Assembly (NCBI GenBank): GCA_964474695.1
Contig: CAYYTK010000017.1
Coordinates: forward strand, 25,572-89,571
Origin: an uncultured Anaerolineales bacterium
GTDB lineage: Bacteria; Chloroflexota; Anaerolineae; CG2-30-64-16
Reading direction: 5' to 3'
Length of the DNA stretch: 64,000 bases
Shown: piece after piece, positions 1-64,000 of the stretch
Layout of the letters: each line of letters begins with the position of its first letter
Position numbering within the stretch: position 1 is the first letter of the stretch
Program-made: the position numbers and the translations under genes
Notes under the pieces: model-generated
Told to the model about the DNA's origin: nothing
The model's input: only the letters and a program-made list of their open reading frames with translations
The model's database searches: none

Positions 1-441
1 CCGGTCGAGTCGGAGATCTCGGTCGCCGCGCGGCGGCACAAGTCGGTGAGCCACGGCGTGGCGATCCTGGAGGCGGCGCACCACCTGGCCGCGGCCGGCT
101 ACGCGGTGGACGACGACCCGCAAGCGTTGCTGGCGGACGACACTGCCCCCTGGCACGCCCGCGCGGAGCCGGACCTGGCGCTGCTCCTGAAAGGCGAGTG
201 GTGGCCGGCCGAGATCCAGCGTGAGGTTTCGCCGCGCGTGGTTGCCAAGTGGGCCAAGAGCCTGGAGCTATGCGGCCGGCTGGCGCTGGTGCTCTACCAC
301 GAGGAGGCGCGCAGGAAGCAGGCGGCGATCTTGACCGCCGCGCGCTTCCGGCTGCCGACGGGCGTGATCCGGCTGGCCAGCCTGGAGCAGATGGAACGCG
401 GCGCCTGGGCCTGGCAGGAGATTGCAACGACGGGATCGTGA
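1..441 (+). CDS. hypothetical protein, N-terminus outside the window
   Basis: Frame 1 is open from nt 1: PVESEISVAARRHKS precedes the GTG at 46 used by the ORF track. Third codon positions are GC-rich. I recognise no motif. Confidence 0.45.
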   Translation, partial: PVESEISVAARRHKSVSHGVAILEAAHHLAAAGYAVDDDPQALLADDTAPWHARAEPDLALLLKGEWWPAEIQREVSPRVVAKWAKSLELCGRLALVLYHEEARRKQAAILTAARFRLPTGVIRLASLEQMERGAWAWQEIATTGS

Positions 442-540
442 CCGCGGTGACAGCGGCGCCCAAACCGGATCAGGCATGTGGTGATCGTCGCCAAGCGGCC
501 ATTGCGGCGCCGGACGCCTATTGGACAAGGCCGAAGAGGT

Positions 541-561
541 GTGCTATCATTTTGATAGCAC
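541..561. promoter_or_regulatory. perfect palindrome GTGCTATCA-ttt-TGATAGCAC, putative operator of the TA operon
   Basis: The 9-bp arms are read directly from the sequence, about 60 nt upstream of the RHH antitoxin start. RHH antitoxins commonly autoregulate through such palindromes, so the operator role is inference. Confidence 0.4.
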
Positions 562-622
562 ATACACCTGAAGCAGGGCCTTTCAGGCGCCAGGTAATGC
601 AAAACACAGGAGGGATAGCACC

Positions 623-853
623 ATGCCTCAGTTATTGGTTCGAGACCTGGACACCGGCACGGTGGAGCGGTTGAAGCTGCGCGCCCAGCGCCACGGCCGC
701 TCCCTGCAAGGAGAAGTCAAGGCGATCCTGCAGGCAGCCGCGACCTTCTCGATGAGCGAGGCAGGCAGCGTGGCGGAAGGGTGGCAGCGCAAGCTTGCCG
801 GCCGCGCCTACAGCGACAGCGCCGAGGCCATCCGCGAGGATCGCGAACGATGA
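623..853 (+). CDS. vapB: ribbon-helix-helix antitoxin (FitA/VapB-like)
   Basis: 76 aa. MPQLLVRDLDTGTVERLKLRAQRHGRSLQGEVKAIL shows the strand/helix/helix pattern of Arc/MetJ-type antitoxins. Its stop overlaps the next start (ATGA at 850-853). Confidence 0.75.
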   Translation: MPQLLVRDLDTGTVERLKLRAQRHGRSLQGEVKAILQAAATFSMSEAGSVAEGWQRKLAGRAYSDSAEAIREDRER

Positions 854-1302
854 GCGCGCCTGCCGAGCCGCGGGAGGCCCTCAGCCGGGTCGTCGTGGAT
901 GCCAGCGTGGCGATCAAGTGGTTCGTGCCCGAGATCCACGCCGAGGCCGCGCGCCGCCTGCTGCGCGAAGGCATCACCCTGCTCGCGCCCGACCTGATCT
1001 GGGCGGAGGTCGCCAACGCACTGTGGCGCAAGTGGCGGGAGAAGGAGCTGACCGCCGAAGCGGTAGAGGGCATCCTGAACGACTTCCGCCGCTACCCGCT
1101 CCGCATCTGCTCCGGCGAGTCGCTTTACGATGTCGCCTGGCCGGTGGCCCAGGGCAGCGGCCGGACGTTCTATGACAGCCTCTACCTGGCGCTGGCGATG
1201 AGCAACGGCTGTCTGATGGTCACGGCCGATCTGCGCTTCTACAATGCCATCAAGGACACGCCCTGGGGCCGGCATTGCCTGTGGATTGAGGATATGCCCT
1301 AA
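850..1302 (+). CDS. vapC: PIN-domain toxin (VapC-like ribonuclease)
   Basis: The acidic residues fall in PIN order: VVDASVAIKW, WAEVANAL, YDSLYLALA, MVTADLRF. I start the gene at the ATG at 850 (4-nt overlap with the antitoxin stop) rather than at 781 as in the track. Confidence 0.8.
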   Translation: MSAPAEPREALSRVVVDASVAIKWFVPEIHAEAARRLLREGITLLAPDLIWAEVANALWRKWREKELTAEAVEGILNDFRRYPLRICSGESLYDVAWPVAQGSGRTFYDSLYLALAMSNGCLMVTADLRFYNAIKDTPWGRHCLWIEDMP

Positions 1303-1394
1303 TCCTGTTTAGTATCGCATGTCGTTTTATGACAACCCGTAGTCCAACCCTCTTGCACTCCCCCGGAACCGCTGTCCCCTGTTTGTGCGCAAGG

Positions 1395-1423
1395 TTGCTT
1401 ACTTGGTCGTGCTATGGTATAAA
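1395..1423 (+). promoter_or_regulatory. sigma70-like promoter TTGCTT-17 nt-TATAAA
   Basis: The hexamers and 17-nt spacer are read from the sequence, about 130 nt upstream of the 1556 CDS. A 17-bp palindrome, CGCACGCG-G-CGCGTGCG (1488-1504), lies between this promoter and the start codon. Confidence 0.3.
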
Positions 1424-1555
1424 GTACATCCAAGGTCACAAACCCCAACAGTTATACGCGAAGTTTCACGCATCGCGTGGCAGCCCTCGCACGCGGCGCG
1501 TGCGGAGGCACTCCGATAGCGATATGTGAAAGCCTGTTGAAATGGCGCACTGACT

Positions 1556-2725
1556 ATGTCATTCGGACGCAGCTTCAGCGTAGGTTTTCTAGCCATGCTG
1601 GGCGGGCTACTGGTCAATATCCTGACCAACCCGGCCAGCGAGTTCGCCGCGCGGTTTCAACTTCCGCTGGTGCCAGTGCTCGTCGCGACCCTGCTCTTTG
1701 TGATCCTTGTCAGCGCGATTTTGCAGATCTTGCCATCGAGACACGGCAGCACGCCGCCTCAACTCCAGGCGCAGTTAGCTGAACATCGGGCGGCCCTCGG
1801 CCGGCTGAAGGAACGCTGCCTCTCCGAGCAGTCGTGGACGGCGGCGTGTATCGAGGCGTGGCAAGAGCACCAGCAAAGCATTCTGGCTCTAAAGCGAGCC
1901 TTCAGCGATTTGGGGGTACCTGTAAAGGACGATCCGATTGACATCGAGCCTCCGCCACGACTTGGCTGTGGGCTGCGGCTTGCGTTGCTCATAAGGCACA
2001 CTGCCGCCCTGCTGGCAGTTCCCTTGGTGGCATTCAGCGTGTCGTATCTGGCTGCTTTCCAGCTGGACTACGATCGTCTCAATCATTCCCAGCTCATTGC
2101 AGCTCTTTTGACGCCGCGCACTACTCCGTTACCTTTAGCAACCGCCACATCCAGAGCGAGCGCGACGCCCGATCTTGTCGCGCTCGTTTCGCCCACATCC
2201 GGCACAGCCTCTGTGGTGTTGACAAGTGGTCCGTCTATCGTTGGCACAGCCACCACCATTGCTGCCACTCGCTTACCCAGCCCGGCGGCTTCCACGACTC
2301 CGGTCGCAACCCGAACGGTGATCCCTAGAGCGACGATGTCTCCGCCCGCCACCGTACCTAGGACCTCAATCCCACCCACCACACCACCCGTCTCTAGTCT
2401 TCCCGTGGGGTGCGTACTGGGACGTCGCAGCATAGATGGTCCCATAACGGGTCAAATCCTGGAAAGAGGCATCCTCCAGGTGAAAGGGTCAGCCAATTCC
2501 GAACCTTTCCAACGTTATAAACTGGAGCTTGCCCCTGGAGCCAATCCAAATGAAAGCAAGTTCTTCGTATTGGCAGAGGTACAGGTTCCCGTTACCAATG
2601 GAGTCCTGGCAGAATGGAACTCGGCGACAATGCCGCCCGGCGTCTACACGCTTCGGCTGACCGTTGTGAAGCCTGACGGCAATTGGTTCGAGCCAAGATG
2701 CCTCGTCACGTTTACGCTCCAATGA
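1556..2725 (+). CDS. membrane-anchored protein with Pro/Thr/Ser-rich linker and C-terminal beta-rich domain
   Basis: Hydrophobic segments FLAMLGGLLVNILT, LVPVLVATLLFVILVSAILQIL and LLAVPLVAFSVSYLAAF. A long PTS-rich low-complexity stretch follows, then a C-terminal ~110 aa (GVYTLRLTVVKPDGNWFEP) that looks like an Ig/beta-sandwich. I assign no specific family. Confidence 0.6.
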   Translation: MSFGRSFSVGFLAMLGGLLVNILTNPASEFAARFQLPLVPVLVATLLFVILVSAILQILPSRHGSTPPQLQAQLAEHRAALGRLKERCLSEQSWTAACIEAWQEHQQSILALKRAFSDLGVPVKDDPIDIEPPPRLGCGLRLALLIRHTAALLAVPLVAFSVSYLAAFQLDYDRLNHSQLIAALLTPRTTPLPLATATSRASATPDLVALVSPTSGTASVVLTSGPSIVGTATTIAATRLPSPAASTTPVATRTVIPRATMSPPATVPRTSIPPTTPPVSSLPVGCVLGRRSIDGPITGQILERGILQVKGSANSEPFQRYKLELAPGANPNESKFFVLAEVQVPVTNGVLAEWNSATMPPGVYTLRLTVVKPDGNWFEPRCLVTFTLQ

Positions 2726-2753
2726 ATGATCGCAAGGAATCCAAAGAGCTATT

Positions 2754-5681
2754 ATGCCCACCGACCAACGCCTGATCGAAGACTACATCCCCATTGAGGC
2801 CATCTCGGCGGAGGCGCGGCGCGAGAAATCCGTGCGCAAGGGCCACATCGCCACGCTGCACCTCTGGTGGGCCAGGCGGCCGCTGGTCGCGGCCCGCGCC
2901 GCGGTCTACGGCGCGCTGGTGCCAGCGACCGTTGGCAAGCAGAAGGAGAAGGACACCACCTCGAGCTTCGTAGCCGATCTGTGCAAGTATCCCGGCTCGC
3001 CGTCGGTCATCGCTGAGGCCCGCCGCAACATCCTGGAAGCCCACGCCGCGCGGCTGACCACCGAACGCGTCGGGGCTGGCCTCGCGTCGGCCCAAGCCAC
3101 CGTCACCGCCGAAGACATCGAGGCCGGCCGTGCGCCGCGGCCGCGCGTGCTGGATATGTTCGCGGGCGGCGGTGCGATCCCGCTGGAGGCGCTGCGCCTG
3201 GGCTGCGAGGCGTATGCGCTCGACCTGAACCCGGTCGCCTACCTGATCCAGCTCTGCACCCTGGTGTACCCGCAGCAGTACGGCGCGCCTGAACCGGCCG
3301 CCCACGGCTGCGCGGCCGATGGCACGTGGGCCGGCCTGGCCGCGGAGGTGGAGCACTGGGGCAAGTGGGTCTTGGGGCGGGTCAAGACTGAGATCGGCGA
3401 CCTATACCCACCCATTCCTGATCCTGCCACCAGGCCGGCAAAGGAGGGTGGGGGCCAACTCGGCATGGATTGGGCCACGCCTGCGTCCGCCGGAGAACAC
3501 GGCAAAGGCATGTTGACCCCCGTCGCCTACCTGTGGACGCGCACGGTGCGCTGCAAGAATCCGGCATGCGGCGGGACCGTGCCGCTAGCGCGGCAAACCT
3601 GGTTGGCGAAGAAAGAGAACCGCTACATCGCCTTACAGATGGATGCCGAGACGAACCGGGCCATGACAGCGAGCGAGAAGACAGTAGGGTTCCGAGTTGT
3701 CGAGGCAACGACTGAAGAGGGATTGGGATTCGATCCGGCGGCGGGTAGCAAGGGCGGCAACGTTGCCTGCCCATTTTGTGGGACAGTCGTTGATGTGGCC
3801 TATGTGCGGAGGGAGGGTCACGCTCAGCGCATGGGTAGTCAATTGTTTGCTGTGTTATGCCTACAACCAGGCCAGCAGGGCAAGAGATACCTTTCAGCAG
3901 AGCAGATACCGCCCAATAGTTGGCCTATGGATAAAGTGCTGTGGGAGCGTATAACTCCTCACTTGGGGGGCGATCGCCCTATTCCGCCTCTGGAAAACAT
4001 CGAAGCCAATCCTCGCTCCATGGACGTTCAAAACTACGGCTTTCAGAAATGGATCGACCTGTTCACCCCCCGTCAGCTTCTGTCCCTGCTGACTTTCACC
4101 AAACAGGTTCGGTGCGCCCATGAGGAGATGCTAGCTGCTGGCTATGAATCATCACACGCCAAGGTTGTGACCACTTATCTTGGACTGATACTCAGCCGAC
4201 TGACTGACTTCTGCAATGCACTCTGCACCGTCGCAACTGCTGGGGGACGTGGAATCCGACAGGTATTTTCGCGACAAGCACTACCCATGGTTTGGGATTT
4301 CGCCGAAGCAAACCCGCTGAATTCAACAATTGCTAGCTGGAGTTCCATGTCGAGTACCGTCCTCCAGGTCCTGCGCCGAGGCAACTTCCCACCAAGCGCA
4401 GCTCATGTCGAACGAGGTTCAGCTACCGAAACCACTTACCCACATGGATATTTCGACGCAGTTATCACCGATCCGCCATACTACGACAACGTCTCATACT
4501 CTAACCTTGCTGACTTCTTCTATGTTTGGCTAGCAACCAGCATAGGCCATCTATACCCTGATCACTTCGCCACGTCACTTACGCCCAAAAAGCGAGAGGC
4601 CATTGCCGCGTCCTATCGACACGGAGGCAGCAGGGACGAAGCAAAGCGATTCTACGAGAACATGATGGCTCAAGTCTTCGCTGAAGCCAATCGCATATTG
4701 AAACCAAATGCTCCCATGGTGGTGGTATATGCTCACAAAACCACCTTGGGGTGGTCTACCTTGGTTGACGCTCTACGAAACTCGTGCTTCACTGTGACCG
4801 AGGCGTGGCCTTTGGAGACCGAGCAGGCTCATCGAAGCCGTGCCATCGAAAACGCTTCTCTTGCTTCCTCCATCTTCCTCGTTGCCCGCCGACGCGAATC
4901 CAACGAAACCGGCTCCTACGAACGCGACGTCCGCCCTGACCTGGAGCGCATCGTCCGCGAGCGCGTCGACCGGCTGTGGGCGCAGGGCGTCACCGGCGCG
5001 GACCTGGTGATCGCGTGCGTGGGCGCCGGGCTGGCCGCGTTCACGAAGTACGCGCGCGTCGAGTATGCCAACGGCGCACCTGTGCCCGCGGACACCTTCC
5101 TGGCCGAGGTCGAGGGCGCGGTGCTGGAGACGTTGCTGGAGCGGCTCTTCGGCATCAGCCGCGCCGGGTTCAGCCGGGTGGACGCAGCCACGCGGTTCTA
5201 CGTGCTGTGGCGCTACGCCTACCGCCTGGCTGCCATCGACGCTGGCGAGGCCATCGTCTTCGCCTACCCGCAGCACGTCGAACTCGACGGCGCCAACGGC
5301 CTGACAGGCGGCGGAAACCCACTGGTCGAGAAGGGCGGCAGCAAGTACCGCCTGCGCGACTTCACCGAGCGCGGCGACGACGAGAAGCTTGGCCTGCCGA
5401 AGGACGGCCGCTCCGCCTCGCTGGTGGACGTCCTCCACCGCGTGCTCTGGCTGGTGGAGCACCGCCCGGCGCTGATCCCCGCGTACCTGGACGAAGCCCA
5501 GCCCGACATCGAGCACCTGCGCGTCGTGGCCCAAACGCTGGCCGGGCAGACGCTGGCCGGCAACGGCAGCGGCGGGGGCCGGTCGCTGGTCGCCGCGCGT
5601 GGCGCGGAGGCGGCCAGCCTGCGGAAGCTGACGACGAATTGGCGGAGTTTGATTGAGACGGAGCGAAGAGGAATTGGATAG
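2754..5681 (+). CDS. DUF1156-family DNA methyltransferase with Zn-ribbon (N6-adenine/N4-cytosine type, DPPY)
   Basis: N-terminus LIEDYIPIEAISAEARREKSVRKGHIATLHLWWARRPLVAARA matches my memory of DUF1156/COG1743. SAM motif-I-like LDMFAGGGAIPLEALRLG. Cys pairs CKNPACGG...CPFCG. Motif IV VITDPPYYDNVSY. Confidence 0.85.
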   Translation: MPTDQRLIEDYIPIEAISAEARREKSVRKGHIATLHLWWARRPLVAARAAVYGALVPATVGKQKEKDTTSSFVADLCKYPGSPSVIAEARRNILEAHAARLTTERVGAGLASAQATVTAEDIEAGRAPRPRVLDMFAGGGAIPLEALRLGCEAYALDLNPVAYLIQLCTLVYPQQYGAPEPAAHGCAADGTWAGLAAEVEHWGKWVLGRVKTEIGDLYPPIPDPATRPAKEGGGQLGMDWATPASAGEHGKGMLTPVAYLWTRTVRCKNPACGGTVPLARQTWLAKKENRYIALQMDAETNRAMTASEKTVGFRVVEATTEEGLGFDPAAGSKGGNVACPFCGTVVDVAYVRREGHAQRMGSQLFAVLCLQPGQQGKRYLSAEQIPPNSWPMDKVLWERITPHLGGDRPIPPLENIEANPRSMDVQNYGFQKWIDLFTPRQLLSLLTFTKQVRCAHEEMLAAGYESSHAKVVTTYLGLILSRLTDFCNALCTVATAGGRGIRQVFSRQALPMVWDFAEANPLNSTIASWSSMSSTVLQVLRRGNFPPSAAHVERGSATETTYPHGYFDAVITDPPYYDNVSYSNLADFFYVWLATSIGHLYPDHFATSLTPKKREAIAASYRHGGSRDEAKRFYENMMAQVFAEANRILKPNAPMVVVYAHKTTLGWSTLVDALRNSCFTVTEAWPLETEQAHRSRAIENASLASSIFLVARRRESNETGSYERDVRPDLERIVRERVDRLWAQGVTGADLVIACVGAGLAAFTKYARVEYANGAPVPADTFLAEVEGAVLETLLERLFGISRAGFSRVDAATRFYVLWRYAYRLAAIDAGEAIVFAYPQHVELDGANGLTGGGNPLVEKGGSKYRLRDFTERGDDEKLGLPKDGRSASLVDVLHRVLWLVEHRPALIPAYLDEAQPDIEHLRVVAQTLAGQTLAGNGSGGGRSLVAARGAEAASLRKLTTNWRSLIETERRGIG

Positions 5682-5859
5682 GAAGCAGCGGGTCACGGAC
5701 CCGTCAGGAGCGCAGAGTTCCGCTTCGGATGCCTGCGCGAACATCAATATGGGTCTTCTGCCTTGGGAAACCTGATTCAATCAACAAGCGCAGATCCGCG
5801 GTACAATTCTCTACATGTGCGTGCCGAGTTCATCTCGATTCGATTAAGCAGGAGGCTTC

Positions 5860-6183
5860 ATGAAGGCGAAGATACGTGAACTCTTATGTTCTATCTTCAA
5901 CCACGAGTGGGGCGAATACACAGATATAGGTCCATGTCATCGGGCACGTACCTGCGAACGCTGCGGCAAAACGGAGAATCGGGATGTTCACACGATGGAA
6001 TGGACGCCCGAGCGGGAGGGGTGCATCGGAGCATGCAGTAGGTGCGGAGCGAAAACACGACAGGAACACGACCTCTCCTGGGAATGGGACCCTGACTACG
6101 AACCATGCGACGATGGCGTGAATATGCAAGGCTGGCCTCGATTGTGGGAATGTAGCCGTTGCGGGTACACGTACCGCCAGTGA
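5860..6183 (+). CDS. small Cys-rich protein with three CxRCG units (zinc-ribbon-like)
   Basis: AGGAGG lies 4-5 nt upstream of the ATG. Three spaced units are present: CERCGKTE, CSRCGAKT, CSRCGYTY. The gene is AT-richer than its flanks and sits between the DUF1156 and DUF499 genes. Confidence 0.5.
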   Translation: MKAKIRELLCSIFNHEWGEYTDIGPCHRARTCERCGKTENRDVHTMEWTPEREGCIGACSRCGAKTRQEHDLSWEWDPDYEPCDDGVNMQGWPRLWECSRCGYTYRQ

Positions 6184-6433
6184 TGAACGGCCCGTTTCCT
6201 GGAAGTCGTTCGATGCCATGGGCTTCGTTGCGATAGCTGTCAAGCTGGGACAGAAACAAGAACATGCCGTCTGGGAGAACGAGTACCAGGCCGAAGACGT
6301 GTTCGCACCAGGATTTCTGCGAGTGAAGACCTAGTACATTCACACCGATTCACTCCAATCGCATTGGCGTTTAGCTGAGTTGCCGGGATAATCTGCGTGG
6401 ATCGTTGACCGGCAGACAGCAGGGACGAGGGCC

Positions 6434-7081
6434 ATGTTCTCATCGAATCAAATCCGCGCCTTTCGCCACTGGATCCAGGGCTACCAGAACTTCTACGAGC
6501 CGATCGTAGAGGCTTACTTCCGCTTCGCCGGCTACGCGGTGCTGGCACACCCGGCGAAGGTCGGCGCAGCGGACATCCAACGCATCGTGGACGCCCTCTT
6601 CGACGGCCGCAAGCGGCTCGGACCGGATCTTGATAGCCGCGCGTTGCAGGCTTTTCTCAAGCGTCGCTCGCGCCTGCAGCCCGACTTCCTGCTGGAGCGC
6701 GGCGGCCGGCGTTACCTGGCCGAGCTGAAAAGCTGGGGCGGGTTCACCGCCTCCGGCCAGTTCGATCCCAAGCTGATGACCGACTATTTCCTGGGGCCCA
6801 AGCCCAACGCCTACGACGGCGCCTATCTGCTGGTGGATTGGCTGGAGGACGCACCCATCGCGGGCAAGCTGCTGGTCGTTTCCTCTCGCAGCCCGCAGCA
6901 TGACCAGGTGCAGGCAGGCCTGCAAAGGGCGTACGACACGCAGGTCGAGCTGCTCTACCTGGACGAAATCTTCCGGACGCCGCAGTTGGCCGGCGCCATC
7001 GAACGCCAACTGCGCTACCTGGACGCCGCCGTTGCGGAGCTCAAGCAAGCCTTTCAGCCCAACCAAGGGGAACCTTCATGA
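6434..7081 (+). CDS. hypothetical protein with PD-(D/E)xK-like motif (possible nuclease partner of DUF499)
   Basis: LQPDFLLERGGRRYLAELKSWGG gives a D...ExK spacing typical of the restriction-endonuclease fold, preceded by YEPIVEAYF. The stop overlaps the DUF499 start (ATGA at 7078-7081). Size and position fit the small protein (DUF3780?) that I recall accompanying DUF499/DUF1156, but I could not verify this. Confidence 0.6.
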   Translation: MFSSNQIRAFRHWIQGYQNFYEPIVEAYFRFAGYAVLAHPAKVGAADIQRIVDALFDGRKRLGPDLDSRALQAFLKRRSRLQPDFLLERGGRRYLAELKSWGGFTASGQFDPKLMTDYFLGPKPNAYDGAYLLVDWLEDAPIAGKLLVVSSRSPQHDQVQAGLQRAYDTQVELLYLDEIFRTPQLAGAIERQLRYLDAAVAELKQAFQPNQGEPS

Positions 7082-9915
7082 CCACCGCCCAACTTCGTCC
7101 CTGGAGCCAGGTCGTCAGCCTCGACCACGACGTCGAGTCCGGCAACACCGCGGTCGCAGCCTACGCGATTGACCTCGGCGCGCTGGTGGCGGGCGACCCG
7201 CGCATCCCGCGCGTCTACCGTCAGCCGGCCGACTTCTTCGCGGTGACGCACCTCACGACCGGCCTGCGCCGGCTGCTGAGCGACGTCCTGGCCGGGCTGA
7301 CCGGCGGAACCGGCGACCGGGTGCTCCAGCTCCGTTCACCCTTCGGCGGCGGCAAGTCGCACACGCTGGCCGCGCTCTACCACGCAGCCAAGGACCGGAG
7401 CGCGCTCGACGTGCTGCCGGGCGGCACGGCGCTGCCGCGGCCGGGGACCGTGCGCATCGCCGTGTTCGACGGTGAGAAGTTCGACGTGCAGGGGCGGCTC
7501 GTGGAGGGCCAGCAGGTGCACACGATGTGGGGGGTGCTGGCAGCTCAACTTGGCCCCTACGACGCCGTGGCCTACCACGACGCCAACCGCATCGCGCCCG
7601 GCGGCGACCGCATCGCCGAGATGCTGGGCGACGAACCGACCCTGATCCTGCTGGACGAGGTGCTCAAGTACCTGGAGCGCGCCGGCGCGGAGGTGGTGGG
7701 CGACTCCACGCTGGGCCGCCAGACCCAGGACTTCGTGCAGTCCCTCTCAGTGGAAGTGGCCCGCTCGGCGCGCGCGGTCCTGGTCTACAGCCTCCAGGCC
7801 AGCACGCGCGAGGCGCTCGGCAATGAGGCGCTGCTGGCCATGCTCGACCACCTCACTTCCCGCGTCGATGCCAAGCGCGAGCCGGTCTCCGGCGACGAGA
7901 TCCTGCCCGTGCTGCGCCGCCGGCTGCTCCGCGCACCGTGGCCCACGGCGGACGACGCCCGCCCCGTTGCCGAGGCCTATGCGGCCGAGATCACCCGCAT
8001 GCGCGCCGCGCACGCCGTAGATGAAGCCTCCCGCCGCGCGGCCGAAGACGACCGGCTGGCGCTGCGCGACCGGCTCGTGGCCGCGTACCCGTTCCACCCT
8101 GCGCTGATCGACATCATGCGCGAGCGGTGGGCCTCGCTGCCCGACTTCCAACGCACGCGCGGCGCGCTGCGCTTCCTGGCGGTCTGCCTGCACACGCTGA
8201 AACAGGCCAACACGGCCGGCCCCCTGCTTGGCCCCGGCGACATCGCCATTGAGAACGACGACGTGGCCCAGGCCTTCTTCACCGAGGTCGGCCAGCGCGA
8301 GCCGTTCAAGGCGGTGCTGGAGCGCGACTTCCGCGGCCCCAACGCCCGCATCGGCCGCATTGACGAGCGGCTGGGTCGCGAGCACCCGGAGCTGAGCGGC
8401 GTCCGGCCGGCCATGCGCATTGCCACCGCCATCCTGGCCTACTCCTTCGGCGGCCTGACCCGCCGCGACGAGCAGGGCGGCGAACCGATCGCCACCGGTG
8501 TCACCGAGACCGAGCTGCTCTCGGCCGTGGTCAGTCCCGAGCTCGACGACATCACCGCGCGCGCCGTGCTGAACGAGCTGCGCACGCAGTGTCTCTTCCT
8601 TCACTTCGACGGCGCGCACTACGCGTTCAAGACGACCCCCAACGTCACCCAACTCCTGGAGGACCAGGCGGTCCACGTGCGCCCGCGCGAGATCGAGGAA
8701 GCCATCGAGGCCGACCTGGTGAACCGCCTGAGCGGCCGGCACGGCGCCATCGTCTGGCCGCGGGCCAGCCAGGGCATCCCCGACCGCGAGCCGCGCTTCC
8801 TGCTCGCCTACCTGCCGCTCGATTTCGCGGCCCTGAGCGATGCAGGCCAGGAGCAGCAGGCCAAGGCGTATTTCACGCAGTACGGCGACGCGCCGCGGCG
8901 CTACCGCAACGGGCTGGGCCTGGCGATCCCGAGCCGCGAGCCGGCCGACACCCTGCGCCGGGCCACCCGCTACCTCAAGGCGATCGCACTGCTCAAGGGC
9001 CGGCGGCAGGAGTTCAACCTGACGAGTGCGCAACTGGCCCAGCTCAACCAGCGCGAGACCGCGGAAAAGACGGCGTTCGAGTCAGCCATGCGCGACCTGT
9101 ACGCGTCCGTCTGGCTGCCGGCGTTCAGCGAAGCCGGCCTGGCCATCGAAAAGGTCGGCCTTGCCGGCCGGCCGCTCCAGGCGACCACAGTCCACGAGCG
9201 GCTGAGCGAGCTGCTCACCGCGGTGTCGCCCCCGCGTCTCTTCAACTCGCTGCGGCCCGCCAAGATCGTCGAACTGCTCCGGCTCGGCGCCGGCGCCGGC
9301 GAGAACCGGACCGTGGGCGTGGACCAGGTGATCGCTACATTCTACGAGGTGCCCGGCCTGCCCCGGCTGGAGAGCGACGCCGCGATCCGGCAAGCCATCG
9401 CGGCCGGTGTGCAGGAGCGCACCTTCGGCCTGGTCGGCCGCGCGGGCCGCGACGAGGTCACCCGGCTGCGCGAGGCGAGCGGCTACCTGGTCAGCCGCCG
9501 CGCGGTGCAGATCGGCGTGGCCGTGCCGGCGGACAGCATCGAGCCGGCTGCCGCGTTCCTCATCGTGCCGGAAGCGATCGAGAGTGAGGCGCCGCCTCCC
9601 GCACCCACTCCTGACCAGACACAACCCGCCGCTGGCGGCGTCACCCCAACACCCGGTGTGACCGTCGTCACGCCAGGCGGCACTCGCCCCACGCCCAACG
9701 CCGACCGCTGCACGTCCGTGCGCCTCGCCATGCGCATGACCCGGCGCGAAATCTTCGCCAGCTCGAACGCCCTGGCCAACCTGGCCGACAAGGCCGGCGA
9801 CATCCAGGTGACGGTGGAGGCGGAGAAGGCAGATGGCTTCGATCCCGCCTGGCTGCGGAATGCGGTGCTGGAGCCGCTGGAGGAGGCGGATGTGAGGATG
9901 GAAGAGCAGGGGTAA
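7078..9915 (+). CDS. DUF499-family P-loop ATPase (COG1483-like)
   Basis: N-terminus LRPWSQVVSLDHDVESGNTAVAAYAIDLGALV, Walker A SPFGGGKSHTLAAL and Walker B-like LILLDEVLKY match my memory of DUF499. Confidence 0.85.
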   Translation: MTTAQLRPWSQVVSLDHDVESGNTAVAAYAIDLGALVAGDPRIPRVYRQPADFFAVTHLTTGLRRLLSDVLAGLTGGTGDRVLQLRSPFGGGKSHTLAALYHAAKDRSALDVLPGGTALPRPGTVRIAVFDGEKFDVQGRLVEGQQVHTMWGVLAAQLGPYDAVAYHDANRIAPGGDRIAEMLGDEPTLILLDEVLKYLERAGAEVVGDSTLGRQTQDFVQSLSVEVARSARAVLVYSLQASTREALGNEALLAMLDHLTSRVDAKREPVSGDEILPVLRRRLLRAPWPTADDARPVAEAYAAEITRMRAAHAVDEASRRAAEDDRLALRDRLVAAYPFHPALIDIMRERWASLPDFQRTRGALRFLAVCLHTLKQANTAGPLLGPGDIAIENDDVAQAFFTEVGQREPFKAVLERDFRGPNARIGRIDERLGREHPELSGVRPAMRIATAILAYSFGGLTRRDEQGGEPIATGVTETELLSAVVSPELDDITARAVLNELRTQCLFLHFDGAHYAFKTTPNVTQLLEDQAVHVRPREIEEAIEADLVNRLSGRHGAIVWPRASQGIPDREPRFLLAYLPLDFAALSDAGQEQQAKAYFTQYGDAPRRYRNGLGLAIPSREPADTLRRATRYLKAIALLKGRRQEFNLTSAQLAQLNQRETAEKTAFESAMRDLYASVWLPAFSEAGLAIEKVGLAGRPLQATTVHERLSELLTAVSPPRLFNSLRPAKIVELLRLGAGAGENRTVGVDQVIATFYEVPGLPRLESDAAIRQAIAAGVQERTFGLVGRAGRDEVTRLREASGYLVSRRAVQIGVAVPADSIEPAAAFLIVPEAIESEAPPPAPTPDQTQPAAGGVTPTPGVTVVTPGGTRPTPNADRCTSVRLAMRMTRREIFASSNALANLADKAGDIQVTVEAEKADGFDPAWLRNAVLEPLEEADVRMEEQG

Positions 9916-9990
9916 CGTCGGGATCACGTCGGTAGTTTATTAACGCGGATCACAATGCCATCCCAAGCGATTAGTTGAGGAGGTATTGAC

Positions 9991-10698
9991 GTGGACGATC
10001 TTCAGGTCTTCATTTGCTACAGTCACAAAGATGCCAAGTGGTTCGACGAAAGTAACGAGCGCTGTCTGATCCCCTGGCTGGAAGATATCCTGCGCGCCAG
10101 AGGCATCACGCTGTGGTTTGACCGCAGCGGACTGAAGGCCGGCGACCAGTACCGGAACGAGCTTATTGCAGGCATAGACCGCTCACGGATCGCGCTGCTG
10201 TTGGTCAGCTGGAACTTCCTCGCCTCGGACTTCATTCTGAAGACAGAACTGCCTCGCATCCAGGCGCGGGAAGACCAACACCTGATAACCGTGATTCCCG
10301 TGTTGCTTTCCCCTTGCGAGTGGAAGCAGTACCCACAGATCGAGAAGTACCAGATCCTGCCAGGCCAGCCAACACCGCTAGTCAATTACACCCGGAATGA
10401 CGTTGACTGGGAAGATGCCAAAAACCAGATTTTGACGGCCGTTCTTGCCAGAGCTGACGAAATCCGCCGAGCAGCGCCTCCATCCCCTGAAGAGCGACGG
10501 GAACTGCGCCAGCGGGAGCAGTGCGAACAGGAGGACCAAGCCTGGGAAACAAGGATGGAAAAGGACCAAGAGAGATGGGAACAGGAGGTTAGGATCGCCC
10601 AAGAGAAAGAGCAGGCAAACTGGGATGCGTGGCATGAGCGGGAACAGGCCAAATGGGACGCGTGGCGCCGGGAATTCTATGGGGATGACCACGAATAG
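9991..10698 (+). CDS. stand-alone TIR-domain protein with Trp/Glu-rich C-terminal tail
   Basis: GTG start preceded by GAGGAGG. TIR motifs: VFICYSHKDAKWF, ITLWFDRSGLKAGDQY, IALLLVSWNFLASDFILKTELPRI, VIPVLLSPCEW. The tail contains ANWDAWHEREQAKWDAWRRE. Confidence 0.8.
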   Translation: MDDLQVFICYSHKDAKWFDESNERCLIPWLEDILRARGITLWFDRSGLKAGDQYRNELIAGIDRSRIALLLVSWNFLASDFILKTELPRIQAREDQHLITVIPVLLSPCEWKQYPQIEKYQILPGQPTPLVNYTRNDVDWEDAKNQILTAVLARADEIRRAAPPSPEERRELRQREQCEQEDQAWETRMEKDQERWEQEVRIAQEKEQANWDAWHEREQAKWDAWRREFYGDDHE

Positions 10699-11031
10699 AT
10701 ACCACGACAGAACTGATGCTGCGGCAATGGCCTCCGGATTGCTGCGCACTCATGCCAGGTTGTTCGGCCGGAAGTACTGCCTCGCCGCGACCGGTGCCAC
10801 AAAACGAACACCTATCTTGGTAATCCAGGCGCTCGAGCAGGCGCACGACAGTGAAATGCGAGCCGGATTGCTGTTCCTGCGCGGCCAGGCACCGTAACCA
10901 AGAGAAACGCAGTCATCTGAGCCCCGCCACTTCTGTATCGATAGCCTGAGTTGCTCTGTTGTCATCAAGGCTGTGCTTCACCTGTGTACGCAGACATAAT
11001 GGCTTGACTTGCGACCGAGGAAGACTCCACT

Positions 11032-14000
11032 ATGACAGACCCGACCACTCCCGATTACCGTTACTGGGCCTTCATCAGCTACAGCAGCAAAGACGCCGTG
11101 CACGCCAGATGGCTGCACCGCGCCATCGAGACTTATGGCATTCCTGCTAAGCTGGTCGAGCATGGCCATACGACGCCGCTGGGCGAACCGGCCCCCAAGC
11201 AGTTCAAGCCGGTGTTCCGCGACCGTGACGAGCTGCCCGCTTCCGCCGACCTGGGAGAAGCTATTCAAGACGCCCTTGCCGCCTCGCGCTGCTTGATCGT
11301 GATCTGTTCACCCCATGCTGCAATTTCGCCATGGGTTAATCGGGAGATCGAGACCTTCATCGAGATGGGCCGGGGCGACCGCATCTTCGCGTATATCGTG
11401 GACGGCGAGCCGAACAGCGACGACGAGAGGGAGTGTTTTCCGCCCGTGCTCAGGCGGCCGGTCGAACCTTTAGCCGCGGATGCCCGCCAGTCAAAAGATG
11501 GGCGAAACGATGCCAAACTCAAGCTACTGGCCGGCATGCTCGGCGTGGGATTTGACGCGCTCAAGCAACGCGATACTCAGCGCCGGGTGCGCCGCCTCCA
11601 GGTAGTCGTTGCGGCAGTCCTTCTCCTTGCACTGGTTCTGAGTGGCCTGGCCTGGTACGCCAACGCAGCCCGGCTGCGAGCAGAGGCGGCTGAAGCCAAC
11701 GCGGTCAACGAGTCGTATGTCCGAGCGACAGCCGAGGCCCAGGCCGTATCTGAATCCCATGTTCGCGCAACAGCAGAAGCTAATGCAGTCACTGAGGCCC
11801 ATGCGCGCGCCACAGCCCAGGCCGTGGCGGAAGATGAGCGCAATCGCGCCGAAGACGAGGCTCGAATTGCGCGAGTGCGTGAGCTGGCAGCAAAATCGCA
11901 GGCGGTCATCGAAAGCCAACCGCAGCACAGCCTGCTGCTTGGAATCGAGGCCGTTCAACTCGGCGCACAGGCCACACAAGCGTTGACTGGGGCTAAGAAC
12001 AATCTCTATCAAGCACTCTCTAGGATTGGCGGCCTTGGCTTGAGTGGCCACCGCAATTGGACTTGGCGGATGGCCTTCAGCTTGAACAGTCAGCGTTTGG
12101 TTACGGGCGGCCAGGATGGCACTGCACGCGTATGGGACATGACGGAGTCACCTATCCCACGTAATACCAGGGTTTACCAGACAAGGAATTCGATTACGTC
12201 GGTGGCCGTCAGCCCGGATGGTCGATGGCTGGCTGCCGCAGACGGAGACTTGGGACTCAATCCCTACTTGGTTGGTGATCTGGGTGGACTGGACACGCTT
12301 TTTCAGAGACGGGATCGTCAAGTGCAAGGCGCAGTCGACCGAAGCCGCGATACTGCCGTCTACTTGTGGGATCTCAATGCGCCTGACGACCGCCCTCCCA
12401 TCGTCCTTGGGGGCTACGACCACATAATCCACGCACTTGCTTTCAGCCCGGACAATCGCTGGTTGGCTACCGGCAACTACGACGCCACTGTGCGTCTGTG
12501 GAGTCTGGAAGCTCTTACGACCACGCAACCAATCATCCTGCATGGTCACGAATGGGATGTGTTGTCAATCGCCTTCAGCCCAGATGGGCGGCGGTTAGTT
12601 ACTGGCAGCGCTGACAACACAGCTCGCGTGTGGGACCTTTCCGTACCCGAGCCAGATAAGACCTCGATCGTGCTTGCTGGCCACACTGATCAGATCCAGG
12701 CCATGGCGATGAGTTCTGATGGGCACTGGCTAGTTACCGGCAGTGAAGACAAAACGGCCCGCTTATGGGACTTGACTGCACCTGACCCAGCTTCAACATC
12801 GGTGGTCATCGCACAACACAAGGCAACCGTTGCTGCAGTTGCTATCAGTCCAGATAACCGATGGGTGGCAACGGGAGGCTTTGCCGAGGACAATACCGTA
12901 CACTTGGTGGATCTCGCGGCCAGTCAATCGATAACGGATTCGCTGGTGTTTCGGGGGCACGAACGGAGCGTCATAGGTCTTGCATTCAGCCCCGACAGTC
13001 ATTGGCTCGTGTCAGCAAGCCTGGACAGCACTCTGCGTGCCTGGAATATCACATCCCCAGATCCTGTGGCTTCGGTTCGCGTCATTCGCGGGCAAAACAG
13101 CGCAAACCGCGCCATTGCTGTTAGCCCAGACGGCCGCTGGCTTGTAGCCGGCAGTGAAGATGGCAACGTGCGCCGATGGGCCATGTCAACAATTACCGGC
13201 ACATCTGTATTGGGCAATCCTGCTACCATCCCCCTGGCCTTGATGGGACACAAGGACAGGATCGTTGACCTGGCTGTCAGTCCGGATGGCCGTTGGTTGG
13301 CCACAGGCAGCAAGGAAGCCACGGCGCGGCTGTGGGATTTGCATTCGTTCTCGCCAGAATCTTTCTTTTCGACCGATGCTCTCCCCTCAATTGCGCTCGA
13401 AGGTCACCGGGACGAAGTATATAAACTCGCGTTCAGCGCTGACAGTCATTGGCTTGCGACCGCCAGCTTGGATGACACCGCGCGGCTGTGGGATCTGAAG
13501 GCAGCCAACCCGGCAGTCACCTCTCTACTTCTGGAGGGTCATGAGGGAGATATCAATGCTGTTGCGTTCAGCCCGGATGGCCATTGGCTTGTCACCGCCA
13601 GTGATGATCGAACTGCACGTCTATGGGATATCAGATCGACTAATCCAGCGGAGGACTATGTCGCTCTCACTGGTCATCAACTCCCAGTGCTCGTGGCAGA
13701 ATTCAGCAGCAACGGGCGCTGGCTGGCGACAGGTAGCATGGATGCTACAGCACGCCTCTGGGACATGTCCTTGGCAACTCCTGAAGCCAAGCCGATGGAA
13801 CTGACCGGTCACACCGATCATGTGATTGCGATGGCGTTTAGCCCAGACAATCACTGGTTGGCAACCGGCAGTGCGGACCACACCGCCCGTCTCTGGGACT
13901 TGACCAATCCAGAAAGCAGCACCCCGGTAGCGGTCCTGAGCGGCCACGTAGGCTATGTCACTACAGTCGCGTTCAGCCCTGATTGCCGTTGGCTGGTTAC

Positions 14001-15132
14001 CGGAGGAGCAGGATCCCTGGACCCTCTTCGCTTGTGGGACTTGACGTCCGAAGATCCTGCCGCTTCCCCCATTATCTTGCAGGGCCACAAGGCTTGGGTT
14101 TGGAATTCCGGGTTCACTCCTGATGGCCGTTGGCTGATCACCAGCAGTCTTGATGGGACAGTGCGCCTCTGGGACATGGCCACGGTTAACACCGATCCCT
14201 CATCGATTGTCCTTCTCGGCAAGCTGCCAGTGCTCGATCATGCCGTCAGTCCTGACGGACGTTGGCTGTTCACCGCAGACGAGCGTGGCGCAGCATTCAT
14301 CTGGCCTCTGCGGGTCGCAGATGTGGTGGAGCTGGCTTGTCTCACCGTTGGACGCAACATGAGCCTAACCGAATGGGAGCAGACCTTCTATGACAGCCCG
14401 TATCGGCTGACCTGCACTGACTTCCCGCTCCATCCCGCTCTTATTCAGCGGGCGCGATTGATTGCCGAGGGGGGCGATATGGCCAGAGCCATGTTGTACC
14501 TCAAGACCGCTTTGGAAATCGACCCCACTCTGGACCTGGAACCTGAGACAGAAGTGAAACGGTACACTGCGGAGGCCCTGCGGGAGGAAGGCGCACTCCT
14601 GGCGCAAACGGAGGGAGATGTGCAAGGGGCAACCGAGAAGTTTCGGCAGGCGCTTGAGCTGTACCCCGAGCTGGCTTTCGATGCGGAGGCAGAGGCTGGA
14701 CACTATGCTGCGCCGCATTTGCTGGATGAGGGGAGGCGTCTGGCAAGAGAGGGAGAAATGCTGGAAGCCTTGGCACTCTACGACAAGGCGCTGCAGCTAG
14801 ATCCTCACCTGATGATATCGGCCTCCTATTGGAATTATGTCTGCTGGTATGGGGGCCTATGGGACCAGGCGCAGGCAGTCATGGACGCCTGTGAGCGTGC
14901 CGTGGCCCTGAATCCGATCGACGGCAATATCCGAGATAGTCGTGGGCTTGTTAGGTCGCTGTTGGGACAGTATTCGGGAGCCATTGAGGACTTCCAGTAC
15001 TTCATCGCATGGCTGACAGAGAGAAACGGGAGCGCCAAAACAATCTCCCAGCGCGAAGCATGGGTTGCCACGTTGGAGGAAGGACGAAATCCTTTCGATG
15101 CGGCAACGCTCGAGGCGCTACGGGGTAAATAG
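11032..15132 (+). CDS. TIR - single TM - Ala/Glu-rich repeat - WD40 array - TPR protein
   Basis: TIR: YWAFISYSSKDAVHARWLHRAIETYGIP, CLIVICSPHAAISPWVNREIETF. Linker: PLAADARQSKDGRNDAKLKLLAGMLGVGFDALKQRD. TM: RRVRRLQVVVAAVLLLALVLSGLAWY. Many xxAFSPDxxWLxTGSxDxTARLWDL blades follow. C-terminus: ACLTVGRNMSLTEWEQTFYDSPYRLTC plus TPR-like helices. Confidence 0.9.
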   Translation: MTDPTTPDYRYWAFISYSSKDAVHARWLHRAIETYGIPAKLVEHGHTTPLGEPAPKQFKPVFRDRDELPASADLGEAIQDALAASRCLIVICSPHAAISPWVNREIETFIEMGRGDRIFAYIVDGEPNSDDERECFPPVLRRPVEPLAADARQSKDGRNDAKLKLLAGMLGVGFDALKQRDTQRRVRRLQVVVAAVLLLALVLSGLAWYANAARLRAEAAEANAVNESYVRATAEAQAVSESHVRATAEANAVTEAHARATAQAVAEDERNRAEDEARIARVRELAAKSQAVIESQPQHSLLLGIEAVQLGAQATQALTGAKNNLYQALSRIGGLGLSGHRNWTWRMAFSLNSQRLVTGGQDGTARVWDMTESPIPRNTRVYQTRNSITSVAVSPDGRWLAAADGDLGLNPYLVGDLGGLDTLFQRRDRQVQGAVDRSRDTAVYLWDLNAPDDRPPIVLGGYDHIIHALAFSPDNRWLATGNYDATVRLWSLEALTTTQPIILHGHEWDVLSIAFSPDGRRLVTGSADNTARVWDLSVPEPDKTSIVLAGHTDQIQAMAMSSDGHWLVTGSEDKTARLWDLTAPDPASTSVVIAQHKATVAAVAISPDNRWVATGGFAEDNTVHLVDLAASQSITDSLVFRGHERSVIGLAFSPDSHWLVSASLDSTLRAWNITSPDPVASVRVIRGQNSANRAIAVSPDGRWLVAGSEDGNVRRWAMSTITGTSVLGNPATIPLALMGHKDRIVDLAVSPDGRWLATGSKEATARLWDLHSFSPESFFSTDALPSIALEGHRDEVYKLAFSADSHWLATASLDDTARLWDLKAANPAVTSLLLEGHEGDINAVAFSPDGHWLVTASDDRTARLWDIRSTNPAEDYVALTGHQLPVLVAEFSSNGRWLATGSMDATARLWDMSLATPEAKPMELTGHTDHVIAMAFSPDNHWLATGSADHTARLWDLTNPESSTPVAVLSGHVGYVTTVAFSPDCRWLVTGGAGSLDPLRLWDLTSEDPAASPIILQGHKAWVWNSGFTPDGRWLITSSLDGTVRLWDMATVNTDPSSIVLLGKLPVLDHAVSPDGRWLFTADERGAAFIWPLRVADVVELACLTVGRNMSLTEWEQTFYDSPYRLTCTDFPLHPALIQRARLIAEGGDMARAMLYLKTALEIDPTLDLEPETEVKRYTAEALREEGALLAQTEGDVQGATEKFRQALELYPELAFDAEAEAGHYAAPHLLDEGRRLAREGEMLEALALYDKALQLDPHLMISASYWNYVCWYGGLWDQAQAVMDACERAVALNPIDGNIRDSRGLVRSLLGQYSGAIEDFQYFIAWLTERNGSAKTISQREAWVATLEEGRNPFDAATLEALRGK
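11689..11814 (+). repeat. 3 x 42-nt in-frame tandem repeat (AEANAVNESYVRAT / AEAQAVSESHVRAT / AEANAVTEAHARAT)
   Basis: Read from the translation and DNA. It lies immediately after the TM helix of the 11032 gene. Confidence 0.8.
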
Positions 15133-15253
15133 AGGTTGGCCGTACGCCGGGTTGCCTCGTCATTCACTTGTGCATCCCAGCCGACTACCTAAGCTACCGT
15201 GGGATAGAAGTCAGAAGTCGCCATTTGTCATCAAACCATAAGGTACCTACGCC

Positions 15254-18200
15254 ATGAGCGAGCAACCTGCCAGGGAGTACCGTTACTGGGCCTTCATCAG
15301 TTACAGCCACAAGGACGAGAAGCAGGCCAAGTGGCTGCACCGCGTCATCGAAAAATACGGTATTCCTATAAAGCAGCTTGAAAGAGGGCATCTCACCCCC
15401 GCGGGCGAGTCTGTGCCTAAGCGATTCTTCCCCGTCTTCCGCGACCGAGCCGAACTGCCGGCTTCCTCGGACTTAAGTGAGACAATCAGAGACGCCCTGG
15501 TGGCCTCGCGTTACCTGATCGTGATCTGCTCTCCGAATGCCGCACGATCCCAGTGGGTGAATCGGGAAGTGGAGACCTTCACCGAGTTGGGCCGCAGCGA
15601 CCGAATCTTCGCCTACATCGTGGATGGTGACACCGACTTGCGCAGATTCGTTAGGCGCTTTGTCCATTTGCTCACCCACATCTTCGCGCACACTACGAGC
15701 GTCGAAGTCGACAGCGGCGACGAGCAGGTGAACTTCCCGGACGCGCTGGAGGAGCAGGAGCCCCTGGCCGCCGATGCCCGCCGGCAAGGCGACGGCAGGA
15801 ATGATGCCAAGCTGAAGTTGCTGGCTGGTATGCTCGGCGTGGGGTTCGATGCGTTGAAGCAGCGTGACAAGCAGCAACAGGCCAAGCGATTCCGACTGAT
15901 AGCTGCCGTCGCGCTGGTACTCGTGATGGTCTTCTCTTTGCTGGCACTGTATGCCGAGTATCAGCGCCGCGAGAGCGAGGTCCAGGCCATGGGCCGCATG
16001 GCCATAGGATTCGCTGATCAGGCCAAGAAAGATGTCGCTGCATATCCCCAACGAAGCCTGCTCACTGCGATCGAGGCAGTCAGCTACTATTCCCAGAGGG
16101 CAGGCGAGACCGGGAGTTCGCCGGCTATGTCCTCCTTGCGTTACGTCCTTAACCGCACAGGGGGGCTAAGCCTGCCAGGCCACCAGGATGCGGTCGGGGT
16201 GACCGCGATCAGCCCGGACAGCCGATGGCTCCTGACCGGCGATGCCGGCGGGTTGGCCTTCATCTGGGATCTAAAAGCTGACGATCTGCGCGCAACGCGC
16301 ATGCAGTTGGCCGATCACCACGGACAGATAACCGCCGCGATGTTCACCCCTGACGGCAAACTGTTAGTCACCACCAGTGCAGATAGGCTCTACGGGTCCG
16401 GCCACGTCCGCATCTGGGTCATTGGGGACGGTGGGGTATCCCCTTCGCCAACCTTTGTATCAGCAAGAGGTGCTGGAAGCCTCGCTGCAGCGGTGAGTCC
16501 CGACAGCAAATGGCTGGTCACTTCAGACGGCGACTATCTCGTGAAGCTCTGGGATTTACGCAACTTTAGCTCCCCGCCGGTCACTTTACTGGCCAGGTCC
16601 AACGTAGTCAAGTCGATAGCATTCAGTCGCGACGGTCACTGGCTTGCAGCCGCCAGCCGCAATGGAAAGGCGTATTTATGGCGGGTCGGGACATTAGGAC
16701 CCTCTGAGACGCCTCTGGTCCTGCGTGGCCACGAGGACTGGGTGAACGCCGTGGCTTTCAGCGCGAACAGCGAATGGCTGTTTACTGGCAGTGGACAGTG
16801 GCAGGTGTGGCCTAACACCGTGACCGGAGCGGCTGCGAAGGATAACTCGCTCGTCGCCTGGAACCTCACAGCAGACAATCCGGCGGGAGCCGGAACGCTG
16901 ATGGGGAAGCTCGATTCGCCGGTGATACAGCTTGTCGTCAGCGATTCAGGCATGGGCCTGATCAGCGTGGGACTGGGCGCTGTCCGGGTCTGGCAACAAT
17001 CGGAACTCAATCACGCTGTGGTCCAGCAGCAGGGGGAGGTGCTGAAGGAATCGGCCGGCGTCGCCGCGTTTAGTCTTCACTCCGATTGGCTGGTCGTCGG
17101 CGACTCCCTCTGGGAGCCTCGTTCAGGATCATATGGTTACGGCAGGTATCTGAAGCTCGATGGCCACGAGGGAGCCATCCTGAATGTCGCCTTCAGCCCC
17201 GACGGGCGGTGGCTCGTCACAGCCGGAGCCGATGGTCTGCCTCGCCTGTGGAATCTCCACCGCATTGGGCTAGAAAATAAAGCGCAGGCTACTCCCCTCA
17301 GTTTTCAATCTCCTTTAGGTTGGTATCACCAGGCGGCCTTCAGCCCTGATGGCCGGTGGTTGGCATTGAACTTCGCAACTGACGGAACTCGCGAATGGGG
17401 CAAGATCAAGTATGGGCCCAAAAGCGCCTTCGCTGTGTACTTGTGGGGCGTAAATGACCTTGTGAACGGCTACAGCCCGAACTACCTCATAGGCCACAAC
17501 GCAGCTGTTGAATATCTCGCATTCAGCGGAAACGGACGATGGTTGACCACTTTGGACCGGAACAGAGAGATACTTTTGTGGGATATGCTGCAGGTACAAT
17601 CTGGTCCCTTCAAAGTACCCGGGATGGATCCTATAGTGTCGCTGGCGCTGAGTAGCGACGGTCGGTGGTTAGCCGCGCTAGGCGATCGAACAAAAACAGT
17701 GAGTCTCTGGAATCTGGACAGAGCGCCGGAAGCGATTCCTTCGCCCGTCGTACTTCGGGGCCATACGGAAAACGTCAACTCCATCGCCTTCAGCCCCGAC
17801 AGCCGGTGGCTCCTCACCGGAAGCGACGACAACACGGCGCGTCTTTGGGATCTGGCATCCGCAACCACGGTAGGGAATCCAATCGTGTTAGCCGGTCATA
17901 ACGGTGATGTAAGGCAGGTGTTAGTTACCCCCGATGGGAAGTGGGCGGTAACGAGCAGCTATGACCACACGGTCCGACGTTGGGATTTGCAGTCTATCAA
18001 CCCAGGCAGTGAATCTCACCCATACTCCGGATATCAGCAGTGGGATGTGCTATTGGGGGCAAGCTCAGATGGACACTGGCTGGTCACGGTGGACGGCAGC
18101 AATCCGGTCCTCTGGAACCTGTGGCGCAAGCAGGCGGACGCGATTGTCCTGACCGGACATACGGCTGCCGTGAATGCCATAGACATCAGCCCGGACAGCC

Positions 18201-19093
18201 GGTGGCTGATCTCGGGAGATCAGGTGGGAGAGGCGTTCATTTGGGATCTCCATAGTCCTCAGAGTAGCCCGGCCTTCTTTTCGAATTCCGGTCATGCGAT
18301 AGAGGTTGTGCGGGTTAGCGGTGATGGACGCTACGTGCTTGTGGTAGACACATCGGGTCTTGCTTCACTGATACTTCTGCGAACGGACGACTTGGTCACA
18401 CTTGCGTGTCAGGTCGTGGGACGAAACTTCACCGCCTCGGAGTGGAATGACTTCTTCCCTTTGCGTGCCTATCGTCCCACCTGCCCGGACTTGCCGCTCC
18501 CCCTGGGTCTGGTCGAGCCGATACTGGATGAGGCCAAACAACTTGCCGAGGCGGGTGACGTAGCGAAAGCCACCGCCAAGTTCCAGGCGGCAAAGACGAA
18601 AATCCCGACCTTGAATCTGGATCCCTCCGCCGAAGCAGAACGGCTTGCTATTGGAGCAAAGATAGAAGGCCTGGTCAAACAAGACCAGACCCAGGAAGCG
18701 CTCGACTTGTTTCTTGCGGAACGGGCTAGGGAGGGGGCGCCTGTGCTCTCGATGGACGCCATGGCGTCACTCTGCGTGTTCGGGAGCTATGCATCCCCGG
18801 TGGAAACAAAGGAAATCTGCAGCGAAGTCATCCGGAGGGATGACGTCCCGACGCATGGCGTCCGCCCCATGGGATTCGCGCTTTTCGGAAGGGGTATCAC
18901 ACGCATCGCCGCACACGACTATTCAGGCGCGGTTGAGGATTTCACCTCCATTACAAAAGGGCTGAATGGATTGGAGGGTTACGACGAGTTCCGGTCCGAG
19001 CTTGGCGTGGACCTGGATGCATGGATTGCCGATCTGAATGCCGGGCGGATTCCGCCGGATGCGCCTTCTCGCCGATCCTACAGCCGGCGCTGA
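15254..19093 (+). CDS. TIR - single TM - WD40/beta-propeller protein (paralog of the preceding gene)
   Basis: TIR: YWAFISYSHKDEKQAKWLHRVIEKYGIP, YLIVICSPNAARSQWVNREVETF. It has the same linker, PLAADARRQGDGRNDAKLKLLAGMLGVGFDALKQRD. TM: KRFRLIAAVALVLVMVFSLLALY. The WD40-like blades are degenerate. C-terminus: ACQVVGRNFTASEWNDFFPLRAYRPTC. Confidence 0.9.
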   Translation: MSEQPAREYRYWAFISYSHKDEKQAKWLHRVIEKYGIPIKQLERGHLTPAGESVPKRFFPVFRDRAELPASSDLSETIRDALVASRYLIVICSPNAARSQWVNREVETFTELGRSDRIFAYIVDGDTDLRRFVRRFVHLLTHIFAHTTSVEVDSGDEQVNFPDALEEQEPLAADARRQGDGRNDAKLKLLAGMLGVGFDALKQRDKQQQAKRFRLIAAVALVLVMVFSLLALYAEYQRRESEVQAMGRMAIGFADQAKKDVAAYPQRSLLTAIEAVSYYSQRAGETGSSPAMSSLRYVLNRTGGLSLPGHQDAVGVTAISPDSRWLLTGDAGGLAFIWDLKADDLRATRMQLADHHGQITAAMFTPDGKLLVTTSADRLYGSGHVRIWVIGDGGVSPSPTFVSARGAGSLAAAVSPDSKWLVTSDGDYLVKLWDLRNFSSPPVTLLARSNVVKSIAFSRDGHWLAAASRNGKAYLWRVGTLGPSETPLVLRGHEDWVNAVAFSANSEWLFTGSGQWQVWPNTVTGAAAKDNSLVAWNLTADNPAGAGTLMGKLDSPVIQLVVSDSGMGLISVGLGAVRVWQQSELNHAVVQQQGEVLKESAGVAAFSLHSDWLVVGDSLWEPRSGSYGYGRYLKLDGHEGAILNVAFSPDGRWLVTAGADGLPRLWNLHRIGLENKAQATPLSFQSPLGWYHQAAFSPDGRWLALNFATDGTREWGKIKYGPKSAFAVYLWGVNDLVNGYSPNYLIGHNAAVEYLAFSGNGRWLTTLDRNREILLWDMLQVQSGPFKVPGMDPIVSLALSSDGRWLAALGDRTKTVSLWNLDRAPEAIPSPVVLRGHTENVNSIAFSPDSRWLLTGSDDNTARLWDLASATTVGNPIVLAGHNGDVRQVLVTPDGKWAVTSSYDHTVRRWDLQSINPGSESHPYSGYQQWDVLLGASSDGHWLVTVDGSNPVLWNLWRKQADAIVLTGHTAAVNAIDISPDSRWLISGDQVGEAFIWDLHSPQSSPAFFSNSGHAIEVVRVSGDGRYVLVVDTSGLASLILLRTDDLVTLACQVVGRNFTASEWNDFFPLRAYRPTCPDLPLPLGLVEPILDEAKQLAEAGDVAKATAKFQAAKTKIPTLNLDPSAEAERLAIGAKIEGLVKQDQTQEALDLFLAERAREGAPVLSMDAMASLCVFGSYASPVETKEICSEVIRRDDVPTHGVRPMGFALFGRGITRIAAHDYSGAVEDFTSITKGLNGLEGYDEFRSELGVDLDAWIADLNAGRIPPDAPSRRSYSRR

Positions 19094-19243
19094 GTAGATG
19101 CGCAGGGACATAGAGCACAGGATTGACGTCCGGTAAGCGTACCTTGAGAGAGCGAACCATGGGAACAACCGGCAGACCCTTCCGCATCGAGCGTTTCCAG
19201 GCGATTGACCTGCGCTGGGGCGTGAGCGAGAAGGAGGCGCATA

Positions 19244-21613
19244 ATGGTTGAGAGAAAGCGTTCTTTCATCAGCATGGCCAGGCTATCCCACCTCTGGCGC
19301 CGCCATGGCTGGCTGATTATCGGCCTGCTGTGGATCGTCGCACTGGCGTTGGGCTGCGTTGGCTTTGCGCTGAACGCGGCGGTCGAGGGGCGGTCGCCGC
19401 GCTTCTTCGACGTGGCCTACCGCACCCTCCAGCTTATCCCGATGAACTCCGGCGACGTGGATAGCGCGGCCTGGCCACTCGATGTCGCGCGCTTCCTGAT
19501 CCCCTTCCTCGCGGCCTGGACTGCGGTCCGCGCGCTGCTGGGGCTGTTCAGCGACCGCTGGCAGCAGTTCCTCCTGCGCACCTGGCGCGGCCACGTGATC
19601 ATCTGCGGGCTTAGCCGCAAGGGCTGGCTGCTGGCACAGGGCTTTGTGGAGCGGGGTGACCGCGTGGTCATGATCGAGGCCGATGAATCCCACGACCTGA
19701 TCGGCCCCTGCCGCGAGCGCGGGATAGTTGTGCTTCTGGGCGACGCTACGGATTCGGACCTGCTGCGGCGGGCCGGCGTGCTCCGCGCTGGGCACCTGGT
19801 GGCAGTCACCGATGACGATGGCGTCAACGCGGAGATCGCGGTGCGCTCCCAAGGGGTGCTGCGCAACGCTGCCCAGGGGAGCAGGAGCCAACGAGGATCC
19901 TTGACCTGCACCGTACACCTGGTGGACCCGCAGCTTTACGAGCTGGCGCGCACGCGCGAGCTGGCGCTGGAAGAGGACGTGCCGCTGCGCCTGGAGCTGT
20001 TCAACGTGTTCGAGCGCGGGGCCCGCCTGCTGTGGGATGACTTCGGGCCGGTGCGCGGGGGAAACGGCGCACCGCAAAGGGGAGTCGAGACAACTGACGT
20101 GTGCTCGGCGCATGTGTTGGTGGTTGGGCTGGGCCGCCTGGGCGAGTGCCTGGCCGTTCACGCGGCGCGCGACTGGCACACGCGGCTGCACGATTCACCC
20201 TGCGCCGCGGCCGGCCGGCTGCGCATCACCGTGGTGGACCTGGAGGCAGACTGGAAGTGCCGGGCGCTGAGCCTGCGCTACCCGCAACTGGCCGGCGTGT
20301 GCGACCTGATCCCGTTGGCTATGGACGTGCGCGGGCCGGGCTTCTATGAGGAGACCTTCCTGACCGGGATAACCGATCACCCGCCGGCCAGCGCGGTCTT
20401 CGTTTGTTTCGACGACGACTCATTGGGGCTGCGCACCGGGCTGGCGGTCCATCAGCGCCTGCTGCACACGGCCGCGGGGCCGACGCCGGTGATCGTGCGC
20501 ATGGCGGAGGCCGGTGGGCTGGCGCGGCTGTTGGAGCGGGCCGTCGAGGGCCATGGGGCGACGACCTTTGCCAACCTGCACGCCTTCCCCCTGCTCGACC
20601 GCACCTGCACGCCCGAAGCAATCCTGGGCGGCACGCACGAGGTGTTGGCGCGCGGCCTGCACGGGGTCTACCGCCGGCAACAGGAGGCGCTCGGCCACAC
20701 CGCCGCCACCAATCCGTCGCTGATCGGTTGGGAGGAGCTGCCCGAGGCGCTGCGCGAATCGAATCGCGCCGAAGCTGACGGCATCTTTCGGCACCTGGCC
20801 TCCTTGGGATACACGCTCATTCCGTTGGCCGATTGGAACGCTGCCTTCTTTCGCTTCCCCGAGGCAGAGCTCGAGCGCCTGGCGCAGGTGGAACACGAAC
20901 GCTGGGTCAGCGACTTGCGGCGCCGCGGCTTCAGGCCCACCGATGGGCCGAAGGACGTGGCTGCCAGACTTCATCCGGCGCTGCGGCCCTGGGCTGATCT
21001 GCCTGACGCGGAGCGCATCAAGACGCGCGACAATGTACGCGAATTGCCGGCGACATTGGCCCGCGCCGGCTTCCAGGTCGTCCGGCTGGCTTCGACCGGC
21101 CAAAGCATAACCCCCAGCCCCTCGGCACAAGGAGAAGAGCCAGTGAGCATGCAATCCAATCGGCGCGAGGTCCTGGGCCGCGCCATCCACGAACGCTATC
21201 GGCAGAACCAGCGGGGCATCAAATCGCCGGACGACCCAGCCATGCAACCCTGGGAGACATTGGCCGAGCATCTGCGCGAGTCCAACCGGCAGCAGGGCGA
21301 CGACATCGAAGCCACCCTGCAGCACATCAGCTGCGGGGTGCGGGCTGCCGTAGGCCCGGCGCCGGTCCCTTTTGTCTTCACGAATGAAGAAATCGAGGCC
21401 ATGGCCGCCTTAGCGCATGAGCACTGGATGGCGGAGCGCCGCCGGGCGGGCTGGAGATCCGGGCCGCAGCGCGACGCGGAACGCAAGATCACCCCGTACT
21501 TGATACCCTACGCTGAGTTGACAGAGGATGTCAAGGAGTGGGATCGCCAGGCTGTGCGAGCGATACCGGAAGTGTTGGCGGCCGCCGGGTTGGAAGTGCA
21601 TCGCCTGCCGTAG
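19244..21613 (+). CDS. channel-like 2-TM protein with RCK/TrkA-N NAD-binding domains and two C-terminal RyR-type units
   Basis: AAGGAGG lies 8 nt upstream of the ATG. TM1 is WLIIGLLWIVALALGCVGFAL. A pore-loop-like segment, FFDVAYRTLQLIPMNSGDV, precedes TM2 LDVARFLIPFLAAWTAVRALLGLF. RCK: GHVIICGLSRKGWLLA..VVMIE..GDATDSDLLRRAG..AVTDDDGVNAEIA. A second Rossmann-like segment is HVLVVGLGRLGECLA. RyR-like: LAQVEHERWVSDLRRRGFRP..LHPALRPWADLPDAERIKTRDNVRELPATLARAGFQVV and AALAHEHWMAERRRAGWRSGPQRDAERKITPYLIPYAELTEDVKEWDRQAVRAIPEVLAAAGLEV. Confidence 0.8.
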   Translation: MVERKRSFISMARLSHLWRRHGWLIIGLLWIVALALGCVGFALNAAVEGRSPRFFDVAYRTLQLIPMNSGDVDSAAWPLDVARFLIPFLAAWTAVRALLGLFSDRWQQFLLRTWRGHVIICGLSRKGWLLAQGFVERGDRVVMIEADESHDLIGPCRERGIVVLLGDATDSDLLRRAGVLRAGHLVAVTDDDGVNAEIAVRSQGVLRNAAQGSRSQRGSLTCTVHLVDPQLYELARTRELALEEDVPLRLELFNVFERGARLLWDDFGPVRGGNGAPQRGVETTDVCSAHVLVVGLGRLGECLAVHAARDWHTRLHDSPCAAAGRLRITVVDLEADWKCRALSLRYPQLAGVCDLIPLAMDVRGPGFYEETFLTGITDHPPASAVFVCFDDDSLGLRTGLAVHQRLLHTAAGPTPVIVRMAEAGGLARLLERAVEGHGATTFANLHAFPLLDRTCTPEAILGGTHEVLARGLHGVYRRQQEALGHTAATNPSLIGWEELPEALRESNRAEADGIFRHLASLGYTLIPLADWNAAFFRFPEAELERLAQVEHERWVSDLRRRGFRPTDGPKDVAARLHPALRPWADLPDAERIKTRDNVRELPATLARAGFQVVRLASTGQSITPSPSAQGEEPVSMQSNRREVLGRAIHERYRQNQRGIKSPDDPAMQPWETLAEHLRESNRQQGDDIEATLQHISCGVRAAVGPAPVPFVFTNEEIEAMAALAHEHWMAERRRAGWRSGPQRDAERKITPYLIPYAELTEDVKEWDRQAVRAIPEVLAAAGLEVHRLP

Positions 21614-21673
21614 GGGTCACTTCGTCCGATCCATAGGGGGTACAAAACGCAGTCTTTTGGACGGAGGTGTAAC

Positions 21674-24241
21674 ATGACCGACGGAATCTCGCAAAGTGAT
21701 ATTGATTGGGCCTGCCGACAGATCGCCTGCTACAGTGAGCTCTATCCGAGATATCAGACCTATGCAACGGTCCTGAAGAACGTGCTCGATCAGGCAGTGC
21801 GCGGCCTGGCCCCACTCGCCACCGTAGAGACCCGACCGAAAAACATAGCCAGCTTCGCCGAAAAGATCATGCGCAAGAAAGACAAATACCGGGACCCGGT
21901 CAACCAGTTGACCGACCTGTGCGGCGCTCGCGTCATTACCCACACCTACGCCGAAGTCGGATTGATCTGTGAGTTCATCGAGCAGCACTTCATCGTGGAT
22001 GCTGCAAACAGCGTCAAGATCCACCAGCGGCTGAAGCCCAACGAGTTCGGGTATCGCTCGGTGCATTACGTCGTGCAGATCCCCCGTGGTGTTTTCACAA
22101 AAGAGCGTGAGGCTGTCGAGATCCCGGAGGATGTATACCCAGGACCGCAGGGGGCTCCCCCCATGAAAGCCGAGATCCAGGTGCGGACCCTGCTGGAGCA
22201 CGCTTGGGCGGTGTTCAGCCACGAAAAAGCATACAAGGGCGCATTCGACATGCCAGCAGTGTGGGACCGCGAACTGAACGGCATTGCGGCCTTGCTGGAG
22301 GAGGCTGACCAGGCCTTCTCGCGCATCCAGGCTGGCTTGCGCGCCTACGCGGCCAGCTATGGCGCTTCCATGAAACCTGAGCAGGTTCGTAACGAAATCG
22401 CCCTGCTCCGCGTCGTGTGGGGATGCAGCAACTCAGATCTCGATGTGGCTTACCGCATTGCCAAGCTGGCTATGACCATCGAAGATTGGGACCAGGCGAT
22501 TGAAATGCTTCGACCGCACAAGGAGGCCCTCAGCCAACCAATGCTGCGAGACCTGGGCATTTCGCTCACAAAGAAGTATGCGCAGGAGCCTCAGAGTATG
22601 GACTTCATAGAAGGCCGCGAACTCCTGGCCCGCGCGTGCGAGCTCAATCCCGCCGATGCCGATGCCTGGGCTTCCCGCGCCGGCGCCCACCGGGATGACC
22701 CGGCCACCCGACGCTTCTATTACCAACGCGCCTTTGTAGCTGACCCAACCGATCCATACGCTGTTAGCCGGCTTCTGGTCAGTGAGGTCTCGCGAGCGTG
22801 GGATCCTGCGGCGACCCAATCATCAGCCGCTGCGCCCAACCAGCCCATCGAGAGACAATACCTGCCTGCTGCACAGCTAATGGAACCCGCGATCAGAGCA
22901 TCCATCCAGCGCTGCCGAAACCAGATCGCGGTAGGGACGAACATGCCATGGGCTTACTACAGCCTTGGCATGTTCCATCTGATGCTGCACGAGCCCTACG
23001 AAAGCCTGATTGACTACGCCAAAGCGACCCAACTCAGCACGGCCCCCTGGATGATCAAGACCTCGCTGGATACCCTCCATGAGTTGGCACCTGTCCGCAG
23101 CTTTCTGCCCGGATATGATTGGCTAGTGCGATGGCTCATCCTCGGATGGGCCACACTGTTCCCCGACAAAGCCCCCGTTGACCAAATGGCTGCGCTGCGC
23201 AGGTCGAGCGACGAGCCCATCTCAGCGCCAGTGCTTGTCATTGCAGGCGGCACGGATCCCAGTGTCGAAGAGAAGATGCAGACCTACCGAAAGTTCCTGC
23301 TGGACGGGCTTAAGGACTATGCGGGCACCATCATCTCGGGCGGCACGCTTGCAGGGATCGCGCGACTCGTCGGCGATGTACAAGAGGCCGCAGGCGATAG
23401 AGTCAGAACCACCGGCTACATACCTGCAGAAGCAGAGGATCTTCCACTCGACTCCCGGTATCGCGAGCTCCGAACGACAGAAGGACGCGATTTCAGTGCG
23501 CTCAAGGTCGCTCAGTACTGGATCGACCTTGTGCTATCGGGCGTCCGCCCCCAGCAAGTCAAGGTCATCGGGATCAACGGCGGGCGTATCTCCGCAGTAG
23601 AATATCGCTTGGCCCTGGCCCTAGGCGCACAGGTCATCGTCGTTGAGGGCAGTGGCCGGGCCGTCGATGACTTGCTCAAGGATCGCAACTGGGCCGACGA
23701 ACCCAATCTACTCCCAATTCCGGCCGACGCAATAGTCCTCGGGGGTCTTGTCGGTGCCAAGCGGCCGATCATTGATAAGAATCAGCGCGAAGACCTGGGA
23801 CGCGCCATCCACGCGGCATACTGCCAGACACAGGCGATTGAGCGGGCCAGGGCAGACCCGTCCACGGTTGGCTGGGATAGCCTGGCGGAGAACCTCCGGG
23901 AGTCGAATCGCCAGCAGGCCGATCACATTGAAAAGAAGGTGGCGCAGATCGGCTGCTCCATTTGCGCTGCCGGAGAGACAGAAAACCCCGTCATGGAGTT
24001 CAGCAAAGAAGAGGTCGAGGCCATGGCCGAGATGGAGCACGGCCGGTGGATGGCCGAGCGTCTGCAAGCTGGATGGCGGCGCGGCACGCCCAAGGATGTG
24101 GCGAGGAAAACTAGCCCGTACCTTATGCCGTGGTGGGAACTTGACGAGGACGTGAAGGAGTGGGATCGTGTCACCGTGCGCCAGATTCCGCAGTTACTGG
24201 CGGAAGTCGGACTGCAGGTGCGGCGAGATCGTCCTACGTAG
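21674..24241 (+). CDS. RelA/SpoT-family nucleotide pyrophosphokinase - TPR - SLOG (LSDAT/TRPM-type) - RyR-unit fusion protein
   Basis: GGAGGTG lies upstream of the ATG. Synthetase motifs: RPKNIASFAEKIMRK, DLCGARVITH, EFGYRSVHYVVQ, AEIQVRTLLEHAWAVFSHE. Helical TPR-like middle region. SLOG: VLVIAGGTDPS, IISGGTLAGIARLVGD, VIGINGGRIS, QVIVVEGSGRAVDDL. C-terminal RyR unit: AEMEHGRWMAERLQAGWRRGTPKDVARKTSPYLMPWWELDEDVKEWDRVTVRQIPQLLAEVGLQV. Confidence 0.85.
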   Translation: MTDGISQSDIDWACRQIACYSELYPRYQTYATVLKNVLDQAVRGLAPLATVETRPKNIASFAEKIMRKKDKYRDPVNQLTDLCGARVITHTYAEVGLICEFIEQHFIVDAANSVKIHQRLKPNEFGYRSVHYVVQIPRGVFTKEREAVEIPEDVYPGPQGAPPMKAEIQVRTLLEHAWAVFSHEKAYKGAFDMPAVWDRELNGIAALLEEADQAFSRIQAGLRAYAASYGASMKPEQVRNEIALLRVVWGCSNSDLDVAYRIAKLAMTIEDWDQAIEMLRPHKEALSQPMLRDLGISLTKKYAQEPQSMDFIEGRELLARACELNPADADAWASRAGAHRDDPATRRFYYQRAFVADPTDPYAVSRLLVSEVSRAWDPAATQSSAAAPNQPIERQYLPAAQLMEPAIRASIQRCRNQIAVGTNMPWAYYSLGMFHLMLHEPYESLIDYAKATQLSTAPWMIKTSLDTLHELAPVRSFLPGYDWLVRWLILGWATLFPDKAPVDQMAALRRSSDEPISAPVLVIAGGTDPSVEEKMQTYRKFLLDGLKDYAGTIISGGTLAGIARLVGDVQEAAGDRVRTTGYIPAEAEDLPLDSRYRELRTTEGRDFSALKVAQYWIDLVLSGVRPQQVKVIGINGGRISAVEYRLALALGAQVIVVEGSGRAVDDLLKDRNWADEPNLLPIPADAIVLGGLVGAKRPIIDKNQREDLGRAIHAAYCQTQAIERARADPSTVGWDSLAENLRESNRQQADHIEKKVAQIGCSICAAGETENPVMEFSKEEVEAMAEMEHGRWMAERLQAGWRRGTPKDVARKTSPYLMPWWELDEDVKEWDRVTVRQIPQLLAEVGLQVRRDRPT

Positions 24242-24349
24242 GAATTTGCCACTTCCATAGATGGCAGTCTCGATACTGCGACCAAATGCTGTTCATGTCA
24301 GGTCTCGGAATCGTAGATTCGCAACAGCAGGCAAGGGGGGTAGAAGCGC

Positions 24350-25462
24350 ATGACTATGCCCATCCATCGCATCGGCGTCCTCACCGGTGGCGGCGACTGT
24401 TCCGGCCTCAACGCCGTCATCCGCGCGGTCGTCAAGACCGCTATCACCCGCCACGGCTGGGAGGTGATCGGCATCGAAGACGGCTACGAAGGGCTGATCC
24501 TCCCCGGTAAGACGCGGCCTCTGGGCCTGGCGGACGTCCGGGGCATCCTCCCACGCGGAGGTACGATCCTCGGCACAACCAACCGCGCCGACCCGTTCCA
24601 TTACGAGGTGGAGGTCCAGGCCGACGGTCAGACCAGGATCGAAGTACGGGATGTCTCGGACCAAGTCATGGCCCGGGTGGCTGAACTGGGGCTGGACGCG
24701 CTGGCGATCATCGGCGGCGACGGATCACTGCGCATTACGGTCGAGCTCATCGCCAAAGGGCTGCAAGCAGTCGGCATCCCCAAGACCATTGACAACGACA
24801 TCGCGGGCACCAACGTCACTTTCGGCTTTGACACGGCGGTCAATACGGCCATGGAGGCGTTGGACCGCCTGCATACGACCGGCTCAAGCCACCACCGGGC
24901 CATGATCCTGGAGGTGATGGGGCGCGACGCGGGCTGGATCGCGCTGCATGCTGGCATCGCAGGCGGCGCCGATGTGATCCTGATCCCCGAAATCCCTTAC
25001 GATATCCGGGCCGTGGCGGCCAAGGTGCAGGAGCGCAGCCAGCGCGGCACTCGTTTTAGCATCCTTGTGGTGGCCGAAGGCGCGCGACCCAGGGATGGCG
25101 AGGCGCTGTACCTGGCGGAGCGCGACCTTGGCGGCGCGCGGCGGCTGGGCGGCATCGGCGAAACGGTCGCGGCGCAGCTCAAGGCACTGCTGGATGTCGA
25201 GGTACGCGTCACGGTGTTGGGGCACGTGCAGCGCGGCGGCTCGCCATCGGCTTTCGACCGGCTCCTGGCCAGCCGCTTCGGCGCTTACGCCGTCCAACTC
25301 ATCGCAGAAGGCACACTCGGCCACATGGTCGCACTGCGCGATGACCTGCTGGTGGCGGTACGGCTGGAGGAGGCTGTAGGTCATCAGAAGTTGGTGCCGC
25401 TGGACAGTGATGTACTGGCGACTGCGCGTGGGTTGGGAGTGTGCGTGGGGGAAGCAGGATGA
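24350..25462 (+). CDS. pfkA: 6-phosphofructokinase (ATP- or PPi-dependent not resolvable by eye)
   Basis: IGVLTGGGDCSGLNAVIRAVV, IIGGDGSL, IPKTIDNDI, MGRDAGWIALHAG and LGHVQRGG are canonical PFK-A family motifs. Confidence 0.9.
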   Translation: MTMPIHRIGVLTGGGDCSGLNAVIRAVVKTAITRHGWEVIGIEDGYEGLILPGKTRPLGLADVRGILPRGGTILGTTNRADPFHYEVEVQADGQTRIEVRDVSDQVMARVAELGLDALAIIGGDGSLRITVELIAKGLQAVGIPKTIDNDIAGTNVTFGFDTAVNTAMEALDRLHTTGSSHHRAMILEVMGRDAGWIALHAGIAGGADVILIPEIPYDIRAVAAKVQERSQRGTRFSILVVAEGARPRDGEALYLAERDLGGARRLGGIGETVAAQLKALLDVEVRVTVLGHVQRGGSPSAFDRLLASRFGAYAVQLIAEGTLGHMVALRDDLLVAVRLEEAVGHQKLVPLDSDVLATARGLGVCVGEAG

Positions 25463-25501
25463 GCGAAGTGCAGATCCCTCCGCACTTAAACGGCACGTGG
25501 T

Positions 25502-28500
25502 GTGACGATGGATGGACAAATGACGAGTATATTCCTCTCCTATGCACGCGATGATGACGAGCCATTCGTCCGGCGGCTGTACGACGACCTGACCGAGGCC
25601 GGATTCACCGTCTGGTTCGACCGCGTCTCCATGCCGAGCCGTGCGCTCACCTTCCTGCAGGAAATCCGCGACGCCATCGCCGCTTCCAACCGCCTCCTGC
25701 TCGTGGTGGGACCGAAAGCCGTCGCCTCGGACTACGTGGCGGCTGAGTGGCGCTGCGCGCTGGAGCTGTGCCTCGCGGTCACGCCGGTGCTACGGCTGGG
25801 CGACTACAACCTGGTGCCCCCTGAGCTGTCGGTGCATCACTGCCCCGATGCCCGGCCAGAGCGCCCCTACGCCGACGCGCTAGCTGAGCTGCTGCGCGTC
25901 CTGGCCGAGCCGGTGCCGCCCCTGGCGGCGCTACACGGCGTGCCATCGTTGCCCGCGCACTTTCTGCCCCGGCCGACCGACCTGGCTTTCCTGGACGAGG
26001 CCGTGCTGGCGGACGTGCGCGGGCCGACGGTCATCACCTCGGCCAGGCAGACCACGGCGCTGCAAGGGATGGGCGGCGTGGGCAAGTCGGTATTGGCCGC
26101 GGCCTTTGCGCGGAGTTGCGGCGCGCGCCGCGCGTTCGGCGACGGCATCGTCTGGCTGACCCTGGGCCAGCAGCCCGATCTGCTGCGGGTGGCGTTGGCG
26201 CTGGCTGCGGCGCTGGGGGACGACTTGGCCGAGTACACCGACCTGCAACGCGCCCGGAACCGCTTGCCGAAGCTGCTGGACGACAAGAAGTGCCTGCTGG
26301 TGCTCGACGACGCCTGGGACGTGGCCCACGCCGAGCTCTTCGCCAACAGCCTTGGCCCGCGCTGCCGGCTGCTGGTGACCACGCGCGACGGCGGGCTGGC
26401 GGCCGCGCTGGGCGCACAGGAGCGTCGGCTGGACGTGCTGGAGCTGGATGCGGCCTTGAGCCTATTGGCAGACTGGTCGGGCAAGGCCAGCGAAACCCTG
26501 CCGTCCGAGGCGTGCGAGGTGGCCGCCGAGTGCGGCTACCTGCCCTTTGCGCTGGCGTTGTGCGGCGCAATGGCCCGCGACGGCGCGCCTTGGGCCGACC
26601 TGCTGGACGCGCTACGTGAGGCCGATCTGGCGTTCTTGCAGGCGCAGTTCCCCAACTACCCCTACCCCGACGTGCTGCGGGCACTGAAGGTCAGTGTGGA
26701 CGCTCTGGCCGCCAGCGACCCGAACTGGGCGAGGCACTACCAGGAGCTGGCCGTTTTCCCACCTGACGAGGCAGTGCCCGAAGCTGCGATCGTCCAGTTG
26801 TGGGTGCACACCAACGGCCTCAACGAACGAACCGCGCGCCAACTGCTGACGACCCTGGGCCGCAAGTCGCTGGTGCGGCTGGAGGGCCAGGCGCCGCACC
26901 GCCGCGTGGCCCTGCACGATCTGCAACACGACTACCTGCGCGCCGCGCTGCGCGACCTGACCGGCCTGCACGCTGAGCTGCTCGCCGCGTACCGGGAGAA
27001 GTGTCCCGAAGGCTGGCACGCCGGTCCGAACGACGGCTACTTCTTCGAACGGCTGACGTGGCACCTGGCCCTCGCCGGTCGGGCTGCTGAGCTGCGCGAT
27101 CTCCTGCTCGACTACCGCTGGATTCGAGCGAAGCTGGGGGCCTCCGGGCCGGCCGCGCTGATCGCGGACTACGATGTCGCGTTCGACCTTGCCGCGCCCC
27201 GTGGGGCCGGCGATGAGACGGTGCGGCCGGTGCAGGGCGCGATCCGGCTGTCGGCGCATGTGCTGGCGCGGGATGTGGAGCAGCTGCCATCGCAGATCAC
27301 CGGCCGGCTGCTGGCGCGGCGGGAGGAGGAGATAGAAAAACTGCTGCAGCAAGTGCGCGACGAGACAAAGACGCCGTGGCTGCGACCCCTGGCGCCGACC
27401 CTGGACGCCCCTGGCGGCGCGCTGGTGCGCACGCTGACCGGCCATACCAGTGGCGTCCTGGCTGTGGCGCTCACGCCAGACGGACGGCAGGCAATCTCTG
27501 CATCGGGGGACAAGACGCTTAAGGTATGGGACTTGACAAGCGGGAAGGAGTTGCGCACCCTGGCCGGTCATACCAATGACGTCACGGGCGTAGCGCTTAC
27601 GCCAGACGGCCGACTGGCCATCTCCACATCTGAGGACACGCTCAAAGTGTGGGACGTGGCAAGCAGCCAGGAATTACGCACTATAACATGCCATGACGGC
27701 TGGATCAAAGCCGTGGCATTGACACCGGACGGTAGGTTGGCGGTCTCCGCCTCGTGGGACAGCACGCTCAAAGTGTGGGACGTGGCAAGCGGCCAGGAGT
27801 TACGCACCCTAGCCGGCCATGTCGGGACAGTCGAGGCCGTGGCGTTGACACCAGACGGCCGGTTGGCGGTCTCCGCATCGGAAGATGAAACGCTTGAGAT
27901 TTGGGACGTGGCAAGCGGCCAGAGGTTGCGCACCCTGGCAGGCCACACCGGGTGGGTCTGGGGCGTGGCGATCACAGCGGATGGGCGGCTGGCCGTCTCG
28001 GCATCATGGGATAACACGCTTAAGGTGTGGGACATAGCGACCGGGAAGGAACTGCACACTCTGGTCGGTCATTCAAAGGGTGTCAAGGCCGTGACGCTCT
28101 CTCCCGATGGCCGGTTGGCCATCTCGGGCTCAGACGATAGGACGCTCAAGGTGTGGGACGTGGCCAGCGGGCAGGAGCTATGCACGCTCGCAGGCCATGC
28201 TGGTCCGATCACCGCCGTGGCAGTGACGCCGGACGGTAGGTTGGCCGTCTCTGCATCGTGGGACCAGACGCTCAGGGTGTGGGACGTGGCCAGCGGGCAG
28301 GGGCTGCGTGCCCTGACCGACCATGCCGGGGCGGTCACCACAGTGGCGCTCACATTAGATGAACGACTAGCCGTCTCGGCTTCAAGCGATATGACGCTGA
28401 AGGTCTGGGATGTGGCCAGTGGGTCAGAGTTGAAGACCCTAGAAGGCCATGCCGGCCAAATCACGGCCGTGGCCCTCACGCCAGACGGCCGGCTGGCCGT

Positions 28501-29581
28501 CTCCGCATCGAACGACCATACGCTCAAGGTGTGGGACGTGGCCAGCGGGCAAGAGTTACGCACGCTGGAGGGCCATACCGAAGGTGTTCGAGCCGTGGCC
28601 CTCACGCCAGACGGCCGGCTGGCCGTCTCCGCATCGAACGACCATACGCTCAAGGTGTGGGACGTGGCCAGCGGGCAAGAGTTACGCACGCTGGAAGGCC
28701 ACAGTGGTGCAATTACCGCCATCGCACTCACAGCAGATGGGCAGCTGGCTGTCTCCGCATCGAGTGACCATACACTCAAGGTGTGGCAGATTTCGGCGCC
28801 GCATGATCTGAACCGCGTTCGCCGATGGCAGGCCCAAGAACCTTATGCGGACGTGGCCACAGGGATGGAAATGCACACCCTGGACGGCCATAGTTGGTGG
28901 GTCGAAGCCGTGGCACTCACAGCAGACGGCCGCCTAGTCGTCTCCGCATCGTTCGATGAAACGCTTAAGGTATGGGATTTGGCGAGCGGCCAGGAGCTAC
29001 GCACCCTGGCCAGCTATGCCTATGGGGCAACCTCCGTTGCACTCACACCGGATGGCAGGTCGATCATCTCCGCATCGAACGACCATACGCTTAAGGTGTG
29101 GGACGTAGCGAGTGGAACGGCGCTACGGACTCTGGCAGGTCGTGCCAATGGAGTCCGAGCGGTGGCGATCACACCGGACGGCCGACTGGCCATCTCCGCA
29201 TTGCAAGACAAAACGCTCAAGGTGTGGGACGTGGCCAGCGGGAATATGCGCGCATCGTATATAAGCGAAGGGCTGGCCACGTGTTGCCCGTCGAGTGGAG
29301 CCGACGGACTCTTGCTGATGGGCGACGCAAGCGGGCGCGTACACTTTCTGCGCTTGGAGAACGTGGCCTTCGGGCCGACAATCATCACTGCGTGGCAAGC
29401 ACCTGCGGCTCTCGATGTGGCCTTCGGCTGCACCCACTGCCGCACCTGGTCCGAGGTCCCCGCGTCGACGCTGGGCACGGAACTGCCCTGCCCCCGCTGC
29501 GGCAAGCCGGTCAAGCTCAACCCATTCGTGATCGAGGCGGACTGGCGGCCGGTGGCGGCCGCGTGGCGAGGTGAACGTTAA
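25502..29581 (+). CDS. TIR - NB-ARC (STAND) - 14 x WD40 - C-terminal Zn-ribbon protein
   Basis: TIR: IFLSYARDDDEPFVRRLYDDLTEAGFTVWFDR, LLLVVGPKAVASDYVAAEWRCALE. P-loop LQGMGGVGKSVLAAAFA and Walker B CLLVLDDAWD. Fourteen blades of the type GHxxxVxAVALTPDGRLAVSASxDxTLKVWDVASGQELRTL. Tail: CTHCRTW...CPRCG. An alternative ATG start lies at 25508. Confidence 0.9.
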   Translation: MTMDGQMTSIFLSYARDDDEPFVRRLYDDLTEAGFTVWFDRVSMPSRALTFLQEIRDAIAASNRLLLVVGPKAVASDYVAAEWRCALELCLAVTPVLRLGDYNLVPPELSVHHCPDARPERPYADALAELLRVLAEPVPPLAALHGVPSLPAHFLPRPTDLAFLDEAVLADVRGPTVITSARQTTALQGMGGVGKSVLAAAFARSCGARRAFGDGIVWLTLGQQPDLLRVALALAAALGDDLAEYTDLQRARNRLPKLLDDKKCLLVLDDAWDVAHAELFANSLGPRCRLLVTTRDGGLAAALGAQERRLDVLELDAALSLLADWSGKASETLPSEACEVAAECGYLPFALALCGAMARDGAPWADLLDALREADLAFLQAQFPNYPYPDVLRALKVSVDALAASDPNWARHYQELAVFPPDEAVPEAAIVQLWVHTNGLNERTARQLLTTLGRKSLVRLEGQAPHRRVALHDLQHDYLRAALRDLTGLHAELLAAYREKCPEGWHAGPNDGYFFERLTWHLALAGRAAELRDLLLDYRWIRAKLGASGPAALIADYDVAFDLAAPRGAGDETVRPVQGAIRLSAHVLARDVEQLPSQITGRLLARREEEIEKLLQQVRDETKTPWLRPLAPTLDAPGGALVRTLTGHTSGVLAVALTPDGRQAISASGDKTLKVWDLTSGKELRTLAGHTNDVTGVALTPDGRLAISTSEDTLKVWDVASSQELRTITCHDGWIKAVALTPDGRLAVSASWDSTLKVWDVASGQELRTLAGHVGTVEAVALTPDGRLAVSASEDETLEIWDVASGQRLRTLAGHTGWVWGVAITADGRLAVSASWDNTLKVWDIATGKELHTLVGHSKGVKAVTLSPDGRLAISGSDDRTLKVWDVASGQELCTLAGHAGPITAVAVTPDGRLAVSASWDQTLRVWDVASGQGLRALTDHAGAVTTVALTLDERLAVSASSDMTLKVWDVASGSELKTLEGHAGQITAVALTPDGRLAVSASNDHTLKVWDVASGQELRTLEGHTEGVRAVALTPDGRLAVSASNDHTLKVWDVASGQELRTLEGHSGAITAIALTADGQLAVSASSDHTLKVWQISAPHDLNRVRRWQAQEPYADVATGMEMHTLDGHSWWVEAVALTADGRLVVSASFDETLKVWDLASGQELRTLASYAYGATSVALTPDGRSIISASNDHTLKVWDVASGTALRTLAGRANGVRAVAITPDGRLAISALQDKTLKVWDVASGNMRASYISEGLATCCPSSGADGLLLMGDASGRVHFLRLENVAFGPTIITAWQAPAALDVAFGCTHCRTWSEVPASTLGTELPCPRCGKPVKLNPFVIEADWRPVAAAWRGER
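27428..29250 (+). repeat. 126-nt-period coding tandem array (14 WD40 blades) with very high inter-blade identity
   Basis: The periodicity is visible in both DNA and protein. It includes a perfect 103-nt duplication (28467-28569 = 28593-28695). Confidence 0.9.
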
Positions 29582-29624
29582 TCTCAGGTCTTTCCACGCA
29601 GGAGCAGGACAAAAACCCTGGCTT

Positions 29625-29653
29625 TTGACGCTGATGGAGCCATACGGTATAAT
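29625..29653 (+). promoter_or_regulatory. near-consensus sigma70 promoter TTGACG-17 nt-TATAAT
   Basis: The hexamers are read directly: TTGACG at 29625-29630, TATAAT at 29648-29653, with a 17-nt spacer. The site is about 90 nt upstream of the first gene of the AT-richer cassette. Confidence 0.5.
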
Positions 29654-29742
29654 CTTGACCTGACCTTTGTAATTGTATTCTGCCTCCGGCTTGTCCCGAG
29701 AGTCCTGGCAACCTCGATATATAGCAGGCATAAGAGGGCCCG

Positions 29743-30387
29743 ATGATGAGCAGTGGTGATGTTGTCGAGTATAGCCGCAAGGTGGGCCGCATCGTGTACG
29801 ATAGCTACGGCAAAGCACCTAAGGACGGCGGCTGGTCCTTTAGTGCCGACGGTACGCTGGAAGAAAACGTATACAAGGTCGAAATCACGCCGAACGGCGA
29901 TATCTTTGGCCGCCACGGGGACCTTAAGGACTATACTAAAGCTATCGGCCTTTCCGGTCAGCGAGCCGAAGGCATCGCGAACCTCGAATCCCATCACCTT
30001 ATTCCGGCGGAGATACTCGAACAGATAGGGATCGCCAAAGAAGACGGTATCGCTGTTGCTGTAGACTCCGTCGGCCATATGAAAGATATCCACGGTAACG
30101 GTGGCCTGGTTAAGGGTCTTCTCTTCACTGACATCGACCAACTCAAAAACTACTACAAGGAAACTTACGCCAGCCTGGGAGCACCCGAGTGGGCTGACAA
30201 GGTGGACGAGTACATCGAGGCCAACCGCGACACGTTTACGAAAGGCCTGGCTGCGATCGCCGATCAACTGGAAGCTGGCCAGCCGGACCCACTGGCCGAA
30301 CCCGCCATGGATGAAGTACAGGATGCTTCCGATGCCTTGGAAGCAGGCGGCGATGCAGTGAAGGACGTTGGCACTGATAAAGTATGA
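29743..30387 (+). CDS. hypothetical protein with xHH signature (possible HNH/EndoVII-fold AHH/SHH-type nuclease)
   Basis: ANLESHHLIPAEILEQIGIAKEDGIAVAVDSVGHMKDIHGNGG follows an HH...H...H pattern resembling my memory of AHH/SHH toxin nucleases. The C-terminal tail is acidic. An AGAGGG RBS is present. The + strand is preferred over the antisense ORF 29584-30267 because of promoter orientation and codon pattern. Confidence 0.55.
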   Translation: MMSSGDVVEYSRKVGRIVYDSYGKAPKDGGWSFSADGTLEENVYKVEITPNGDIFGRHGDLKDYTKAIGLSGQRAEGIANLESHHLIPAEILEQIGIAKEDGIAVAVDSVGHMKDIHGNGGLVKGLLFTDIDQLKNYYKETYASLGAPEWADKVDEYIEANRDTFTKGLAAIADQLEAGQPDPLAEPAMDEVQDASDALEAGGDAVKDVGTDKV

Positions 30388-30390
30388 TAT

Positions 30391-30858
30391 TTGACCCCGA
30401 GGGAGTTTGACGTGGAAAAACGACCACCCATCTTCTCACTACTCCTATTCCTGGAGGAGTTCGCTATGTGGCAGCCAGGAACCATAAACACCATCGTCGA
30501 GCGCTTTCTCCAGCTGGCGCTTAAGTCGACACCGGACGTTTCCCAATGGTTGACCCTGCTTAATCCGGGCCTATCTATCCTCCTGTTTCTGGTCACAGTG
30601 GGGGCGACAGTTGGGTATGTGCACTCGCTGCTCTACAACTCCATCAGCCCCGGCCTGATTCTCTTCATGAACCGACACTCTATCATCCGCTTCATCCTGG
30701 CCGGCCTGGTCGCTTTCTGGCTCTTGCGCCAGCTGATGGCGACGCTTTCGGGCGACGTGGGCAGCCTGATGGACCTGTATATCGACAAGTCCTTCTGGAC
30801 AATGCTCTTCGTGGGGATTGCGGCATACAAGTTCGTGTCCCCATCTCGCCAGGATTAG
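30391..30858 (+). CDS. small polytopic membrane protein
   Basis: Hydrophobic helices PIFSLLLFLEEFAMW, LSILLFLVTVGATVGYV, IIRFILAGLVAFWLL and FWTMLFVGIAAYKFV. The track uses TTG at 30391; an in-frame GTG at 30412 with GAGGGA 7 nt upstream is an equally good start. Confidence 0.6.
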   Translation: MTPREFDVEKRPPIFSLLLFLEEFAMWQPGTINTIVERFLQLALKSTPDVSQWLTLLNPGLSILLFLVTVGATVGYVHSLLYNSISPGLILFMNRHSIIRFILAGLVAFWLLRQLMATLSGDVGSLMDLYIDKSFWTMLFVGIAAYKFVSPSRQD

Positions 30859-30870
30859 GAGGTAGGTGCC

Positions 30871-31668
30871 ATGACACGTCTGGTGCTGATTCATGATGAG
30901 ATGGGGAGAAACTACCGACTGGTGACCGGAGAAAGCCGTATCGGGATATGGCTAAAGCGCACAGTTGAGCGGCGCAACACCGGCTACAGCAAGATCCTCG
31001 ATATAGTACTGCCCATCCGCCAGAGCGAGACCTTGGCCCTGGGCCAGATCGATGCCAGCCTGACGCTGCAGATCGACTGCCGCGATGGCAGCCTGGAGCG
31101 GACCCTCAACGACCGCCAACGTGAGTCGCTGGAGACCCTGGTTAACAACGGAGCCAGCAGCATCAAGGCGCATATTGAGACGGTAGTCAGCCACGTCAAG
31201 ATGCGCGCCGCCGTCCCTGGCGTCACCCCACTCGACCTGAATCGGGCGCTCAGCCTCATCTATCCTCACATCATCGCAAGGACCAGGGATGTGTTAGGGC
31301 TGGCAACCGAGGAGCCGAACCTGCCTTTCTTGTCCGTTCGCCTGGGCGACACGCTTAATCTCTCCCGATTCGTCGATCGCCTCATCGAACAGGATCTGAA
31401 AGATCGCACGACGCTAATCGAGAAGATCGCAACGCCAGAACTCACAACAGCCTATCCGCCGGAGGAGGAGCTGCGCATCCGCCGGGAGCACTACGAACTC
31501 ATAATGCAGCAGTGGCCCCTCTCCCTTGCGCCCGTGATCAGCGACCCAAGTGCCCTGCTGCCGGTTGTTGACGAGTACGCTGACGGGCTCATCCAGGACC
31601 TGCATGTTGCAGAACCGCCTGCCCCTGGCTTATTCGGCCGTCTTTTAGGCGGGGGACGTCAGAGATGA
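30871..31668 (+). CDS. hypothetical protein (no confident family; faint SPFH/band-7-like periodicity only)
   Basis: Strong AGGAGG RBS upstream. The stop overlaps the next start (ATGA at 31665-31668). I recognise no catalytic motif. Confidence 0.65.
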   Translation: MTRLVLIHDEMGRNYRLVTGESRIGIWLKRTVERRNTGYSKILDIVLPIRQSETLALGQIDASLTLQIDCRDGSLERTLNDRQRESLETLVNNGASSIKAHIETVVSHVKMRAAVPGVTPLDLNRALSLIYPHIIARTRDVLGLATEEPNLPFLSVRLGDTLNLSRFVDRLIEQDLKDRTTLIEKIATPELTTAYPPEEELRIRREHYELIMQQWPLSLAPVISDPSALLPVVDEYADGLIQDLHVAEPPAPGLFGRLLGGGRQR

Positions 31669-33470
31669 GACTCGCGTTTGCGCGCGAGTTGCGAATCACG
31701 GGCACCGAAATCCCTGAAGAACTTCAGGTCGCGGCACGCTCGATAGCTGGTCGCAACGCGCGGCTGCTCATTGCGAACGATGGGACACGATGCTGGTTGC
31801 TGAGTTGGGAGGGCGATCAACTTTACTCCTCCTACGTTATCCAGGCTGCATCAGTTGAACCCCGACAGGAACCCCAGTTCAATTCTCGCTATTGGGTTCG
31901 CCGGCCTCCCGAGCGATCAGGTCATAGTTTCCGTATCGGCGGCGTTGAGGTGGATTCCATTTTGACGTTGCCATGGGAGGAATTGTTACGCCGCAATGAC
32001 ACCTTTGGTGTTCTGGTACGCGCCACCAACACCCGACAGGTACCGATTAGCGACCGCGGCGGAATCGTGGAACTGGAGATCGCAACAGATAATCAGGCGG
32101 TAGCCGAGCAGATGTGCGTCTGGTTCGGCGGCTTCATCTCCGAACGTCCCGTCAGCACCTATGCCTACACGCACGAGTTGGTCTACTTCTTTCGCCCGCC
32201 GGTGCAGTCAGCCGCCTATTTTCCTGATGGCGTCCTGGTCACAACGCCTGACCTGCTGCAGAGACTGAGGGTTGAGCCTGATCTGTTGACCCGTCATATC
32301 CTCATTTGCGGCCGGGCCGGATCCGGGAAGACCAACACAAGCAAGCTGTTGCTGACTCGTCTATGTGAGACGAACCGCCCCAGGGGCATCCTCATCCTGG
32401 ACCCTCACGGCGAGTACGGCGATGTAGCCGCGCGGCATCCCAAGTGGAGCCTACAATGTATCGCAGCGGGGCGCGAAGGGAAGCAATTGGGCCGACTGAA
32501 CATCAACCCCTTCCTCCCTGCGCCTGCGCAAAACCTAGAAGCACATCTCGACACGCTTAGCACCGTATTCGCAATCTCTGCCTTTCGGGGCGGTGGGACG
32601 AATCTCCCCAGCTACATGCATCAGTTGCTCCGCCTGTTTGTAGCCGACATGTGGCGCAAACAGAATAGCTGGCCAGAGAAATCTCCGCTAAACCGCGCGC
32701 AACGTCGCGAAGTGCTGAGCAAGACGGGCCAAGAGGTCCGCGCAGCCCAATTCCTGGCCTCTCCCCGCGAAGGTCCTTCGACGCTGGACCAGTTGTGTGA
32801 CTTTTGGGACGAACACCGCCAGGCTATTCTGACCGAGATGACGGGCGGGCAGACAGGCAGCCAGAGGGCTGACCTTGAGGCGGTCATCACCGCCCGCCTG
32901 AACGAGATCGAGATGAGCCTGCTGCGCCACTTCGACTACTCGACCCAGGGCCGGAGCCTGGCTGCGCTCCTTCATACGCCCGCAGTGATCTCTCTGGAAG
33001 GCGCCTCTGAGGCAGATGTCGGCCTGCTGGTCTCGTTGCTCATGATGGGCGTGGCGGAGGCTGCACTGGTCGCACCGCGCCAGGACTGCCTAGAAACGGT
33101 ACTGGTCATCGAGGAGGCGCACCGTGTAATGCAGCGGCCCGGCCCCGAGTCGGCTGAGTTCCAAAGTGCGAAGCAGCGTCTGACCAGCACGTTTCAGCGG
33201 GCTTTCCGTGAGTTGCGGTCGCGCGGCGTGGGCCTGTTTGTCATCGACCAGAGTCCATACACCTTGATCGACGAAGCATTCGCCAATACCGGCGTCAAGA
33301 TCGCTCACCACCTGCAGTTACCGGAGGATCAAGAACGGATCAAGAAGGTATTCCAGGTGGATGGAGTTGATCTGGCATCGTTCGAACGCGGGGAGTGCCT
33401 TGTGAAAGTTGAGGGTAATCCTGCTTATCGGACTAAGATGCCGCTTTGGGACGAAGCTGCCGTGAGATAA
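31665..33470 (+). CDS. HerA/FtsK-superfamily (DUF87-like) P-loop ATPase
   Basis: Walker A HILICGRAGSGKTNTSKLL, ILILDPHGEY, Walker B VLVIEEAHRVM, and LRSRGVGLFVIDQSPYTLIDEAFANTGVKIAHHL. The ~200-aa N-terminal domain is unassigned. Confidence 0.8.
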   Translation: MRLAFARELRITGTEIPEELQVAARSIAGRNARLLIANDGTRCWLLSWEGDQLYSSYVIQAASVEPRQEPQFNSRYWVRRPPERSGHSFRIGGVEVDSILTLPWEELLRRNDTFGVLVRATNTRQVPISDRGGIVELEIATDNQAVAEQMCVWFGGFISERPVSTYAYTHELVYFFRPPVQSAAYFPDGVLVTTPDLLQRLRVEPDLLTRHILICGRAGSGKTNTSKLLLTRLCETNRPRGILILDPHGEYGDVAARHPKWSLQCIAAGREGKQLGRLNINPFLPAPAQNLEAHLDTLSTVFAISAFRGGGTNLPSYMHQLLRLFVADMWRKQNSWPEKSPLNRAQRREVLSKTGQEVRAAQFLASPREGPSTLDQLCDFWDEHRQAILTEMTGGQTGSQRADLEAVITARLNEIEMSLLRHFDYSTQGRSLAALLHTPAVISLEGASEADVGLLVSLLMMGVAEAALVAPRQDCLETVLVIEEAHRVMQRPGPESAEFQSAKQRLTSTFQRAFRELRSRGVGLFVIDQSPYTLIDEAFANTGVKIAHHLQLPEDQERIKKVFQVDGVDLASFERGECLVKVEGNPAYRTKMPLWDEAAVR

Positions 33471-33605
33471 GAGAGTGCGCGGCCACATCATTGACGCCGA
33501 TCGCTTAGCTGGAAGGATGTCACATTCGTGCCGGACACCCGTCGTCCCCGCACGGAGTAACTCTGCATATACAGGCTTGATCGCCTGATGCAGACGCCGT
33601 CTTGT

Positions 33606-33651
33606 GAGAGCCATCCCGAATGCCGCCAAGCAATTCGTTGGGATGGCTCTC
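33606..33651. repeat. 12-bp perfect inverted repeat GAGAGCCATCCC-22 nt-GGGATGGCTCTC between convergent genes
   Basis: Read directly from the sequence. No clear U-tract follows. It could be a bidirectional terminator or a protein-binding site. Confidence 0.35.
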
Positions 33652-33825
33652 GTCGTTTAAGCGCCACGGCGTCCGCACCTTGTTTGCTAAGGTGCAATTC
33701 AGTTGTCTGTTGCCATCTTACTTACTTTCGTGTAGGTTGTCAAATCACCTGTTTCCGCGCTTTTCCTCTCCTTCCCCCTTCGGCAGGCTTTGTTACCCCG
33801 GCCAGCCGGGCACGTAATTCATCCA

Positions 33826-36207
33826 TCACTCATCGGCTACCTCCGCAAGCTCTTCGCCCGCCTTGCGGAAAGACGGCCGGCGCCGCTTCGGTTTCGGCTG
33901 CTCTCCTTTGACGGCCAGGACCTCGACCAGGGTGAACTCCGAGCCGATCAATGTCGCCGCGCCGCGCCCTGCGGCTTCCGCGGCCAGCCGCGCTAGACCC
34001 TTCTGATAAGCATCGTCGGACAGGCTCGCCAAGAGACCGGGGCGCTGTTGGGCGATGGCGTGAGCCGCGGCCAGGCTGATCGGCTGGTAGAAGCTGTGCT
34101 CTCTGAGCTTGACGCCGAAACCCGCCTCGCGCAGGGCCGTGCTGAACTTGTAGCTGGTCCACAGCGTGTCGCGCACATAGACCCAGGCGTCCGGAAAATA
34201 GGTGAAGACCCAGTGCGCCGGCATCGCCGGTGGCATCAGGTCCACGAAGCGCCAGTAGCCGCCTGGCTCCAGGAGTGCGTACACCTGGGGCAGCAGCTCC
34301 ACGAACTCGGCCTGGCTCGCCATGGCCAGCGGCGTGTCCAGGCACGCCAGCGACCCGGCCGGGAGCGCCAAGGCCTCGGGCAGCGTCAGGCGGCGCAGGG
34401 TGACATCCGGCCACTTGCGGGGGTCAACGACAAGATCGGGCACGCCGGCGCGCGGCACGGCCACAACCGCGCCGCCCTCGTGCGCGCCCTGGCGCCGTCC
34501 GCGCAAGACGTCGCTCAGGGCCGGGCTGATGCGGGCGCTCGGATTGGCGGGCCAGGGCCAGGCCGGCAGGAAGGGCAGCGCGACCGGTTCCTCAAGGGCC
34601 GCCATCAGCGGCGGCAGGCTGGGGATAGTCAGGGCCTCAGCCGTGTCCGGCAGCCACACCGGCACGAAGCTGCCCATCTCGCGCTCGGCCAGCAGCGGGA
34701 TCTTGCGGAAGAGCGGCACGAAGGGCGCGGTCGGATAGATGAGCTGCAGGCGCCCCTGGGCCACGTCGACGCGCGCGTCCCGCAGCATCAACTGGGTGAG
34801 ATCGCGCTGATCACCAACCTCGGCGTCGTCCCACACCTCGGAGAGGGAGTCCAAGAGCACGGCCGCCTGCTTCACCTGCTCCAGGTCTTCTTCACTGGGC
34901 AGCCCTTCCAGCTCACGGCGCAGGCGCTCCAGCTCGCGGCGATAGATGTCCTCGTTCTCGGCGAAATCGCCCCGCACGAAACCCTCGATCAGCCGCCGCC
35001 GCGCGGCCATGAGCCGCTCGCGCTGGTTGGCCAAAGTCGCGACCTTATCCCCTTCGCCGATCATCTGCGCCAGCTCCGCCTGCCAGTCCGGCGGCAATTG
35101 CAAGAGCCGCAGGATGGCGCCGATCTGCGTGTGCAGCGGCTCGATGCGGGTGCCCAGCCGGGCGTTGGGACAGTCGTCGTAGCCCCGGTCATAGGACATC
35201 TCGCGGTAGTAGCCGCCGGTGTCCGAGGCCTGCGCGCGCAGGTTGCGGCCGCACAAGTGGCAGCGGGCGAGCTGGCTCAACAGATAGGGCCGTGACACGG
35301 TGCTCAAGATGCGTGAGCGGTGCTGATGGCGCTGCCGCACGCGCACGCTGGCGTCCCACATTTCCTCCGAGATCAGCGCCTCATGCTGGCCCTGAAACAC
35401 CTCGCCGACGCCCCGCGCGCGCTGTCCGGCCTTGTAGATCACCTTGCCGGCGTAGAACGGATTGCGCAGCATGTCCGTGACGGTGTCCTTGGAGAAGCGC
35501 CGGCCGGCCCGGGTGCGCCAGCCGCGATCGTTGACCATGTCGGCGATCTCGGCGAAGGAGAAGCGGCCGGTCACGTAGCGCTCAAACATGAAGCGCACCG
35601 CCTCGGCCTCGGCGGGTGCGACCACCGGCGCCACCCGCGCCGAGTCGCCGAACGCGTAACCGTAGGGGCAGACTGAGGCATTGTAGAGACCTTCGCGCGC
35701 CCGCTCCCGCTTCGCCTTCTTGGTGTGCATGCGCAAGATATCAATGTAGTACTGGTTGATCGCCGCGATCATGGTCAGCATGAAGCGGCCGGTCGGGCTG
35801 GAGAGGTCGAACTCCGGCTCCTTGACCGAGGCGAAGCCGACCTTGCAGCGGCCCAGCCGATCGAAGATGGAGAAGGTGTCGTAGACCGAGGAACGCGACA
35901 GCCGAGAGAGTTCGTGGACGATCACGACGTCGAACGCGCCCTGCTCAGCCGCAGTGAGCATATTCTGCAAGCCCGGCCGGTCGAGGGTCTGACCGCTGAT
36001 GCCGGCGTCCACGAACTCGCTGACCACGGTCCAGCTGCGAGCCGTGGCATACTCCCGGATTTCGTTCAGTTGGGCCGTGATCGAAAGGCCTTCCTCAGCC
36101 TGCATCTCGGTGGAGACGCGCGCGTACGCCGCGACGCGCTCGACCGCCAGTTTCCTGTCGCGGTAGCTTGTGGCCGGGTGACCTTTGCGAGCAGCAGAAG
36201 CCATCAA
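33826..36207 (-). CDS. large serine recombinase with ~300-aa C-terminal methyltransferase-like extension
   Basis: Resolvase catalytic region VAAYARVSTEMQAEEGLSITAQ, VVIVHELSRLSRS. Recombinase domain (YGYAF, MLRNPFYAGKV). Zn-ribbon CHLCGRNL...CPN. Coiled coil. The C-terminus then contains AEFVELLPQVYALLEPGGYWRFVDL, reminiscent of class-I SAM-MTase motifs. Confidence 0.9.
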   Translation of the reverse strand: MMASAARKGHPATSYRDRKLAVERVAAYARVSTEMQAEEGLSITAQLNEIREYATARSWTVVSEFVDAGISGQTLDRPGLQNMLTAAEQGAFDVVIVHELSRLSRSSVYDTFSIFDRLGRCKVGFASVKEPEFDLSSPTGRFMLTMIAAINQYYIDILRMHTKKAKRERAREGLYNASVCPYGYAFGDSARVAPVVAPAEAEAVRFMFERYVTGRFSFAEIADMVNDRGWRTRAGRRFSKDTVTDMLRNPFYAGKVIYKAGQRARGVGEVFQGQHEALISEEMWDASVRVRQRHQHRSRILSTVSRPYLLSQLARCHLCGRNLRAQASDTGGYYREMSYDRGYDDCPNARLGTRIEPLHTQIGAILRLLQLPPDWQAELAQMIGEGDKVATLANQRERLMAARRRLIEGFVRGDFAENEDIYRRELERLRRELEGLPSEEDLEQVKQAAVLLDSLSEVWDDAEVGDQRDLTQLMLRDARVDVAQGRLQLIYPTAPFVPLFRKIPLLAEREMGSFVPVWLPDTAEALTIPSLPPLMAALEEPVALPFLPAWPWPANPSARISPALSDVLRGRRQGAHEGGAVVAVPRAGVPDLVVDPRKWPDVTLRRLTLPEALALPAGSLACLDTPLAMASQAEFVELLPQVYALLEPGGYWRFVDLMPPAMPAHWVFTYFPDAWVYVRDTLWTSYKFSTALREAGFGVKLREHSFYQPISLAAAHAIAQQRPGLLASLSDDAYQKGLARLAAEAAGRGAATLIGSEFTLVEVLAVKGEQPKPKRRRPSFRKAGEELAEVADE

Positions 36208-36331
36208 TTACCTCCACACGGGTAAGCAGGCCGATTATACCCCAGGCCCGCGCACCTCCGTAAATCGCCCGGAACAGGGCGGCCTGAGACCCATCACAGG
36301 GGCAGGGTGGCGCCTCGCCCTGCCCCAGACC

Positions 36332-36442
36332 TCACTTTTTCTCGCTTTTCCGCCGCTTGCGCTTCTCCCACATCTCCTTGACCTTGCGTAGCCACTCGCG
36401 GCGGATCGCTACATCGGGTTTCGGACCGCTTTTTTGGCCCAT
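36332..36442 (-). CDS. 36-aa basic micro-ORF upstream of the recombinase (MGQKSGPKPDVAIRREWLRKVKEMWEKRKRRKSEKK)
   Basis: Hand-translated; it falls below the ORF-track size cutoff. GGAGG lies 8 nt upstream of the ATG, on the same strand as the recombinase and 125 nt upstream of it. Confidence 0.35.
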   Translation of the reverse strand: MGQKSGPKPDVAIRREWLRKVKEMWEKRKRRKSEKK

Positions 36443-36702
36443 CGGGCGCACCTCCAGGGTTGAGATGGCCCGCCGGCGGGTGTTTTTGAGCTCTTGAGGG
36501 TGTCAACTCAGTGCACTGAGGCCTTTACACCGCGAAAATGGCAACGACAGGCTGGTGCCTGCCGCTGCCAGATTCACAGCGTAAAGACACTGGCTGCTGC
36601 GCAAATCAACTGGCTGCACGCCTTTGCGCATTGCTGCACACAAGGGTATCATCCCAGAATTGCCCACGCAAGAGGCAAAAATCGCCCTACAGGAGCTGAA
36701 AA

Positions 36703-37155
36703 TTGCCCACACAACCCACCAAATTGCCCATAACGTCCGCACAGCGCCACAACTCGCCGCCGTATGCTGGCTTCGGCGCCGCCCTGCGGGCCTGGCTGCT
36801 GCGTGCCGACCGCAGCCAGCAGGAACTGGCCACTGCCCTCAAGGTCGGCCCCAGCACCGTGAGCCGCTGGGCGCAGGGCCAGAAACGGCCCGACGCCAGG
36901 TTGCTCGTCAAGCTGCTGGCGGCCTTCCGAGGCTGGTTCGGCGAAGAATGGAATCCGGTGGAGGCCCTGGATGCCGTCGCCTGCCTGGGCTATGACTGGG
37001 CCAAGGTTCACGCTGCGTCCGTGCAGCACTTCCAGCAGGGGGGGATGTTCAAGCCATCCAGACCTGGTGGGCGGCAGCTCGCCCCGCGCCGCACCGGCTC
37101 TTTCTTCCGCCGCGGCCCCTCCTCCAAGTGCCCCGCAGCGTCGAACACGCTCTGA
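36703..37155 (+). pseudogene. XRE-type HTH domain ORF, probably the frameshifted N-terminal part of an HTH/NB-ARC gene
   Basis: FGAALRAWLLRADRSQQELATALKVGPSTVSRWAQGQKRP is an HTH_XRE pattern. TTG start with AGGAG 7 nt upstream. After a G7 run (37038-37044) the plausible reading continues in the frame of the next ORF. Confidence 0.55.
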
Positions 37156-38075
37156 TCCACGACCTGATCGCCCAGCGCGGCTACCGCCAGGCGCGCTGGC
37201 GCGCCGTGATCCTCTACGGCCTGGCCGGGATCGGCAAGACCGCTATCGCCCGCGCCCTGGCCGACAACGAGCGCATCCGAGACGCTTTTCGAGATGGCAT
37301 CGCCTGGCTGGACGGCAGTTGTGATCCGGAGGCGGAAATCACACGGCTGTGCCAAGCGCTGCAACTGGCACGCGCGCCGGGGGAACGGTGGGTCGAGTGC
37401 TGGCGGCGTTGGGCTGGCGCGGCCGAGCACCGCTTGCTGCTGATCGTTGATGACGCAGTCTCAGCCGCTGGGCTGCCGCCGCTCATCGCGGGGCTGGGGC
37501 CGCAGGTGGTGGTGCTGATCACGACGCAGCAGGGCGCCGAGATCAGAGCTGAGACCGAACGATGGGTGCCCGCAAACGCGATCATGGAGGTAGGAATTCA
37601 CGGCCTTGCGCCCTCTGAAGGAAGAGCGCTGGTCGAAGCGGTGATCGCACGCCCACTCACCGATGCGGACTGGAACATGGTCCAGGAGATCGGCGAGCTG
37701 GTCGGCTGGCACCCCGAGGCGCTGCGGCTGGCGGCGATCGAGGACCGGGAGATCGGCTGGCAAGGGATGCTGGACGAGCTGCGGGCCGGCCGGATGCCGT
37801 GGCCAACGCTTCGCCGCCGGCTGTTGGGCCAGATAGCAGAGCCGGAACCGCGCGGTTGGCTGACGCTGCTGAACAGGGGCAGCGAACCTGGCGCCTGGTT
37901 CGACGAGACTGACACGGCGCGGCGCTGGAGCGTAGAGACCACCGTCGCCCGACGACGGTTGATGCTGCTGAGGCGGCAGGGCCTGGTGCGGGAAACAGGA
38001 GATCCGCCGTGCTGGCGCATGGAGCCGGCCCTGCGGCTGGCAATGGAGCGAGCTGGGCAGGGAGATGCAGAATGA
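37128..38075 (+). CDS. NB-ARC/STAND P-loop NTPase fragment lacking a repeat sensor domain
   Basis: P-loop ILYGLAGIGKTAIARALA, Walker B LLLIVDDAVS, then VVVLITTQ. Its frame is open upstream to the G7 run and encodes ...HRLFLPPRPLLQVPRSVEHAL, the usual pre-P-loop linker of such proteins. Confidence 0.7.
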   Translation: MPRSVEHALIHDLIAQRGYRQARWRAVILYGLAGIGKTAIARALADNERIRDAFRDGIAWLDGSCDPEAEITRLCQALQLARAPGERWVECWRRWAGAAEHRLLLIVDDAVSAAGLPPLIAGLGPQVVVLITTQQGAEIRAETERWVPANAIMEVGIHGLAPSEGRALVEAVIARPLTDADWNMVQEIGELVGWHPEALRLAAIEDREIGWQGMLDELRAGRMPWPTLRRRLLGQIAEPEPRGWLTLLNRGSEPGAWFDETDTARRWSVETTVARRRLMLLRRQGLVRETGDPPCWRMEPALRLAMERAGQGDAE

Positions 38076-38232
38076 GGAAATAAACAGCAAGAGAGACAAT
38101 TGCGTTTGTGTACAGGCGCTGCTTATGCTAGACTGCACAATGCAATTAACTGGCGAAGCCGACCAGGAGCGAACTGATCGGCTTCGCACCCGCCTCCTGT
38201 TTTTCGTTTCCGACCGGAGCGAAGTTGATCTC

Positions 38233-41200
38233 ATGACGGACCCCGCCAGCACGCCGTTGACTGTGTCAGGCAGCCTCCCCAGACTGCCCGCCGCTAAGTC
38301 GCTCTTTTCCCAGCACTACCTGCAAGCGCGCCTGCCGGAGCACGCCGAATGGGCCGCCGATCCGCAGCCCGTCTTCGAGGCGGTGCGCGCACTGTGGGAG
38401 CGGGCGCGCACCTTGGGCGGGACGTGGAACGAGGCGCAGACCGAGCAGGAGTTCGTCAAGCCGGTGCTCGACGCCCTGGGGTGGAGCTACATCGTCCAGG
38501 TGAAGGCGCAGCGCCGGGGCGGCAGCCTGACGCGGCCCGACTACGCGCTGTTCAGCGATCCGGCGGCCCAGGCGCAGGCCTATCCCCACCAGGGCAACGA
38601 TGACGCGTTTTACAGCCGGGCGGCCGCCATCGCCGAGGCCAAGTATTGGGGCCGGCTGCTGAGCGCCACCGATGCGAGCGGCCGCAACACCTGGAAGGCC
38701 GAGAGCAACCCCAGCCACCAGATGGTCAGCTACCTGGTGGGCACGCGCTGCCCGTGGGGCATCCTCACCAACGGTCAGGTCTGGCGCCTCTACAGCCGCG
38801 AGGTCAGCAGCACCGCCAGCGAGTTCTACGAGGTTGACCTCGGCCTGGTCTTCGATTTCCTCGACCCGGACAGCGGCCCCACCCCTGAGCAGCTCGCCGA
38901 CTTCAAACGCTGGTGGCTCTTCTTCCGCCGCGACGCGTTCCTGCCCGCCGCAGGCGGCGCTCGCGGCCGTTCGTTCGTGCAGCAGGTGCGCGAGGGCTCG
39001 GCCACCTACGCCAAGCGCGTCAGCGACAAGCTGAAGGAATTGGTCTTCGACGAAGTGATGCCGGAGATCGCCAACGGCTTCGTGGCTTATCGGCGCGAGC
39101 AGTTGGGCATCCGTGAGGAGACCGACGCCAGCCTGCACGAGATCTATGCCGCCGGGCTGAGCCTGCTCTACAAGCTGTTGTTCGTGCTCTACGCTGAAGC
39201 GCGCGATCTGTTACCCATGCGCAATCCGGCCTACCGCGAGCAGAGCCTGACCAGCCTGGCCGAGTGGGCGGCCGAGCGGGCCGACCGCCATTTGCCGCTC
39301 AGCGACACCACCTTCGCCACCCCGCGTTACGAAACGCTGTTGGCCCTCTTCCGGCGCATTGACCGCGGCGACCCCAGCCTGGGCATCCCGCGCTACGACG
39401 GCGGGTTGTTCAGCGCGGCCACGCCCGAGAATCGCTTCCTGGAGCGCCACAAGCTGAGCGATCGCGCAGTGGCGCGCGCCGTGGACATCATGGTGCGCGA
39501 CGCGGGCGAGCCGGTGGACTACGCCTACATTAGCGTGCGCAACCTGGGGACGATCTACGAGGGGCTGCTGGAGAACCGGCTAACGTTGCTGGACGAAGGA
39601 CGACCGACGAACGACCAAAGCGTCTCCGTCCTCCGTCCTTCGTCTTTCGTCACCCTCGTCAACGACCGGGGCGAACGCAAGCTGAGCGGCTCCTTCTACA
39701 CCCCCGACTTCATCGTCGAGTACAACGTCAGCCAGACCCTCGACCCGATCCTGGATGAGCGCGCCCCGCGCTTCGGCGCGGCGATGGACCGCATTGCCGG
39801 CCTGCGCCAGAAGCTCCGCAGCGCACTGGACACGACGATCAACCAGCGCCTGCAGGCGCAACTGGCTGAGGCCGAGCGGGACGCGCTCGAAGCGTTCCTG
39901 GGGATCAAGGCATGCGATTGTTCGATGGGCAGCGGCCATTTCCTGGTCAACGCGGTGGATCACCTGACCGATGGCATCATCCGGCGGATGCAGGTGTATC
40001 ACGACACCCATCCCGACGTGTCCTGGGTCTGGAACCCCGTGCAGCGGCTGATCGAGCGCATGCGGCGGGAGATCCTGGCGGAGATGGCGCGCCAAGGCAT
40101 CGCGATCGATCCGGCCCGGCTTGACGACACCGCGCTGCTGACCCGCCTGGTGATGAAGCGCTGCATCTACGGCGTGGACCTCAACCCGCTGGCCGTGGAG
40201 CTGGCGAAGCTGAGCCTGTGGCTGCACTCCTTCACCATCGGCGCGCCGCTCAGCTTCCTGGATCACCACCTGCGCTGGGGCAACTCGGTGATCGGCGCGG
40301 ATGTGCGGACGGTGGAACGCGCCATGAAGGTGACGGACGCCGGCCAGTTCGCGCTGTTCCAGGGGCCGTTCGCCGGACTGCTCGACCTGACCGCGGTGAT
40401 GATCGAGGTGGCCGAACGGGCCGATGCCACCCTGGCCGACGTGCAGCAGAGCGCCGAAGCCTACGCCGCGTTCCAGCGCCAGCTCCTGCCCTACAAGCAG
40501 GCGCTTGATCTGTGGGTGAGCCAGTGGTTTGACGAAGGATGGACGACGAACGATGAAAACGACCTGGCTTCATCCCCAGACGGAAGCACCCCTTCGGCAG
40601 GCTCAGGGCAAGCTCTGAGCGGAGCACGGCAGCAGTCCGCCGTGCGCAGTCGAAGGGTGCGGCGTGGCGATGAAGGGGCCGCCGTCGAGTTCATGACGAT
40701 GCACAGCGGCGACGTATTGCCCGCACTGCGCGGGGAGATCGCCGTAGATGAGCGGCATCAGGAGGCGATCGCCCGCGCCCGCGGCCTGTGGCAGCAGCAG
40801 CGCTTCTTCCATTGGGATCTGGAATTCCCCGAGGTCTTCATTGACCTGGCCGGCCGCGACTGGGCCGCGGACGGCGGCTTCGATGCCATGATCGGCAACC
40901 CGCCGTACGTGCGGCAGGAACAGGTGAGCGCGGCCAAGCGCTACCTGGCCGCGGCCCATGCGCCGGTCTACGATGCGGCGGCCGACCTATACGTCTACTT
41001 CTACCACCGCGGCTGCGAGATGCTGCGCCGCGGCGGCCGGCTGGCGTACATCGTCAGCAACAAATGGCTGCGCGCGGGTTATGGCGAACCGCTGCGGCGC
41101 TACCTCGCCCAACAAACCGTGGTGGAGCGGGTCGTCGACTTCGGCCACGCGCCGATCTTCCCCGACGCCGACACCTTCCCGTGCATCGCGGTGCTGCGCA

Positions 41201-42432
41201 AGCCCGCTGCCGAGCCGGCCGCCCCTGCCGAGACGGAGGTGTGCGCCTTCCCGCGCGAGGAGCTGGGCCGCAGCGATCTCACGGCCTATGTGGAAGCGCA
41301 CAGCCATCGCGTACCGGCTGGCCGTTTCAGCGCCGCGCCGTGGAGCCTGGAGCCGCCAGAGGTGGACGCGTTGATGATGAAAATACGGCGCGCTGGTGTA
41401 CCGTTGGCTGAGTTCATCGGCGAAAAAGCCTACAATGGCGTAAAAACTGGACTGAATGAGGTCTTCTCGATAGACACGCCGACGCGTGACCGACTTTTGG
41501 CTGCTGATCCTGGCGTTACAGACGTGATCGTGCCCTATCTACGCGGGCAAGACATCAAACGCTGGCATCCTGAATGGGCCAACCTGTGGATGATTCTGCT
41601 CAAGTCGAGTGAGAACTACGAGTGGCCCTGGAGCAGGTCAGGTGAATCGGCGGAGACGGTCTTTGCTCGCACGTTTCCTTCTCTGCACGCTTACTTGAAA
41701 CTGCACGAAGACGCGCTGCGCAGGCGGCAGGATCAAGGACGCTTCTGGTGGGAGTTGCGATCGTGCGACTACTACTCAGCGTTCGAGCGTCCTAAGATCA
41801 TCCATACCGATATTGCCTGGCGAGCGCAGTTTGCGTACTCCGACAAGCCGGTTTTCCTGGTCAACACGGCCTATGTCTGGCCGACTAGCGACCTTTATTT
41901 GTTGGCAGTTGTGAATTCGCCCCTGATGTGGGCGTACATGTGGCGTAATGCCATGCACGGCAAGGACGAAGTCCTTCGTCTGATCTATTCCTTTACCGAA
42001 GCACTGCCCATCGCTCAGCCCACTGACTCGATGCGCGCTGAGATTGAACCAGCAGTCCAGCGACTGATCGTTCTCGCTCAACAGAACCAGGCAGCAGTCG
42101 CTGAAGTGCTGGCATGGCTCGCCGCCGAGTTCGGCGTGACGACGCCGGGCCAGGCGTTGGAAGCGTTTGCCGATCTGGACGAAGGGACATTCATCCAACA
42201 GGTGCGCGCTCGCCGTCCGAAGGGGGAGGCCCGCCTCAGCCCTGCGGCCGTAGGCGAGCTAACGCGTGTCTACCGGCAGTATGTGCCACCGCTGCGCGCC
42301 GGGGCCGTCGAGAGTGCGCGACTCGAGGGCCAGCTGGCGGAATTGGTCAACGCGGCGTATGACCTGACACCGGATGAGGTCGCGCTGCTGTGGCGTACCG
42401 CGCCGCCACGGATGCCAACAAAAAAGCCGTGA
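38233..42432 (+). CDS. type IIG restriction-modification enzyme (Eco57I/MmeI-like fused endonuclease + N6-adenine methyltransferase + specificity domain)
   Basis: N-terminus SLFSQHYLQARLPEH. PD-ExK: RPDYALF...AIAEAKYW. FYTPDFIV. Motif I ACDCSMGSGHFLVNAV. HWDLEFPEVF. Motif IV MIGNPPYVRQE. C-terminus FWWELRSCDYY. I prefer the ATG at 38233 over the track start at 38065, which overlaps the previous gene. Confidence 0.85.
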   Translation: MTDPASTPLTVSGSLPRLPAAKSLFSQHYLQARLPEHAEWAADPQPVFEAVRALWERARTLGGTWNEAQTEQEFVKPVLDALGWSYIVQVKAQRRGGSLTRPDYALFSDPAAQAQAYPHQGNDDAFYSRAAAIAEAKYWGRLLSATDASGRNTWKAESNPSHQMVSYLVGTRCPWGILTNGQVWRLYSREVSSTASEFYEVDLGLVFDFLDPDSGPTPEQLADFKRWWLFFRRDAFLPAAGGARGRSFVQQVREGSATYAKRVSDKLKELVFDEVMPEIANGFVAYRREQLGIREETDASLHEIYAAGLSLLYKLLFVLYAEARDLLPMRNPAYREQSLTSLAEWAAERADRHLPLSDTTFATPRYETLLALFRRIDRGDPSLGIPRYDGGLFSAATPENRFLERHKLSDRAVARAVDIMVRDAGEPVDYAYISVRNLGTIYEGLLENRLTLLDEGRPTNDQSVSVLRPSSFVTLVNDRGERKLSGSFYTPDFIVEYNVSQTLDPILDERAPRFGAAMDRIAGLRQKLRSALDTTINQRLQAQLAEAERDALEAFLGIKACDCSMGSGHFLVNAVDHLTDGIIRRMQVYHDTHPDVSWVWNPVQRLIERMRREILAEMARQGIAIDPARLDDTALLTRLVMKRCIYGVDLNPLAVELAKLSLWLHSFTIGAPLSFLDHHLRWGNSVIGADVRTVERAMKVTDAGQFALFQGPFAGLLDLTAVMIEVAERADATLADVQQSAEAYAAFQRQLLPYKQALDLWVSQWFDEGWTTNDENDLASSPDGSTPSAGSGQALSGARQQSAVRSRRVRRGDEGAAVEFMTMHSGDVLPALRGEIAVDERHQEAIARARGLWQQQRFFHWDLEFPEVFIDLAGRDWAADGGFDAMIGNPPYVRQEQVSAAKRYLAAAHAPVYDAAADLYVYFYHRGCEMLRRGGRLAYIVSNKWLRAGYGEPLRRYLAQQTVVERVVDFGHAPIFPDADTFPCIAVLRKPAAEPAAPAETEVCAFPREELGRSDLTAYVEAHSHRVPAGRFSAAPWSLEPPEVDALMMKIRRAGVPLAEFIGEKAYNGVKTGLNEVFSIDTPTRDRLLAADPGVTDVIVPYLRGQDIKRWHPEWANLWMILLKSSENYEWPWSRSGESAETVFARTFPSLHAYLKLHEDALRRRQDQGRFWWELRSCDYYSAFERPKIIHTDIAWRAQFAYSDKPVFLVNTAYVWPTSDLYLLAVVNSPLMWAYMWRNAMHGKDEVLRLIYSFTEALPIAQPTDSMRAEIEPAVQRLIVLAQQNQAAVAEVLAWLAAEFGVTTPGQALEAFADLDEGTFIQQVRARRPKGEARLSPAAVGELTRVYRQYVPPLRAGAVESARLEGQLAELVNAAYDLTPDEVALLWRTAPPRMPTKKP
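39592..39651. repeat. GACGAAGGACG / CGTCCTTCGTC inverted-repeat element inside the RM coding sequence
   Basis: The 11-nt arms lie at 39592-39602 and 39634-39644, with extra GACGAACGAC / GTCTTTCGTC-type half-sites. The element encodes DEGRPTNDQSVSVLRPSSFV. Confidence 0.6.
40587..40659. repeat. 73-nt three-way-junction-like structured segment inside the RM coding sequence
   Basis: Outer stem CACCCCTTCG / CGAAGGGTG. Inner hairpins GCTCAG-8 nt-CTGAGC (40601-40620) and GCACGGC-8 nt-GCCGTGC (40624-40645). All were read by hand. Confidence 0.5.
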
Positions 42433-42453
42433 GTCGCACAAAGGAATAGCTTC

Positions 42454-42546
42454 ATGAATGATCTATTGCTGTCTATTGTTCCCGCCGTGATCGTAGGTGT
42501 GATGAGATCCCTTACTTCTTTCAAAAGTGAATTCGCTTCAACCTGA
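42454..42546 (+). CDS. 30-aa hydrophobic micro-ORF (MNDLLLSIVPAVIVGVMRSLTSFKSEFAST)
   Basis: Hand-translated from the 143-nt gap between the RM gene and the SAP-motif gene. AAGGA lies 8 nt upstream. It has one TM-like segment. Support is weak. Confidence 0.25.
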   Translation: MNDLLLSIVPAVIVGVMRSLTSFKSEFAST

Positions 42547-42575
42547 TTACAAGGCATGTTAGCGGGAAGGGAACA

Positions 42576-43379
42576 ATGTCCGATCTCGATGTCGCTCCCT
42601 ACTTTTCGCATCTCAACCCAAGTGTCGAGCAGCTAGCTCGCATCACCCACGAAATTGAAGCCCAAAATCACTGGTGGGGGGTTGGCAACAAACGTTTGAT
42701 CGATACAATTGCCATCGTATTTGCGCCGGGTGATTTGTCGCAGCTTTCTATTGAAGCATTTGAGCTACTGAGGCGATGCCAGGGCCGGGCAAAGTCATTT
42801 GATCTGAAGGGCAAGGATACTGACTACGGACAATCGTGTGATGCTTTCATCGACCGATTTCGGCAGCTAGCTGAGATGGGGTTAGTCAGAGAAGCGGACA
42901 TTCGTGCCAAACTGAAAGGGAGTCGAAGCGTAGGCGAGTTGCGGACGCTCTTGTCAGAGCAAGGTCTCGTTGCCAAGGGAAACAAAGATGATATGGTCGA
43001 ACGTCTGACCAATCACCTGGATGCCGACACCTTGCGGGATCTGACGGCCGACATAGTGCTTTACACCACCACGCCATCTGGCGATCAGGCCATCTCCACG
43101 ATCTCCAAGTTGTCTCTACAAGCGTATGCGCCCTTGTCTCAGGCCCTGCGCGCCAATGAATCGTATCTTGAAAATCAGCGCCCACCGCTGCCATCGGATA
43201 TCGAACCGTCTGAGCTTGAGCTCACGGACGAGGACCTTGAGGCCTCTCTCGACGTATTGGAGGAAGTGCTTGGCCCCGAAATGTTCTTGCAGCTGATGCT
43301 GGGACTCCCTATTGAAAGCCTCCTCCATAGACCAGAGGATTCTAGTCGGCAAGTCAACAAAGATGATTGTGCGAAATAG
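42576..43379 (+). CDS. hypothetical protein with SAP-like DNA-binding motif and acidic C-terminus
   Basis: VGELRTLLSEQGLVAKGNKDDMVERLTNHL fits the SAP helix-extended-helix consensus (L..L.V.ELR..L..RGL...G.K..L..RL). The gene is AT-richer than its flanks. Confidence 0.55.
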   Translation: MSDLDVAPYFSHLNPSVEQLARITHEIEAQNHWWGVGNKRLIDTIAIVFAPGDLSQLSIEAFELLRRCQGRAKSFDLKGKDTDYGQSCDAFIDRFRQLAEMGLVREADIRAKLKGSRSVGELRTLLSEQGLVAKGNKDDMVERLTNHLDADTLRDLTADIVLYTTTPSGDQAISTISKLSLQAYAPLSQALRANESYLENQRPPLPSDIEPSELELTDEDLEASLDVLEEVLGPEMFLQLMLGLPIESLLHRPEDSSRQVNKDDCAK

Positions 43380-43492
43380 CGCCAGTAAGGCAGGTCGGGC
43401 GCCGTGGCTTCTATAGCTTTTTTCCCAGATCGAGGCAGACGATCACGCAGTTACGGATACTCTTGCGAACCAAACAGCCAGAGAGGCTTGCC

Positions 43493-44779
43493 ATGAGTAA
43501 GCATTCCGACCACCATTACGATGTCTTCATCAGCTACAGTCACCAGGATACAGACTGGGTCTGGCAGTACCTTCTACCGCGCCTGGAGGGCGCAGGGCTG
43601 CGCGTCTGTATCGATCGACGTGACTTTGAGATCGGCACGCCAACGCTGGTGAATATGGAGCGTGCGGTGGACCGCAGTCGGCACACCCTCCTCGTTTTGA
43701 CGCCAGCATGGGTTGAAAGCGAGTGGGCGGACCTCGAAAGCCTGCTCGGCGGCACGGGCGACCCTGCTGGCAGGCGTCGCAAGCTCTTCCCGATCATGCT
43801 CAAGGAATGCACGCCGTCGTCACGCATATCAATACTGACCTGGGCCGACTTCACACAACCTGACGAGCACGTGGATCAATTCCAGCGTCTTCTAGAGCAA
43901 CTCCGCGACTCGGTGGAACCCGCCCATCCCCCAGCCGAAGACACCTCCCCGTTTGTCGCAGGCCCGCCGATCATGCGTCCCCGCGGCTTCTTTGGTCGGG
44001 AAGGGGAAATCAGGCGCATCTTTGGCCTCCTTAGGCAGCCACCACTCCAGAACGCGGCGATCATCGGACCACGACGCAGCGGCAAGACATCCCTCCTACA
44101 GTACCTCAAAAACATCACGGCCACAGCGACAACGCAACTGCGTTCAGGTCAGCGAAGTGACTGGTTGCCGCAGCCCGAGCGCTACCGTTGGGTCTTCGTA
44201 GATTTTCAGGATCCGCGGGTAGGTACACAGGAAGGATTGCTGCGCCATCTACTGACCGGACTATGTTTGACTGTTCCGAAACCCTGCAATCTGGAGCAGT
44301 TCCTGGACATCATGTGTGGAAATCTCAACCGCCCCGCCGTGATCCTGCTGGACGAGATCGGGGCAGCCTTACAGCGTTACCCTGAGCTGGACGATACGTT
44401 CTGGGAGGGATTGCGCTCTCTGACTAGTTGCACGGGAGGGAGCAATCTCGCCTTCATTCTGGCTTCTCATATCTCTCCCATTGAGTTAGCACACAACAGT
44501 GGGCACAGCTCGCCCTTCTTCAACATCTTCGGGTACACGTCCACTCTGGGGCCGTTAGCGGAGGCCGAGGCGTGTGCTCTCATCGCGAGCTCCCCGATCC
44601 CGTTTCCGACCGAGGATGTAGCGTGGATCCTGGAGCACAGCGGGCGCTGGCCGCTGCTGCTGCAGCTCCTGTGCCGGGAACGCCTGGTAGCCCTGGAGGA
44701 GGGTGAGACCGGCATCGGTTGGCGCGAGGAGGGTCTGCGGCAGATCGCTCCCTTCGGGCATCTGTTGGAGGCAGCATGA
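43493..44779 (+). CDS. TIR - ORC/Cdc6-like (Arch_ATPase-type) AAA ATPase
   Basis: TIR: YDVFISYSHQDTDWVWQYLLPRLEGAGLRVCIDRRDF, LLVLTPAWVESEWADLESLL, LFPIMLKEC. ATPase: FFGREGEIRRI, IIGPRRSGKTSLLQYL, VILLDEIG. I start at the ATG at 43493 rather than at 43367 as in the track. Confidence 0.8.
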   Translation: MSKHSDHHYDVFISYSHQDTDWVWQYLLPRLEGAGLRVCIDRRDFEIGTPTLVNMERAVDRSRHTLLVLTPAWVESEWADLESLLGGTGDPAGRRRKLFPIMLKECTPSSRISILTWADFTQPDEHVDQFQRLLEQLRDSVEPAHPPAEDTSPFVAGPPIMRPRGFFGREGEIRRIFGLLRQPPLQNAAIIGPRRSGKTSLLQYLKNITATATTQLRSGQRSDWLPQPERYRWVFVDFQDPRVGTQEGLLRHLLTGLCLTVPKPCNLEQFLDIMCGNLNRPAVILLDEIGAALQRYPELDDTFWEGLRSLTSCTGGSNLAFILASHISPIELAHNSGHSSPFFNIFGYTSTLGPLAEAEACALIASSPIPFPTEDVAWILEHSGRWPLLLQLLCRERLVALEEGETGIGWREEGLRQIAPFGHLLEAA

Positions 44780-47550
44780 CTTTGCCAGATGCGGCCCGCA
44801 ACGTCTATACCGATGCACCCCAAATCCATTCCAACTGGATCCTCGGCAGCCTCCAATTGTTCTTTTGGCTCTTCGTACACCCATCAGCCTGGCGTCACCA
44901 TGTGGCCCGTATTGACCCCAATCTCCGTCCCGATTTCGCACTAACCGAATTGAGCAGAGATCACTGGCGCAACCCGGTCCTGCGTCGACTGCTGATCACA
45001 GGGCACCTGGTTTGGCCTCTCGTGACCGGTATTGTGGTCGGCCTTGCTCTATGGGCATCAGGTCGGTCAGATGAAAACGTGGCCTTCGGATTGGCGTTCG
45101 GAATGGTGTTCAGCATAGTGTTCGGTCTGGCAGTCAGCCTGGCAGGCAGCGTGGCGGGCGGCGCAGCAGGCGGCGTGGCGGGTGGTTTCGCGTTCGGCAT
45201 GGCGCTCCCCTTAATGGGCGGCGTGGCATACGGCGTGGTAGGCGGCGTGGCGGGCGGTGTGGCGGGTGGCATCATTGGCACCATCGCGGGACGGGCATCA
45301 ATATCTTCCAACACCAGGTTGTTGAGCAGTATCGTGTTCGGGATCGGGGTGGGGGGCGCTGCGCTCGTTACGGTAGCCTACACGCCGTTCTCTATCCCTA
45401 AGTTCGATACAGGAAGCTTAGCGGGTAGCATGGCAGATTACACATCAGTCGTTATGAAGTATGCCATAGTAGTGGCTTTTGCGGGCTGGTTACACACGCA
45501 CAAGTGGAAAGCAACCGTGACGGGCGGGCTGGTATTCGGCGTGACGGTTGGCGTGGCAAGCGGCGTCGCATACAATATAATGGGTCACGCGACGAGCGGT
45601 GTCACGTATAACGTGATGGGTGGCGAGGATATCGGCATGACAGTGGCAGCGTTGTCAGCAACGCTCTTCTTGTCTGCCTTCGCGGCCGCCGAACGAGTTG
45701 GAGGAACCTGGTCTGGAGCAATAGCGGGCGCATTGACAATCGGTGGTGCCTGGACACTGGCCACCGTTCGAGAGACCGGAGTCGGCAGTCCAGCCTGGAT
45801 TGTACTCGGTGGTTTGATGGGTATTAGCCTGGGCTTGATGCAGGCCCGTTGGCGCCCTCCGTTGTTCTATCCCCTGACAGCCGCGTGGAACACGCTACTC
45901 TATCAGACTGACCAACGACGCTGTGCCAGCCATCCCGGTCTACTGCGTTGGCACTCGGCCTTCTGGGACGAGCACCAGCGCCTGCGCCTGGCCGGATTGG
46001 ACGAGCACCTCGTTATGGTAGCGGAGCACGATCCCGCGGAAGCAGCTATTGCCATGGAATACTTGACGACCAGCCACCAACGCTGGGCCGCCCAGGCTGC
46101 ACAGATCGAGCTCGATGCGCGGCACCTGCAAAGCTGCAGACAAGTGGAAGCCATCGGACTGGCCTACCGCCGTTTGGCAGCCGGCGAACTGGAGGGCCCG
46201 GCCAGCGCGCTACTGCGCAGTTTCGGCCGCATCAGCCAGGATGCTAATGCAGCCCTGCGGCAGGAAAGCAACTACAACCAGCGCCTCGCGCTACGGGCCA
46301 TCGAGTCCGATCTGGATGGCCTGCTGCGGGATCTGACCCGCAGCAGTGACCGCTACGCCGTGCGCTTCACACCCATCGCGACGCAGTGGCGAGACGTAGT
46401 CGCCTGCCACGCTAAGAAGTTGGCCGAAGCGGCCGAACTGCGCCAGGGAATAGATTCGCCCTATGTGATCGGTGTGCCGCTTACCGATCAGCAGGAGATC
46501 TTCGTGGGACGCACCGATATCGGCCGCCGCATCGAACAGCTCCTGCTGGACCAGCGTCGACCTCCCCAGATCCTTTACGGGCAGCGGCGCACCGGCAAGA
46601 CTTCGCTGCTCAACAATCTTGGGCGCCTGCTGCCCAGCACAGTGATCCCTCTCTTTGTGGATTTGCAGGGGCCGGCAACCCAGACCAGCGACCACGCCGG
46701 CTTTCTCTTCAACCTTGCCCGTAGCATGACCGACTCGGCGCAACGGCAACGCAGCCTCGAGCTGCCGCCCCTGGATCGCGACAGCCTCACGGCGGACCCT
46801 TTCACCCGCTTCGACGAGTGGCTGAATGAGGTCGAAACGGCGTTGGGATCGAAGACCGCATTGCTCTCTCTGGATGAGTTCGAGGCATTGGATCGGGCGT
46901 TGACGCAGGGGCGTTTCAGCGACGCGGACGTGCTTGGCATGCTCCGCAATTTGATGCAGCACCGGCCCCACTTCAAGGTATTGCTGGCCGGCTCTCACAC
47001 CCTAGAAGAGCTGGAGCGTTGGGCCGGCTACCTCATTAACGTGCAGGTGGTGCACATCTCGTACCTGAAAGTGGACGAGGCGCGCAAGCTCATCGAGCAA
47101 CCGGTCGCGGACTTCGCCCTGCGCTACGAGCCGGACGCCAGCCAGCGCGTACTGGATCTCACCCGCTGTCATCCCTTCCTGGTGCAACTGCTTTGCGGGG
47201 AGATCGTGGCCTTGAAGAATGAGCAGGAGGTCGCCCTACGCCGGCTGGCGCGCTTATCCGATGTGGAAGCGGCCGCCCACGAAGCCTTGAGTCATGGCAG
47301 CTTCTTCTTCGCTGACATCGAGCGCAACCAAGTGGATGCGGACGGCCTCGCTATCTTGCGCGCCCTGGCCACACGAGGTGAAGGGGTAGCGATAAGTCGC
47401 CAACAACTGGCTAGCCAGCTCACCAATCCCGCGCTGAATGAGCGCAGCTTGGCATCACTCATTCAGCGCGAGTTGATTGAGCCGACCGATGAGGGATATC
47501 GCTTTCAGGTGGAGCTAATCCGGCGATGGTTTGCCAATCGGAGTAGTTGA
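44776..47550 (+). CDS. polytopic glycine-zipper membrane domain fused to the same type of AAA ATPase
   Basis: The start overlaps the previous stop (ATGA at 44776-44779). The N-terminal ~370 aa carries many TM segments rich in GGVAGG/GxxxG. The C-terminus has FVGRTDIGRRIE, ILYGQRRTGKTSLLNNL and LLSLDEFEAL. Confidence 0.75.
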   Translation: MTLPDAARNVYTDAPQIHSNWILGSLQLFFWLFVHPSAWRHHVARIDPNLRPDFALTELSRDHWRNPVLRRLLITGHLVWPLVTGIVVGLALWASGRSDENVAFGLAFGMVFSIVFGLAVSLAGSVAGGAAGGVAGGFAFGMALPLMGGVAYGVVGGVAGGVAGGIIGTIAGRASISSNTRLLSSIVFGIGVGGAALVTVAYTPFSIPKFDTGSLAGSMADYTSVVMKYAIVVAFAGWLHTHKWKATVTGGLVFGVTVGVASGVAYNIMGHATSGVTYNVMGGEDIGMTVAALSATLFLSAFAAAERVGGTWSGAIAGALTIGGAWTLATVRETGVGSPAWIVLGGLMGISLGLMQARWRPPLFYPLTAAWNTLLYQTDQRRCASHPGLLRWHSAFWDEHQRLRLAGLDEHLVMVAEHDPAEAAIAMEYLTTSHQRWAAQAAQIELDARHLQSCRQVEAIGLAYRRLAAGELEGPASALLRSFGRISQDANAALRQESNYNQRLALRAIESDLDGLLRDLTRSSDRYAVRFTPIATQWRDVVACHAKKLAEAAELRQGIDSPYVIGVPLTDQQEIFVGRTDIGRRIEQLLLDQRRPPQILYGQRRTGKTSLLNNLGRLLPSTVIPLFVDLQGPATQTSDHAGFLFNLARSMTDSAQRQRSLELPPLDRDSLTADPFTRFDEWLNEVETALGSKTALLSLDEFEALDRALTQGRFSDADVLGMLRNLMQHRPHFKVLLAGSHTLEELERWAGYLINVQVVHISYLKVDEARKLIEQPVADFALRYEPDASQRVLDLTRCHPFLVQLLCGEIVALKNEQEVALRRLARLSDVEAAAHEALSHGSFFFADIERNQVDADGLAILRALATRGEGVAISRQQLASQLTNPALNERSLASLIQRELIEPTDEGYRFQVELIRRWFANRSS

Positions 47551-50500
47551 GTGGAACAGCAGTACACTCACGATCTATTCATCTCTTGTGCCAATGCCGA
47601 TTTGGCATGGGTCGAGGGCTTTCTCCTGCCCGCGTTAAGCTTGCCAGCGGAACGCGTAATCACCTTCAGGCAATTCGTGCCCGGCGCGAGCTTGATCGCG
47701 GAGTTCGAACGCGCGGTTCGCGACAGCCGTTACACGATCCTCGTGCTCACCCCCGCGTACCTCGCCGATGTGTGGCCGCAGTTTGCTGCGGAACTCGCCA
47801 GCTTCACAAGTGTTGCTGAACGGCAGAACCGAATCATCCCGCTCTTGCGCGAGCCTTGTGAATTACCCCTGCACATTGATTTCCGCGTGGGCTTGGATTG
47901 TACAGCGGCAGCCAACTGGGAGAGCGAAATCGGACGCGCACGCGAACTGCTTGACCAACCCGAACCAAAGGCTGAACGAATCCCCTGCCCTTACCCGGGG
48001 CTGGCGCCGTTCAACGAACATGAGGCAGAACGCTTCTTTGGCCGAGAGGATGAAATCGCCGATCTGCGGCGCCGGCTGCGCTACCACAACTTCCAACTTA
48101 TCATGGGCCCGTCAGGCTCTGGAAAGTCATCTTTGGTCTTCGCTGGCCTGGTGTCAGACCTTCGAAAACACCAGCCTGGTCAGTGGACAGCGCGGGACAT
48201 CCGACCAGGCTCAACGCCCCTCGATGCATTGAACACCGCGGTCGGTGACCTGATCAACCTGGACACGCTTCAACCATCTGGATTGCAGACACCACGCTTC
48301 CTACTGATTGTAGATCAACTCGAGGAGATCTTCGTTCAGGTTGCACGGCCTGTGCAGAGTGATTTCATCGCTGCGCTGAAGATACTCCTACAAGTTCCCA
48401 ACTGCTCTATCGTCGCCACACTGCGAGCTGACTTTTACTCTGATTTGATGGACAGCGACCTCTGGCCGATTGATCCATCCCACAGACTGGAGGTGGTTCC
48501 GCTGCGAGGCGACGCGCTGCGACGAGCCATCCAGCAACCTGCAACAGATGCCGGTGTGTACCTGGAAAGCAGCCTATTGGAGCGTTTGTTAGCTGACGTT
48601 GCTGACGAGCCCGGTTCGCTGCCTCTGCTGCAGGAAACACTGGTGCTGCTCTGGGAAGGCATGGAGCGCCGTTTCTTATCACTTGCATCCTATGCAAAAA
48701 TGGGGGATGGCAAGCGCAGCGGGCTTGCCGTCTCTATGGCCACAAAAGCCGACTCAGTACTCGGCGCGCTGTCAGCCGAACAGCGCACCATCGCCCGGCG
48801 GATTATCATCAGGCTTGTCCAGTTCGGCGTGGGACGTCCGGACACACGACGCCAGCAATTTGTCAGCGATTTGATGAGCGCCGGTGACGATGAAGAGGCG
48901 TTCAGGAACGTGCTGGAGCATCTGGTCCGGAATCGTCTGCTAACATCGAACAGTGCTGAAGAGGCCAGGGACAGGGAGGTAGATATTGCTCATGATGCGC
49001 CGATCTGGGGCTGGCCCGGACAGCAAGCATGGATGAATAAACGGCGAGACGCTGAGCTGCACCGAAGAAGATTAGAGGAACGAGCAGAAGCCTGGGAGGT
49101 CCAACGCGCTGCGCTGCTTGACTCTGTGGAGCTTGCTAACGCACGCCGCTGGTCCGAGGATTACGCTGATGAGTTGGGTTGTAGTGCGACGCTCTTGGCA
49201 ATGATAGCGACCAGCGACAAGGTCAACCGCAGGAATGCCCGGCTTCGGCTTGCGGTCGCAACTGCGATTGTTATGCTTGTCATCGGCATATTGGCAACAA
49301 TTGCGGTTACCCAGTATCAACTGAACGATCAGCAGCGCAGCGCCGCGGCCACGGCGCAAGTGCTCGCCAATGCTGAGTCACACGCTCGAACCACGGCAGA
49401 AGCCGAGGCCCATGCCCGCGCGACCGAAGTTGCCATCAGGAGCGCAGCAGAGGCTGATGCGAAGATTCGAGCACAGGAAGCCCTGGCACGGCAACTGCTG
49501 GCTCAGGCCGAATCCCTCTACGCACGCGAACCGGGGCAGTATGATTTGGCGCTGTTGCTCGGCGTTGAGTCCATGAAACGGCTGAACTCGCCTGAAGGAA
49601 GTGATTTCCTCTATCGCGGCCTGAGCCTGTTGCCGAAGGCTACACAGACCATCACTCACAATTCCGAGGTCAAGAACAGGTTACTTAGCCCGAACGGGAT
49701 GTGGCTTGCCACCAGTAAACAGGATAATACCGTAGAGATCGTCAGCGTGGAAAATAGTAAGATTGTGGCAGCGATAACACCGGACACTCCTCCCAGTTCC
49801 ATGACTTTCAGCCCAAATGGTCGCTGGCTTGCAACGCTCGGCAACCCAATGCAAGTCTGGGATGTCATCACAGCCGAGGAACAGATACGTAGTAGTTTCC
49901 ACGTCAACTGGGATCGTATGGCCTTTGACCCTACCGGTCAGTTTCTTGCAGTGTCAGAGGATGCCCAAACCAGGGTCTATGACCTCACAGCCGGCGAACT
50001 GAGTACCGAGGTGTCGAGCGCCAAAGATGTGAGGGTCCTTGCGTTTAGTCAGACCGGCCGTATGCTTGCCGCGGCAACCGACAACGGTACATACATCTGG
50101 GATGCTGCAACTGGCGCCTCTCTCGTAACCCTACCTACACCTGAAAGAACTTATCGAATCATCTTTGACCCACTCGACGAACTGCTGATCACCGCGGAAG
50201 ACAACGGCACCATTTCCTTTTGGAACATAGACTCGGGTACGGTGCTGACTCGCACTAGACAACTTGAAAGCATCAATGACCTGGTACTCAGCCCTGACGG
50301 TCAATGGCTTGCAGCCGGAAGCTATGGTGGAATGCTCGCAGCTTGGGCGTTACCAGAAGGCGCAGCGAGCATTCATGTGCCGGATAGGCCAACCCTAATT
50401 GCTATGCCAGATCCAAATTTATGGACGAATATGCTCTCCTACTACTACTCTGGGTTTGAAGTAGTCTCCTTTAACCAGAACGGCACTATGCTGGCCACAA

Positions 50501-51828
50501 TCGGTGATGATGGCGTCACGCGCGTTTGGGACACGATGACCATGCGGGAGATCGCAAGAATTACTGATGATAGCGCCATTGACGGGGTAGCCTTCGCGCC
50601 CAATGGGATCCTGTTGATAACCACCAGTCCATTCCATACCAGAAGCTGGGACATCGGACTCAAGGTTGGCCCATCCATGATCTCAAAGAAAGAAGGCTAT
50701 TTTGAGGTAACTCTACGATCTGACGGGGAGCAGTTGGCCGCCACCATTGATCAACAAGTTCGCCTGTGGTCCACACGTTCATGGGGGAACCCAAGCGTGC
50801 TATCGGAAAGCAGAAACATTGAGGCAGTTGCCTTTGACCCCGCCTCCAACAAAATAGCGGTAGCAACAGCTACAGGACTACATATCTGGGATACTGCGGC
50901 CCAAACGATCACAGCCATAATCCCCAACAGCGCGAACATCAGTCAACTTGAATTCAGCCCGGATGGTAAATGGTTAACCGGCACTCAAGATAGGACGATT
51001 CGCGTCTGGGATGCGGAACATTGGAGTCCAGCAATTCAAAACGCATGCCCGGAGCCGAATGAGTGTTGGTTTGGGACTTTCAGTCCTGATGGTCGCTGGA
51101 TGGCGGTCAGGCTTCCCGAGGATCGCATTGCTCGTCTAAGCACTGCTTCATGGCAAGTTGTGTCTTCAGTCATCGCAAAAGGTCACATCACCGGCCTCTC
51201 GTTCACTCCCTCCGGGAATGAACTGATCGCCACGGCTCTGGGTTTCGCTAGTGAGAAGGACACCACTTCTCGAGATGGCACGCTTTCGTTGCATGTATGG
51301 AAGGGAATGAACGGCGACCATATGATCCTCGATAGAACCATCGAGTACACCGTCGGGCCAGAGGGCTTTATAGAATCACAGTTCAGCCCAAATGGCCGAT
51401 GGCTGGCGCTCATTCAGGAATCCACCGTGAGAATCCTAGATCTGACCACCATGAAAGAAGTAAACACTGTCTCTCACAAAAGCGGGAGGATCTATGGACT
51501 TGCCTTCAGCCCTGATGATGAACTCATTGCAACTGCGGGAACAGACCAGATAGTGCGCGTTTGGAAGGTGAGCACCGGCCACGAAGAAGCCAGATTCTCG
51601 CTTGATGGCATGGCATGGCTGGTGGGGTTCAGTGCCGATAACCATTCGCTTCTGATCAACAATTCAACCGCTGATTGGAGCTCGGGGCGCTTGCAAGCGC
51701 ACTATTGGCGCGGCGCTGATCTGATGCGAGAGACCTGCAGCCGCCTCTGGCGAAATCTAGCTCTCGAGGAGTGGTCAACTTACTTTGCCAGTGAGCCATA
51801 TCGACGAACCTGCGATAATTTGCCGTGA
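47551..51828 (+). CDS. TIR - STAND (nSTAND/NACHT-like GPSGSGKSS) - single TM - Ala/Glu-rich segment - degenerate beta-propeller protein
   Basis: The GTG start directly follows the previous TGA. TIR: HDLFISCANADLAWVEGFLLPAL, ILVLTPAYLADVWPQFAAELASF. Then CPYPGLAPFNEHEAERFFGREDEI, IMGPSGSGKSSLVFAGL and LLIVDQLEE. TM: RLRLAVATAIVMLVIGILATIAV. Next AESHARTTAEAEAHARATE, then WD40-like blades. C-terminus: TCSRLWRNLALEEWSTYFASEPYRRTC. Confidence 0.85.
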   Translation: MEQQYTHDLFISCANADLAWVEGFLLPALSLPAERVITFRQFVPGASLIAEFERAVRDSRYTILVLTPAYLADVWPQFAAELASFTSVAERQNRIIPLLREPCELPLHIDFRVGLDCTAAANWESEIGRARELLDQPEPKAERIPCPYPGLAPFNEHEAERFFGREDEIADLRRRLRYHNFQLIMGPSGSGKSSLVFAGLVSDLRKHQPGQWTARDIRPGSTPLDALNTAVGDLINLDTLQPSGLQTPRFLLIVDQLEEIFVQVARPVQSDFIAALKILLQVPNCSIVATLRADFYSDLMDSDLWPIDPSHRLEVVPLRGDALRRAIQQPATDAGVYLESSLLERLLADVADEPGSLPLLQETLVLLWEGMERRFLSLASYAKMGDGKRSGLAVSMATKADSVLGALSAEQRTIARRIIIRLVQFGVGRPDTRRQQFVSDLMSAGDDEEAFRNVLEHLVRNRLLTSNSAEEARDREVDIAHDAPIWGWPGQQAWMNKRRDAELHRRRLEERAEAWEVQRAALLDSVELANARRWSEDYADELGCSATLLAMIATSDKVNRRNARLRLAVATAIVMLVIGILATIAVTQYQLNDQQRSAAATAQVLANAESHARTTAEAEAHARATEVAIRSAAEADAKIRAQEALARQLLAQAESLYAREPGQYDLALLLGVESMKRLNSPEGSDFLYRGLSLLPKATQTITHNSEVKNRLLSPNGMWLATSKQDNTVEIVSVENSKIVAAITPDTPPSSMTFSPNGRWLATLGNPMQVWDVITAEEQIRSSFHVNWDRMAFDPTGQFLAVSEDAQTRVYDLTAGELSTEVSSAKDVRVLAFSQTGRMLAAATDNGTYIWDAATGASLVTLPTPERTYRIIFDPLDELLITAEDNGTISFWNIDSGTVLTRTRQLESINDLVLSPDGQWLAAGSYGGMLAAWALPEGAASIHVPDRPTLIAMPDPNLWTNMLSYYYSGFEVVSFNQNGTMLATIGDDGVTRVWDTMTMREIARITDDSAIDGVAFAPNGILLITTSPFHTRSWDIGLKVGPSMISKKEGYFEVTLRSDGEQLAATIDQQVRLWSTRSWGNPSVLSESRNIEAVAFDPASNKIAVATATGLHIWDTAAQTITAIIPNSANISQLEFSPDGKWLTGTQDRTIRVWDAEHWSPAIQNACPEPNECWFGTFSPDGRWMAVRLPEDRIARLSTASWQVVSSVIAKGHITGLSFTPSGNELIATALGFASEKDTTSRDGTLSLHVWKGMNGDHMILDRTIEYTVGPEGFIESQFSPNGRWLALIQESTVRILDLTTMKEVNTVSHKSGRIYGLAFSPDDELIATAGTDQIVRVWKVSTGHEEARFSLDGMAWLVGFSADNHSLLINNSTADWSSGRLQAHYWRGADLMRETCSRLWRNLALEEWSTYFASEPYRRTCDNLP

Positions 51829-51852
51829 TGGGCCTTCCCTGAGGACTGTGCT

Positions 51853-53157
51853 ATGTCTACCCTTGCAAACTACCACGCCTTAGTCGTCGGCATCGCTGCT
51901 TACCACCATTTGGGGCCACTCCCAGCAACCGTAGCCCAGGACGCCAAAGACACCTATGCCTTACTGGTTGCGCCTGATATCTGCGCCTACCCCGAGAAAA
52001 ACGTCAAGCTCATCCTGAACGACGAAGCAACCCTTGTTCGTCTGCAACAAGAACTAACCAAACTTGCAGAACGCTGCAGCGAAGACTCGACGATTCTTAT
52101 CTACTTTTCTGGCCATGGCGGCCGTATTTCTACCGGGCCGAACGCCGGCGAGTATCTCTTACCGGTGGACACGCGGTTGAGGCGGCGCGCAGACACCGAA
52201 GACGAAGTATACGAGCCAGCGCCAGAAACGACGCTCTCCGGTGCTGAGTTCACCGCCGCGCTACAGGCGATTCCGGCGCGCAAGGTCGTCGTGGTATTCG
52301 ATTGCTGCCACAGCGGAGGGATCGGACATGTCAAGGCCGGCATCGAGCCCGAGTTCAAGGCTGGCCTGCCGGAGAGCTACTACGACAAGTTGGCTGCCGG
52401 CCGCGGCCGCGTGATCCTGGCATCGTCACGCGAGACGGAGTCCTCCTGGGTGCTGCCCGGCGACGCCAACAGCCTGTTCACCAAGCACCTGAAGGCGGGC
52501 CTGGAGGGTGGCGCGCCGGGCAAGGATGGCCTAATCCGCATCTTCGAGCTGTTCGAGTACATTCACCCGAAAGTCACCGAAGCCCGTCCCGATCAGCATC
52601 CGGTGCTCCAGGTGAAGCTGGAAGAGAATTTCCCTATCGCCCTGTACCTCGGCGGCCAGAAGGCGCCGGCGCCCCCGCCTGAGCCGACCGCGGCAGACGA
52701 CTTCCGCTACGACGCCTACATCAGTTGGGTGCGCGCGCCGGCCGACACGGCCTGGATGCGGGACAAGCTGCTGCCGCTGCTCAAAAAGGCCGGGCTGCGA
52801 GTCGCCATGACCGGTCGCGTGGAGGAGCCGGGTGTGCCCGCTGTGGTCGGCATTCAGCGGGCTGTAGAACTGGCTAAACGCACAGTTGTTGTCCTTTCGC
52901 GTGCGTACCTCGAAAGTGGCTGGGCTGCGCTGGAGAGCATCGCCGCCCAGCATCTGAGCGTCGAAGAACGACGGGCCAGGCTGCTGCCGGTTGTGATTGA
53001 CGACTCACTGCTCGATTGGGAGCGACGCATGACCAGGGACGTACCCCTCGGTCTGCGCCAGCTTACGCCGCTTGACGTGGTAGACGGGTTCTTCGGCGAG
53101 GAGAATCTAACTCGTCTACCTGAGATTCTGAAGCAGCCCATTCCTGCAACGCGCTGA
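51853..53157 (+). CDS. caspase-like peptidase (C14 family) fused to a C-terminal TIR domain
   Basis: YHALVVGIAAYHH, catalytic His in ILIYFSGHGG, catalytic Cys in VVVVFDCCHSGG. C-terminal TIR: YDAYISWVRAPADTAWMRDKLLPLLKKAGLRVAM, VVVLSRAYLESGWAALESI, LLPVVIDD. Confidence 0.85.
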   Translation: MSTLANYHALVVGIAAYHHLGPLPATVAQDAKDTYALLVAPDICAYPEKNVKLILNDEATLVRLQQELTKLAERCSEDSTILIYFSGHGGRISTGPNAGEYLLPVDTRLRRRADTEDEVYEPAPETTLSGAEFTAALQAIPARKVVVVFDCCHSGGIGHVKAGIEPEFKAGLPESYYDKLAAGRGRVILASSRETESSWVLPGDANSLFTKHLKAGLEGGAPGKDGLIRIFELFEYIHPKVTEARPDQHPVLQVKLEENFPIALYLGGQKAPAPPPEPTAADDFRYDAYISWVRAPADTAWMRDKLLPLLKKAGLRVAMTGRVEEPGVPAVVGIQRAVELAKRTVVVLSRAYLESGWAALESIAAQHLSVEERRARLLPVVIDDSLLDWERRMTRDVPLGLRQLTPLDVVDGFFGEENLTRLPEILKQPIPATR

Positions 53158-53161
53158 TCCA

Positions 53162-56100
53162 ATGAATCAACTACCTGGTCACATCCACGATCTTTTCATA
53201 TCCTATGCTCGGGCTGACCTGGGCTGGGTATACGGTTACCTACTGCCAGCTCTCGGCCTGCCACCCGATCGCGTTGTAACCGCACAGGATTTTGCGCACG
53301 GCGTCTCAGTTGTATCTGAGTTCGAGCGGGCCGTTCAAGACAGCCGCTTTACAGTGTTGGTATATAGCCCTGCATTCCCTGCCAATGAATGGACTGACTT
53401 CAGCGAACAGTTGGCCTCTCATCTGAGCGTAGAGGAGCAACGCGAACGGGTCGTGCTGCTCCTCCTGCAACCTTGTGAAGTGCCCCTCAGACTGAAGCCG
53501 CGCCTCCACTTAGATTGCACCGAACCAGCAGACTGGGAGCAGCAGGTGGCCCAGCTGCGCCAGATGTTGACGCTCCCAGAGCCCAATCCCGAGGATATCC
53601 CGTGTCCCTATCCGGGCATGGCGCCATTTCGCCAAGAGGACGCTCAGCGCTTCTTTGGGCGAGAGGATGAGATTCAGGAGTTACGCCAGCGCCTGGATGA
53701 GCAGTCGTTGATACTGGTCATGGGCCCATCCGGGTCCGGCAAATCCTCACTGTTATCCGCGGGATTGATCCCCGCGCTCGACGAACGCTGGACTTGCATC
53801 ACGCTGCGGCCGGGGCCCAAACCGATTGACACACTGCAATCAACCATTGCTGAGGTCGAAGGTACTGACGAGCCTGTCGCTGATGGAATCGCGCCTCCAA
53901 AGCAGCCAGGCAAACGCGTTCTCTTGGTGGTGGATCAACTGGAGGAGTTGTTTGTTCAGGCGACCAAGGAGGACCAGGTAGCCTTCATCGACACCATCAG
54001 CAGGCTGCACCAACGCCGGGGCTGGGCGGTGATCCTTGCCCTGCGCGCTGACTTCTTCGACGATCTCATGAACAGCAAGCTGTGGCCGATAGCGCAGCCG
54101 CATCGGATGGAACTCACCCCGCTGCGTGGACAGGCCCTCCAGGTAGCCATTCAACGACCGGCGAATGATCTGAAGGTTCACCTGGAAGCCGGCCTCGTCG
54201 AGAGACTCATCGCCGATGCCGCCGATGAACCCGGCGCGCTCCCATTGCTGCAACAAACGATGGTATTACTGTGGGAAAAACGCCAGCGCCGCCTGCTGCC
54301 GCTGAACGCCTACCGGGCCATGGGCGACGGGCAGCGAAGCGGCTTGGCCACTGCGGTCACTACCAAGGCCGATGAAGCCCTCGCTCGGCTAACACCCGAA
54401 GACCAGGTGGTCGCGCAGCGCATCCTTGTGCGGCTGGTGCAGTTCGGCGAAGGCCGACCCGATACCCGACGGCAACAAGCCATCCCCGCGATCCTCGACG
54501 CAGATGGCGATCGTGATCGGGTACTGCGCGTGGTCCAGCACCTGGCCCAGTATCGCCTGTTGACCTTGGGCGAAAAAAACGGGGAACAACAAACAGTTGA
54601 CATCGCGCATGACGTGCTGATCACGAGCTGGCCGGCCTTCGGCGATTGGCTGAAACAGTGGCGCGCCGCCGAGCTGACGCGCCGCCGGCTGCAAACGAAG
54701 GCGGAAGAGTGGGATCGCTGGGTAGCATCAAAACAACCGAACGCCGGCTTGCTAGATGCAGCGGAACTCGCTGAGGCGGAGCAGTGGCTTGGCAGCGACG
54801 AGGCTTCAACTCTGGGGAGTAGCCGGACGCTGCAAACGCTGGTCAGTGTGAGCCGAGCCGCTATCAAGAAGAGTGCGCGCATCCGTGTCGGCGTGATCGG
54901 TGCCCTGATCACACTGCTCATCGCCGTGTTGGCCGCCATCACCATTGGGCAATCCCAGCTTGCAACCCAGCGCGGCCAGGCGGCTGCCACCGCGGAGAGC
55001 CTGGCGCAAGCCGAATCCTACGCGCGCGGCACTGCCGAACGCGAGGCCATAATCCGTACGACGGCGGAAGCGAATGCCCGGCGCTCTGCGCAGGCCGAAG
55101 CCACCGCGGCCGCAGACGCCAAACAGAAGCAGATGGAGGCCGAACGCGAGGTCGTCATCCGCACCACGGCAGAGGCGAATGCCCGGCGCTCTGCGCAGGC
55201 CGAAGCAACTGCAGCAGCTAATGCAAAACTAAAACAGGCTGAAGCCGAAGCTCAATCTCGTCGTGCTCTGGCCGAAAACCTAGCCGGGCAGAGCCAACTG
55301 CTCATTCGCGTGGACAACAGCCCGGGGGATCTTGCGCTAATTCTCGCCCGCGACGCCGCATTGACAGATGGTAGCGTCAACACCGACCAGGCACTACGCT
55401 TTGCTCTCGAAAGCACTCATCGGCAATGGTCTATCCGATCTACAAGCTATCGCCACGAAGGGGCGGTGTACTCGGTGGCCTTTGATCCCTTTGGCGAGAT
55501 GGTTGTCTCATGTGGGGCCGACGGAACCATTCGCTTCTGGCGCGGAGCTGCGCTCAAACCGTTGCCCTATTTATTTGGTCATGCGGGAGGCGTAAGGTCA
55601 GTGGCCTTCTCCCCGGACGGCAAACTCATCGTCTCGGGCGGCGAAGATGGTACGGTACGACTGTGGGATGTCCTCAAAGGCGAGCAACTCGCCCAACTCG
55701 ACGGTCATGGAGGGATCGTAAACTCGGTGGCCTTCAGCCCGGATGGCGAACGCATCATCTCGGGCGGCGAAGATGGCACAGTGCGGCTGTGGGATGCCAC
55801 CAGTGGCAAGCAATTGATTCTGATTAGCAGTCAGGAGAATATGGTATATTCGGTGGCCTTCAGCCCAGATGGCAAACGCATCGCCTGGAACAGCTACGAT
55901 GGAGTGCAATTGTCGGATGCCACCAGTGGCGAACAATTGGCTGAACTCGGCAGTCTTGCCGAGTGGATGAATTCGGTGGCCTTCAGCCCGGATGGCAAGC
56001 ACATCGTCTCAAACGGTAACGATGGAATGGAATTGTCGGATGCTACCAGTGGAGAACGATTGGTCCAAATCGGCCAACATGAGTTCAGCGTGCCTTCGCT

Positions 56101-58816
56101 GGCTTTTAGTCCGGATGGCAGACGCATCGTTTCGGGGAGTGACACTGTACGATTGTGGGATTCCACCACCGGTGAGCAACTAGCCCAACTCGATGGTCAT
56201 GCGGGGAGCGTCAATTCGGTGGCCTTCTCCCCGAACGGAGAGCGTATTGTTTCGGGCGGTCAAGATGGCACGGTGCGGCTGTGGGATGCAGTAACTGGCG
56301 AGCAACTAGTTCAACCCGATGGTCATGTGGGGAGCGTCAACTCGGTGGCCTTCTCCCCAGATGGCAATCGCATCGTCTCAGGTAGTGGTCACGTCGTCGG
56401 TAGTTCAGATAACACGGTGAGGCTGTGGGATGCAGCTAGTGGCGAACAACTGGTCCAACTCGCCGGCCATGAAGAGAGCGTGACTTCAGTGGCCTTCTCC
56501 CCGGACGGCATACGCATCGTCTCGGGCAGTCTAGACAACACAGTGCGGCTGTGGGATTCCGCCAGTGGCAAGCAATTGCTCCGACTCGACGGGCATTCAG
56601 ACTGGGTACATTCGGTGGCCTTCTCCCCGAACGGCAAGCGCATCGTCTCGGGCGGCGGAGATGGCACGGTGCGGCTGTGGGATTCCACCACTGGCGAGCA
56701 ACTCGCCCAACTCGACGGCCATGTGGGGAGCGCAAGATCGGTGACCTTCAGCCCTAACGGCGAACGCATCGTCTCGGGCGGCGACACAGTGCGACTATGG
56801 GATGCCACCACTGGCGAACAGCTAACCCTACTTGAGGGTCATGAGGCGGGAGTAGCCTCGGTGGCCTTCAGCCCGGATAGCAAACGTATCGTCTCGGGTA
56901 GTTGGGATGGCACAGTGCGGCTATGGGACTCCATCAATAGCAGGCAGTTGATCCAACTCGACACTCAGGGGGGGACCGTATGGTCAGTGGACTTCAGCCC
57001 AGATGGCAGATATATCGTCTCGGGCAGTGACGACGGAGCGGTGCGGCTGTGGGATGCCACCAGTGGCCAGCAATTGGCCAAAATCACCGGGCATGCGGAG
57101 AGCGTCAATTCGGTGGCCTTCAGCCCTAACGGCGAACGCATCGTCTCGGGCGGTGACACAGTGCGCCTGTGGGATGCCATCAGTAACGACGAACTGGTCC
57201 GACTCGACGGCCATATAGGGAGCGCCAAGTCGGTGGTTTTCAGCCCGGATGGCGAACGCATTGTGTCGGGTGGTGACACGGTGCGGCTATGGGATGCCAC
57301 TAGTGGCAAGCAACTCGTCCAACTCGACGGTCATGGAGGGATCGTAAACTCGGTGGCCTTCAGCCCGGACGGCGAACGCATCATCTCGGGCGGCGAAGAT
57401 GGCACAGCGCGGCTGTGGGATGTCACCAGTGGCAAGCAATTGATCCAACTCAGCGCTCAGATGGGTTGGGTATCTGTGGTGGCTTTCTCCCCGGATGGAA
57501 GACGTATCATCTCAGGCGGCCATGATGGCAAGGTGCAGTTGTGGGATGCCACCACTGGCGAACAACTCGCCCCACTTGCCGGTCATGTGGCGAGCGTAAA
57601 GATAGCGGTCTTTTCGCCGGATGGTGAACGCATCGCCTCGGCTGGTGGCAATGACACCGGCATTGTTGCCAACTCAGTGGTGCTTTGGAATACAACGACT
57701 GGCGAACGACTGGTCCAACTCGACAGTCGTGCAGGGAGAGTATACTCGCTCGCCTTCAGCCCAAATGGCGAACGCATTGTCTCTGGCGGCGGAGATGGCA
57801 CGGTGCGGTTGTGGGATGCCGTAACTGGCGAGCAGATGGCCCAACTCGATGGTCATACAGGGAGCGTATACTCAGTAGCCTTCAGCCCGAACGGCGAACG
57901 CATCATCTCGGGAGGCGAAGATGGCACAGTGCGGCTGTGGGATACTACTAGTGGCGAACAGCTAGCCCAACTCAACGGTCATACCGGCAGGGTTTGGACA
58001 GTGACTTTCTCCCCAGATGGTGAACGCATCGTCTCGGGCGGTGAAGACGGGGTGCGGCTGTGGGATGGGACACAACGAATCCTGCTCAGGGCAATTGCAC
58101 GTATTTCGCGACCCGCACCGATTTTGACTAGCGCAGAACGTAAGCGCTTTGGCATTGGCAGAGAGGTTAAATTGCCCGACCAGGAGATGCTAAGGCCTTT
58201 GCTGGTCCGCGCCCAGGCGCTGCGGCTGGTCGAGCAAGGACGTGAACTGGCGCGCACAGGCGCCGTAGCCGAAGCTGTCGTTCATTTCTACCAGGCGTTT
58301 GCCCTCGATCCTATGCTGGCTATCGAACCCAAAACACTCGCGCAACGGGTCTTGCGTAACCAGGTACGTTCACTGCTGTTCACCGGCCACAATCAGGCTC
58401 GACGAGGAGATATGACCGGTGCCATCACCAGATTCGAGGAAGCCACGATTCTGGATCCCAGCCTAACCACTAACCCTGATGCGGCTCAAGACTGGAACGG
58501 CCTTTGCCAGGCCGGCGTACTCTGGAACCAAGCGCCCCTCGTGCTGGATGCCTGCGATACAGCAGTCAGACTGGCCCCCAATGATCGCAACACTCGTGAC
58601 AGCCGTGGCGTAGCACGGGCGTTAGCGGGAAATATTCAGGGGGCCGTCGAGGATTTCGAGCTTGCTTTGGAGCAAGCGAAAGCAAAGGGAGAGTCTGATG
58701 GCTTTATTGCCTCGCGCTCAGCTTGGGTTAAAGCGTTGCAGGAAGGTCTAGACCCAGCGAGCATCTTTGATGAGGCGACGCTTGAGAAGCTAAGGAACGA
58801 GGATTCGGATTGGTAA
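53162..58816 (+). CDS. TIR - STAND (GPSGSGKSS) - single TM - Ala/Glu-rich repeat - ~21 x WD40 - TPR protein
   Basis: TIR: HDLFISYARADLGWVYGYLLPAL, VLVYSPAFPANEWTDFSEQLAS. Then CPYPGMAPFRQEDAQRFFGREDEI, VMGPSGSGKSSLLSAGL and LLVVDQLEE. TM: ARIRVGVIGALITLLIAVLAAITIG. About 21 blades of the type GHxGSVNSVAFSPDGERIVSGGEDGTVRLWD. The C-terminus has TPR-like helices. Confidence 0.9.
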   Translation: MNQLPGHIHDLFISYARADLGWVYGYLLPALGLPPDRVVTAQDFAHGVSVVSEFERAVQDSRFTVLVYSPAFPANEWTDFSEQLASHLSVEEQRERVVLLLLQPCEVPLRLKPRLHLDCTEPADWEQQVAQLRQMLTLPEPNPEDIPCPYPGMAPFRQEDAQRFFGREDEIQELRQRLDEQSLILVMGPSGSGKSSLLSAGLIPALDERWTCITLRPGPKPIDTLQSTIAEVEGTDEPVADGIAPPKQPGKRVLLVVDQLEELFVQATKEDQVAFIDTISRLHQRRGWAVILALRADFFDDLMNSKLWPIAQPHRMELTPLRGQALQVAIQRPANDLKVHLEAGLVERLIADAADEPGALPLLQQTMVLLWEKRQRRLLPLNAYRAMGDGQRSGLATAVTTKADEALARLTPEDQVVAQRILVRLVQFGEGRPDTRRQQAIPAILDADGDRDRVLRVVQHLAQYRLLTLGEKNGEQQTVDIAHDVLITSWPAFGDWLKQWRAAELTRRRLQTKAEEWDRWVASKQPNAGLLDAAELAEAEQWLGSDEASTLGSSRTLQTLVSVSRAAIKKSARIRVGVIGALITLLIAVLAAITIGQSQLATQRGQAAATAESLAQAESYARGTAEREAIIRTTAEANARRSAQAEATAAADAKQKQMEAEREVVIRTTAEANARRSAQAEATAAANAKLKQAEAEAQSRRALAENLAGQSQLLIRVDNSPGDLALILARDAALTDGSVNTDQALRFALESTHRQWSIRSTSYRHEGAVYSVAFDPFGEMVVSCGADGTIRFWRGAALKPLPYLFGHAGGVRSVAFSPDGKLIVSGGEDGTVRLWDVLKGEQLAQLDGHGGIVNSVAFSPDGERIISGGEDGTVRLWDATSGKQLILISSQENMVYSVAFSPDGKRIAWNSYDGVQLSDATSGEQLAELGSLAEWMNSVAFSPDGKHIVSNGNDGMELSDATSGERLVQIGQHEFSVPSLAFSPDGRRIVSGSDTVRLWDSTTGEQLAQLDGHAGSVNSVAFSPNGERIVSGGQDGTVRLWDAVTGEQLVQPDGHVGSVNSVAFSPDGNRIVSGSGHVVGSSDNTVRLWDAASGEQLVQLAGHEESVTSVAFSPDGIRIVSGSLDNTVRLWDSASGKQLLRLDGHSDWVHSVAFSPNGKRIVSGGGDGTVRLWDSTTGEQLAQLDGHVGSARSVTFSPNGERIVSGGDTVRLWDATTGEQLTLLEGHEAGVASVAFSPDSKRIVSGSWDGTVRLWDSINSRQLIQLDTQGGTVWSVDFSPDGRYIVSGSDDGAVRLWDATSGQQLAKITGHAESVNSVAFSPNGERIVSGGDTVRLWDAISNDELVRLDGHIGSAKSVVFSPDGERIVSGGDTVRLWDATSGKQLVQLDGHGGIVNSVAFSPDGERIISGGEDGTARLWDVTSGKQLIQLSAQMGWVSVVAFSPDGRRIISGGHDGKVQLWDATTGEQLAPLAGHVASVKIAVFSPDGERIASAGGNDTGIVANSVVLWNTTTGERLVQLDSRAGRVYSLAFSPNGERIVSGGGDGTVRLWDAVTGEQMAQLDGHTGSVYSVAFSPNGERIISGGEDGTVRLWDTTSGEQLAQLNGHTGRVWTVTFSPDGERIVSGGEDGVRLWDGTQRILLRAIARISRPAPILTSAERKRFGIGREVKLPDQEMLRPLLVRAQALRLVEQGRELARTGAVAEAVVHFYQAFALDPMLAIEPKTLAQRVLRNQVRSLLFTGHNQARRGDMTGAITRFEEATILDPSLTTNPDAAQDWNGLCQAGVLWNQAPLVLDACDTAVRLAPNDRNTRDSRGVARALAGNIQGAVEDFELALEQAKAKGESDGFIASRSAWVKALQEGLDPASIFDEATLEKLRNEDSDW
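55034..55243 (+). repeat. 2 x 105-nt in-frame tandem repeat (AEREAIIRTTAEANARRSAQAEATAAADAKQKQME / AEREVVIRTTAEANARRSAQAEATAAANAKLKQAE)
   Basis: Read from the DNA. A 32-nt identical core lies at 55070-55101 and 55175-55206. Confidence 0.85.
55449..58065 (+). repeat. coding tandem array of ~21 WD40 blades (126-nt and shortened 120-nt units) with near-identical distant copies
   Basis: Periodic SVAFSP(D/N)GERIVSGG units. 55693-55818 and 57319-57444 differ at only 3 of 126 nt (hand alignment). Confidence 0.9.
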
Positions 58817-58937
58817 AGCGTCACGTCTATGAGGGGTAAATACTGTTCCTGCACAGCATTGAGCATGCTATGAAACGGTTCAGTAAAGGCATCTGTTAAT
58901 GACTCCCGGCATCTCCAAAGCAAGTAGTTAGCATTCA

Positions 58938-60242
58938 GTGGTCCACCTAAGGAGCTATCCCTTGGCCAAAAACACAAGAATTATCTTCGCAGTGATCGCC
59001 TCCAGTATCCTGGCGCTTGCGGTTGGACTGCTGGCAAACATCGCGGCCGGCTACTTGGCGCCACAATTCGCCGAGCGGCCGTGGATCGTGTGGTTAGCGT
59101 TAGGAGTTACGTTTCTCCTCTCCTTGCCGCTGTCCGTCTACCTGTTCCTACGTGGCTCAGGAGATCCAGCCCACAAAGATGCTGGCGACCGCCAGGGACC
59201 AACCGTAGATACCACACCGCTTCCGCCCCGCCCTTACCTGCAATTTTTCGGTCGAGAGCCCATCATCGAAGAGGTTCTGGGGGCGCTGCGCGACCCCAGC
59301 GGCAAATGGGCTGTCGGCATCGATGGGATGGGAGGCATCGGAAAGACCTCGCTTGCCCGTGTGGTCGTAGATCGCAGTCTGGAAGAGAAGTTATTCGAAG
59401 TCGTAATCTGGGAGCCGCGTCCAGCGGGCATCTCCTTCGGTACGACCGCGCCGCTGAGTTGGCCCGATATCTTCGCCGCCATCGGACGACAGCTCGGGGC
59501 TCCTGATCTGCAAGGTTTGCCGGAATCAGAGCGGATTCCAAGACTTGGTACGCTGTTGAACCAACATAAAGCACTGCTTGTCCTAGACAACCTGGAGAGC
59601 GCGATACATAGCCAGGATGAGGTGGTGACCAGACTTCTGCCGTTGCTACAGCACAGCAAAGCGATACTCACCAGTCGCCGACGGTTCAAGGGCGATCTCT
59701 ACGCCGTACATCTCAAGGGCCTCAACGATGAAAGCGCCATGCTGTTGATCCGCTCCGAGGCGCAGCAAAAGGGAATCCAACGGGTAGCAGAGGCAGAGAG
59801 TGGCGAACTGCTCCTTGTCACGCATGCTACGGGCGGCTCGCCTCTGGCAATCAAGCTGACTGTAGGTCAGCTACAACACCTCCCACTGGAGCAAGTGTTG
59901 CGCTCACTAGCGGAAGTCGGAGGGGAGCCGACCGGCGATGCAGATGACGAGTACGTTAGGTTCTATAAGGGCATTTTCTGGAACTCCTGGAACCTGTTGT
60001 CGGAGGACGCCCAGCGGCTGTTGATCGCGATGGCTGTGTTTGCGCCGGGAATCGGTGGCACCTTCGATGCCATCCAGAGTACCAGCGGGATTGACCAGAG
60101 CCTACTGACGCGCAAGATCGATGAATTATGGCGTCTCTCCTTCCTTGAAGTTGGTCAGTCAACCCTGCAGAACACTCGATACTATCTGCACCCGCTGACG
60201 CAGTATTTCGTGGTGTCCGACATCGTCAACTCGCCAAAGTAG
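58938..60242 (+). CDS. membrane-anchored NB-ARC (STAND) ATPase, terminated by an in-frame amber codon
   Basis: Two N-terminal hydrophobic helices: IIFAVIASSILALAVGLLANIAAG and WIVWLALGVTFLLSLPLSVYLFL. Then FFGREPIIEEV, P-loop GIDGMGGIGKTSLARVV, Walker B LLVLDNLES, and GGSPLAIKL. A likelier start is TTG at 58962, with AAGGAG 7 nt upstream. Confidence 0.8.
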   Translation: MVHLRSYPLAKNTRIIFAVIASSILALAVGLLANIAAGYLAPQFAERPWIVWLALGVTFLLSLPLSVYLFLRGSGDPAHKDAGDRQGPTVDTTPLPPRPYLQFFGREPIIEEVLGALRDPSGKWAVGIDGMGGIGKTSLARVVVDRSLEEKLFEVVIWEPRPAGISFGTTAPLSWPDIFAAIGRQLGAPDLQGLPESERIPRLGTLLNQHKALLVLDNLESAIHSQDEVVTRLLPLLQHSKAILTSRRRFKGDLYAVHLKGLNDESAMLLIRSEAQQKGIQRVAEAESGELLLVTHATGGSPLAIKLTVGQLQHLPLEQVLRSLAEVGGEPTGDADDEYVRFYKGIFWNSWNLLSEDAQRLLIAMAVFAPGIGGTFDAIQSTSGIDQSLLTRKIDELWRLSFLEVGQSTLQNTRYYLHPLTQYFVVSDIVNSPK

Positions 60243-60281
60243 GCACCTCTATCCGGTGTTGCGACAGCGGAGTGTGAAGAA

Positions 60282-61481
60282 ATGACGTTTTCCAAGCTGC
60301 AGACTGCCAACGCGATCTACGCGGAGGCCCAGCATCGATTCGTCTCCTACTATGTGGGCTTGGCGGAGAAACAGCAGGCCGACCAGGTTGCTCAAGGCGA
60401 AGAGCTACCCAACCTTGTGGCATCGTTGAAGGCATGCCGTGAGCATCACTGGTGGCGGGAGCTGGGCCTAATTCTGCTGACAGTCGGCGGTGTACTGGTT
60501 GATCAAGGATTCTGGGAGCAATACCGTGAATGGCTGGAAGCAGCTCTGCAATCGCCCGAGATCGTGCGATCGCAAGCGGATCGCGAGCTTTACCTCGAGT
60601 TGCTGGATAGCTACGCAACTGCCATTAGCTCACACGGACATCCTGAACGCGCCCTGACGGTGTATCGCCAGATCATCGATCTCGCCCAGCAAAGCCAGAA
60701 GCTGGATGACGTACTGGCCAACGCCTACTACGGCCTGGGGACAACGCTTTTCATCTGCCGGCGGTCAGATGAAGCCAGGAGCGCCTGGAGGGAAGCGGTA
60801 GCCGTCGCCCATCGGATCGGCGATCAGACAATCCCCGCTACCGTGGAGTACTTCCTGACCGAGGGACAAAGCGATGCTGACATCTTGCGTTCCCTCCCAA
60901 AGGCATCCGCAGGGCCGTTGGCGAAACTGAGCGGATGGCGACACTACGCCGAGGGGCAACTTCGGGCGTCCAGACTGGTGCGCGCGGAAAGGTACGCCGA
61001 GGCACAGGTAGCCTATCAGCAGCTGGTGGTCCAGGCCGAGGAACTCAACGAACTGCATGGTCTCGCCATTGCGCTGTTTCATCTGGGTCAAATCGCGGCG
61101 CTCACAGGCAAAGAAGAGGACGCGCTTCAGCTTCTGCATCGGAGTGAGAAAATCGCTGCCCAGATGAACGACCACGTTGGGTTGGCACTGATCTATTCGT
61201 CGTTGGGCTTGATACACTTGAAGCGAAATCGCTTCGATCTCGGTCGGCCCTACCTGGAGGAGAGCGTGCGACTGGAGCGGGAGTACGGCGAGACATCAGC
61301 GCTGGCTGAAGACCTGTACTGGCTCGGCTATGCACTTGCCAATACGGGCGATCTGGAACGAGGACAAACATGCTTTCAGGAGGCAAAGACGCTCTTCGCA
61401 AAGACCGACCAGACGCGAGTAGAGGATGTGGAAAATGCGATCAGTCGGCTGCGCGCAGTAATCGGCGCGTCAACGCTATGA
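60282..61481 (+). CDS. TPR-repeat protein (probably the sensor arm of the preceding NB-ARC)
   Basis: It is in the same frame as the preceding ORF and separated from it only by TAG (60240-60242) plus 13 sense codons. HRFVSYYVGLAE..LPNLVASLKAC is the usual post-winged-helix segment of NB-ARC-TPR proteins. Multiple TPR-like A..Y..LG motifs follow. Confidence 0.75.
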   Translation: MTFSKLQTANAIYAEAQHRFVSYYVGLAEKQQADQVAQGEELPNLVASLKACREHHWWRELGLILLTVGGVLVDQGFWEQYREWLEAALQSPEIVRSQADRELYLELLDSYATAISSHGHPERALTVYRQIIDLAQQSQKLDDVLANAYYGLGTTLFICRRSDEARSAWREAVAVAHRIGDQTIPATVEYFLTEGQSDADILRSLPKASAGPLAKLSGWRHYAEGQLRASRLVRAERYAEAQVAYQQLVVQAEELNELHGLAIALFHLGQIAALTGKEEDALQLLHRSEKIAAQMNDHVGLALIYSSLGLIHLKRNRFDLGRPYLEESVRLEREYGETSALAEDLYWLGYALANTGDLERGQTCFQEAKTLFAKTDQTRVEDVENAISRLRAVIGASTL

Positions 61482-63049
61482 GCAGGGCCACTGCTTGGGC
61501 CGGTGAATACTTTCAGGCCAGCCAGGCCCGCTTCGCCGACGTCTATCGCGCCTATGCGGCCGAGCATTACGAAGACTACAGCAGCCTGCAGGCCGAGCTT
61601 GCCAATCTGACGATTGCGGTCCGCTGGTGCTTGGAACAGGGGGAGAGAGAACGCGCAGTTGAGTTGGTTGCTTCCATGAGTAGTTTCTGGCTTGCCCGCG
61701 GCTACTGGGCAGAGGCCGCCGAGTATGCCAACGTCGCGGCCGTACAACAGAACCAGGCCGACCCTCGACTCGTCGGAAAATCGCGCCAGGACTGGGTGAT
61801 GCTTCATGTCGTAAACGTGGTCGCGCTATGGCTCCAGGGGCAACACGACGCAGCCAGAGACTCGCTCGGCAGCCTGATCGTAGCTAATGGAACTGATTCC
61901 GATAAGATTATCGAGAGTGGCTTGGGCCTACTGACAGGACTGATGACGACTGCAAGCGGGCAGGAAGATGAGGCGATCGCCCTCTACCGAATGGCCCTGA
62001 AGCAAGTACGCGAGCTCAACCATCCGCCGACACTTGCGCTCGTGCTCGACATGCTGGCGCAAGCTCTGGCTGAGCAGGGGCTATACACCGAAGCCATCGG
62101 CTTGTACCAGGAAAAACTACAGCTCATCCGGCAGTCACCCGAACCAACGATCATCATCGAGACACTGCGGGGCCTGGCGGTCGTCGCGAGAAGTGCCGGC
62201 CTTATGGATTTGGCAGAAGGCTGCCTGGAAGATGCAGCCGAACTGGCCCTGCAACATGCGCCTATTGAGCAGCATCGAGAGGCACGGGCAGACCTGGCGG
62301 CCGAGGCGAGCCGACGCGGTGACTTCGCCCGGGCTGCCGCCATATATCGCGAACTAGTCGACCAGGCTCGATTGCAAGGCGACAGACCGACGATGGCCGA
62401 CATGCTCCGTAGTCTCGCCCTTGCCGAAGATGAGTTGGGCAAGGACGTGGGCGAGACGCTCGAAGAGAGCTTGTCCCTCAGTCGGCAGATTGCTGATGCG
62501 CCCGGTATGGCCCGATCGCTGCTCCAACTGGGCGAGTACCATTATGACAGAGGCGAAGCAGATCGCGCCCAGAACTGCTACGACCAGGCCACAGGAATCG
62601 CTGCTCGCATCAACGACCCAGCACTGGAGGCGCTGGCCTGCGAAGGGATAGCCGACTTGGCATTCGATCGCGACGCATGGGAAGAGGCAGAGCATGGCTA
62701 TGCGCGCAGCGTAAGGCTCCACAAAGCTGGCAGGCAGGCAGAGGGGCAAGCCCGGACTCTCCATCGGCTTGGGCAAGTCCTGGCTAGCAACAACAAACGT
62801 ACCGAGGCTGCCGCCGCCTTCCGAGCAGCCATGGATCTGAACGAGCGCCTCGGCGACCGTGAAGCATATGCTGCCGGCCTCTATGGGATAGCTTGCCTCT
62901 GGGCCGACGAGGGCAAATCAGACGAAGCGCTCAAGTTCGGCCAGGCGGCGTTAGAAATCTTGAAGTCGCTCCAATCCATTCATGCGGTTGAGGTCGAGCA
63001 GAATTTGACTGGATGGGCCGCGGGCAATCGAGGTTGCAAAGTCCGGTGA
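61478..63049 (+). CDS. TPR-repeat protein
   Basis: The start overlaps the previous stop (ATGA at 61478-61481). The track's upstream extension from 61370 is Arg-rich and implausible. Repeated TPR-like helices are present (ALYRMALKQ, AIGLYQEKL, AAIYRELVDQ, AQNCYDQA, HGYARSVRL). Confidence 0.75.
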   Translation: MSRATAWAGEYFQASQARFADVYRAYAAEHYEDYSSLQAELANLTIAVRWCLEQGERERAVELVASMSSFWLARGYWAEAAEYANVAAVQQNQADPRLVGKSRQDWVMLHVVNVVALWLQGQHDAARDSLGSLIVANGTDSDKIIESGLGLLTGLMTTASGQEDEAIALYRMALKQVRELNHPPTLALVLDMLAQALAEQGLYTEAIGLYQEKLQLIRQSPEPTIIIETLRGLAVVARSAGLMDLAEGCLEDAAELALQHAPIEQHREARADLAAEASRRGDFARAAAIYRELVDQARLQGDRPTMADMLRSLALAEDELGKDVGETLEESLSLSRQIADAPGMARSLLQLGEYHYDRGEADRAQNCYDQATGIAARINDPALEALACEGIADLAFDRDAWEEAEHGYARSVRLHKAGRQAEGQARTLHRLGQVLASNNKRTEAAAAFRAAMDLNERLGDREAYAAGLYGIACLWADEGKSDEALKFGQAALEILKSLQSIHAVEVEQNLTGWAAGNRGCKVR

Positions 63050-63348
63050 CTATCCTCCGAGAACACCAATGTTGAGCCGCTTTCGGTGATTTGGGCGGAG
63101 GACACTGCAAGGGCAAGGAATACGCAACGGAGCAGTAACTCCGTGCGGTAGGAGACACTTTTCATGACACACACCCCTCTCGATCGAGCTTTCCATTCCA
63201 GCAGGTTTCAGTCTGAGACACGTACTTCACCGATCAAGAGATGTGTTCTTTCGAATTGCGTGGTCACCAGACAGAGCCATGATTGCCTCCATATCTAGCA
63301 GGGTGGCGGGCAGTCGTGACGACGCATTAGTGGGATGAGAGAGTCTGT

Positions 63349-64000
63349 ATGCCGATCACGCTGTTGGCCCGCTACTGGAACGATCTGAACCTCCATTTCC
63401 AGGTCCCCGACGATGTGGTGCCGGTGGACATCACCGAGACGGCGCGCTGGTTCTTCGAGGAAGACGAGGCCGACTATCACGACTACCGAGAGGACTTCCC
63501 CTGCGTCGTGTCGCCCTGGCCGGCGGCGTGGTTTGAGTTCCCTGCGCCCGAGTGGTCGAACCAGGATGGACAGCTCGTCAAGCTGCCGACCCTCCCGGGG
63601 CTGCGTTACGGCTTCTTCGTGCAGGTCCAGGAACTGCCCGAAGAAGAGCGCGCCGACGCCCTGCGCCACGACATGCTGCTGGCGGCCGAGGAGCGCGCCG
63701 GTCGGATCTACACTGCGCCCGAGATTCGCGCCCAGCGCCAGGAGATGATTGCCCACTACCTCGCCAACGACATCCTGCCGCGCTGGGTGCAGCTCGTCGG
63801 CTTCTGCATCGGGGACGATGACCGCTTCGAAGTGATCGCCGCGCCGCAGTTCTACCTGGACGGCGATGGCCGCATCCTGAGCCGGCTGGCCGTCCTGACC
63901 GGCGCGTCGCCGGACTCGAACCTCGACATCGGCATGGTGCAGCCAGTTTTCTTCGCACTCTCGCTCCTGCACTGCCGCAACGTCACCACGGAGGACCAAC
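63349..64000 (+). CDS. hypothetical protein, C-terminus outside the window
   Basis: Hand translation from the ATG at 63349 (MPITLLARYWNDLNLHFQVPDDVVPVDITETARWFFEEDEADYHDY...) stays open to nt 64000 with strongly GC-rich third positions. It is absent from the track only because it has no stop. The 63295-63999 minus-strand ORF is its antisense shadow. Confidence 0.55.
   Translation, partial: MPITLLARYWNDLNLHFQVPDDVVPVDITETARWFFEEDEADYHDYREDFPCVVSPWPAAWFEFPAPEWSNQDGQLVKLPTLPGLRYGFFVQVQELPEEERADALRHDMLLAAEERAGRIYTAPEIRAQRQEMIAHYLANDILPRWVQLVGFCIGDDDRFEVIAAPQFYLDGDGRILSRLAVLTGASPDSNLDIGMVQPVFFALSLLHCRNVTTEDQ

What the first reader, a model, noticed from the sequence alone, without database searches (positions are those of the whole stretch)
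43493..58816. Translationally coupled five-gene TIR/caspase/STAND operon (about 15 kb)
**Seen.** Five + strand genes sit with minimal or overlapping junctions:
- ATGA overlap at 44776;
- TGA directly followed by GTG at 47548-47553;
- a 24-nt gap before 51853;
- a 4-nt gap before 53162.

Their order is TIR-AAA ATPase, glycine-zipper membrane AAA ATPase, TIR-STAND-TM-propeller, caspase-TIR, and TIR-STAND-TM-WD40x21-TPR. The two STAND giants are clear paralogs across the TIR and NTPase regions. Both have HDLFIS, CPYPG(L/M)APF....A(E/Q)RFFGREDEI and (I/V)MGPSGSGKSSL. They flank the caspase-TIR gene.

**Established.** TIR, caspase-like and STAND/WD40 modules are recurrent in the NTP-dependent conflict systems of multicellular bacteria that comparative genomics has predicted.

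**Inference.** The operon looks like two sensors, a shared protease/NADase effector and a membrane effector. As far as I know, this exact five-gene arrangement has not been tested experimentally.
Basis: partly seen in the sequence, partly recalled or inferred. Interest (0 to 1): 0.7.

Follow-up and report, generated by a model that had tools for sequence, protein, structure and literature searches.

The report
Caspase-TIR hub with membrane TIR-STAND sensors
Five tightly packed genes are really there, but they are two separately conserved modules placed side by side: a widespread, untested pair in which a caspase fused to a TIR domain sits next to membrane-spanning TIR-NTPase-WD40 sensors, and an unrelated two-ATPase membrane signalling pair.

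Summary
All five + strand genes, all four junctions and nearly all domain calls are correct.

The reading as one five-gene system is only partly supported. Comparative genomics splits the locus in two.

**Module B (g3, g4, g5).**
- The caspase-TIR gene lies near a TIR-headed sensor gene in 25 of 28 loci from at least six phyla.
- The sensors vary: TIR-nSTAND1-TM-WD40 or FGE-sulfatase, TIR-NB-ARC-TPR or WD40, and TIR-propeller.
- None of these loci carries g1 or g2.

**Module A (g1, g2).**
- A g1-type ATPase gene is followed by a g2-type membrane ATPase gene in 41 of 55 loci.
- The N-terminal domain of the first gene varies: BTAD, HTH, kinase or TIR.
- No caspase gene is nearby.
- So g2 is a partner of g1, not a shown effector of the caspase system.

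**Residues and topology.**
- The caspase His/Cys dyad is invariant (58/58).
- The canonical TIR Glu is present in g1 and g4. It is absent in 139 of 140 TIR-nSTAND1 sensors, which carry an acid one position later.
- A conserved TM helix with a positive N-side follows nSTAND1. This predicts WD40 outside the cell.

**Best model.** TIR-TIR recruitment of the caspase-TIR hub onto oligomerised sensors. I rate it a new variant of the predicted adaptor-coupled STAND conflict systems. It is untested.

The parts
43493..44779 (+). g1: TIR (aa 9-134) + g1-type P-loop NTPase (Walker A GPRRSGKTS, Walker B LLDE) + short helical C-terminus. This is the first gene of module A. The canonical TIR Glu is present (SEWADLE).
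   Evidence: Pfam TIR_2 9.6e-24, AAA_22 8.8e-7. Glu column. Homologues with BTAD, HTH, kinase or TIR N-termini.
44776..47550 (+). g2: membrane NTPase, the second gene of module A. It has a conserved N-terminal 60 aa and a variable Gly-rich bundle of about 10 helices (aa 61-381). These are followed by a conserved helical middle domain (aa 394-556) and a P-loop NTPase with a winged-helix part (aa 580-923).
   Evidence: Hydropathy. AAA_22 1.2e-8 and weak nSTAND1. AF2 pLDDT 83.2. Foldseek matches to archaeal ATPases 2qen and 2fna, RuvB, ORC and RPP1. At least 360 homologues at 50-60% identity in Chloroflexota. A g2-type gene follows a g1-type ATPase gene in 41 of 55 loci.
47551..51828 (+). g3: sensor 1. 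TIR (aa 10-124; the canonical Glu position is Ala, with Glu two residues later), nSTAND1 NTPase (aa 147-518), a single TM helix (aa 568-586), an Ala/Glu-rich stalk, and degenerate WD40/beta-propellers (aa ~700-1370).
   Evidence: Pfam. TM helix and charge bias. TIR alignment.
49252..49308 (+). TM helix of g3 (AVATAIVMLVIGILATIAV). There are 5 K/R in the 15 aa before it and 1 in the 15 aa after.
   Evidence: Kyte-Doolittle 2.71.
51853..53157 (+). g4: the caspase-TIR hub. Peptidase_C14 domain (aa 8-260) with His88 and Cys152, a low-confidence loop at aa 163-182, a linker at aa 272-282, and a TIR (aa 286-410) with Glu361.
   Evidence: Pfam. NCBIfam caspase_w_EACC1, 108 bits, below the 140 cut-off. 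Dyad aligned to AtMC4. His and Cys 58/58; Glu361 is E50/Q7/D1. AF2 pLDDT 80.3; Foldseek matches to GSU0716, MALT1 and metacaspases, and to TLR1 and MyD88 TIRs.
53162..58816 (+). g5: sensor 2. TIR (aa 12-132; the canonical position is Ser, with Glu next), nSTAND1 (aa 149-519), a TM helix (aa 577-595), a repeat-containing Ala/Glu stalk (aa 596-760), 21 WD40 units (aa ~768-1657) and a TPR-like C-terminus (aa ~1790-1840).
   Evidence: Pfam. TM helix. TRF 126-nt period x16.2 and 105-nt x2.1. Repeat alignment, 58% mean identity.
54890..54946 (+). TM helix of g5 (GVIGALITLLIAVLAAITI). There are 5 K/R before it and 1 after.
   Evidence: Kyte-Doolittle 2.69.

Best explanation
The 15.3-kb stretch is a juxtaposition of two independently conserved modules inside a large conflict island.

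**Module B (g3, g4, g5)** is a TIR-coupled caspase system.
- g3 and g5 are membrane-spanning sensors. TIR and the nSTAND1 NTPase sit in the cytoplasm. One TM helix follows, then a stalk and WD40 propellers that are predicted to lie outside the membrane.
- Ligand binding to the WD40 part, together with NTP, is inferred to drive nSTAND1 oligomerisation. This would cluster the N-terminal TIR domains.
- The clustered TIRs are inferred to recruit the separately encoded caspase-TIR protein (g4) through TIR-TIR contacts. Here TIR plays the part that 'effector-associated domains' or CARD/Death domains play in related systems.
- Induced proximity would then activate the caspase (His88/Cys152). It may also activate the Glu361-bearing TIR as an NADase.
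- The inferred outcome is proteolysis and/or NAD+ loss, with growth arrest or death of the affected cell in the filament.

**Module A (g1, g2)** is a separate two-NTPase signalling pair.
- g2 is a polytopic membrane NTPase.
- g1 is a soluble NTPase of a related type. Its N-terminal output domain is exchangeable across genomes and is a Glu-bearing TIR here.
- g1 may act on its own. Because its TIR is of the same subtype as partner TIRs in other caspase-TIR loci, it may instead feed into the same hub.

**Shown:** gene structure, domains, residues and conserved linkage.
**Inferred:** topology, TIR-TIR recruitment, the mode of activation and the biological outcome.
For: **Linkage of caspase-TIR to TIR-headed sensors.**
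- 25 of 28 loci with a full caspase-TIR gene have a TIR-headed sensor gene in the sequence held. The taxa are Chloroflexota, Cyanobacteria, Actinomycetota, Thiothrix/Beggiatoa-type Gammaproteobacteria, a deltaproteobacterium and KSB1.
- From the sensor side, 2 of 3 loci have a caspase-TIR gene within 1.2 kb. One of them is Frankia.

**The hub is constant while sensors vary.**
- Sensor types seen: nSTAND1-TM-WD40, nSTAND1-TM-FGE-sulfatase, NB-ARC-TPR, NB-ARC-WD40 and a Sortilin-type propeller.
- This is the pattern of the adaptor ('EAD') principle of Kaur et al. (PMC7159879, PMC8195603).

**Catalytic residues.**
- Caspase His and Cys are 58/58. The TIR Glu of the hub is only 50/58, with 7 Gln.
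- So protease activity looks like the constant output, and TIR catalysis may be dispensable in some members.
- Sensor TIRs lack Glu at the canonical column in 0/20 and 1/120 cases.

**Similarity to solved structures.** The closest solved TIRs, by sequence and by fold, are scaffold-type TLR1/2/6 and MyD88. The caspase part resembles MALT1, a paracaspase; that MALT1 is activated by dimerisation is my own knowledge, not a tool result.

**Topology.** A TM helix follows nSTAND1 in 93 of 106 homologues. The mean K/R count in 15 aa is 4.0 on the N-side against 2.6 on the C-side (N>C in 62, N<C in 17).

**Independence of module A.**
Against: - No experiment and no complex prediction supports TIR-TIR binding.
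- Sensor TIRs keep a conserved acid one position after the canonical Glu (E67/D23 of 120). They may still be enzymes, and the one-residue register question is unresolved.
- Partner TIRs of the non-nSTAND1 type mostly keep the Glu (6/8). The 'dead scaffold' idea is therefore not general.
- The outside location of WD40 rests only on hydropathy and the positive-inside rule. Several homologues show no charge bias.
- Export of about 840-1290 aa of propeller has no direct support.
- Three loci lack a TIR partner in the sequence available.
- The zero-nucleotide g2/g3 junction suggests co-expression of the two modules here, so functional coupling of A and B in this organism cannot be excluded.
Confidence: 0.55

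Rival explanations
1. Thoeris-like small-molecule signalling. A TIR in the locus (g1, or the sensor TIRs using the displaced acid) makes an NAD-derived messenger after sensing. The messenger then activates the caspase-TIR protein, as N7-cADPR activates the caspase-like effector of type IV Thoeris.
For: - TIR plus a caspase-like protease is an experimentally shown signalling pair (bioRxiv 10.1101/2024.10.24.620036).
- g1 has the canonical Glu.
- Sensor TIRs keep a conserved acid at +1.
Against: [quoted passage not shown]
- Sensor TIRs lack the canonical Glu.
- g1 is absent from all other caspase-TIR loci.
- The shared-domain pattern with many sensor types fits homotypic coupling better.
Confidence: 0.15
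2. One reading: one integrated five-gene system. g3 and g5 sense, g4 is the protease/NADase effector, and g2 (with g1) is a membrane-damaging effector arm triggered by the same signal.
For: - Tight junctions, including TGA|GTG between g2 and g3.
- The same order on independent contigs of this organism.
- The g1 TIR is 48-50% identical to partner TIRs of other caspase-TIR loci.
- g2 has a Gly-rich helical membrane domain at the N-terminal 'effector' position.
Against: - No other genome examined joins the two modules: 30 caspase-TIR loci and about 65 g1/g2 loci from other organisms.
- The g1-type partner usually carries BTAD, HTH or kinase outputs. This points to signal transduction rather than killing.
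- g2-type genes often sit in housekeeping contexts.
Confidence: 0.15
3. The genes are not anti-phage. The membrane TIR-STAND-WD40 receptors sense extracellular or neighbour-cell cues such as kin or allorecognition, developmental signals or envelope damage. They trigger caspase-dependent programmed death within a filament, like fungal HET/NWD incompatibility genes.
For: - The WD40 part is predicted to be extracytoplasmic.
- The 21 g5 repeats are 58% identical to each other, with variability confined to a few positions, as in fungal NWD genes (the comparison with fungal genes is from my own knowledge).
- The taxa are nearly all filamentous or multicellular.
Against: - The locus lies in an island with a type IIG restriction-modification/DrmMI-like gene, DUF1156/DUF499, HerA and a serine recombinase. 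This is typical of mobile defence islands.
- No data exist on ligands.
- This rival concerns the trigger. It is compatible with the proposed mechanism.
Confidence: 0.2

Closest known systems
Adaptor (EAD)-coupled STAND/nSTAND1 conflict systems of multicellular bacteria (Kaur, Burroughs, Iyer, Aravind 2020, 2021; PMC7159879, PMC8195603); computational predictions
   Same: - An nSTAND1 NTPase with an N-terminal coupling domain and a C-terminal repeat or FGE-sulfatase sensor.
- A neighbouring gene that fuses the same N-terminal domain to a peptidase.
- Confinement to filamentous or multicellular taxa.
- A variable sensor with a constant effector.
   Different: - The shared domain here is TIR. Those papers treat TIR as an enzymatic effector and do not list it as an adaptor.
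- I did not find the caspase-TIR + TIR-STAND pair, the Glu dichotomy or the TM topology in the texts searched.
Type IV Thoeris (Rousset et al., bioRxiv 10.1101/2024.10.24.620036; Science 2025)
   Same: - A TIR domain and a caspase-like protease in one defence operon.
- A catalytic Cys and a TIR Glu are both present.
   Different: - In type IV Thoeris the TIR protein and the caspase protein are separate, and a diffusible N7-cADPR signal connects them.
[quoted passage not shown]
- It has no STAND NTPase, no WD40 and no TM helix.
Apaf-1 apoptosome and bacterial Apaf-1-like caspase-STAND-WD40 proteins (PMC13581612)
   Same: - A STAND NTPase with a WD40 propeller sensor that controls a caspase-family protease by oligomerisation.
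   Different: - The NTPase clade here is nSTAND1, not NB-ARC.
- The caspase is a separate protein joined through TIR, not through CARD or a direct fusion.
- A TM helix separates the NTPase from WD40.
Animal Toll-like receptor / MyD88 signalling and the MALT1 CBM signalosome (own knowledge)
   Same: - A repeat ectodomain, one TM helix and a cytoplasmic TIR.
- The closest solved TIR sequences and folds are TLR1/2/6 and MyD88.
- The caspase part resembles the paracaspase MALT1, which is activated by recruitment-driven dimerisation.
   Different: - The domain order is reversed (TIR is N-terminal).
- The ectodomain is WD40, not LRR.
- An NTPase switch is inserted.
- There is no evidence of common descent of the whole architecture.
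EACC1-caspase two-gene system (Kaur 2020, System 4)
   Same: - An N-terminal caspase of the EACC1-associated type is the best NCBIfam match.
- The caspase is followed by a variable C-terminal domain.
- There is a link to the membrane.
   Different: - There is no EACC1 gene. Only 24 nt separate g3 and g4.
- The score of 108 is below the 140 cut-off.

Membership tests
nSTAND1 NTPases (Pfam PF20703) | Match to the family model above the curated cut-off, with Walker A and Walker B motifs | tested here: met
   g3 scores 306.8 bits and g5 330 bits against a cut-off of 27.1. GPSGSGKSS and hhhhDQLEE motifs are visible.
Caspase/metacaspase fold (Peptidase_C14) | A catalytic His-Cys dyad in the SGHG and DxCHSG motifs | tested here: met
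   His88 and Cys152 align to the AtMC4 motifs. They are invariant in 58 of 58 family members. Foldseek matches MALT1 and metacaspases at E about 1e-10.
Enzymatic TIR (NADase) | A Glu at the canonical catalytic position (WxxxE at the start of helix C) | tested here: met
   This row covers g1 (SEWADLE) and g4 (SGWAALE, Glu361). Enzyme activity itself was not tested.
Enzymatic TIR (NADase), applied to sensors g3 and g5 | A Glu at the canonical catalytic position | tested here: inconclusive
   The canonical column is Ala in g3 and Ser in g5. It is non-Glu in 20/20 and 119/120 TIR-nSTAND1 proteins, but a conserved acid follows at +1 (E67/D23 of 120). The register cannot be settled without a structure.
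Adaptor (EAD)-coupled STAND conflict systems | The same N-terminal domain on the STAND sensor and on a neighbouring effector gene. Copies occur in conserved neighbourhoods, with a variable sensor and a constant effector. | tested here: met
   25 of 28 loci. Sensor diversity. Reciprocal check. TIR is not one of the published EADs, so this is an extension of the class.
Adaptor (EAD)-coupled STAND conflict systems | Physical homotypic interaction of the shared domain | not testable with these tools
   No multimer prediction or binding assay was available.
Type IV Thoeris | A stand-alone TIR protein plus a caspase-like effector with a C-terminal signal-binding domain, and no NTPase | tested here: not met
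   In g4 the caspase is fused to a TIR, and the partners are STAND NTPases.
Type IV Thoeris | N7-cADPR as the messenger | not testable with these tools
   This needs metabolite analysis.
EACC1-caspase two-gene system | A 5' gene encoding the single-TM EACC1 domain, and a caspase above the NCBIfam cut-off | tested here: not met
   Only 24 nt lie between g3 and g4. NF047832 scores 108 bits, below 140.
Avs/AVAST antiviral STAND | A match to Avs family models | tested here: not met
   The only hit is Avs4 at E 0.002 and 15 bits against a cut-off of 1500. PADLOC gives no Avs hit.
Single operon (co-transcription of g1-g5) | One transcript with no internal promoter or terminator | not testable with these tools
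   Consensus scans are at chance level and uninformative. The junction geometry is compatible with one transcript.

The most novel reading that the evidence does not exclude
Bacteria have transmembrane TIR receptors that signal in the animal manner. An outside repeat domain (WD40 or FGE-sulfatase) senses a cue and an NTPase switch oligomerises. A TIR whose catalytic competence is unsettled then acts as a scaffold to recruit a TIR-tagged caspase. This would be scaffold-type TIR-TIR signalling to a death protease in prokaryotes. It would show that the adaptor use of TIR, thought of as an animal speciality, is widespread in filamentous bacteria, and that some bacterial STAND receptors look outward rather than into the cytoplasm.
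Probability: 0.3. Interest if true: 0.85.

Novelty: new variant of a known kind. Interest (0 to 1): 0.6.

Why it matters
**Size of the families.** The caspase-TIR family has at least 1084 homologues and its TIR-nSTAND1 partners at least 1724. Both occur across filamentous bacteria. I found no experimental study of either.

**What it would show if the TIR-TIR recruitment model is right.**
- It would be a bacterial case of TIR acting as a protein-protein adaptor to a caspase. That would link the enzymatic bacterial and plant view of TIR with the scaffold view from animal TLR signalling.
- It would give a tractable system for asking how apoptosome- or Myddosome-like assemblies arose.

**Topology.** The predicted outward-facing WD40 or FGE-sulfatase sensors would extend bacterial STAND immunity from cytoplasmic to surface sensing.

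**Annotation.** The g1/g2 pair is its own widespread membrane signalling module. It should not be counted as part of the caspase system.

Tried and rejected
1. I first concluded from the precomputed Pfam labels that g2 homologues usually stand alone. BLAST of all locus ORFs showed that nearly all are preceded by a g1-type ATPase with a different N-terminus. I corrected this in the notebook.
2. I considered calling the sensor TIRs catalytically dead. The 120-sequence alignment shows a conserved acid at +1, so I downgraded this to inconclusive.
3. PADLOC gave only generic hits (caspase, PDC-S66, HEAT-ARM_XIII through WD40) and no named system.
4. Promoter and terminator scans were at chance level.
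5. The Foldseek search with the whole g2 model was dominated by the ATPase part. It gave no match for the membrane domain. Pfam finds nothing in g2 aa 1-570 even at E<=1.
6. Cluster look-ups and contig look-ups did not reveal the source organism. Only similarity places it in Chloroflexota (Anaerolineae-like).
7. I found no clean correlation between caspase-TIR TIR subtypes and partner sensor types (by eye), and did not pursue it.
8. Literature searches found no description of the caspase-TIR + TIR-STAND pairing. A 2012 survey catalogued TIR among the domains found with bacterial metacaspases (PMC3501461).
Full report
**1. The observation**

ORF listing and translation confirm five + strand genes with exactly the junctions described.

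| Gene | Coordinates | Length |
|---|---|---|
| g1 | 43493-44779 | 428 aa |
| g2 | 44776-47550 | 924 aa |
| g3 | 47551 (GTG)-51828 | 1425 aa |
| g4 | 51853-53157 | 434 aa |
| g5 | 53162-58816 | 1884 aa |

- The junctions are an ATGA overlap, TGA followed at once by GTG, a 24-nt gap and a 4-nt gap.
- Shine-Dalgarno-like motifs precede g1 to g4. g5 has none, which fits re-initiation after the g4 stop.
- Consensus scans for promoters and terminators are at chance level and show nothing at the junctions. Co-transcription is therefore plausible but unproven.

**2. Domains**

- g1 is TIR_2 plus a P-loop NTPase.
- g2 has a Gly-rich hydrophobic region followed by AAA_22.
- g3 and g5 are TIR_2, nSTAND1 (E 4e-91 and 4e-98), one strongly hydrophobic helix, then WD40.
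- g4 is Peptidase_C14 plus TIR_2.
- g5 has 21 WD40 units and a weak TPR match at its end.
- g3 and g5 align along their whole length, 34% identical by BLASTP and visibly more conserved over TIR and nSTAND1.
- All four NTPases have Walker A and B motifs (read).

**3. Surroundings**

The whole window is a conflict island. It holds:
- DUF1156/DUF499 genes;
- three further TIR proteins;
- other WD40 giants;
- RyR/TrkA and RelA_SpoT-SLOG-RyR proteins;
- a HerA-like ATPase;
- a serine recombinase;
- a type IIG restriction-modification or DrmMI-like gene directly upstream;
- a TM-NB-ARC gene with TPR genes downstream.

**4. Gene order elsewhere: two modules**

*Searching with g4.* A scan of one genome per species returned 30 loci with homologues at 41-73% identity. 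The taxa were:
- Chloroflexota;
- filamentous Cyanobacteria;
- Actinomycetota;
- Thiothrix and Halobeggiatoa;
- a deltaproteobacterium;
- KSB1.

BLAST of all ORFs in these loci against the window's domains gave the following.
- The caspase-TIR gene lies next to or near a TIR-headed gene in 25 of 28 loci with a full-length copy.
- None of the loci holds a g1-type ATPase or a g2 homologue.
- The partners differ widely: TIR-nSTAND1-TM-WD40, TIR-nSTAND1-TM-FGE-sulfatase, TIR-NB-ARC-TPR, TIR-NB-ARC-WD40, TIR-WD40 and TIR-Sortilin-type propeller.
- Versions with several sensors recur (L001, L013, L116).
- Tight or overlapping junctions between the two genes recur (L118; L018 and L027).
- Starting from the sensor side, two of three TIR-nSTAND1 genes on long contigs have a caspase-TIR gene within 1.2 kb. 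One of these is in Frankia.

*Searching with g2 and g1.*
- g2 has at least 360 full-length homologues at 50-60% identity, all named ones from Chloroflexota.
- A metagenome scan with g1 gave 77 loci. In most, only the ATPase part (aa ~150-428) is conserved.
- A g2-type gene follows a g1-type ATPase gene within 1.5 kb in 41 of 55 loci with room. The junction is often a 4-nt overlap.
- The N-terminal domain of the first gene is BTAD (4 of 10 sampled), a Cro/C1-type HTH, a protein kinase, TCAD9-kinase, unknown, or TIR.
- The surrounding genes are often housekeeping genes.
- No caspase-TIR gene lies in any of these loci, apart from contigs of the window's own organism.

*Conclusion.* The five-gene order is private to this organism. 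It is built from module A (g1, g2) and module B (g3, g4, g5).

**5. Catalytic residues**

- *Caspase.* His88 and Cys152 align to the SGHG and DxCHSG motifs of Arabidopsis metacaspase 4. They are invariant in 58 family members.
- *Hub TIR.* The canonical Glu is present in g4 (Glu361). Across the family it is E in 50, Q in 7 and D in 1 of 58.
- *g1 TIR.* The Glu is present in g1 and in all six TIR-type module A proteins.
- *Sensor TIRs.* In TIR-nSTAND1 sensors the same column is never Glu in the 20 partner proteins and is Glu in only 1 of 120 closest homologues. The next position is E or D in 90 of 120.
- *Register.* Hydrophobic register and flanking anchors favour a true replacement in the cyanobacterial sequences. 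A one-residue bulge that preserves catalysis cannot be excluded, so I score this as inconclusive.
- *Other partners.* Partner TIRs of other sensor types mostly keep the Glu (6 of 8).

**6. Structure**

- The g4 model has pLDDT 80.3. It shows a caspase fold with a disordered loop at aa 163-182, a linker, and a TIR fold.
- Its nearest solved structures are GSU0716, the MALT1 paracaspase and metacaspases for the first domain, and TLR1 and MyD88 TIRs for the second.
- By sequence, too, the nearest solved TIRs of g3 and g4 are animal TLR1/2/6/10/15, then MAL and MyD88.
- The g2 model has pLDDT 83.2. It shows about ten long helices (aa 61-381), a helical middle domain, and an NTPase with a winged-helix part.
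- The NTPase part resembles archaeal ATPases 2qen and 2fna, RuvB, ORC and the NLR RPP1. The membrane domain has no match.
- In the family alignment the membrane region is the variable part, while the middle and NTPase parts are highly conserved.

**7. Topology**

- A single helix (Kyte-Doolittle 2.7) follows nSTAND1 in g3 and g5. The same feature occurs in most partner proteins of other phyla and in 93 of 106 close homologues.
- There are more K/R on the N-side: mean 4.0 against 2.6, with N>C in 62 and N<C in 17.
- By the positive-inside rule, TIR and the NTPase are cytoplasmic, and the stalk and sensor are outside. This is an inference.
- Two other genes in the window (11032-15132 and 15254-19093) have TIR, the same kind of TM helix and stalk, and WD40, with no NTPase at all. 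So the TIR-TM-WD40 arrangement is a recurring unit here.

**8. Mechanism**

The pattern is one constant effector gene that shares its non-protease domain with the N-terminus of many different neighbouring sensors. This is the signature that Kaur et al. used to define adaptor domains, the 'EAD principle' (PMC7159879, PMC8195603).

I therefore propose the following.
- TIR serves as the coupling domain.
- Sensor oligomerisation clusters TIRs.
- These recruit caspase-TIR.
- Induced proximity activates the protease and perhaps the hub's NADase.

The protease residues are invariant while the hub's TIR Glu is sometimes Gln. This fits a model in which proteolysis is the essential output.

For module A, the exchangeable output domain on g1-type proteins and the constant membrane partner suggest a signalling pair, with g2 as the membrane-embedded component. 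Whether g2 senses or executes is open. Here the output is a Glu-bearing TIR whose closest non-module-A relatives are partner TIRs of other caspase-TIR loci, at 48-50% identity. A link to the hub in this organism is possible but unsupported elsewhere.

**9. Comparison with known systems**

- nSTAND1 membership is met.
- The locus fits the class of adaptor-coupled STAND systems, extended to TIR.
- It is not type IV Thoeris. That system has separate TIR and caspase proteins, a diffusible N7-cADPR signal and no NTPase.
- It is not an EACC1 system. There is no EACC1 gene and the score is sub-threshold.
- It is not an Avs family member.
- It works most like an apoptosome or a TLR-MyD88 assembly, without being a member of either.

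**10. Verdict**

- The core (g3-g5) is a new variant of a predicted kind of system. It is widespread and untested.
- The g1/g2 pair is a separate module.
- Interest is moderate to high, because the model makes the question of adaptor-type TIR signalling in bacteria directly testable. All mechanistic steps remain inferences.

Noticed in passing
window 11032-15132 and 15254-19093 (+): Two giant proteins built as TIR (canonical Glu present: SPWVNREIE and SQWVNREVE), linker, one strong TM helix (aa 189-207 and 215-233), an Ala/Glu stalk and a WD40 array, with no NTPase. This is a Toll-receptor-like layout. The C-terminus of the first is 41% identical to the TPR-like end of g5.
   Followed up: partly
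window 9991-10698 (+): A small stand-alone TIR_2 protein (235 aa, E 1.4e-13) lies just upstream of the TIR-TM-WD40 genes. With it, the window holds seven TIR proteins.
   Followed up: no
window 2754-9915 (+): A DUF1156 protein (975 aa) and a DUF499 protein (945 aa) lie close together. This may be another defence module.
   Followed up: no
window 19244-24241 (+): One protein has two TM helices, TrkA_N and RyR domains. The next has RelA_SpoT, a prokaryotic SLOG (LSDAT) domain and a RyR domain. This looks like a nucleotide-signalling pair.
   Followed up: no
window 31665-36207: A HerA-like ATPase (+ strand) lies next to a large serine recombinase (- strand, 793 aa). This suggests the island is or was mobile.
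   Followed up: no
window 38065-43379 (+): A 1455-aa type IIG restriction-modification or DrmMI-like enzyme (PADLOC DrmMI 5.9e-85) is followed by a 267-aa SAP-domain protein directly upstream of g1. The SAP gene travels with g1 on contigs L031 and L032.
   Followed up: partly
window 58938-63049 (+): Downstream of g5 lies a protein with two N-terminal TM helices and an NB-ARC NTPase (434 aa). Two TPR proteins follow. This looks like a STAND receptor split over separate genes.
   Followed up: no
window 55034-55249 and 55577-58066: There is a 105-nt tandem repeat (2.1 copies, 80% matches) inside the g5 stalk. The WD40 array has a 126-nt period (16.2 copies). The 21 protein units are 58% identical on average, and variation is confined to a few positions.
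   Followed up: partly
L123 10526-11143; L125 10513-11289; L124 5936-6391: A small gene without a Pfam match (151-258 aa) sits directly after the TIR-nSTAND1 sensor gene in three unrelated loci. It may be an accessory component. It is absent from the window.
   Followed up: no
L008 7598-9985; L016 7814-9934: A second caspase or CHAT protein lies directly upstream of the caspase-TIR gene in two loci. L016 and L003 also carry peptidoglycan-binding or LysM proteins nearby.
   Followed up: no
L033 6672-9989: A module A first gene carries TCAD9 (a domain named from the ternary conflict systems) plus a protein kinase before the g1-type ATPase. This links module A to the conflict-system domain pool.
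   Followed up: no

What the first reader, a model, noticed from the sequence alone, without database searches (positions are those of the whole stretch)
51853..53157. Caspase-TIR fusion effector sandwiched between two paralogous TIR-STAND sensors
**Seen.**
- A 434-aa protein carries an intact C14 His/Cys dyad (FSGHGG; FDCCHSGG).
- About 280 aa downstream it has a complete TIR domain (YDAYISW...; LSRAYLESGWAALESI; LLPVVIDD).
- It has no sensor or NTPase domain of its own.

**Inference.** TIR-TIR contacts with the flanking TIR-STAND proteins could recruit it as a dual protease/NADase executioner. This would be analogous in logic to adaptor-mediated caspase recruitment in eukaryotic death pathways. 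The combination of two different death-effector chemistries in one small protein is unusual.
Basis: partly seen in the sequence, partly recalled or inferred. Interest (0 to 1): 0.6.

Follow-up and report, generated by a model that had tools for sequence, protein, structure and literature searches.

The report
Caspase-TIR effector paired with TIR-STAND sensors
This is a real bacterial protein that joins a caspase-type protease to a TIR domain; it belongs to a large uncharacterised family that nearly always sits beside sensor proteins starting with a TIR lacking the catalytic residue, which suggests a Toll/apoptosome-like "adaptor recruits caspase" pathway that could be tested directly.

Summary
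**Observation: confirmed.**
- The ORF at 51853-53157 (+) encodes a 434-aa protein. It has a Peptidase_C14 domain (aa 8-260), a flexible linker and a TIR domain (aa 285-410), with no NTPase or sensor.
- H88, C152 and D30 are invariant in 200 relatives. The TIR catalytic-position Glu (E361, WxxxE) is kept in 90%.
- Both flanking genes are paralogous TIR-nSTAND1-WD40 proteins.

**It is not a one-off.**
- More than 1,000 proteins share this architecture, in Chloroflexota, cyanobacteria, Actinomycetota and other phyla.
- In 80 genomic loci, 47 have a TIR-nSTAND1 gene within 10 kb (30 are adjacent). Another 18 have a different sensor-type protein that also begins with a TIR.
- The same caspase subfamily is elsewhere fused directly to nSTAND1 or NB-ARC sensors. 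This is a Rosetta-stone argument that the TIR pair replaces a covalent link.
- None of the 48 partner nSTAND1 TIRs has the canonical Glu, against 74 of 81 caspase-TIRs.
- Most partner sensors have one transmembrane helix after the NTPase. The predicted topology is N-in, C-out, so the propeller would lie outside the cytoplasm.

**Best reading (about 0.55).** A Glu-less sensor TIR nucleates TIR-TIR recruitment and clustering of the caspase-TIR effector. NADase and protease activities, and the physical contact, are untested.

**Novelty.** New variant of a known kind (EAD-coupled STAND systems; active/inactive TIR pairs).

The parts
51853..53157 (+). Caspase-TIR gene (434 aa, P0001)
   Evidence: The ORF and its translation are. 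Pfam finds C14 plus TIR_2. More than 1,000 homologues share the architecture.
51874..52632 (+). Peptidase_C14 domain (aa 8-260). H88 is the codon at 52114-52116 and C152 the codon at 52306-52308. D30 is the likely S1-pocket acid. The loop at aa 158-181, between the p20-like and p10-like parts, carries conserved K161 and K169.
   Evidence: Pfam hit. H88, C152 and D30 are 200/200, K161 is 194/200 and K169 is 181/200. Foldseek matches 3bij, MALT1 and metacaspases. Residues 166-181 have pLDDT below 50.
52633..52704 (+). Flexible Pro/Ala-rich interdomain linker (aa 261-284), preceded by the conserved GGQK270
   Evidence: Residues 238-270 and 277-281 have pLDDT below 50. Alignment A1 shows variable length and a nearly invariant K270.
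52705..53082 (+). TIR domain (aa 285-410). The BB-loop residues P326-G327 are at 52828-52833. The catalytic-position Glu E361 is at 52933-52935.
   Evidence: Pfam TIR_2 and TIR. The alignment to TLR TIRs places E361 on the 'WCxYE' Glu and P326/G327 on the BB-loop PG. E361 is 180/200 and G327 is 199/200. The structural match to the MyD88 TIR has TMt 0.78.
47551..51828 (+). Upstream sensor (1425 aa). TIR without the canonical Glu at aa 10-124 (47578-47922). nSTAND1 NTPase at aa 147-518 (47989-49104). Single TM helix at aa 568-586 (49252-49308). Ala/Glu-rich stalk, then a WD40 array.
   Evidence: Pfam. Ala occupies the Glu position in the TLR alignment and in the MAFFT alignment. The TM helix has Kyte-Doolittle hydrophobicity 2.71, with RRNARLR on its N side.
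53162..58816 (+). Downstream sensor (1884 aa). TIR without the canonical Glu at aa 12-132 (53195-53557). nSTAND1 at aa 149-519 (53606-54718). TM helix at aa 577-595 (54890-54946). Long WD40 array.
   Evidence: Pfam. It is a paralogue of the upstream sensor, 34% identical. Ser occupies the Glu position. TM helix.
43367..47550 (+). Two upstream same-strand genes that may be co-transcribed. One is TIR (canonical WADLE Glu)-AAA ATPase (43367-44779). The other is a polytopic membrane AAA ATPase (44719-47550). They are not conserved next to caspase-TIR genes elsewhere.
   Evidence: Pfam. TM segments. Glu motif. Apart from the TIR, they have no homologues in the 80 loci.

Best explanation
The gene encodes the effector half of a split, TIR-bridged STAND system.

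**Sensors.** The flanking TIR-nSTAND1-TM-WD40 proteins are the sensors. Their N-terminal TIR lacks the canonical catalytic Glu, so it most likely acts as a scaffold or adaptor rather than an enzyme.

**Proposed sequence of events (inferred).**
1. The WD40 array detects a ligand. This array is predicted to lie outside the cytoplasmic membrane.
2. The NTPase oligomerises and clusters the sensor TIRs.
3. The clustered TIRs recruit the caspase-TIR protein through heterotypic TIR-TIR contacts.
4. Clustering activates the Arg/Lys-type caspase domain by induced proximity. Autoprocessing probably occurs at conserved Lys residues in the loop at aa 158-181.
5. The effector TIR keeps Glu361. Once assembled, it may also hydrolyse NAD+.
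6. The outcome is abortive-infection-type or kin-protective cell death or growth arrest.

**Shown here.** Domain content, active-site conservation, conserved gene pairing, the Glu asymmetry, and the existence of directly fused caspase-STAND relatives.

**Inferred.** The physical TIR-TIR contact, proximity activation, NADase activity, the substrates and the trigger.
For: 1. **Domains and catalytic residues are intact.** They are invariant across 200 relatives.
2. **Gene pairing is conserved.** Of 80 loci from different species, 47 have a TIR-nSTAND1 gene within 10 kb. Thirty of these lie within 600 bp, almost always on the same strand. Another 18 have a different protein that begins with a TIR: TIR-NB-ARC-TPR, TIR-TPR, TIR-FGE-sulfatase or TIR-BNR. 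The TIR is the only constant feature of the partner.
   - Background is about 2%. This genome has four TIR-nSTAND1 genes in 4.76 Mb.
3. **Rosetta-stone evidence.** Caspase domains 43-59% identical to this one are fused directly to nSTAND1-FGE-sulfatase, NB-ARC-TPR, NB-ARC-WD40 and nSTAND3, and to TCAD9 with a Death-like adaptor.
4. **Glu asymmetry.** The canonical Glu is present in 74 of 81 caspase-TIRs and in 0 of 48 partner nSTAND1 TIRs. Three of the four Glu-less caspase-TIRs that have a partner sit next to a partner that keeps the Glu.
5. **One effector, several sensors.** All four TIR-nSTAND1 proteins of this genome lack the Glu. The genome has only one caspase-TIR, and two of the sensors have no adjacent effector.
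6. **Animal-like TIR.** The TIR resembles the scaffold-type TIRs of TLR1/2/6 and MyD88, including the BB-loop Pro-Gly.
7. **Co-inheritance.** Distances among caspase-TIRs correlate with distances among their adjacent STAND partners (Mantel r 0.27-0.67, p <= 0.005).
8. **Published precedent.** The EAD principle (PMC7159879, PMC8195603) and active/inactive TIR pairs in TIR-ParA/Fxs systems (bioRxiv 10.64898/2026.10.19.760177).
Against: - No interaction, protease or NADase data exist, and no complex could be modelled here.
- The caspase-TIR TIRs form their own clade and are only distantly related to their partner TIRs. Published EAD pairs are usually each other's closest relatives.
- Fifteen of 80 loci show no TIR partner within 10 kb. 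About ten of these have long flanks with housekeeping neighbours.
- Partner nSTAND1 TIRs often carry Asp or Glu one residue after the canonical position (33 of 48). They could therefore still be catalytic in a shifted register.
- The Mantel correlation is confounded by shared phylogeny and by transfer of the genes as a cassette.
- The model has low confidence in the linkers, so autoprocessing sites are guesses.
Confidence: 0.55

Rival explanations
1. **Autoproteolytic release model (EACC1-like).** The caspase domain is a maturation module rather than the executioner. On activation it cuts the flexible linker, for example after the conserved K270, and frees the TIR NADase. The TIR is then the real effector. 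This model can coexist with TIR-mediated recruitment.
For: - The caspase domain is most similar to NCBIfam NF047832, 'caspase, EACC1-associated type' (107.9 bits). That family is proposed to release variable C-terminal effectors by autoproteolysis (PMC7159879).
- The same caspase subfamily precedes other enzymatic modules, such as a calcineurin-like phosphoesterase in P0130.
- A low-confidence Pro/Ala linker follows a nearly invariant GGQK.
- E361 is conserved in 90% of the family.
Against: - The NF047832 score is below its cut-off of 140, and no EACC1 gene is present.
- In many relatives the caspase is the only effector on a STAND sensor (P0175, P0133, P0254). The caspase can therefore be the terminal effector.
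- Ten percent of the family lack the TIR Glu yet keep a perfect caspase dyad.
- The model does not by itself explain the conserved pairing with partners that begin with a TIR.
Confidence: 0.2
2. **Small-molecule signalling model (type IV Thoeris-like).** A TIR in the operon makes an NAD-derived nucleotide that allosterically switches on the caspase domain. The candidate TIRs are the caspase-TIR's own TIR and the Glu-bearing TIR-AAA at 43367. TIR-TIR contact with the sensors is not the activating step.
For: - Type IV Thoeris shows that a TIR product (N7-cADPR) can activate a bacterial caspase-like protease (bioRxiv 10.1101/2024.10.24.620036).
- P0001 keeps the catalytic-position Glu.
- The window holds several Glu-bearing TIR proteins.
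Against: - Partner nSTAND1 TIRs lack the canonical Glu in 48 of 48 cases, so the sensor cannot be the obvious signal generator.
- P0001 has no extra ligand-binding domain beyond C14 and TIR.
- Type IV Thoeris uses a short stand-alone TIR and a separate caspase gene, not a fusion next to STAND sensors.
- The TIR-AAA neighbour is not conserved at other loci.
- Glu-less caspase-TIR variants exist.
Confidence: 0.15
3. **Non-immune role.** The pair is a developmental or kin-recognition signalling and cell-death module of filamentous or multicellular bacteria, not an anti-phage defence. Extracytoplasmic WD40 arrays would sense neighbouring cells or envelope state.
For: - The family is concentrated in filamentous or multicellular lineages: Anaerolineae, Caldilineaceae, Nostocales, Oscillatoriales, Actinomycetota and Beggiatoa.
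- The predicted N-in, C-out topology puts the sensor outside the cytoplasm.
- About ten loci sit among housekeeping genes.
Against: - In this window the genes lie in a dense island of restriction-modification, DUF1156/DUF499, HerA, TIR and STAND genes, together with a serine recombinase.
- The distribution is patchy and accessory: 13 of 200 genomes of the same class and 0 of 5 of the same family. This is typical of defence genes.
- This rival concerns the biological role, not the mechanism, and is compatible with the best explanation.
Confidence: 0.1

Closest known systems
EAD-coupled STAND/NTPase conflict systems of multicellular bacteria (Kaur, Burroughs, Iyer, Aravind; eLife 2020 PMC7159879 and eLife 2021 PMC8195603, where nSTAND1 was named)
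   Same: - A caspase effector carries a small domain that also occurs at the N-terminus of an adjacent STAND NTPase with a repeat sensor.
- The partner modules are variable.
- Alternative versions have the caspase fused directly to the STAND.
- The systems are enriched in filamentous or multicellular lineages.
   Different: - The coupling domain here is a TIR. Those papers treat TIR as an enzymatic effector, whereas their adaptors are small helical EAD or Death-like domains.
- The two TIRs are not each other's closest relatives.
- One TIR of the pair keeps the catalytic Glu and the other does not.
TIR-ParA / FxsC-FxsT systems (bioRxiv 10.64898/2026.10.19.760177, Oct 2026)
   Same: - An active-site-bearing TIR on one gene product is paired with an inactive TIR fused to an NTPase-sensor protein.
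- Single-TM receptor-like sensor variants exist.
- The preprint mentions rare variants with a caspase fused N-terminally to the active TIR, and variants with the TIR fused directly to a STAND module.
   Different: - No ParA domain is present here; Pfam finds only nSTAND1.
- There are no NCBIfam Fxs hits.
- Here the inactive TIR is N-terminal to the NTPase.
- The caspase-TIR family is large (more than 1,000 members), not a rare variant.
Type IV Thoeris (TIR + caspase-like protease; Rousset et al., bioRxiv 10.1101/2024.10.24.620036 / Science 2025)
   Same: It combines a TIR domain and a caspase-family protease in one bacterial immune module. That protease is Arg-specific and promiscuous, which makes it a plausible analogue for the output.
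   Different: - It has two separate small genes, with no STAND sensor.
- Its TIR is the sensor and makes N7-cADPR, which activates the protease.
- Here the domains are fused, and the neighbouring sensor TIRs lack the catalytic Glu.
Animal apoptosome (Apaf-1 CARD with procaspase-9 CARD) and TLR-MyD88 Myddosome signalling
   Same: - A STAND or WD40 sensor, or a transmembrane repeat receptor, uses a non-catalytic interaction domain to recruit a protease or signalling partner carrying a matching domain, and activates it by proximity.
- The TIR of this protein is most similar in sequence and structure to the TLR1/2/6 and MyD88 TIRs.
   Different: - The adaptor is a TIR rather than a CARD.
- The recruited protein carries the caspase directly.
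- The recruited TIR keeps a catalytic-type Glu.
- The resemblance is one of logic. No orthology was tested.
EACC1-caspase two-gene system (PMC7159879)
   Same: The closest NCBIfam model for the caspase domain is NF047832. An N-terminal caspase is followed by a variable C-terminal module.
   Different: The score (107.9) is below the cut-off (140). There is no EACC1 membrane protein gene; the neighbours are STAND sensors.

Membership tests
Peptidase family C14 (caspase/metacaspase/orthocaspase) | Match to PF00656 above the gathering score | tested here: met
   55.7 bits against a cut-off of 21.4, aa 8-260.
Peptidase family C14 (caspase/metacaspase/orthocaspase) | His-Cys catalytic dyad in the SxHG and DxCHSG motifs | tested here: met
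   H88 (FSGHGG) and C152 (DCCHSGG) are 200/200 in the family alignment.
Peptidase family C14 (caspase/metacaspase/orthocaspase) | Caspase-hemoglobinase fold | tested here: met
   Foldseek matches 3bij (E 7e-10), MALT1, Yca1, TbMCA2 and AtMC4. pLDDT is mostly 80-97 in the core.
Peptidase family C14 (caspase/metacaspase/orthocaspase) | Proteolytic activity and basic P1 specificity | not testable with these tools
   The only indication is the invariant D30 at the position of the metacaspase S1 Asp. This is a motif comparison from prior knowledge.
TIR domain (NAD+-cleaving type) | Match to PF13676 or PF01582 above the gathering score | tested here: met
   TIR_2 49.9 bits against 28; TIR 38.1 bits against 21.3.
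TIR domain (NAD+-cleaving type) | Catalytic Glu in the alpha-C helix (WxxxE position) | tested here: met
   E361 aligns with the Glu of TLR 'WCxYE'. The position is E in 180/200 relatives. It is not met in either flanking STAND TIR, which have Ala and Ser.
TIR domain (NAD+-cleaving type) | NADase or cyclase activity | not testable with these tools
   No assay is available. TLR and MyD88 TIRs, the closest solved relatives, are scaffolds.
EAD-coupled STAND conflict system (Kaur et al. 2020/2021) | The same domain is fused to the effector and to the N-terminus of the NTPase sensor, and the two are encoded by neighbouring genes | tested here: met
   65 of 80 loci have a partner with an N-terminal TIR within 10 kb, and 30 are adjacent.
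EAD-coupled STAND conflict system (Kaur et al. 2020/2021) | Adjacent copies of the coupling domain are each other's closest relatives | tested here: not met
   The caspase-TIR TIR matches other caspase-TIRs at 1e-20 to 1e-80. It matches its own neighbour's TIR only at 1e-5 to 1e-19.
EAD-coupled STAND conflict system (Kaur et al. 2020/2021) | The coupling domain is a small non-enzymatic adaptor | tested here: inconclusive
   The sensor-side TIR lacks the Glu (0 of 48), but the effector-side TIR keeps it.
Type IV Thoeris | Two-gene operon of a short stand-alone catalytic TIR protein and a separate caspase-like protease | tested here: not met
   The domains are fused in one 434-aa protein. The neighbours are 1425-aa and 1884-aa STAND proteins whose TIRs lack the Glu.
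EACC1-caspase system | Caspase passes NF047832, and a 5' EACC1 membrane protein gene is present | tested here: not met
   107.9 bits is below the cut-off of 140. The upstream gene is a TIR-nSTAND1 sensor.
TIR-ParA / FxsC-FxsT system | An active TIR gene paired with an inactive TIR on the NTPase-sensor protein | tested here: met
   The Glu is present in 74 of 81 caspase-TIRs and 0 of 48 partners.
TIR-ParA / FxsC-FxsT system | ParA-type NTPase in the sensor component | tested here: not met
   Pfam finds nSTAND1 (306.8 and 330 bits) and no ParA or CbiA family. NCBIfam finds nothing for the N-terminal 583 and 596 aa.

The most novel reading that the evidence does not exclude
This could be a bacterial Toll-like pathway.
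- The receptors would be single-pass membrane proteins. Each has an extracytoplasmic WD40 sensor, a cytoplasmic STAND NTPase and a catalytically dead scaffold TIR.
- They would signal by TIR-TIR recruitment of one shared caspase-TIR hub effector. This genome has four such receptors and one effector.
- If so, scaffold-type (non-enzymatic) TIR signalling to a caspase exists in bacteria and is not an animal invention.
Probability: 0.3. Interest if true: 0.8.

Novelty: new variant of a known kind. Interest (0 to 1): 0.58.

Why it matters
TIR domains are known either as NAD-cleaving enzymes (bacteria, plants, SARM1) or as pure scaffolds (animal TLR/MyD88). How and when the scaffold role arose is an open question.

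This family offers a widespread and compact bacterial case. A TIR without the catalytic Glu sits on a STAND sensor. It is consistently paired with a Glu-bearing TIR fused to a caspase.

With two genes and three point mutants, one could test three things:
- whether TIR-TIR scaffolding recruits and activates a caspase in bacteria;
- whether the recruited TIR also burns NAD+;
- whether the sensor works across the membrane.

This would tie together apoptosome, Toll and Thoeris logic in one system. It would also give function to more than 1,000 proteins now annotated only as 'caspase family protein'.

Tried and rejected
- **One-off or chance fusion: rejected.** More than 1,000 full-length homologues exist. 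There are 509 clusters at 50% identity with E <= 1e-30.
- **The window-specific operon neighbours as core components: rejected.** These are the TIR-AAA, the membrane AAA, the NB-ARC and the TPR genes. Apart from the TIR, they have no homologues at the 80 other loci.
- **Membership of EACC1 or type IV Thoeris: rejected**.
- **PADLOC:** only a generic 'caspase' model and candidate PDC-S66 for the TIRs matched. No named system was found.
- **Promoter and terminator scan of 42300-60400:** counts were within shuffle expectation, so it says nothing about the operon.
- **Mirror-tree (Mantel) test of TIR-TIR co-evolution:** the result is significant. However, the caspase and NTPase domains correlate even better than the two TIRs, so it shows co-inheritance and not a specific interface.
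- **Whether the +1 Asp/Glu of nSTAND1 TIRs can reach the active site:** I could not decide this. The tools return no coordinates and cannot model complexes.
- **Literature:** searches found no paper that names the pairing of a caspase-TIR with a Glu-less TIR-nSTAND1. The nearest mention is one sentence on rare caspase/TIR-FC fusions.
- **Organism:** the source was not identified by name. The nearest homologues are Anaerolineales MAGs, at 73% identity.
Full report

Yes.
- The + strand ORF at 51853..53157 starts with ATG. It has a GAGGA Shine-Dalgarno sequence 8 nt upstream and encodes 434 aa with no internal stop.
- Pfam finds Peptidase_C14 at aa 8-260 (E 7.5e-15), TIR_2 at 291-410 (E 5.6e-13) and TIR at 286-382 (E 1.7e-09). 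All are above their gathering scores, and nothing else is found.
- An AlphaFold2 model built on 32 homologues (mean pLDDT 76.5, pTM 0.72) has two well-folded domains. They are joined by a disordered Pro/Ala linker at aa 261-284. A second disordered loop lies at 166-181, after the catalytic Cys.
- Foldseek matches the first domain to the bacterial caspase homologue GSU0716 (3bij), MALT1 paracaspase and fungal, plant and trypanosome metacaspases. It matches the second domain to the MyD88 TIR, with target TM-score 0.78.
- By sequence, the nearest solved TIRs are TLR15/2, TLR1, TLR6 and TLR10 (E 5e-8 to 6e-3). In these alignments P326-G327 fall on the BB-loop Pro-Gly and E361 falls on the Glu of the 'WCxYE' alpha-C motif. 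From prior knowledge, that position is the catalytic Glu of NAD-cleaving TIRs (WxxxE spacing).

**2. Are the active sites conserved?**

I aligned 200 family members (120 database proteins and 80 genomic loci).

| Residue | Role | Conservation |
|---|---|---|
| H88, C152 | caspase dyad | 200/200 each |
| D30 | at the 'L-x-G-C-x-N-D' position that supplies the S1 acid in metacaspases | 200/200 |
| D150 | in the DCCHSGG motif | 200/200 |
| K161 | disordered post-Cys loop | 194/200 |
| K169 | disordered post-Cys loop | 181/200 |
| E361 | TIR catalytic-position Glu | 180/200 (14 Gln, 2 Ala, 2 Asp; other 2 not itemised) |
| G327 | BB loop | 199/200 |
| P326 | BB loop | 168/200 |

- The caspase is almost certainly a working Cys protease, probably specific for Arg or Lys (inference from D30).
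- The conserved loop lysines are candidate autoprocessing sites (inference).
- The TIR Glu is under selection in most of the family but not all of it.

**3. The neighbours**

- Gene 47551..51828 encodes 1425 aa and gene 53162..58816 encodes 1884 aa. Each has an N-terminal TIR_2 (53.5 and 55.4 bits), an nSTAND1 NTPase (306.8 and 330 bits) and long WD40 arrays.
- They are paralogues, 34% identical over about 1,500 columns and much more similar in the TIR-NTPase part.
- The gaps to the caspase-TIR gene are 24 nt and 4 nt. The 'sandwich' description is correct.
- Two further same-strand genes upstream abut the cluster: a TIR-AAA and a polytopic membrane AAA.
- I could neither confirm nor refute co-transcription. 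The consensus promoter and terminator scan is at background.
- The whole window is a conflict island. It holds:
  - DUF1156/DUF499 genes;
  - several TIR-TM-WD40 proteins;
  - RelA_SpoT-SLOG-RyR and TrkA-RyR proteins;
  - a HerA cassette;
  - a serine recombinase;
  - an Eco57I-type restriction-modification enzyme;
  - an NB-ARC gene followed by TPR genes.

**4. How common is the fusion?**

- The word-indexed search returned 1,084 significant proteins. The best 120 are all 405-574 aa and carry both domains. They come mostly from Chloroflexota (Anaerolineae, Caldilineaceae) and cyanobacteria, and where named they are annotated only as 'caspase family protein'.
- The exhaustive search of 50%-identity representatives gave 509 clusters at E <= 1e-30. 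Roughly 60-70 of the best 150 cover both domains.
- Two peptide patterns found 136 species among 185,579 GTDB genomes. These also include Actinomycetota, KSB1, deltaproteobacteria, Thermodesulfovibrionales, Isosphaeraceae, Pyrinomonadaceae and Halobeggiatoa, plus a Calothrix plasmid.
- Within the window's own class, 13 of 200 sampled genomes and 0 of 5 genomes of the same family have it. This is a patchy, accessory distribution.
- The window's genome (4.76 Mb, 86.7% complete) has a single copy.

**5. Is the pairing with TIR sensors conserved?**

I called ORFs in the 80 loci and searched them with the window's domains.
- 47 loci have a TIR-nSTAND1 gene within 10 kb. In 30 it lies within 600 bp, and it is nearly always on the same strand.
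- Multi-sensor clusters like the one here recur in L050, L035, L041, L009 and L061.
- Another 18 loci have a different protein that also starts with a TIR (Pfam):
  - TIR-NB-ARC-TPR (L001);
  - TIR-TPR (L058, L080);
  - TIR-FGE-sulfatase (L017, L019);
  - a recurrent four-gene cluster in about ten loci: TIR-BNR/Sortilin, a 1,100-aa protein, a LysM protein and the caspase-TIR.
- 15 loci show no partner. Five of these are on short contigs. In the rest, the neighbours that were scanned are mostly housekeeping genes.
- Background: four TIR-nSTAND1 genes in 4.76 Mb make a chance neighbour within 10 kb about a 2% event.
- The one constant feature of the partner is its N-terminal TIR. The NTPase and sensor are interchangeable.

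**6. Rosetta-stone evidence**

- Caspase domains 43-59% identical to this one occur at the N-terminus of many longer proteins.
- Ten were scanned. They included caspase-nSTAND1-FGE-sulfatase, caspase-NB-ARC-TPR, caspase-NB-ARC-WD40, caspase-nSTAND3, caspase-TCAD9 (one with a bacterial Death-like domain) and caspase-calcineurin-like phosphoesterase.
- The same caspase is therefore either wired directly onto a STAND sensor, or carries a TIR and sits next to a sensor that carries a TIR.
- This is the pattern expected if the TIR pair replaces the covalent link.

**7. An asymmetry between the two TIRs**

I aligned 153 TIR domains from these loci with MAFFT.

| TIR class | Canonical Glu present |
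|---|---|
| Caspase-TIRs | 74 of 81 |
| nSTAND1-linked partner TIRs | 0 of 48 (G, S, A, T, V or I instead) |
| Other partner TIRs | 16 of 24 |

- An independent HMMER alignment of the upstream sensor TIR to TLR1, TLR2 and TLR6 also puts Ala opposite the TLR Glu.
- All 47 nSTAND1-type partner TIRs at loci whose caspase-TIR keeps the Glu lack it.
- Three of the four Glu-less caspase-TIRs that have a partner sit beside a Glu-bearing partner.
- The genome's two other TIR-nSTAND1 proteins (contigs C14 and C18) also lack the Glu and have no adjacent caspase-TIR.
- Other TIRs in the window keep the Glu. These are the TIR-AAA and the two TIR-TM-WD40 proteins.
- Caveat: 33 of 48 nSTAND1 TIRs have Asp or Glu one residue further along. 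I cannot exclude a shifted catalytic register.

**8. Predicted membrane topology of the sensors**

- Both flanking sensors have one strongly hydrophobic 19-mer after the NTPase (Kyte-Doolittle 2.7): aa 568-586 and aa 577-595. An Ala/Glu-rich stalk and the propellers follow.
- The same feature occurs in 34 of 44 partner sensors.
- Among 36 proteins with such a helix, the N-side flank is richer in Lys and Arg in 32 and the C-side flank in 1.
- By the positive-inside rule this predicts TIR and NTPase in the cytoplasm and WD40 outside.
- This is a prediction from hydrophobicity only.

**9. Mechanism**

The evidence best fits a split, TIR-bridged sensor-effector system.
1. Sensor oligomerisation clusters Glu-less TIRs.
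2. These recruit the caspase-TIR.
3. The protease is activated by proximity.
4. The recruited Glu-bearing TIR may become an NADase in the assembly.

Everything after 'recruit' is inference. Three rivals remain:
- Autoproteolytic release of the TIR, as proposed for EACC1 systems. This fits the NF047832 similarity, which is below cut-off, and the conserved K270 before the linker. It does not explain the pairing, and it does not explain relatives in which the caspase is the only effector.
- A type IV Thoeris-like small-molecule route. It is weakened by the Glu-less sensor TIRs and by the lack of any ligand-binding domain.
- A non-immune cell-cell or developmental role. This concerns the biological purpose and is compatible with the same mechanism.

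**10. Comparison with the literature**

- Kaur et al. (PMC7159879, PMC8195603) described EAD-coupled STAND-caspase systems and named nSTAND1. They treat TIR as an effector.
- A 2026 preprint from the same group (10.64898/2026.10.19.760177) describes active/inactive TIR pairs in TIR-ParA/Fxs systems. It also mentions, in one sentence, rare caspase fusions to the active TIR and direct TIR-STAND fusions.
- The 2026 Nature STAND survey notes Apaf-1-like bacterial proteins with an N-terminal caspase.
- I found no paper that describes this caspase-TIR family, its systematic pairing with Glu-less TIR-nSTAND1 sensors, or their single-TM topology.
- None of these systems has been tested experimentally.

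**11. Verdict**

- The 'dual effector' claim is plausible for this protein, though not universal in the family.
- The system is a new variant of known kinds. It is widespread and small enough to test directly.

Noticed in passing
window 49252-49308 and 54890-54946; also 34 of 44 partner sensors in L002-L079: TIR-nSTAND1 sensors carry a single TM-like helix between the NTPase and the WD40 array. Lys and Arg are enriched on its N side (32 proteins against 1). The propellers are therefore predicted to be extracytoplasmic, a receptor-like topology.
   Followed up: partly
window 11032-15132 and 15254-19093: Two large paralogous proteins have an N-terminal TIR (canonical WVNRE Glu), one TM helix (about aa 186-233) and WD40 arrays, but no NTPase. 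They look like direct TIR-receptor fusions. A stand-alone TIR gene lies at 9991-10698.
   Followed up: partly
window 19244-21613 and 21674-24241: TrkA_N...RyR and RelA_SpoT-SLOG(LSDAT_prok)-RyR proteins lie next to the TIR genes. A 2026 preprint (PMC13232231) reports that phage RyR-domain proteins degrade ADPR-based immune signals, so these host RyR proteins may handle TIR products.
   Followed up: no
window 2754-5681 and 7078-9915: A DUF1156 methylase-like gene and a DUF499 ATPase-like gene, a known candidate restriction-like defence pair, sit at the left of the island.
   Followed up: no
L003 3975-11257; the same layout occurs in L005, L006, L007, L014, L043, L045, L060, L067 and L071: This is an alternative conserved four-gene context for caspase-TIR: TIR (with Glu)-BNR/Sortilin (about 555 aa), a protein of about 1,100 aa with a weak M36 metallopeptidase match, a LysM protein, then the caspase-TIR. 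In L003 the caspase-TIR has Gln in place of the TIR Glu.
   Followed up: partly
own genome G000:C31:14926-20496 (-): A 3,049-aa ORF contains a caspase domain 33% identical to P0001 and a weak nSTAND1 match. It lies next to a 770-aa nSTAND1 protein and may be a directly fused caspase-STAND relative in the same genome.
   Followed up: no
L082 (G000:C18) 2248-8350 (-): This genome's fourth TIR-nSTAND1 sensor (Glu-less) lies next to a 439-aa protein with an EAD7 effector-associated domain. No caspase-TIR is nearby.
   Followed up: partly
window 58938-63049: An NB-ARC protein with two N-terminal TM-like helices is followed by two TPR-rich ORFs on the same strand. This looks like a STAND sensor split into pieces.
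   Followed up: no
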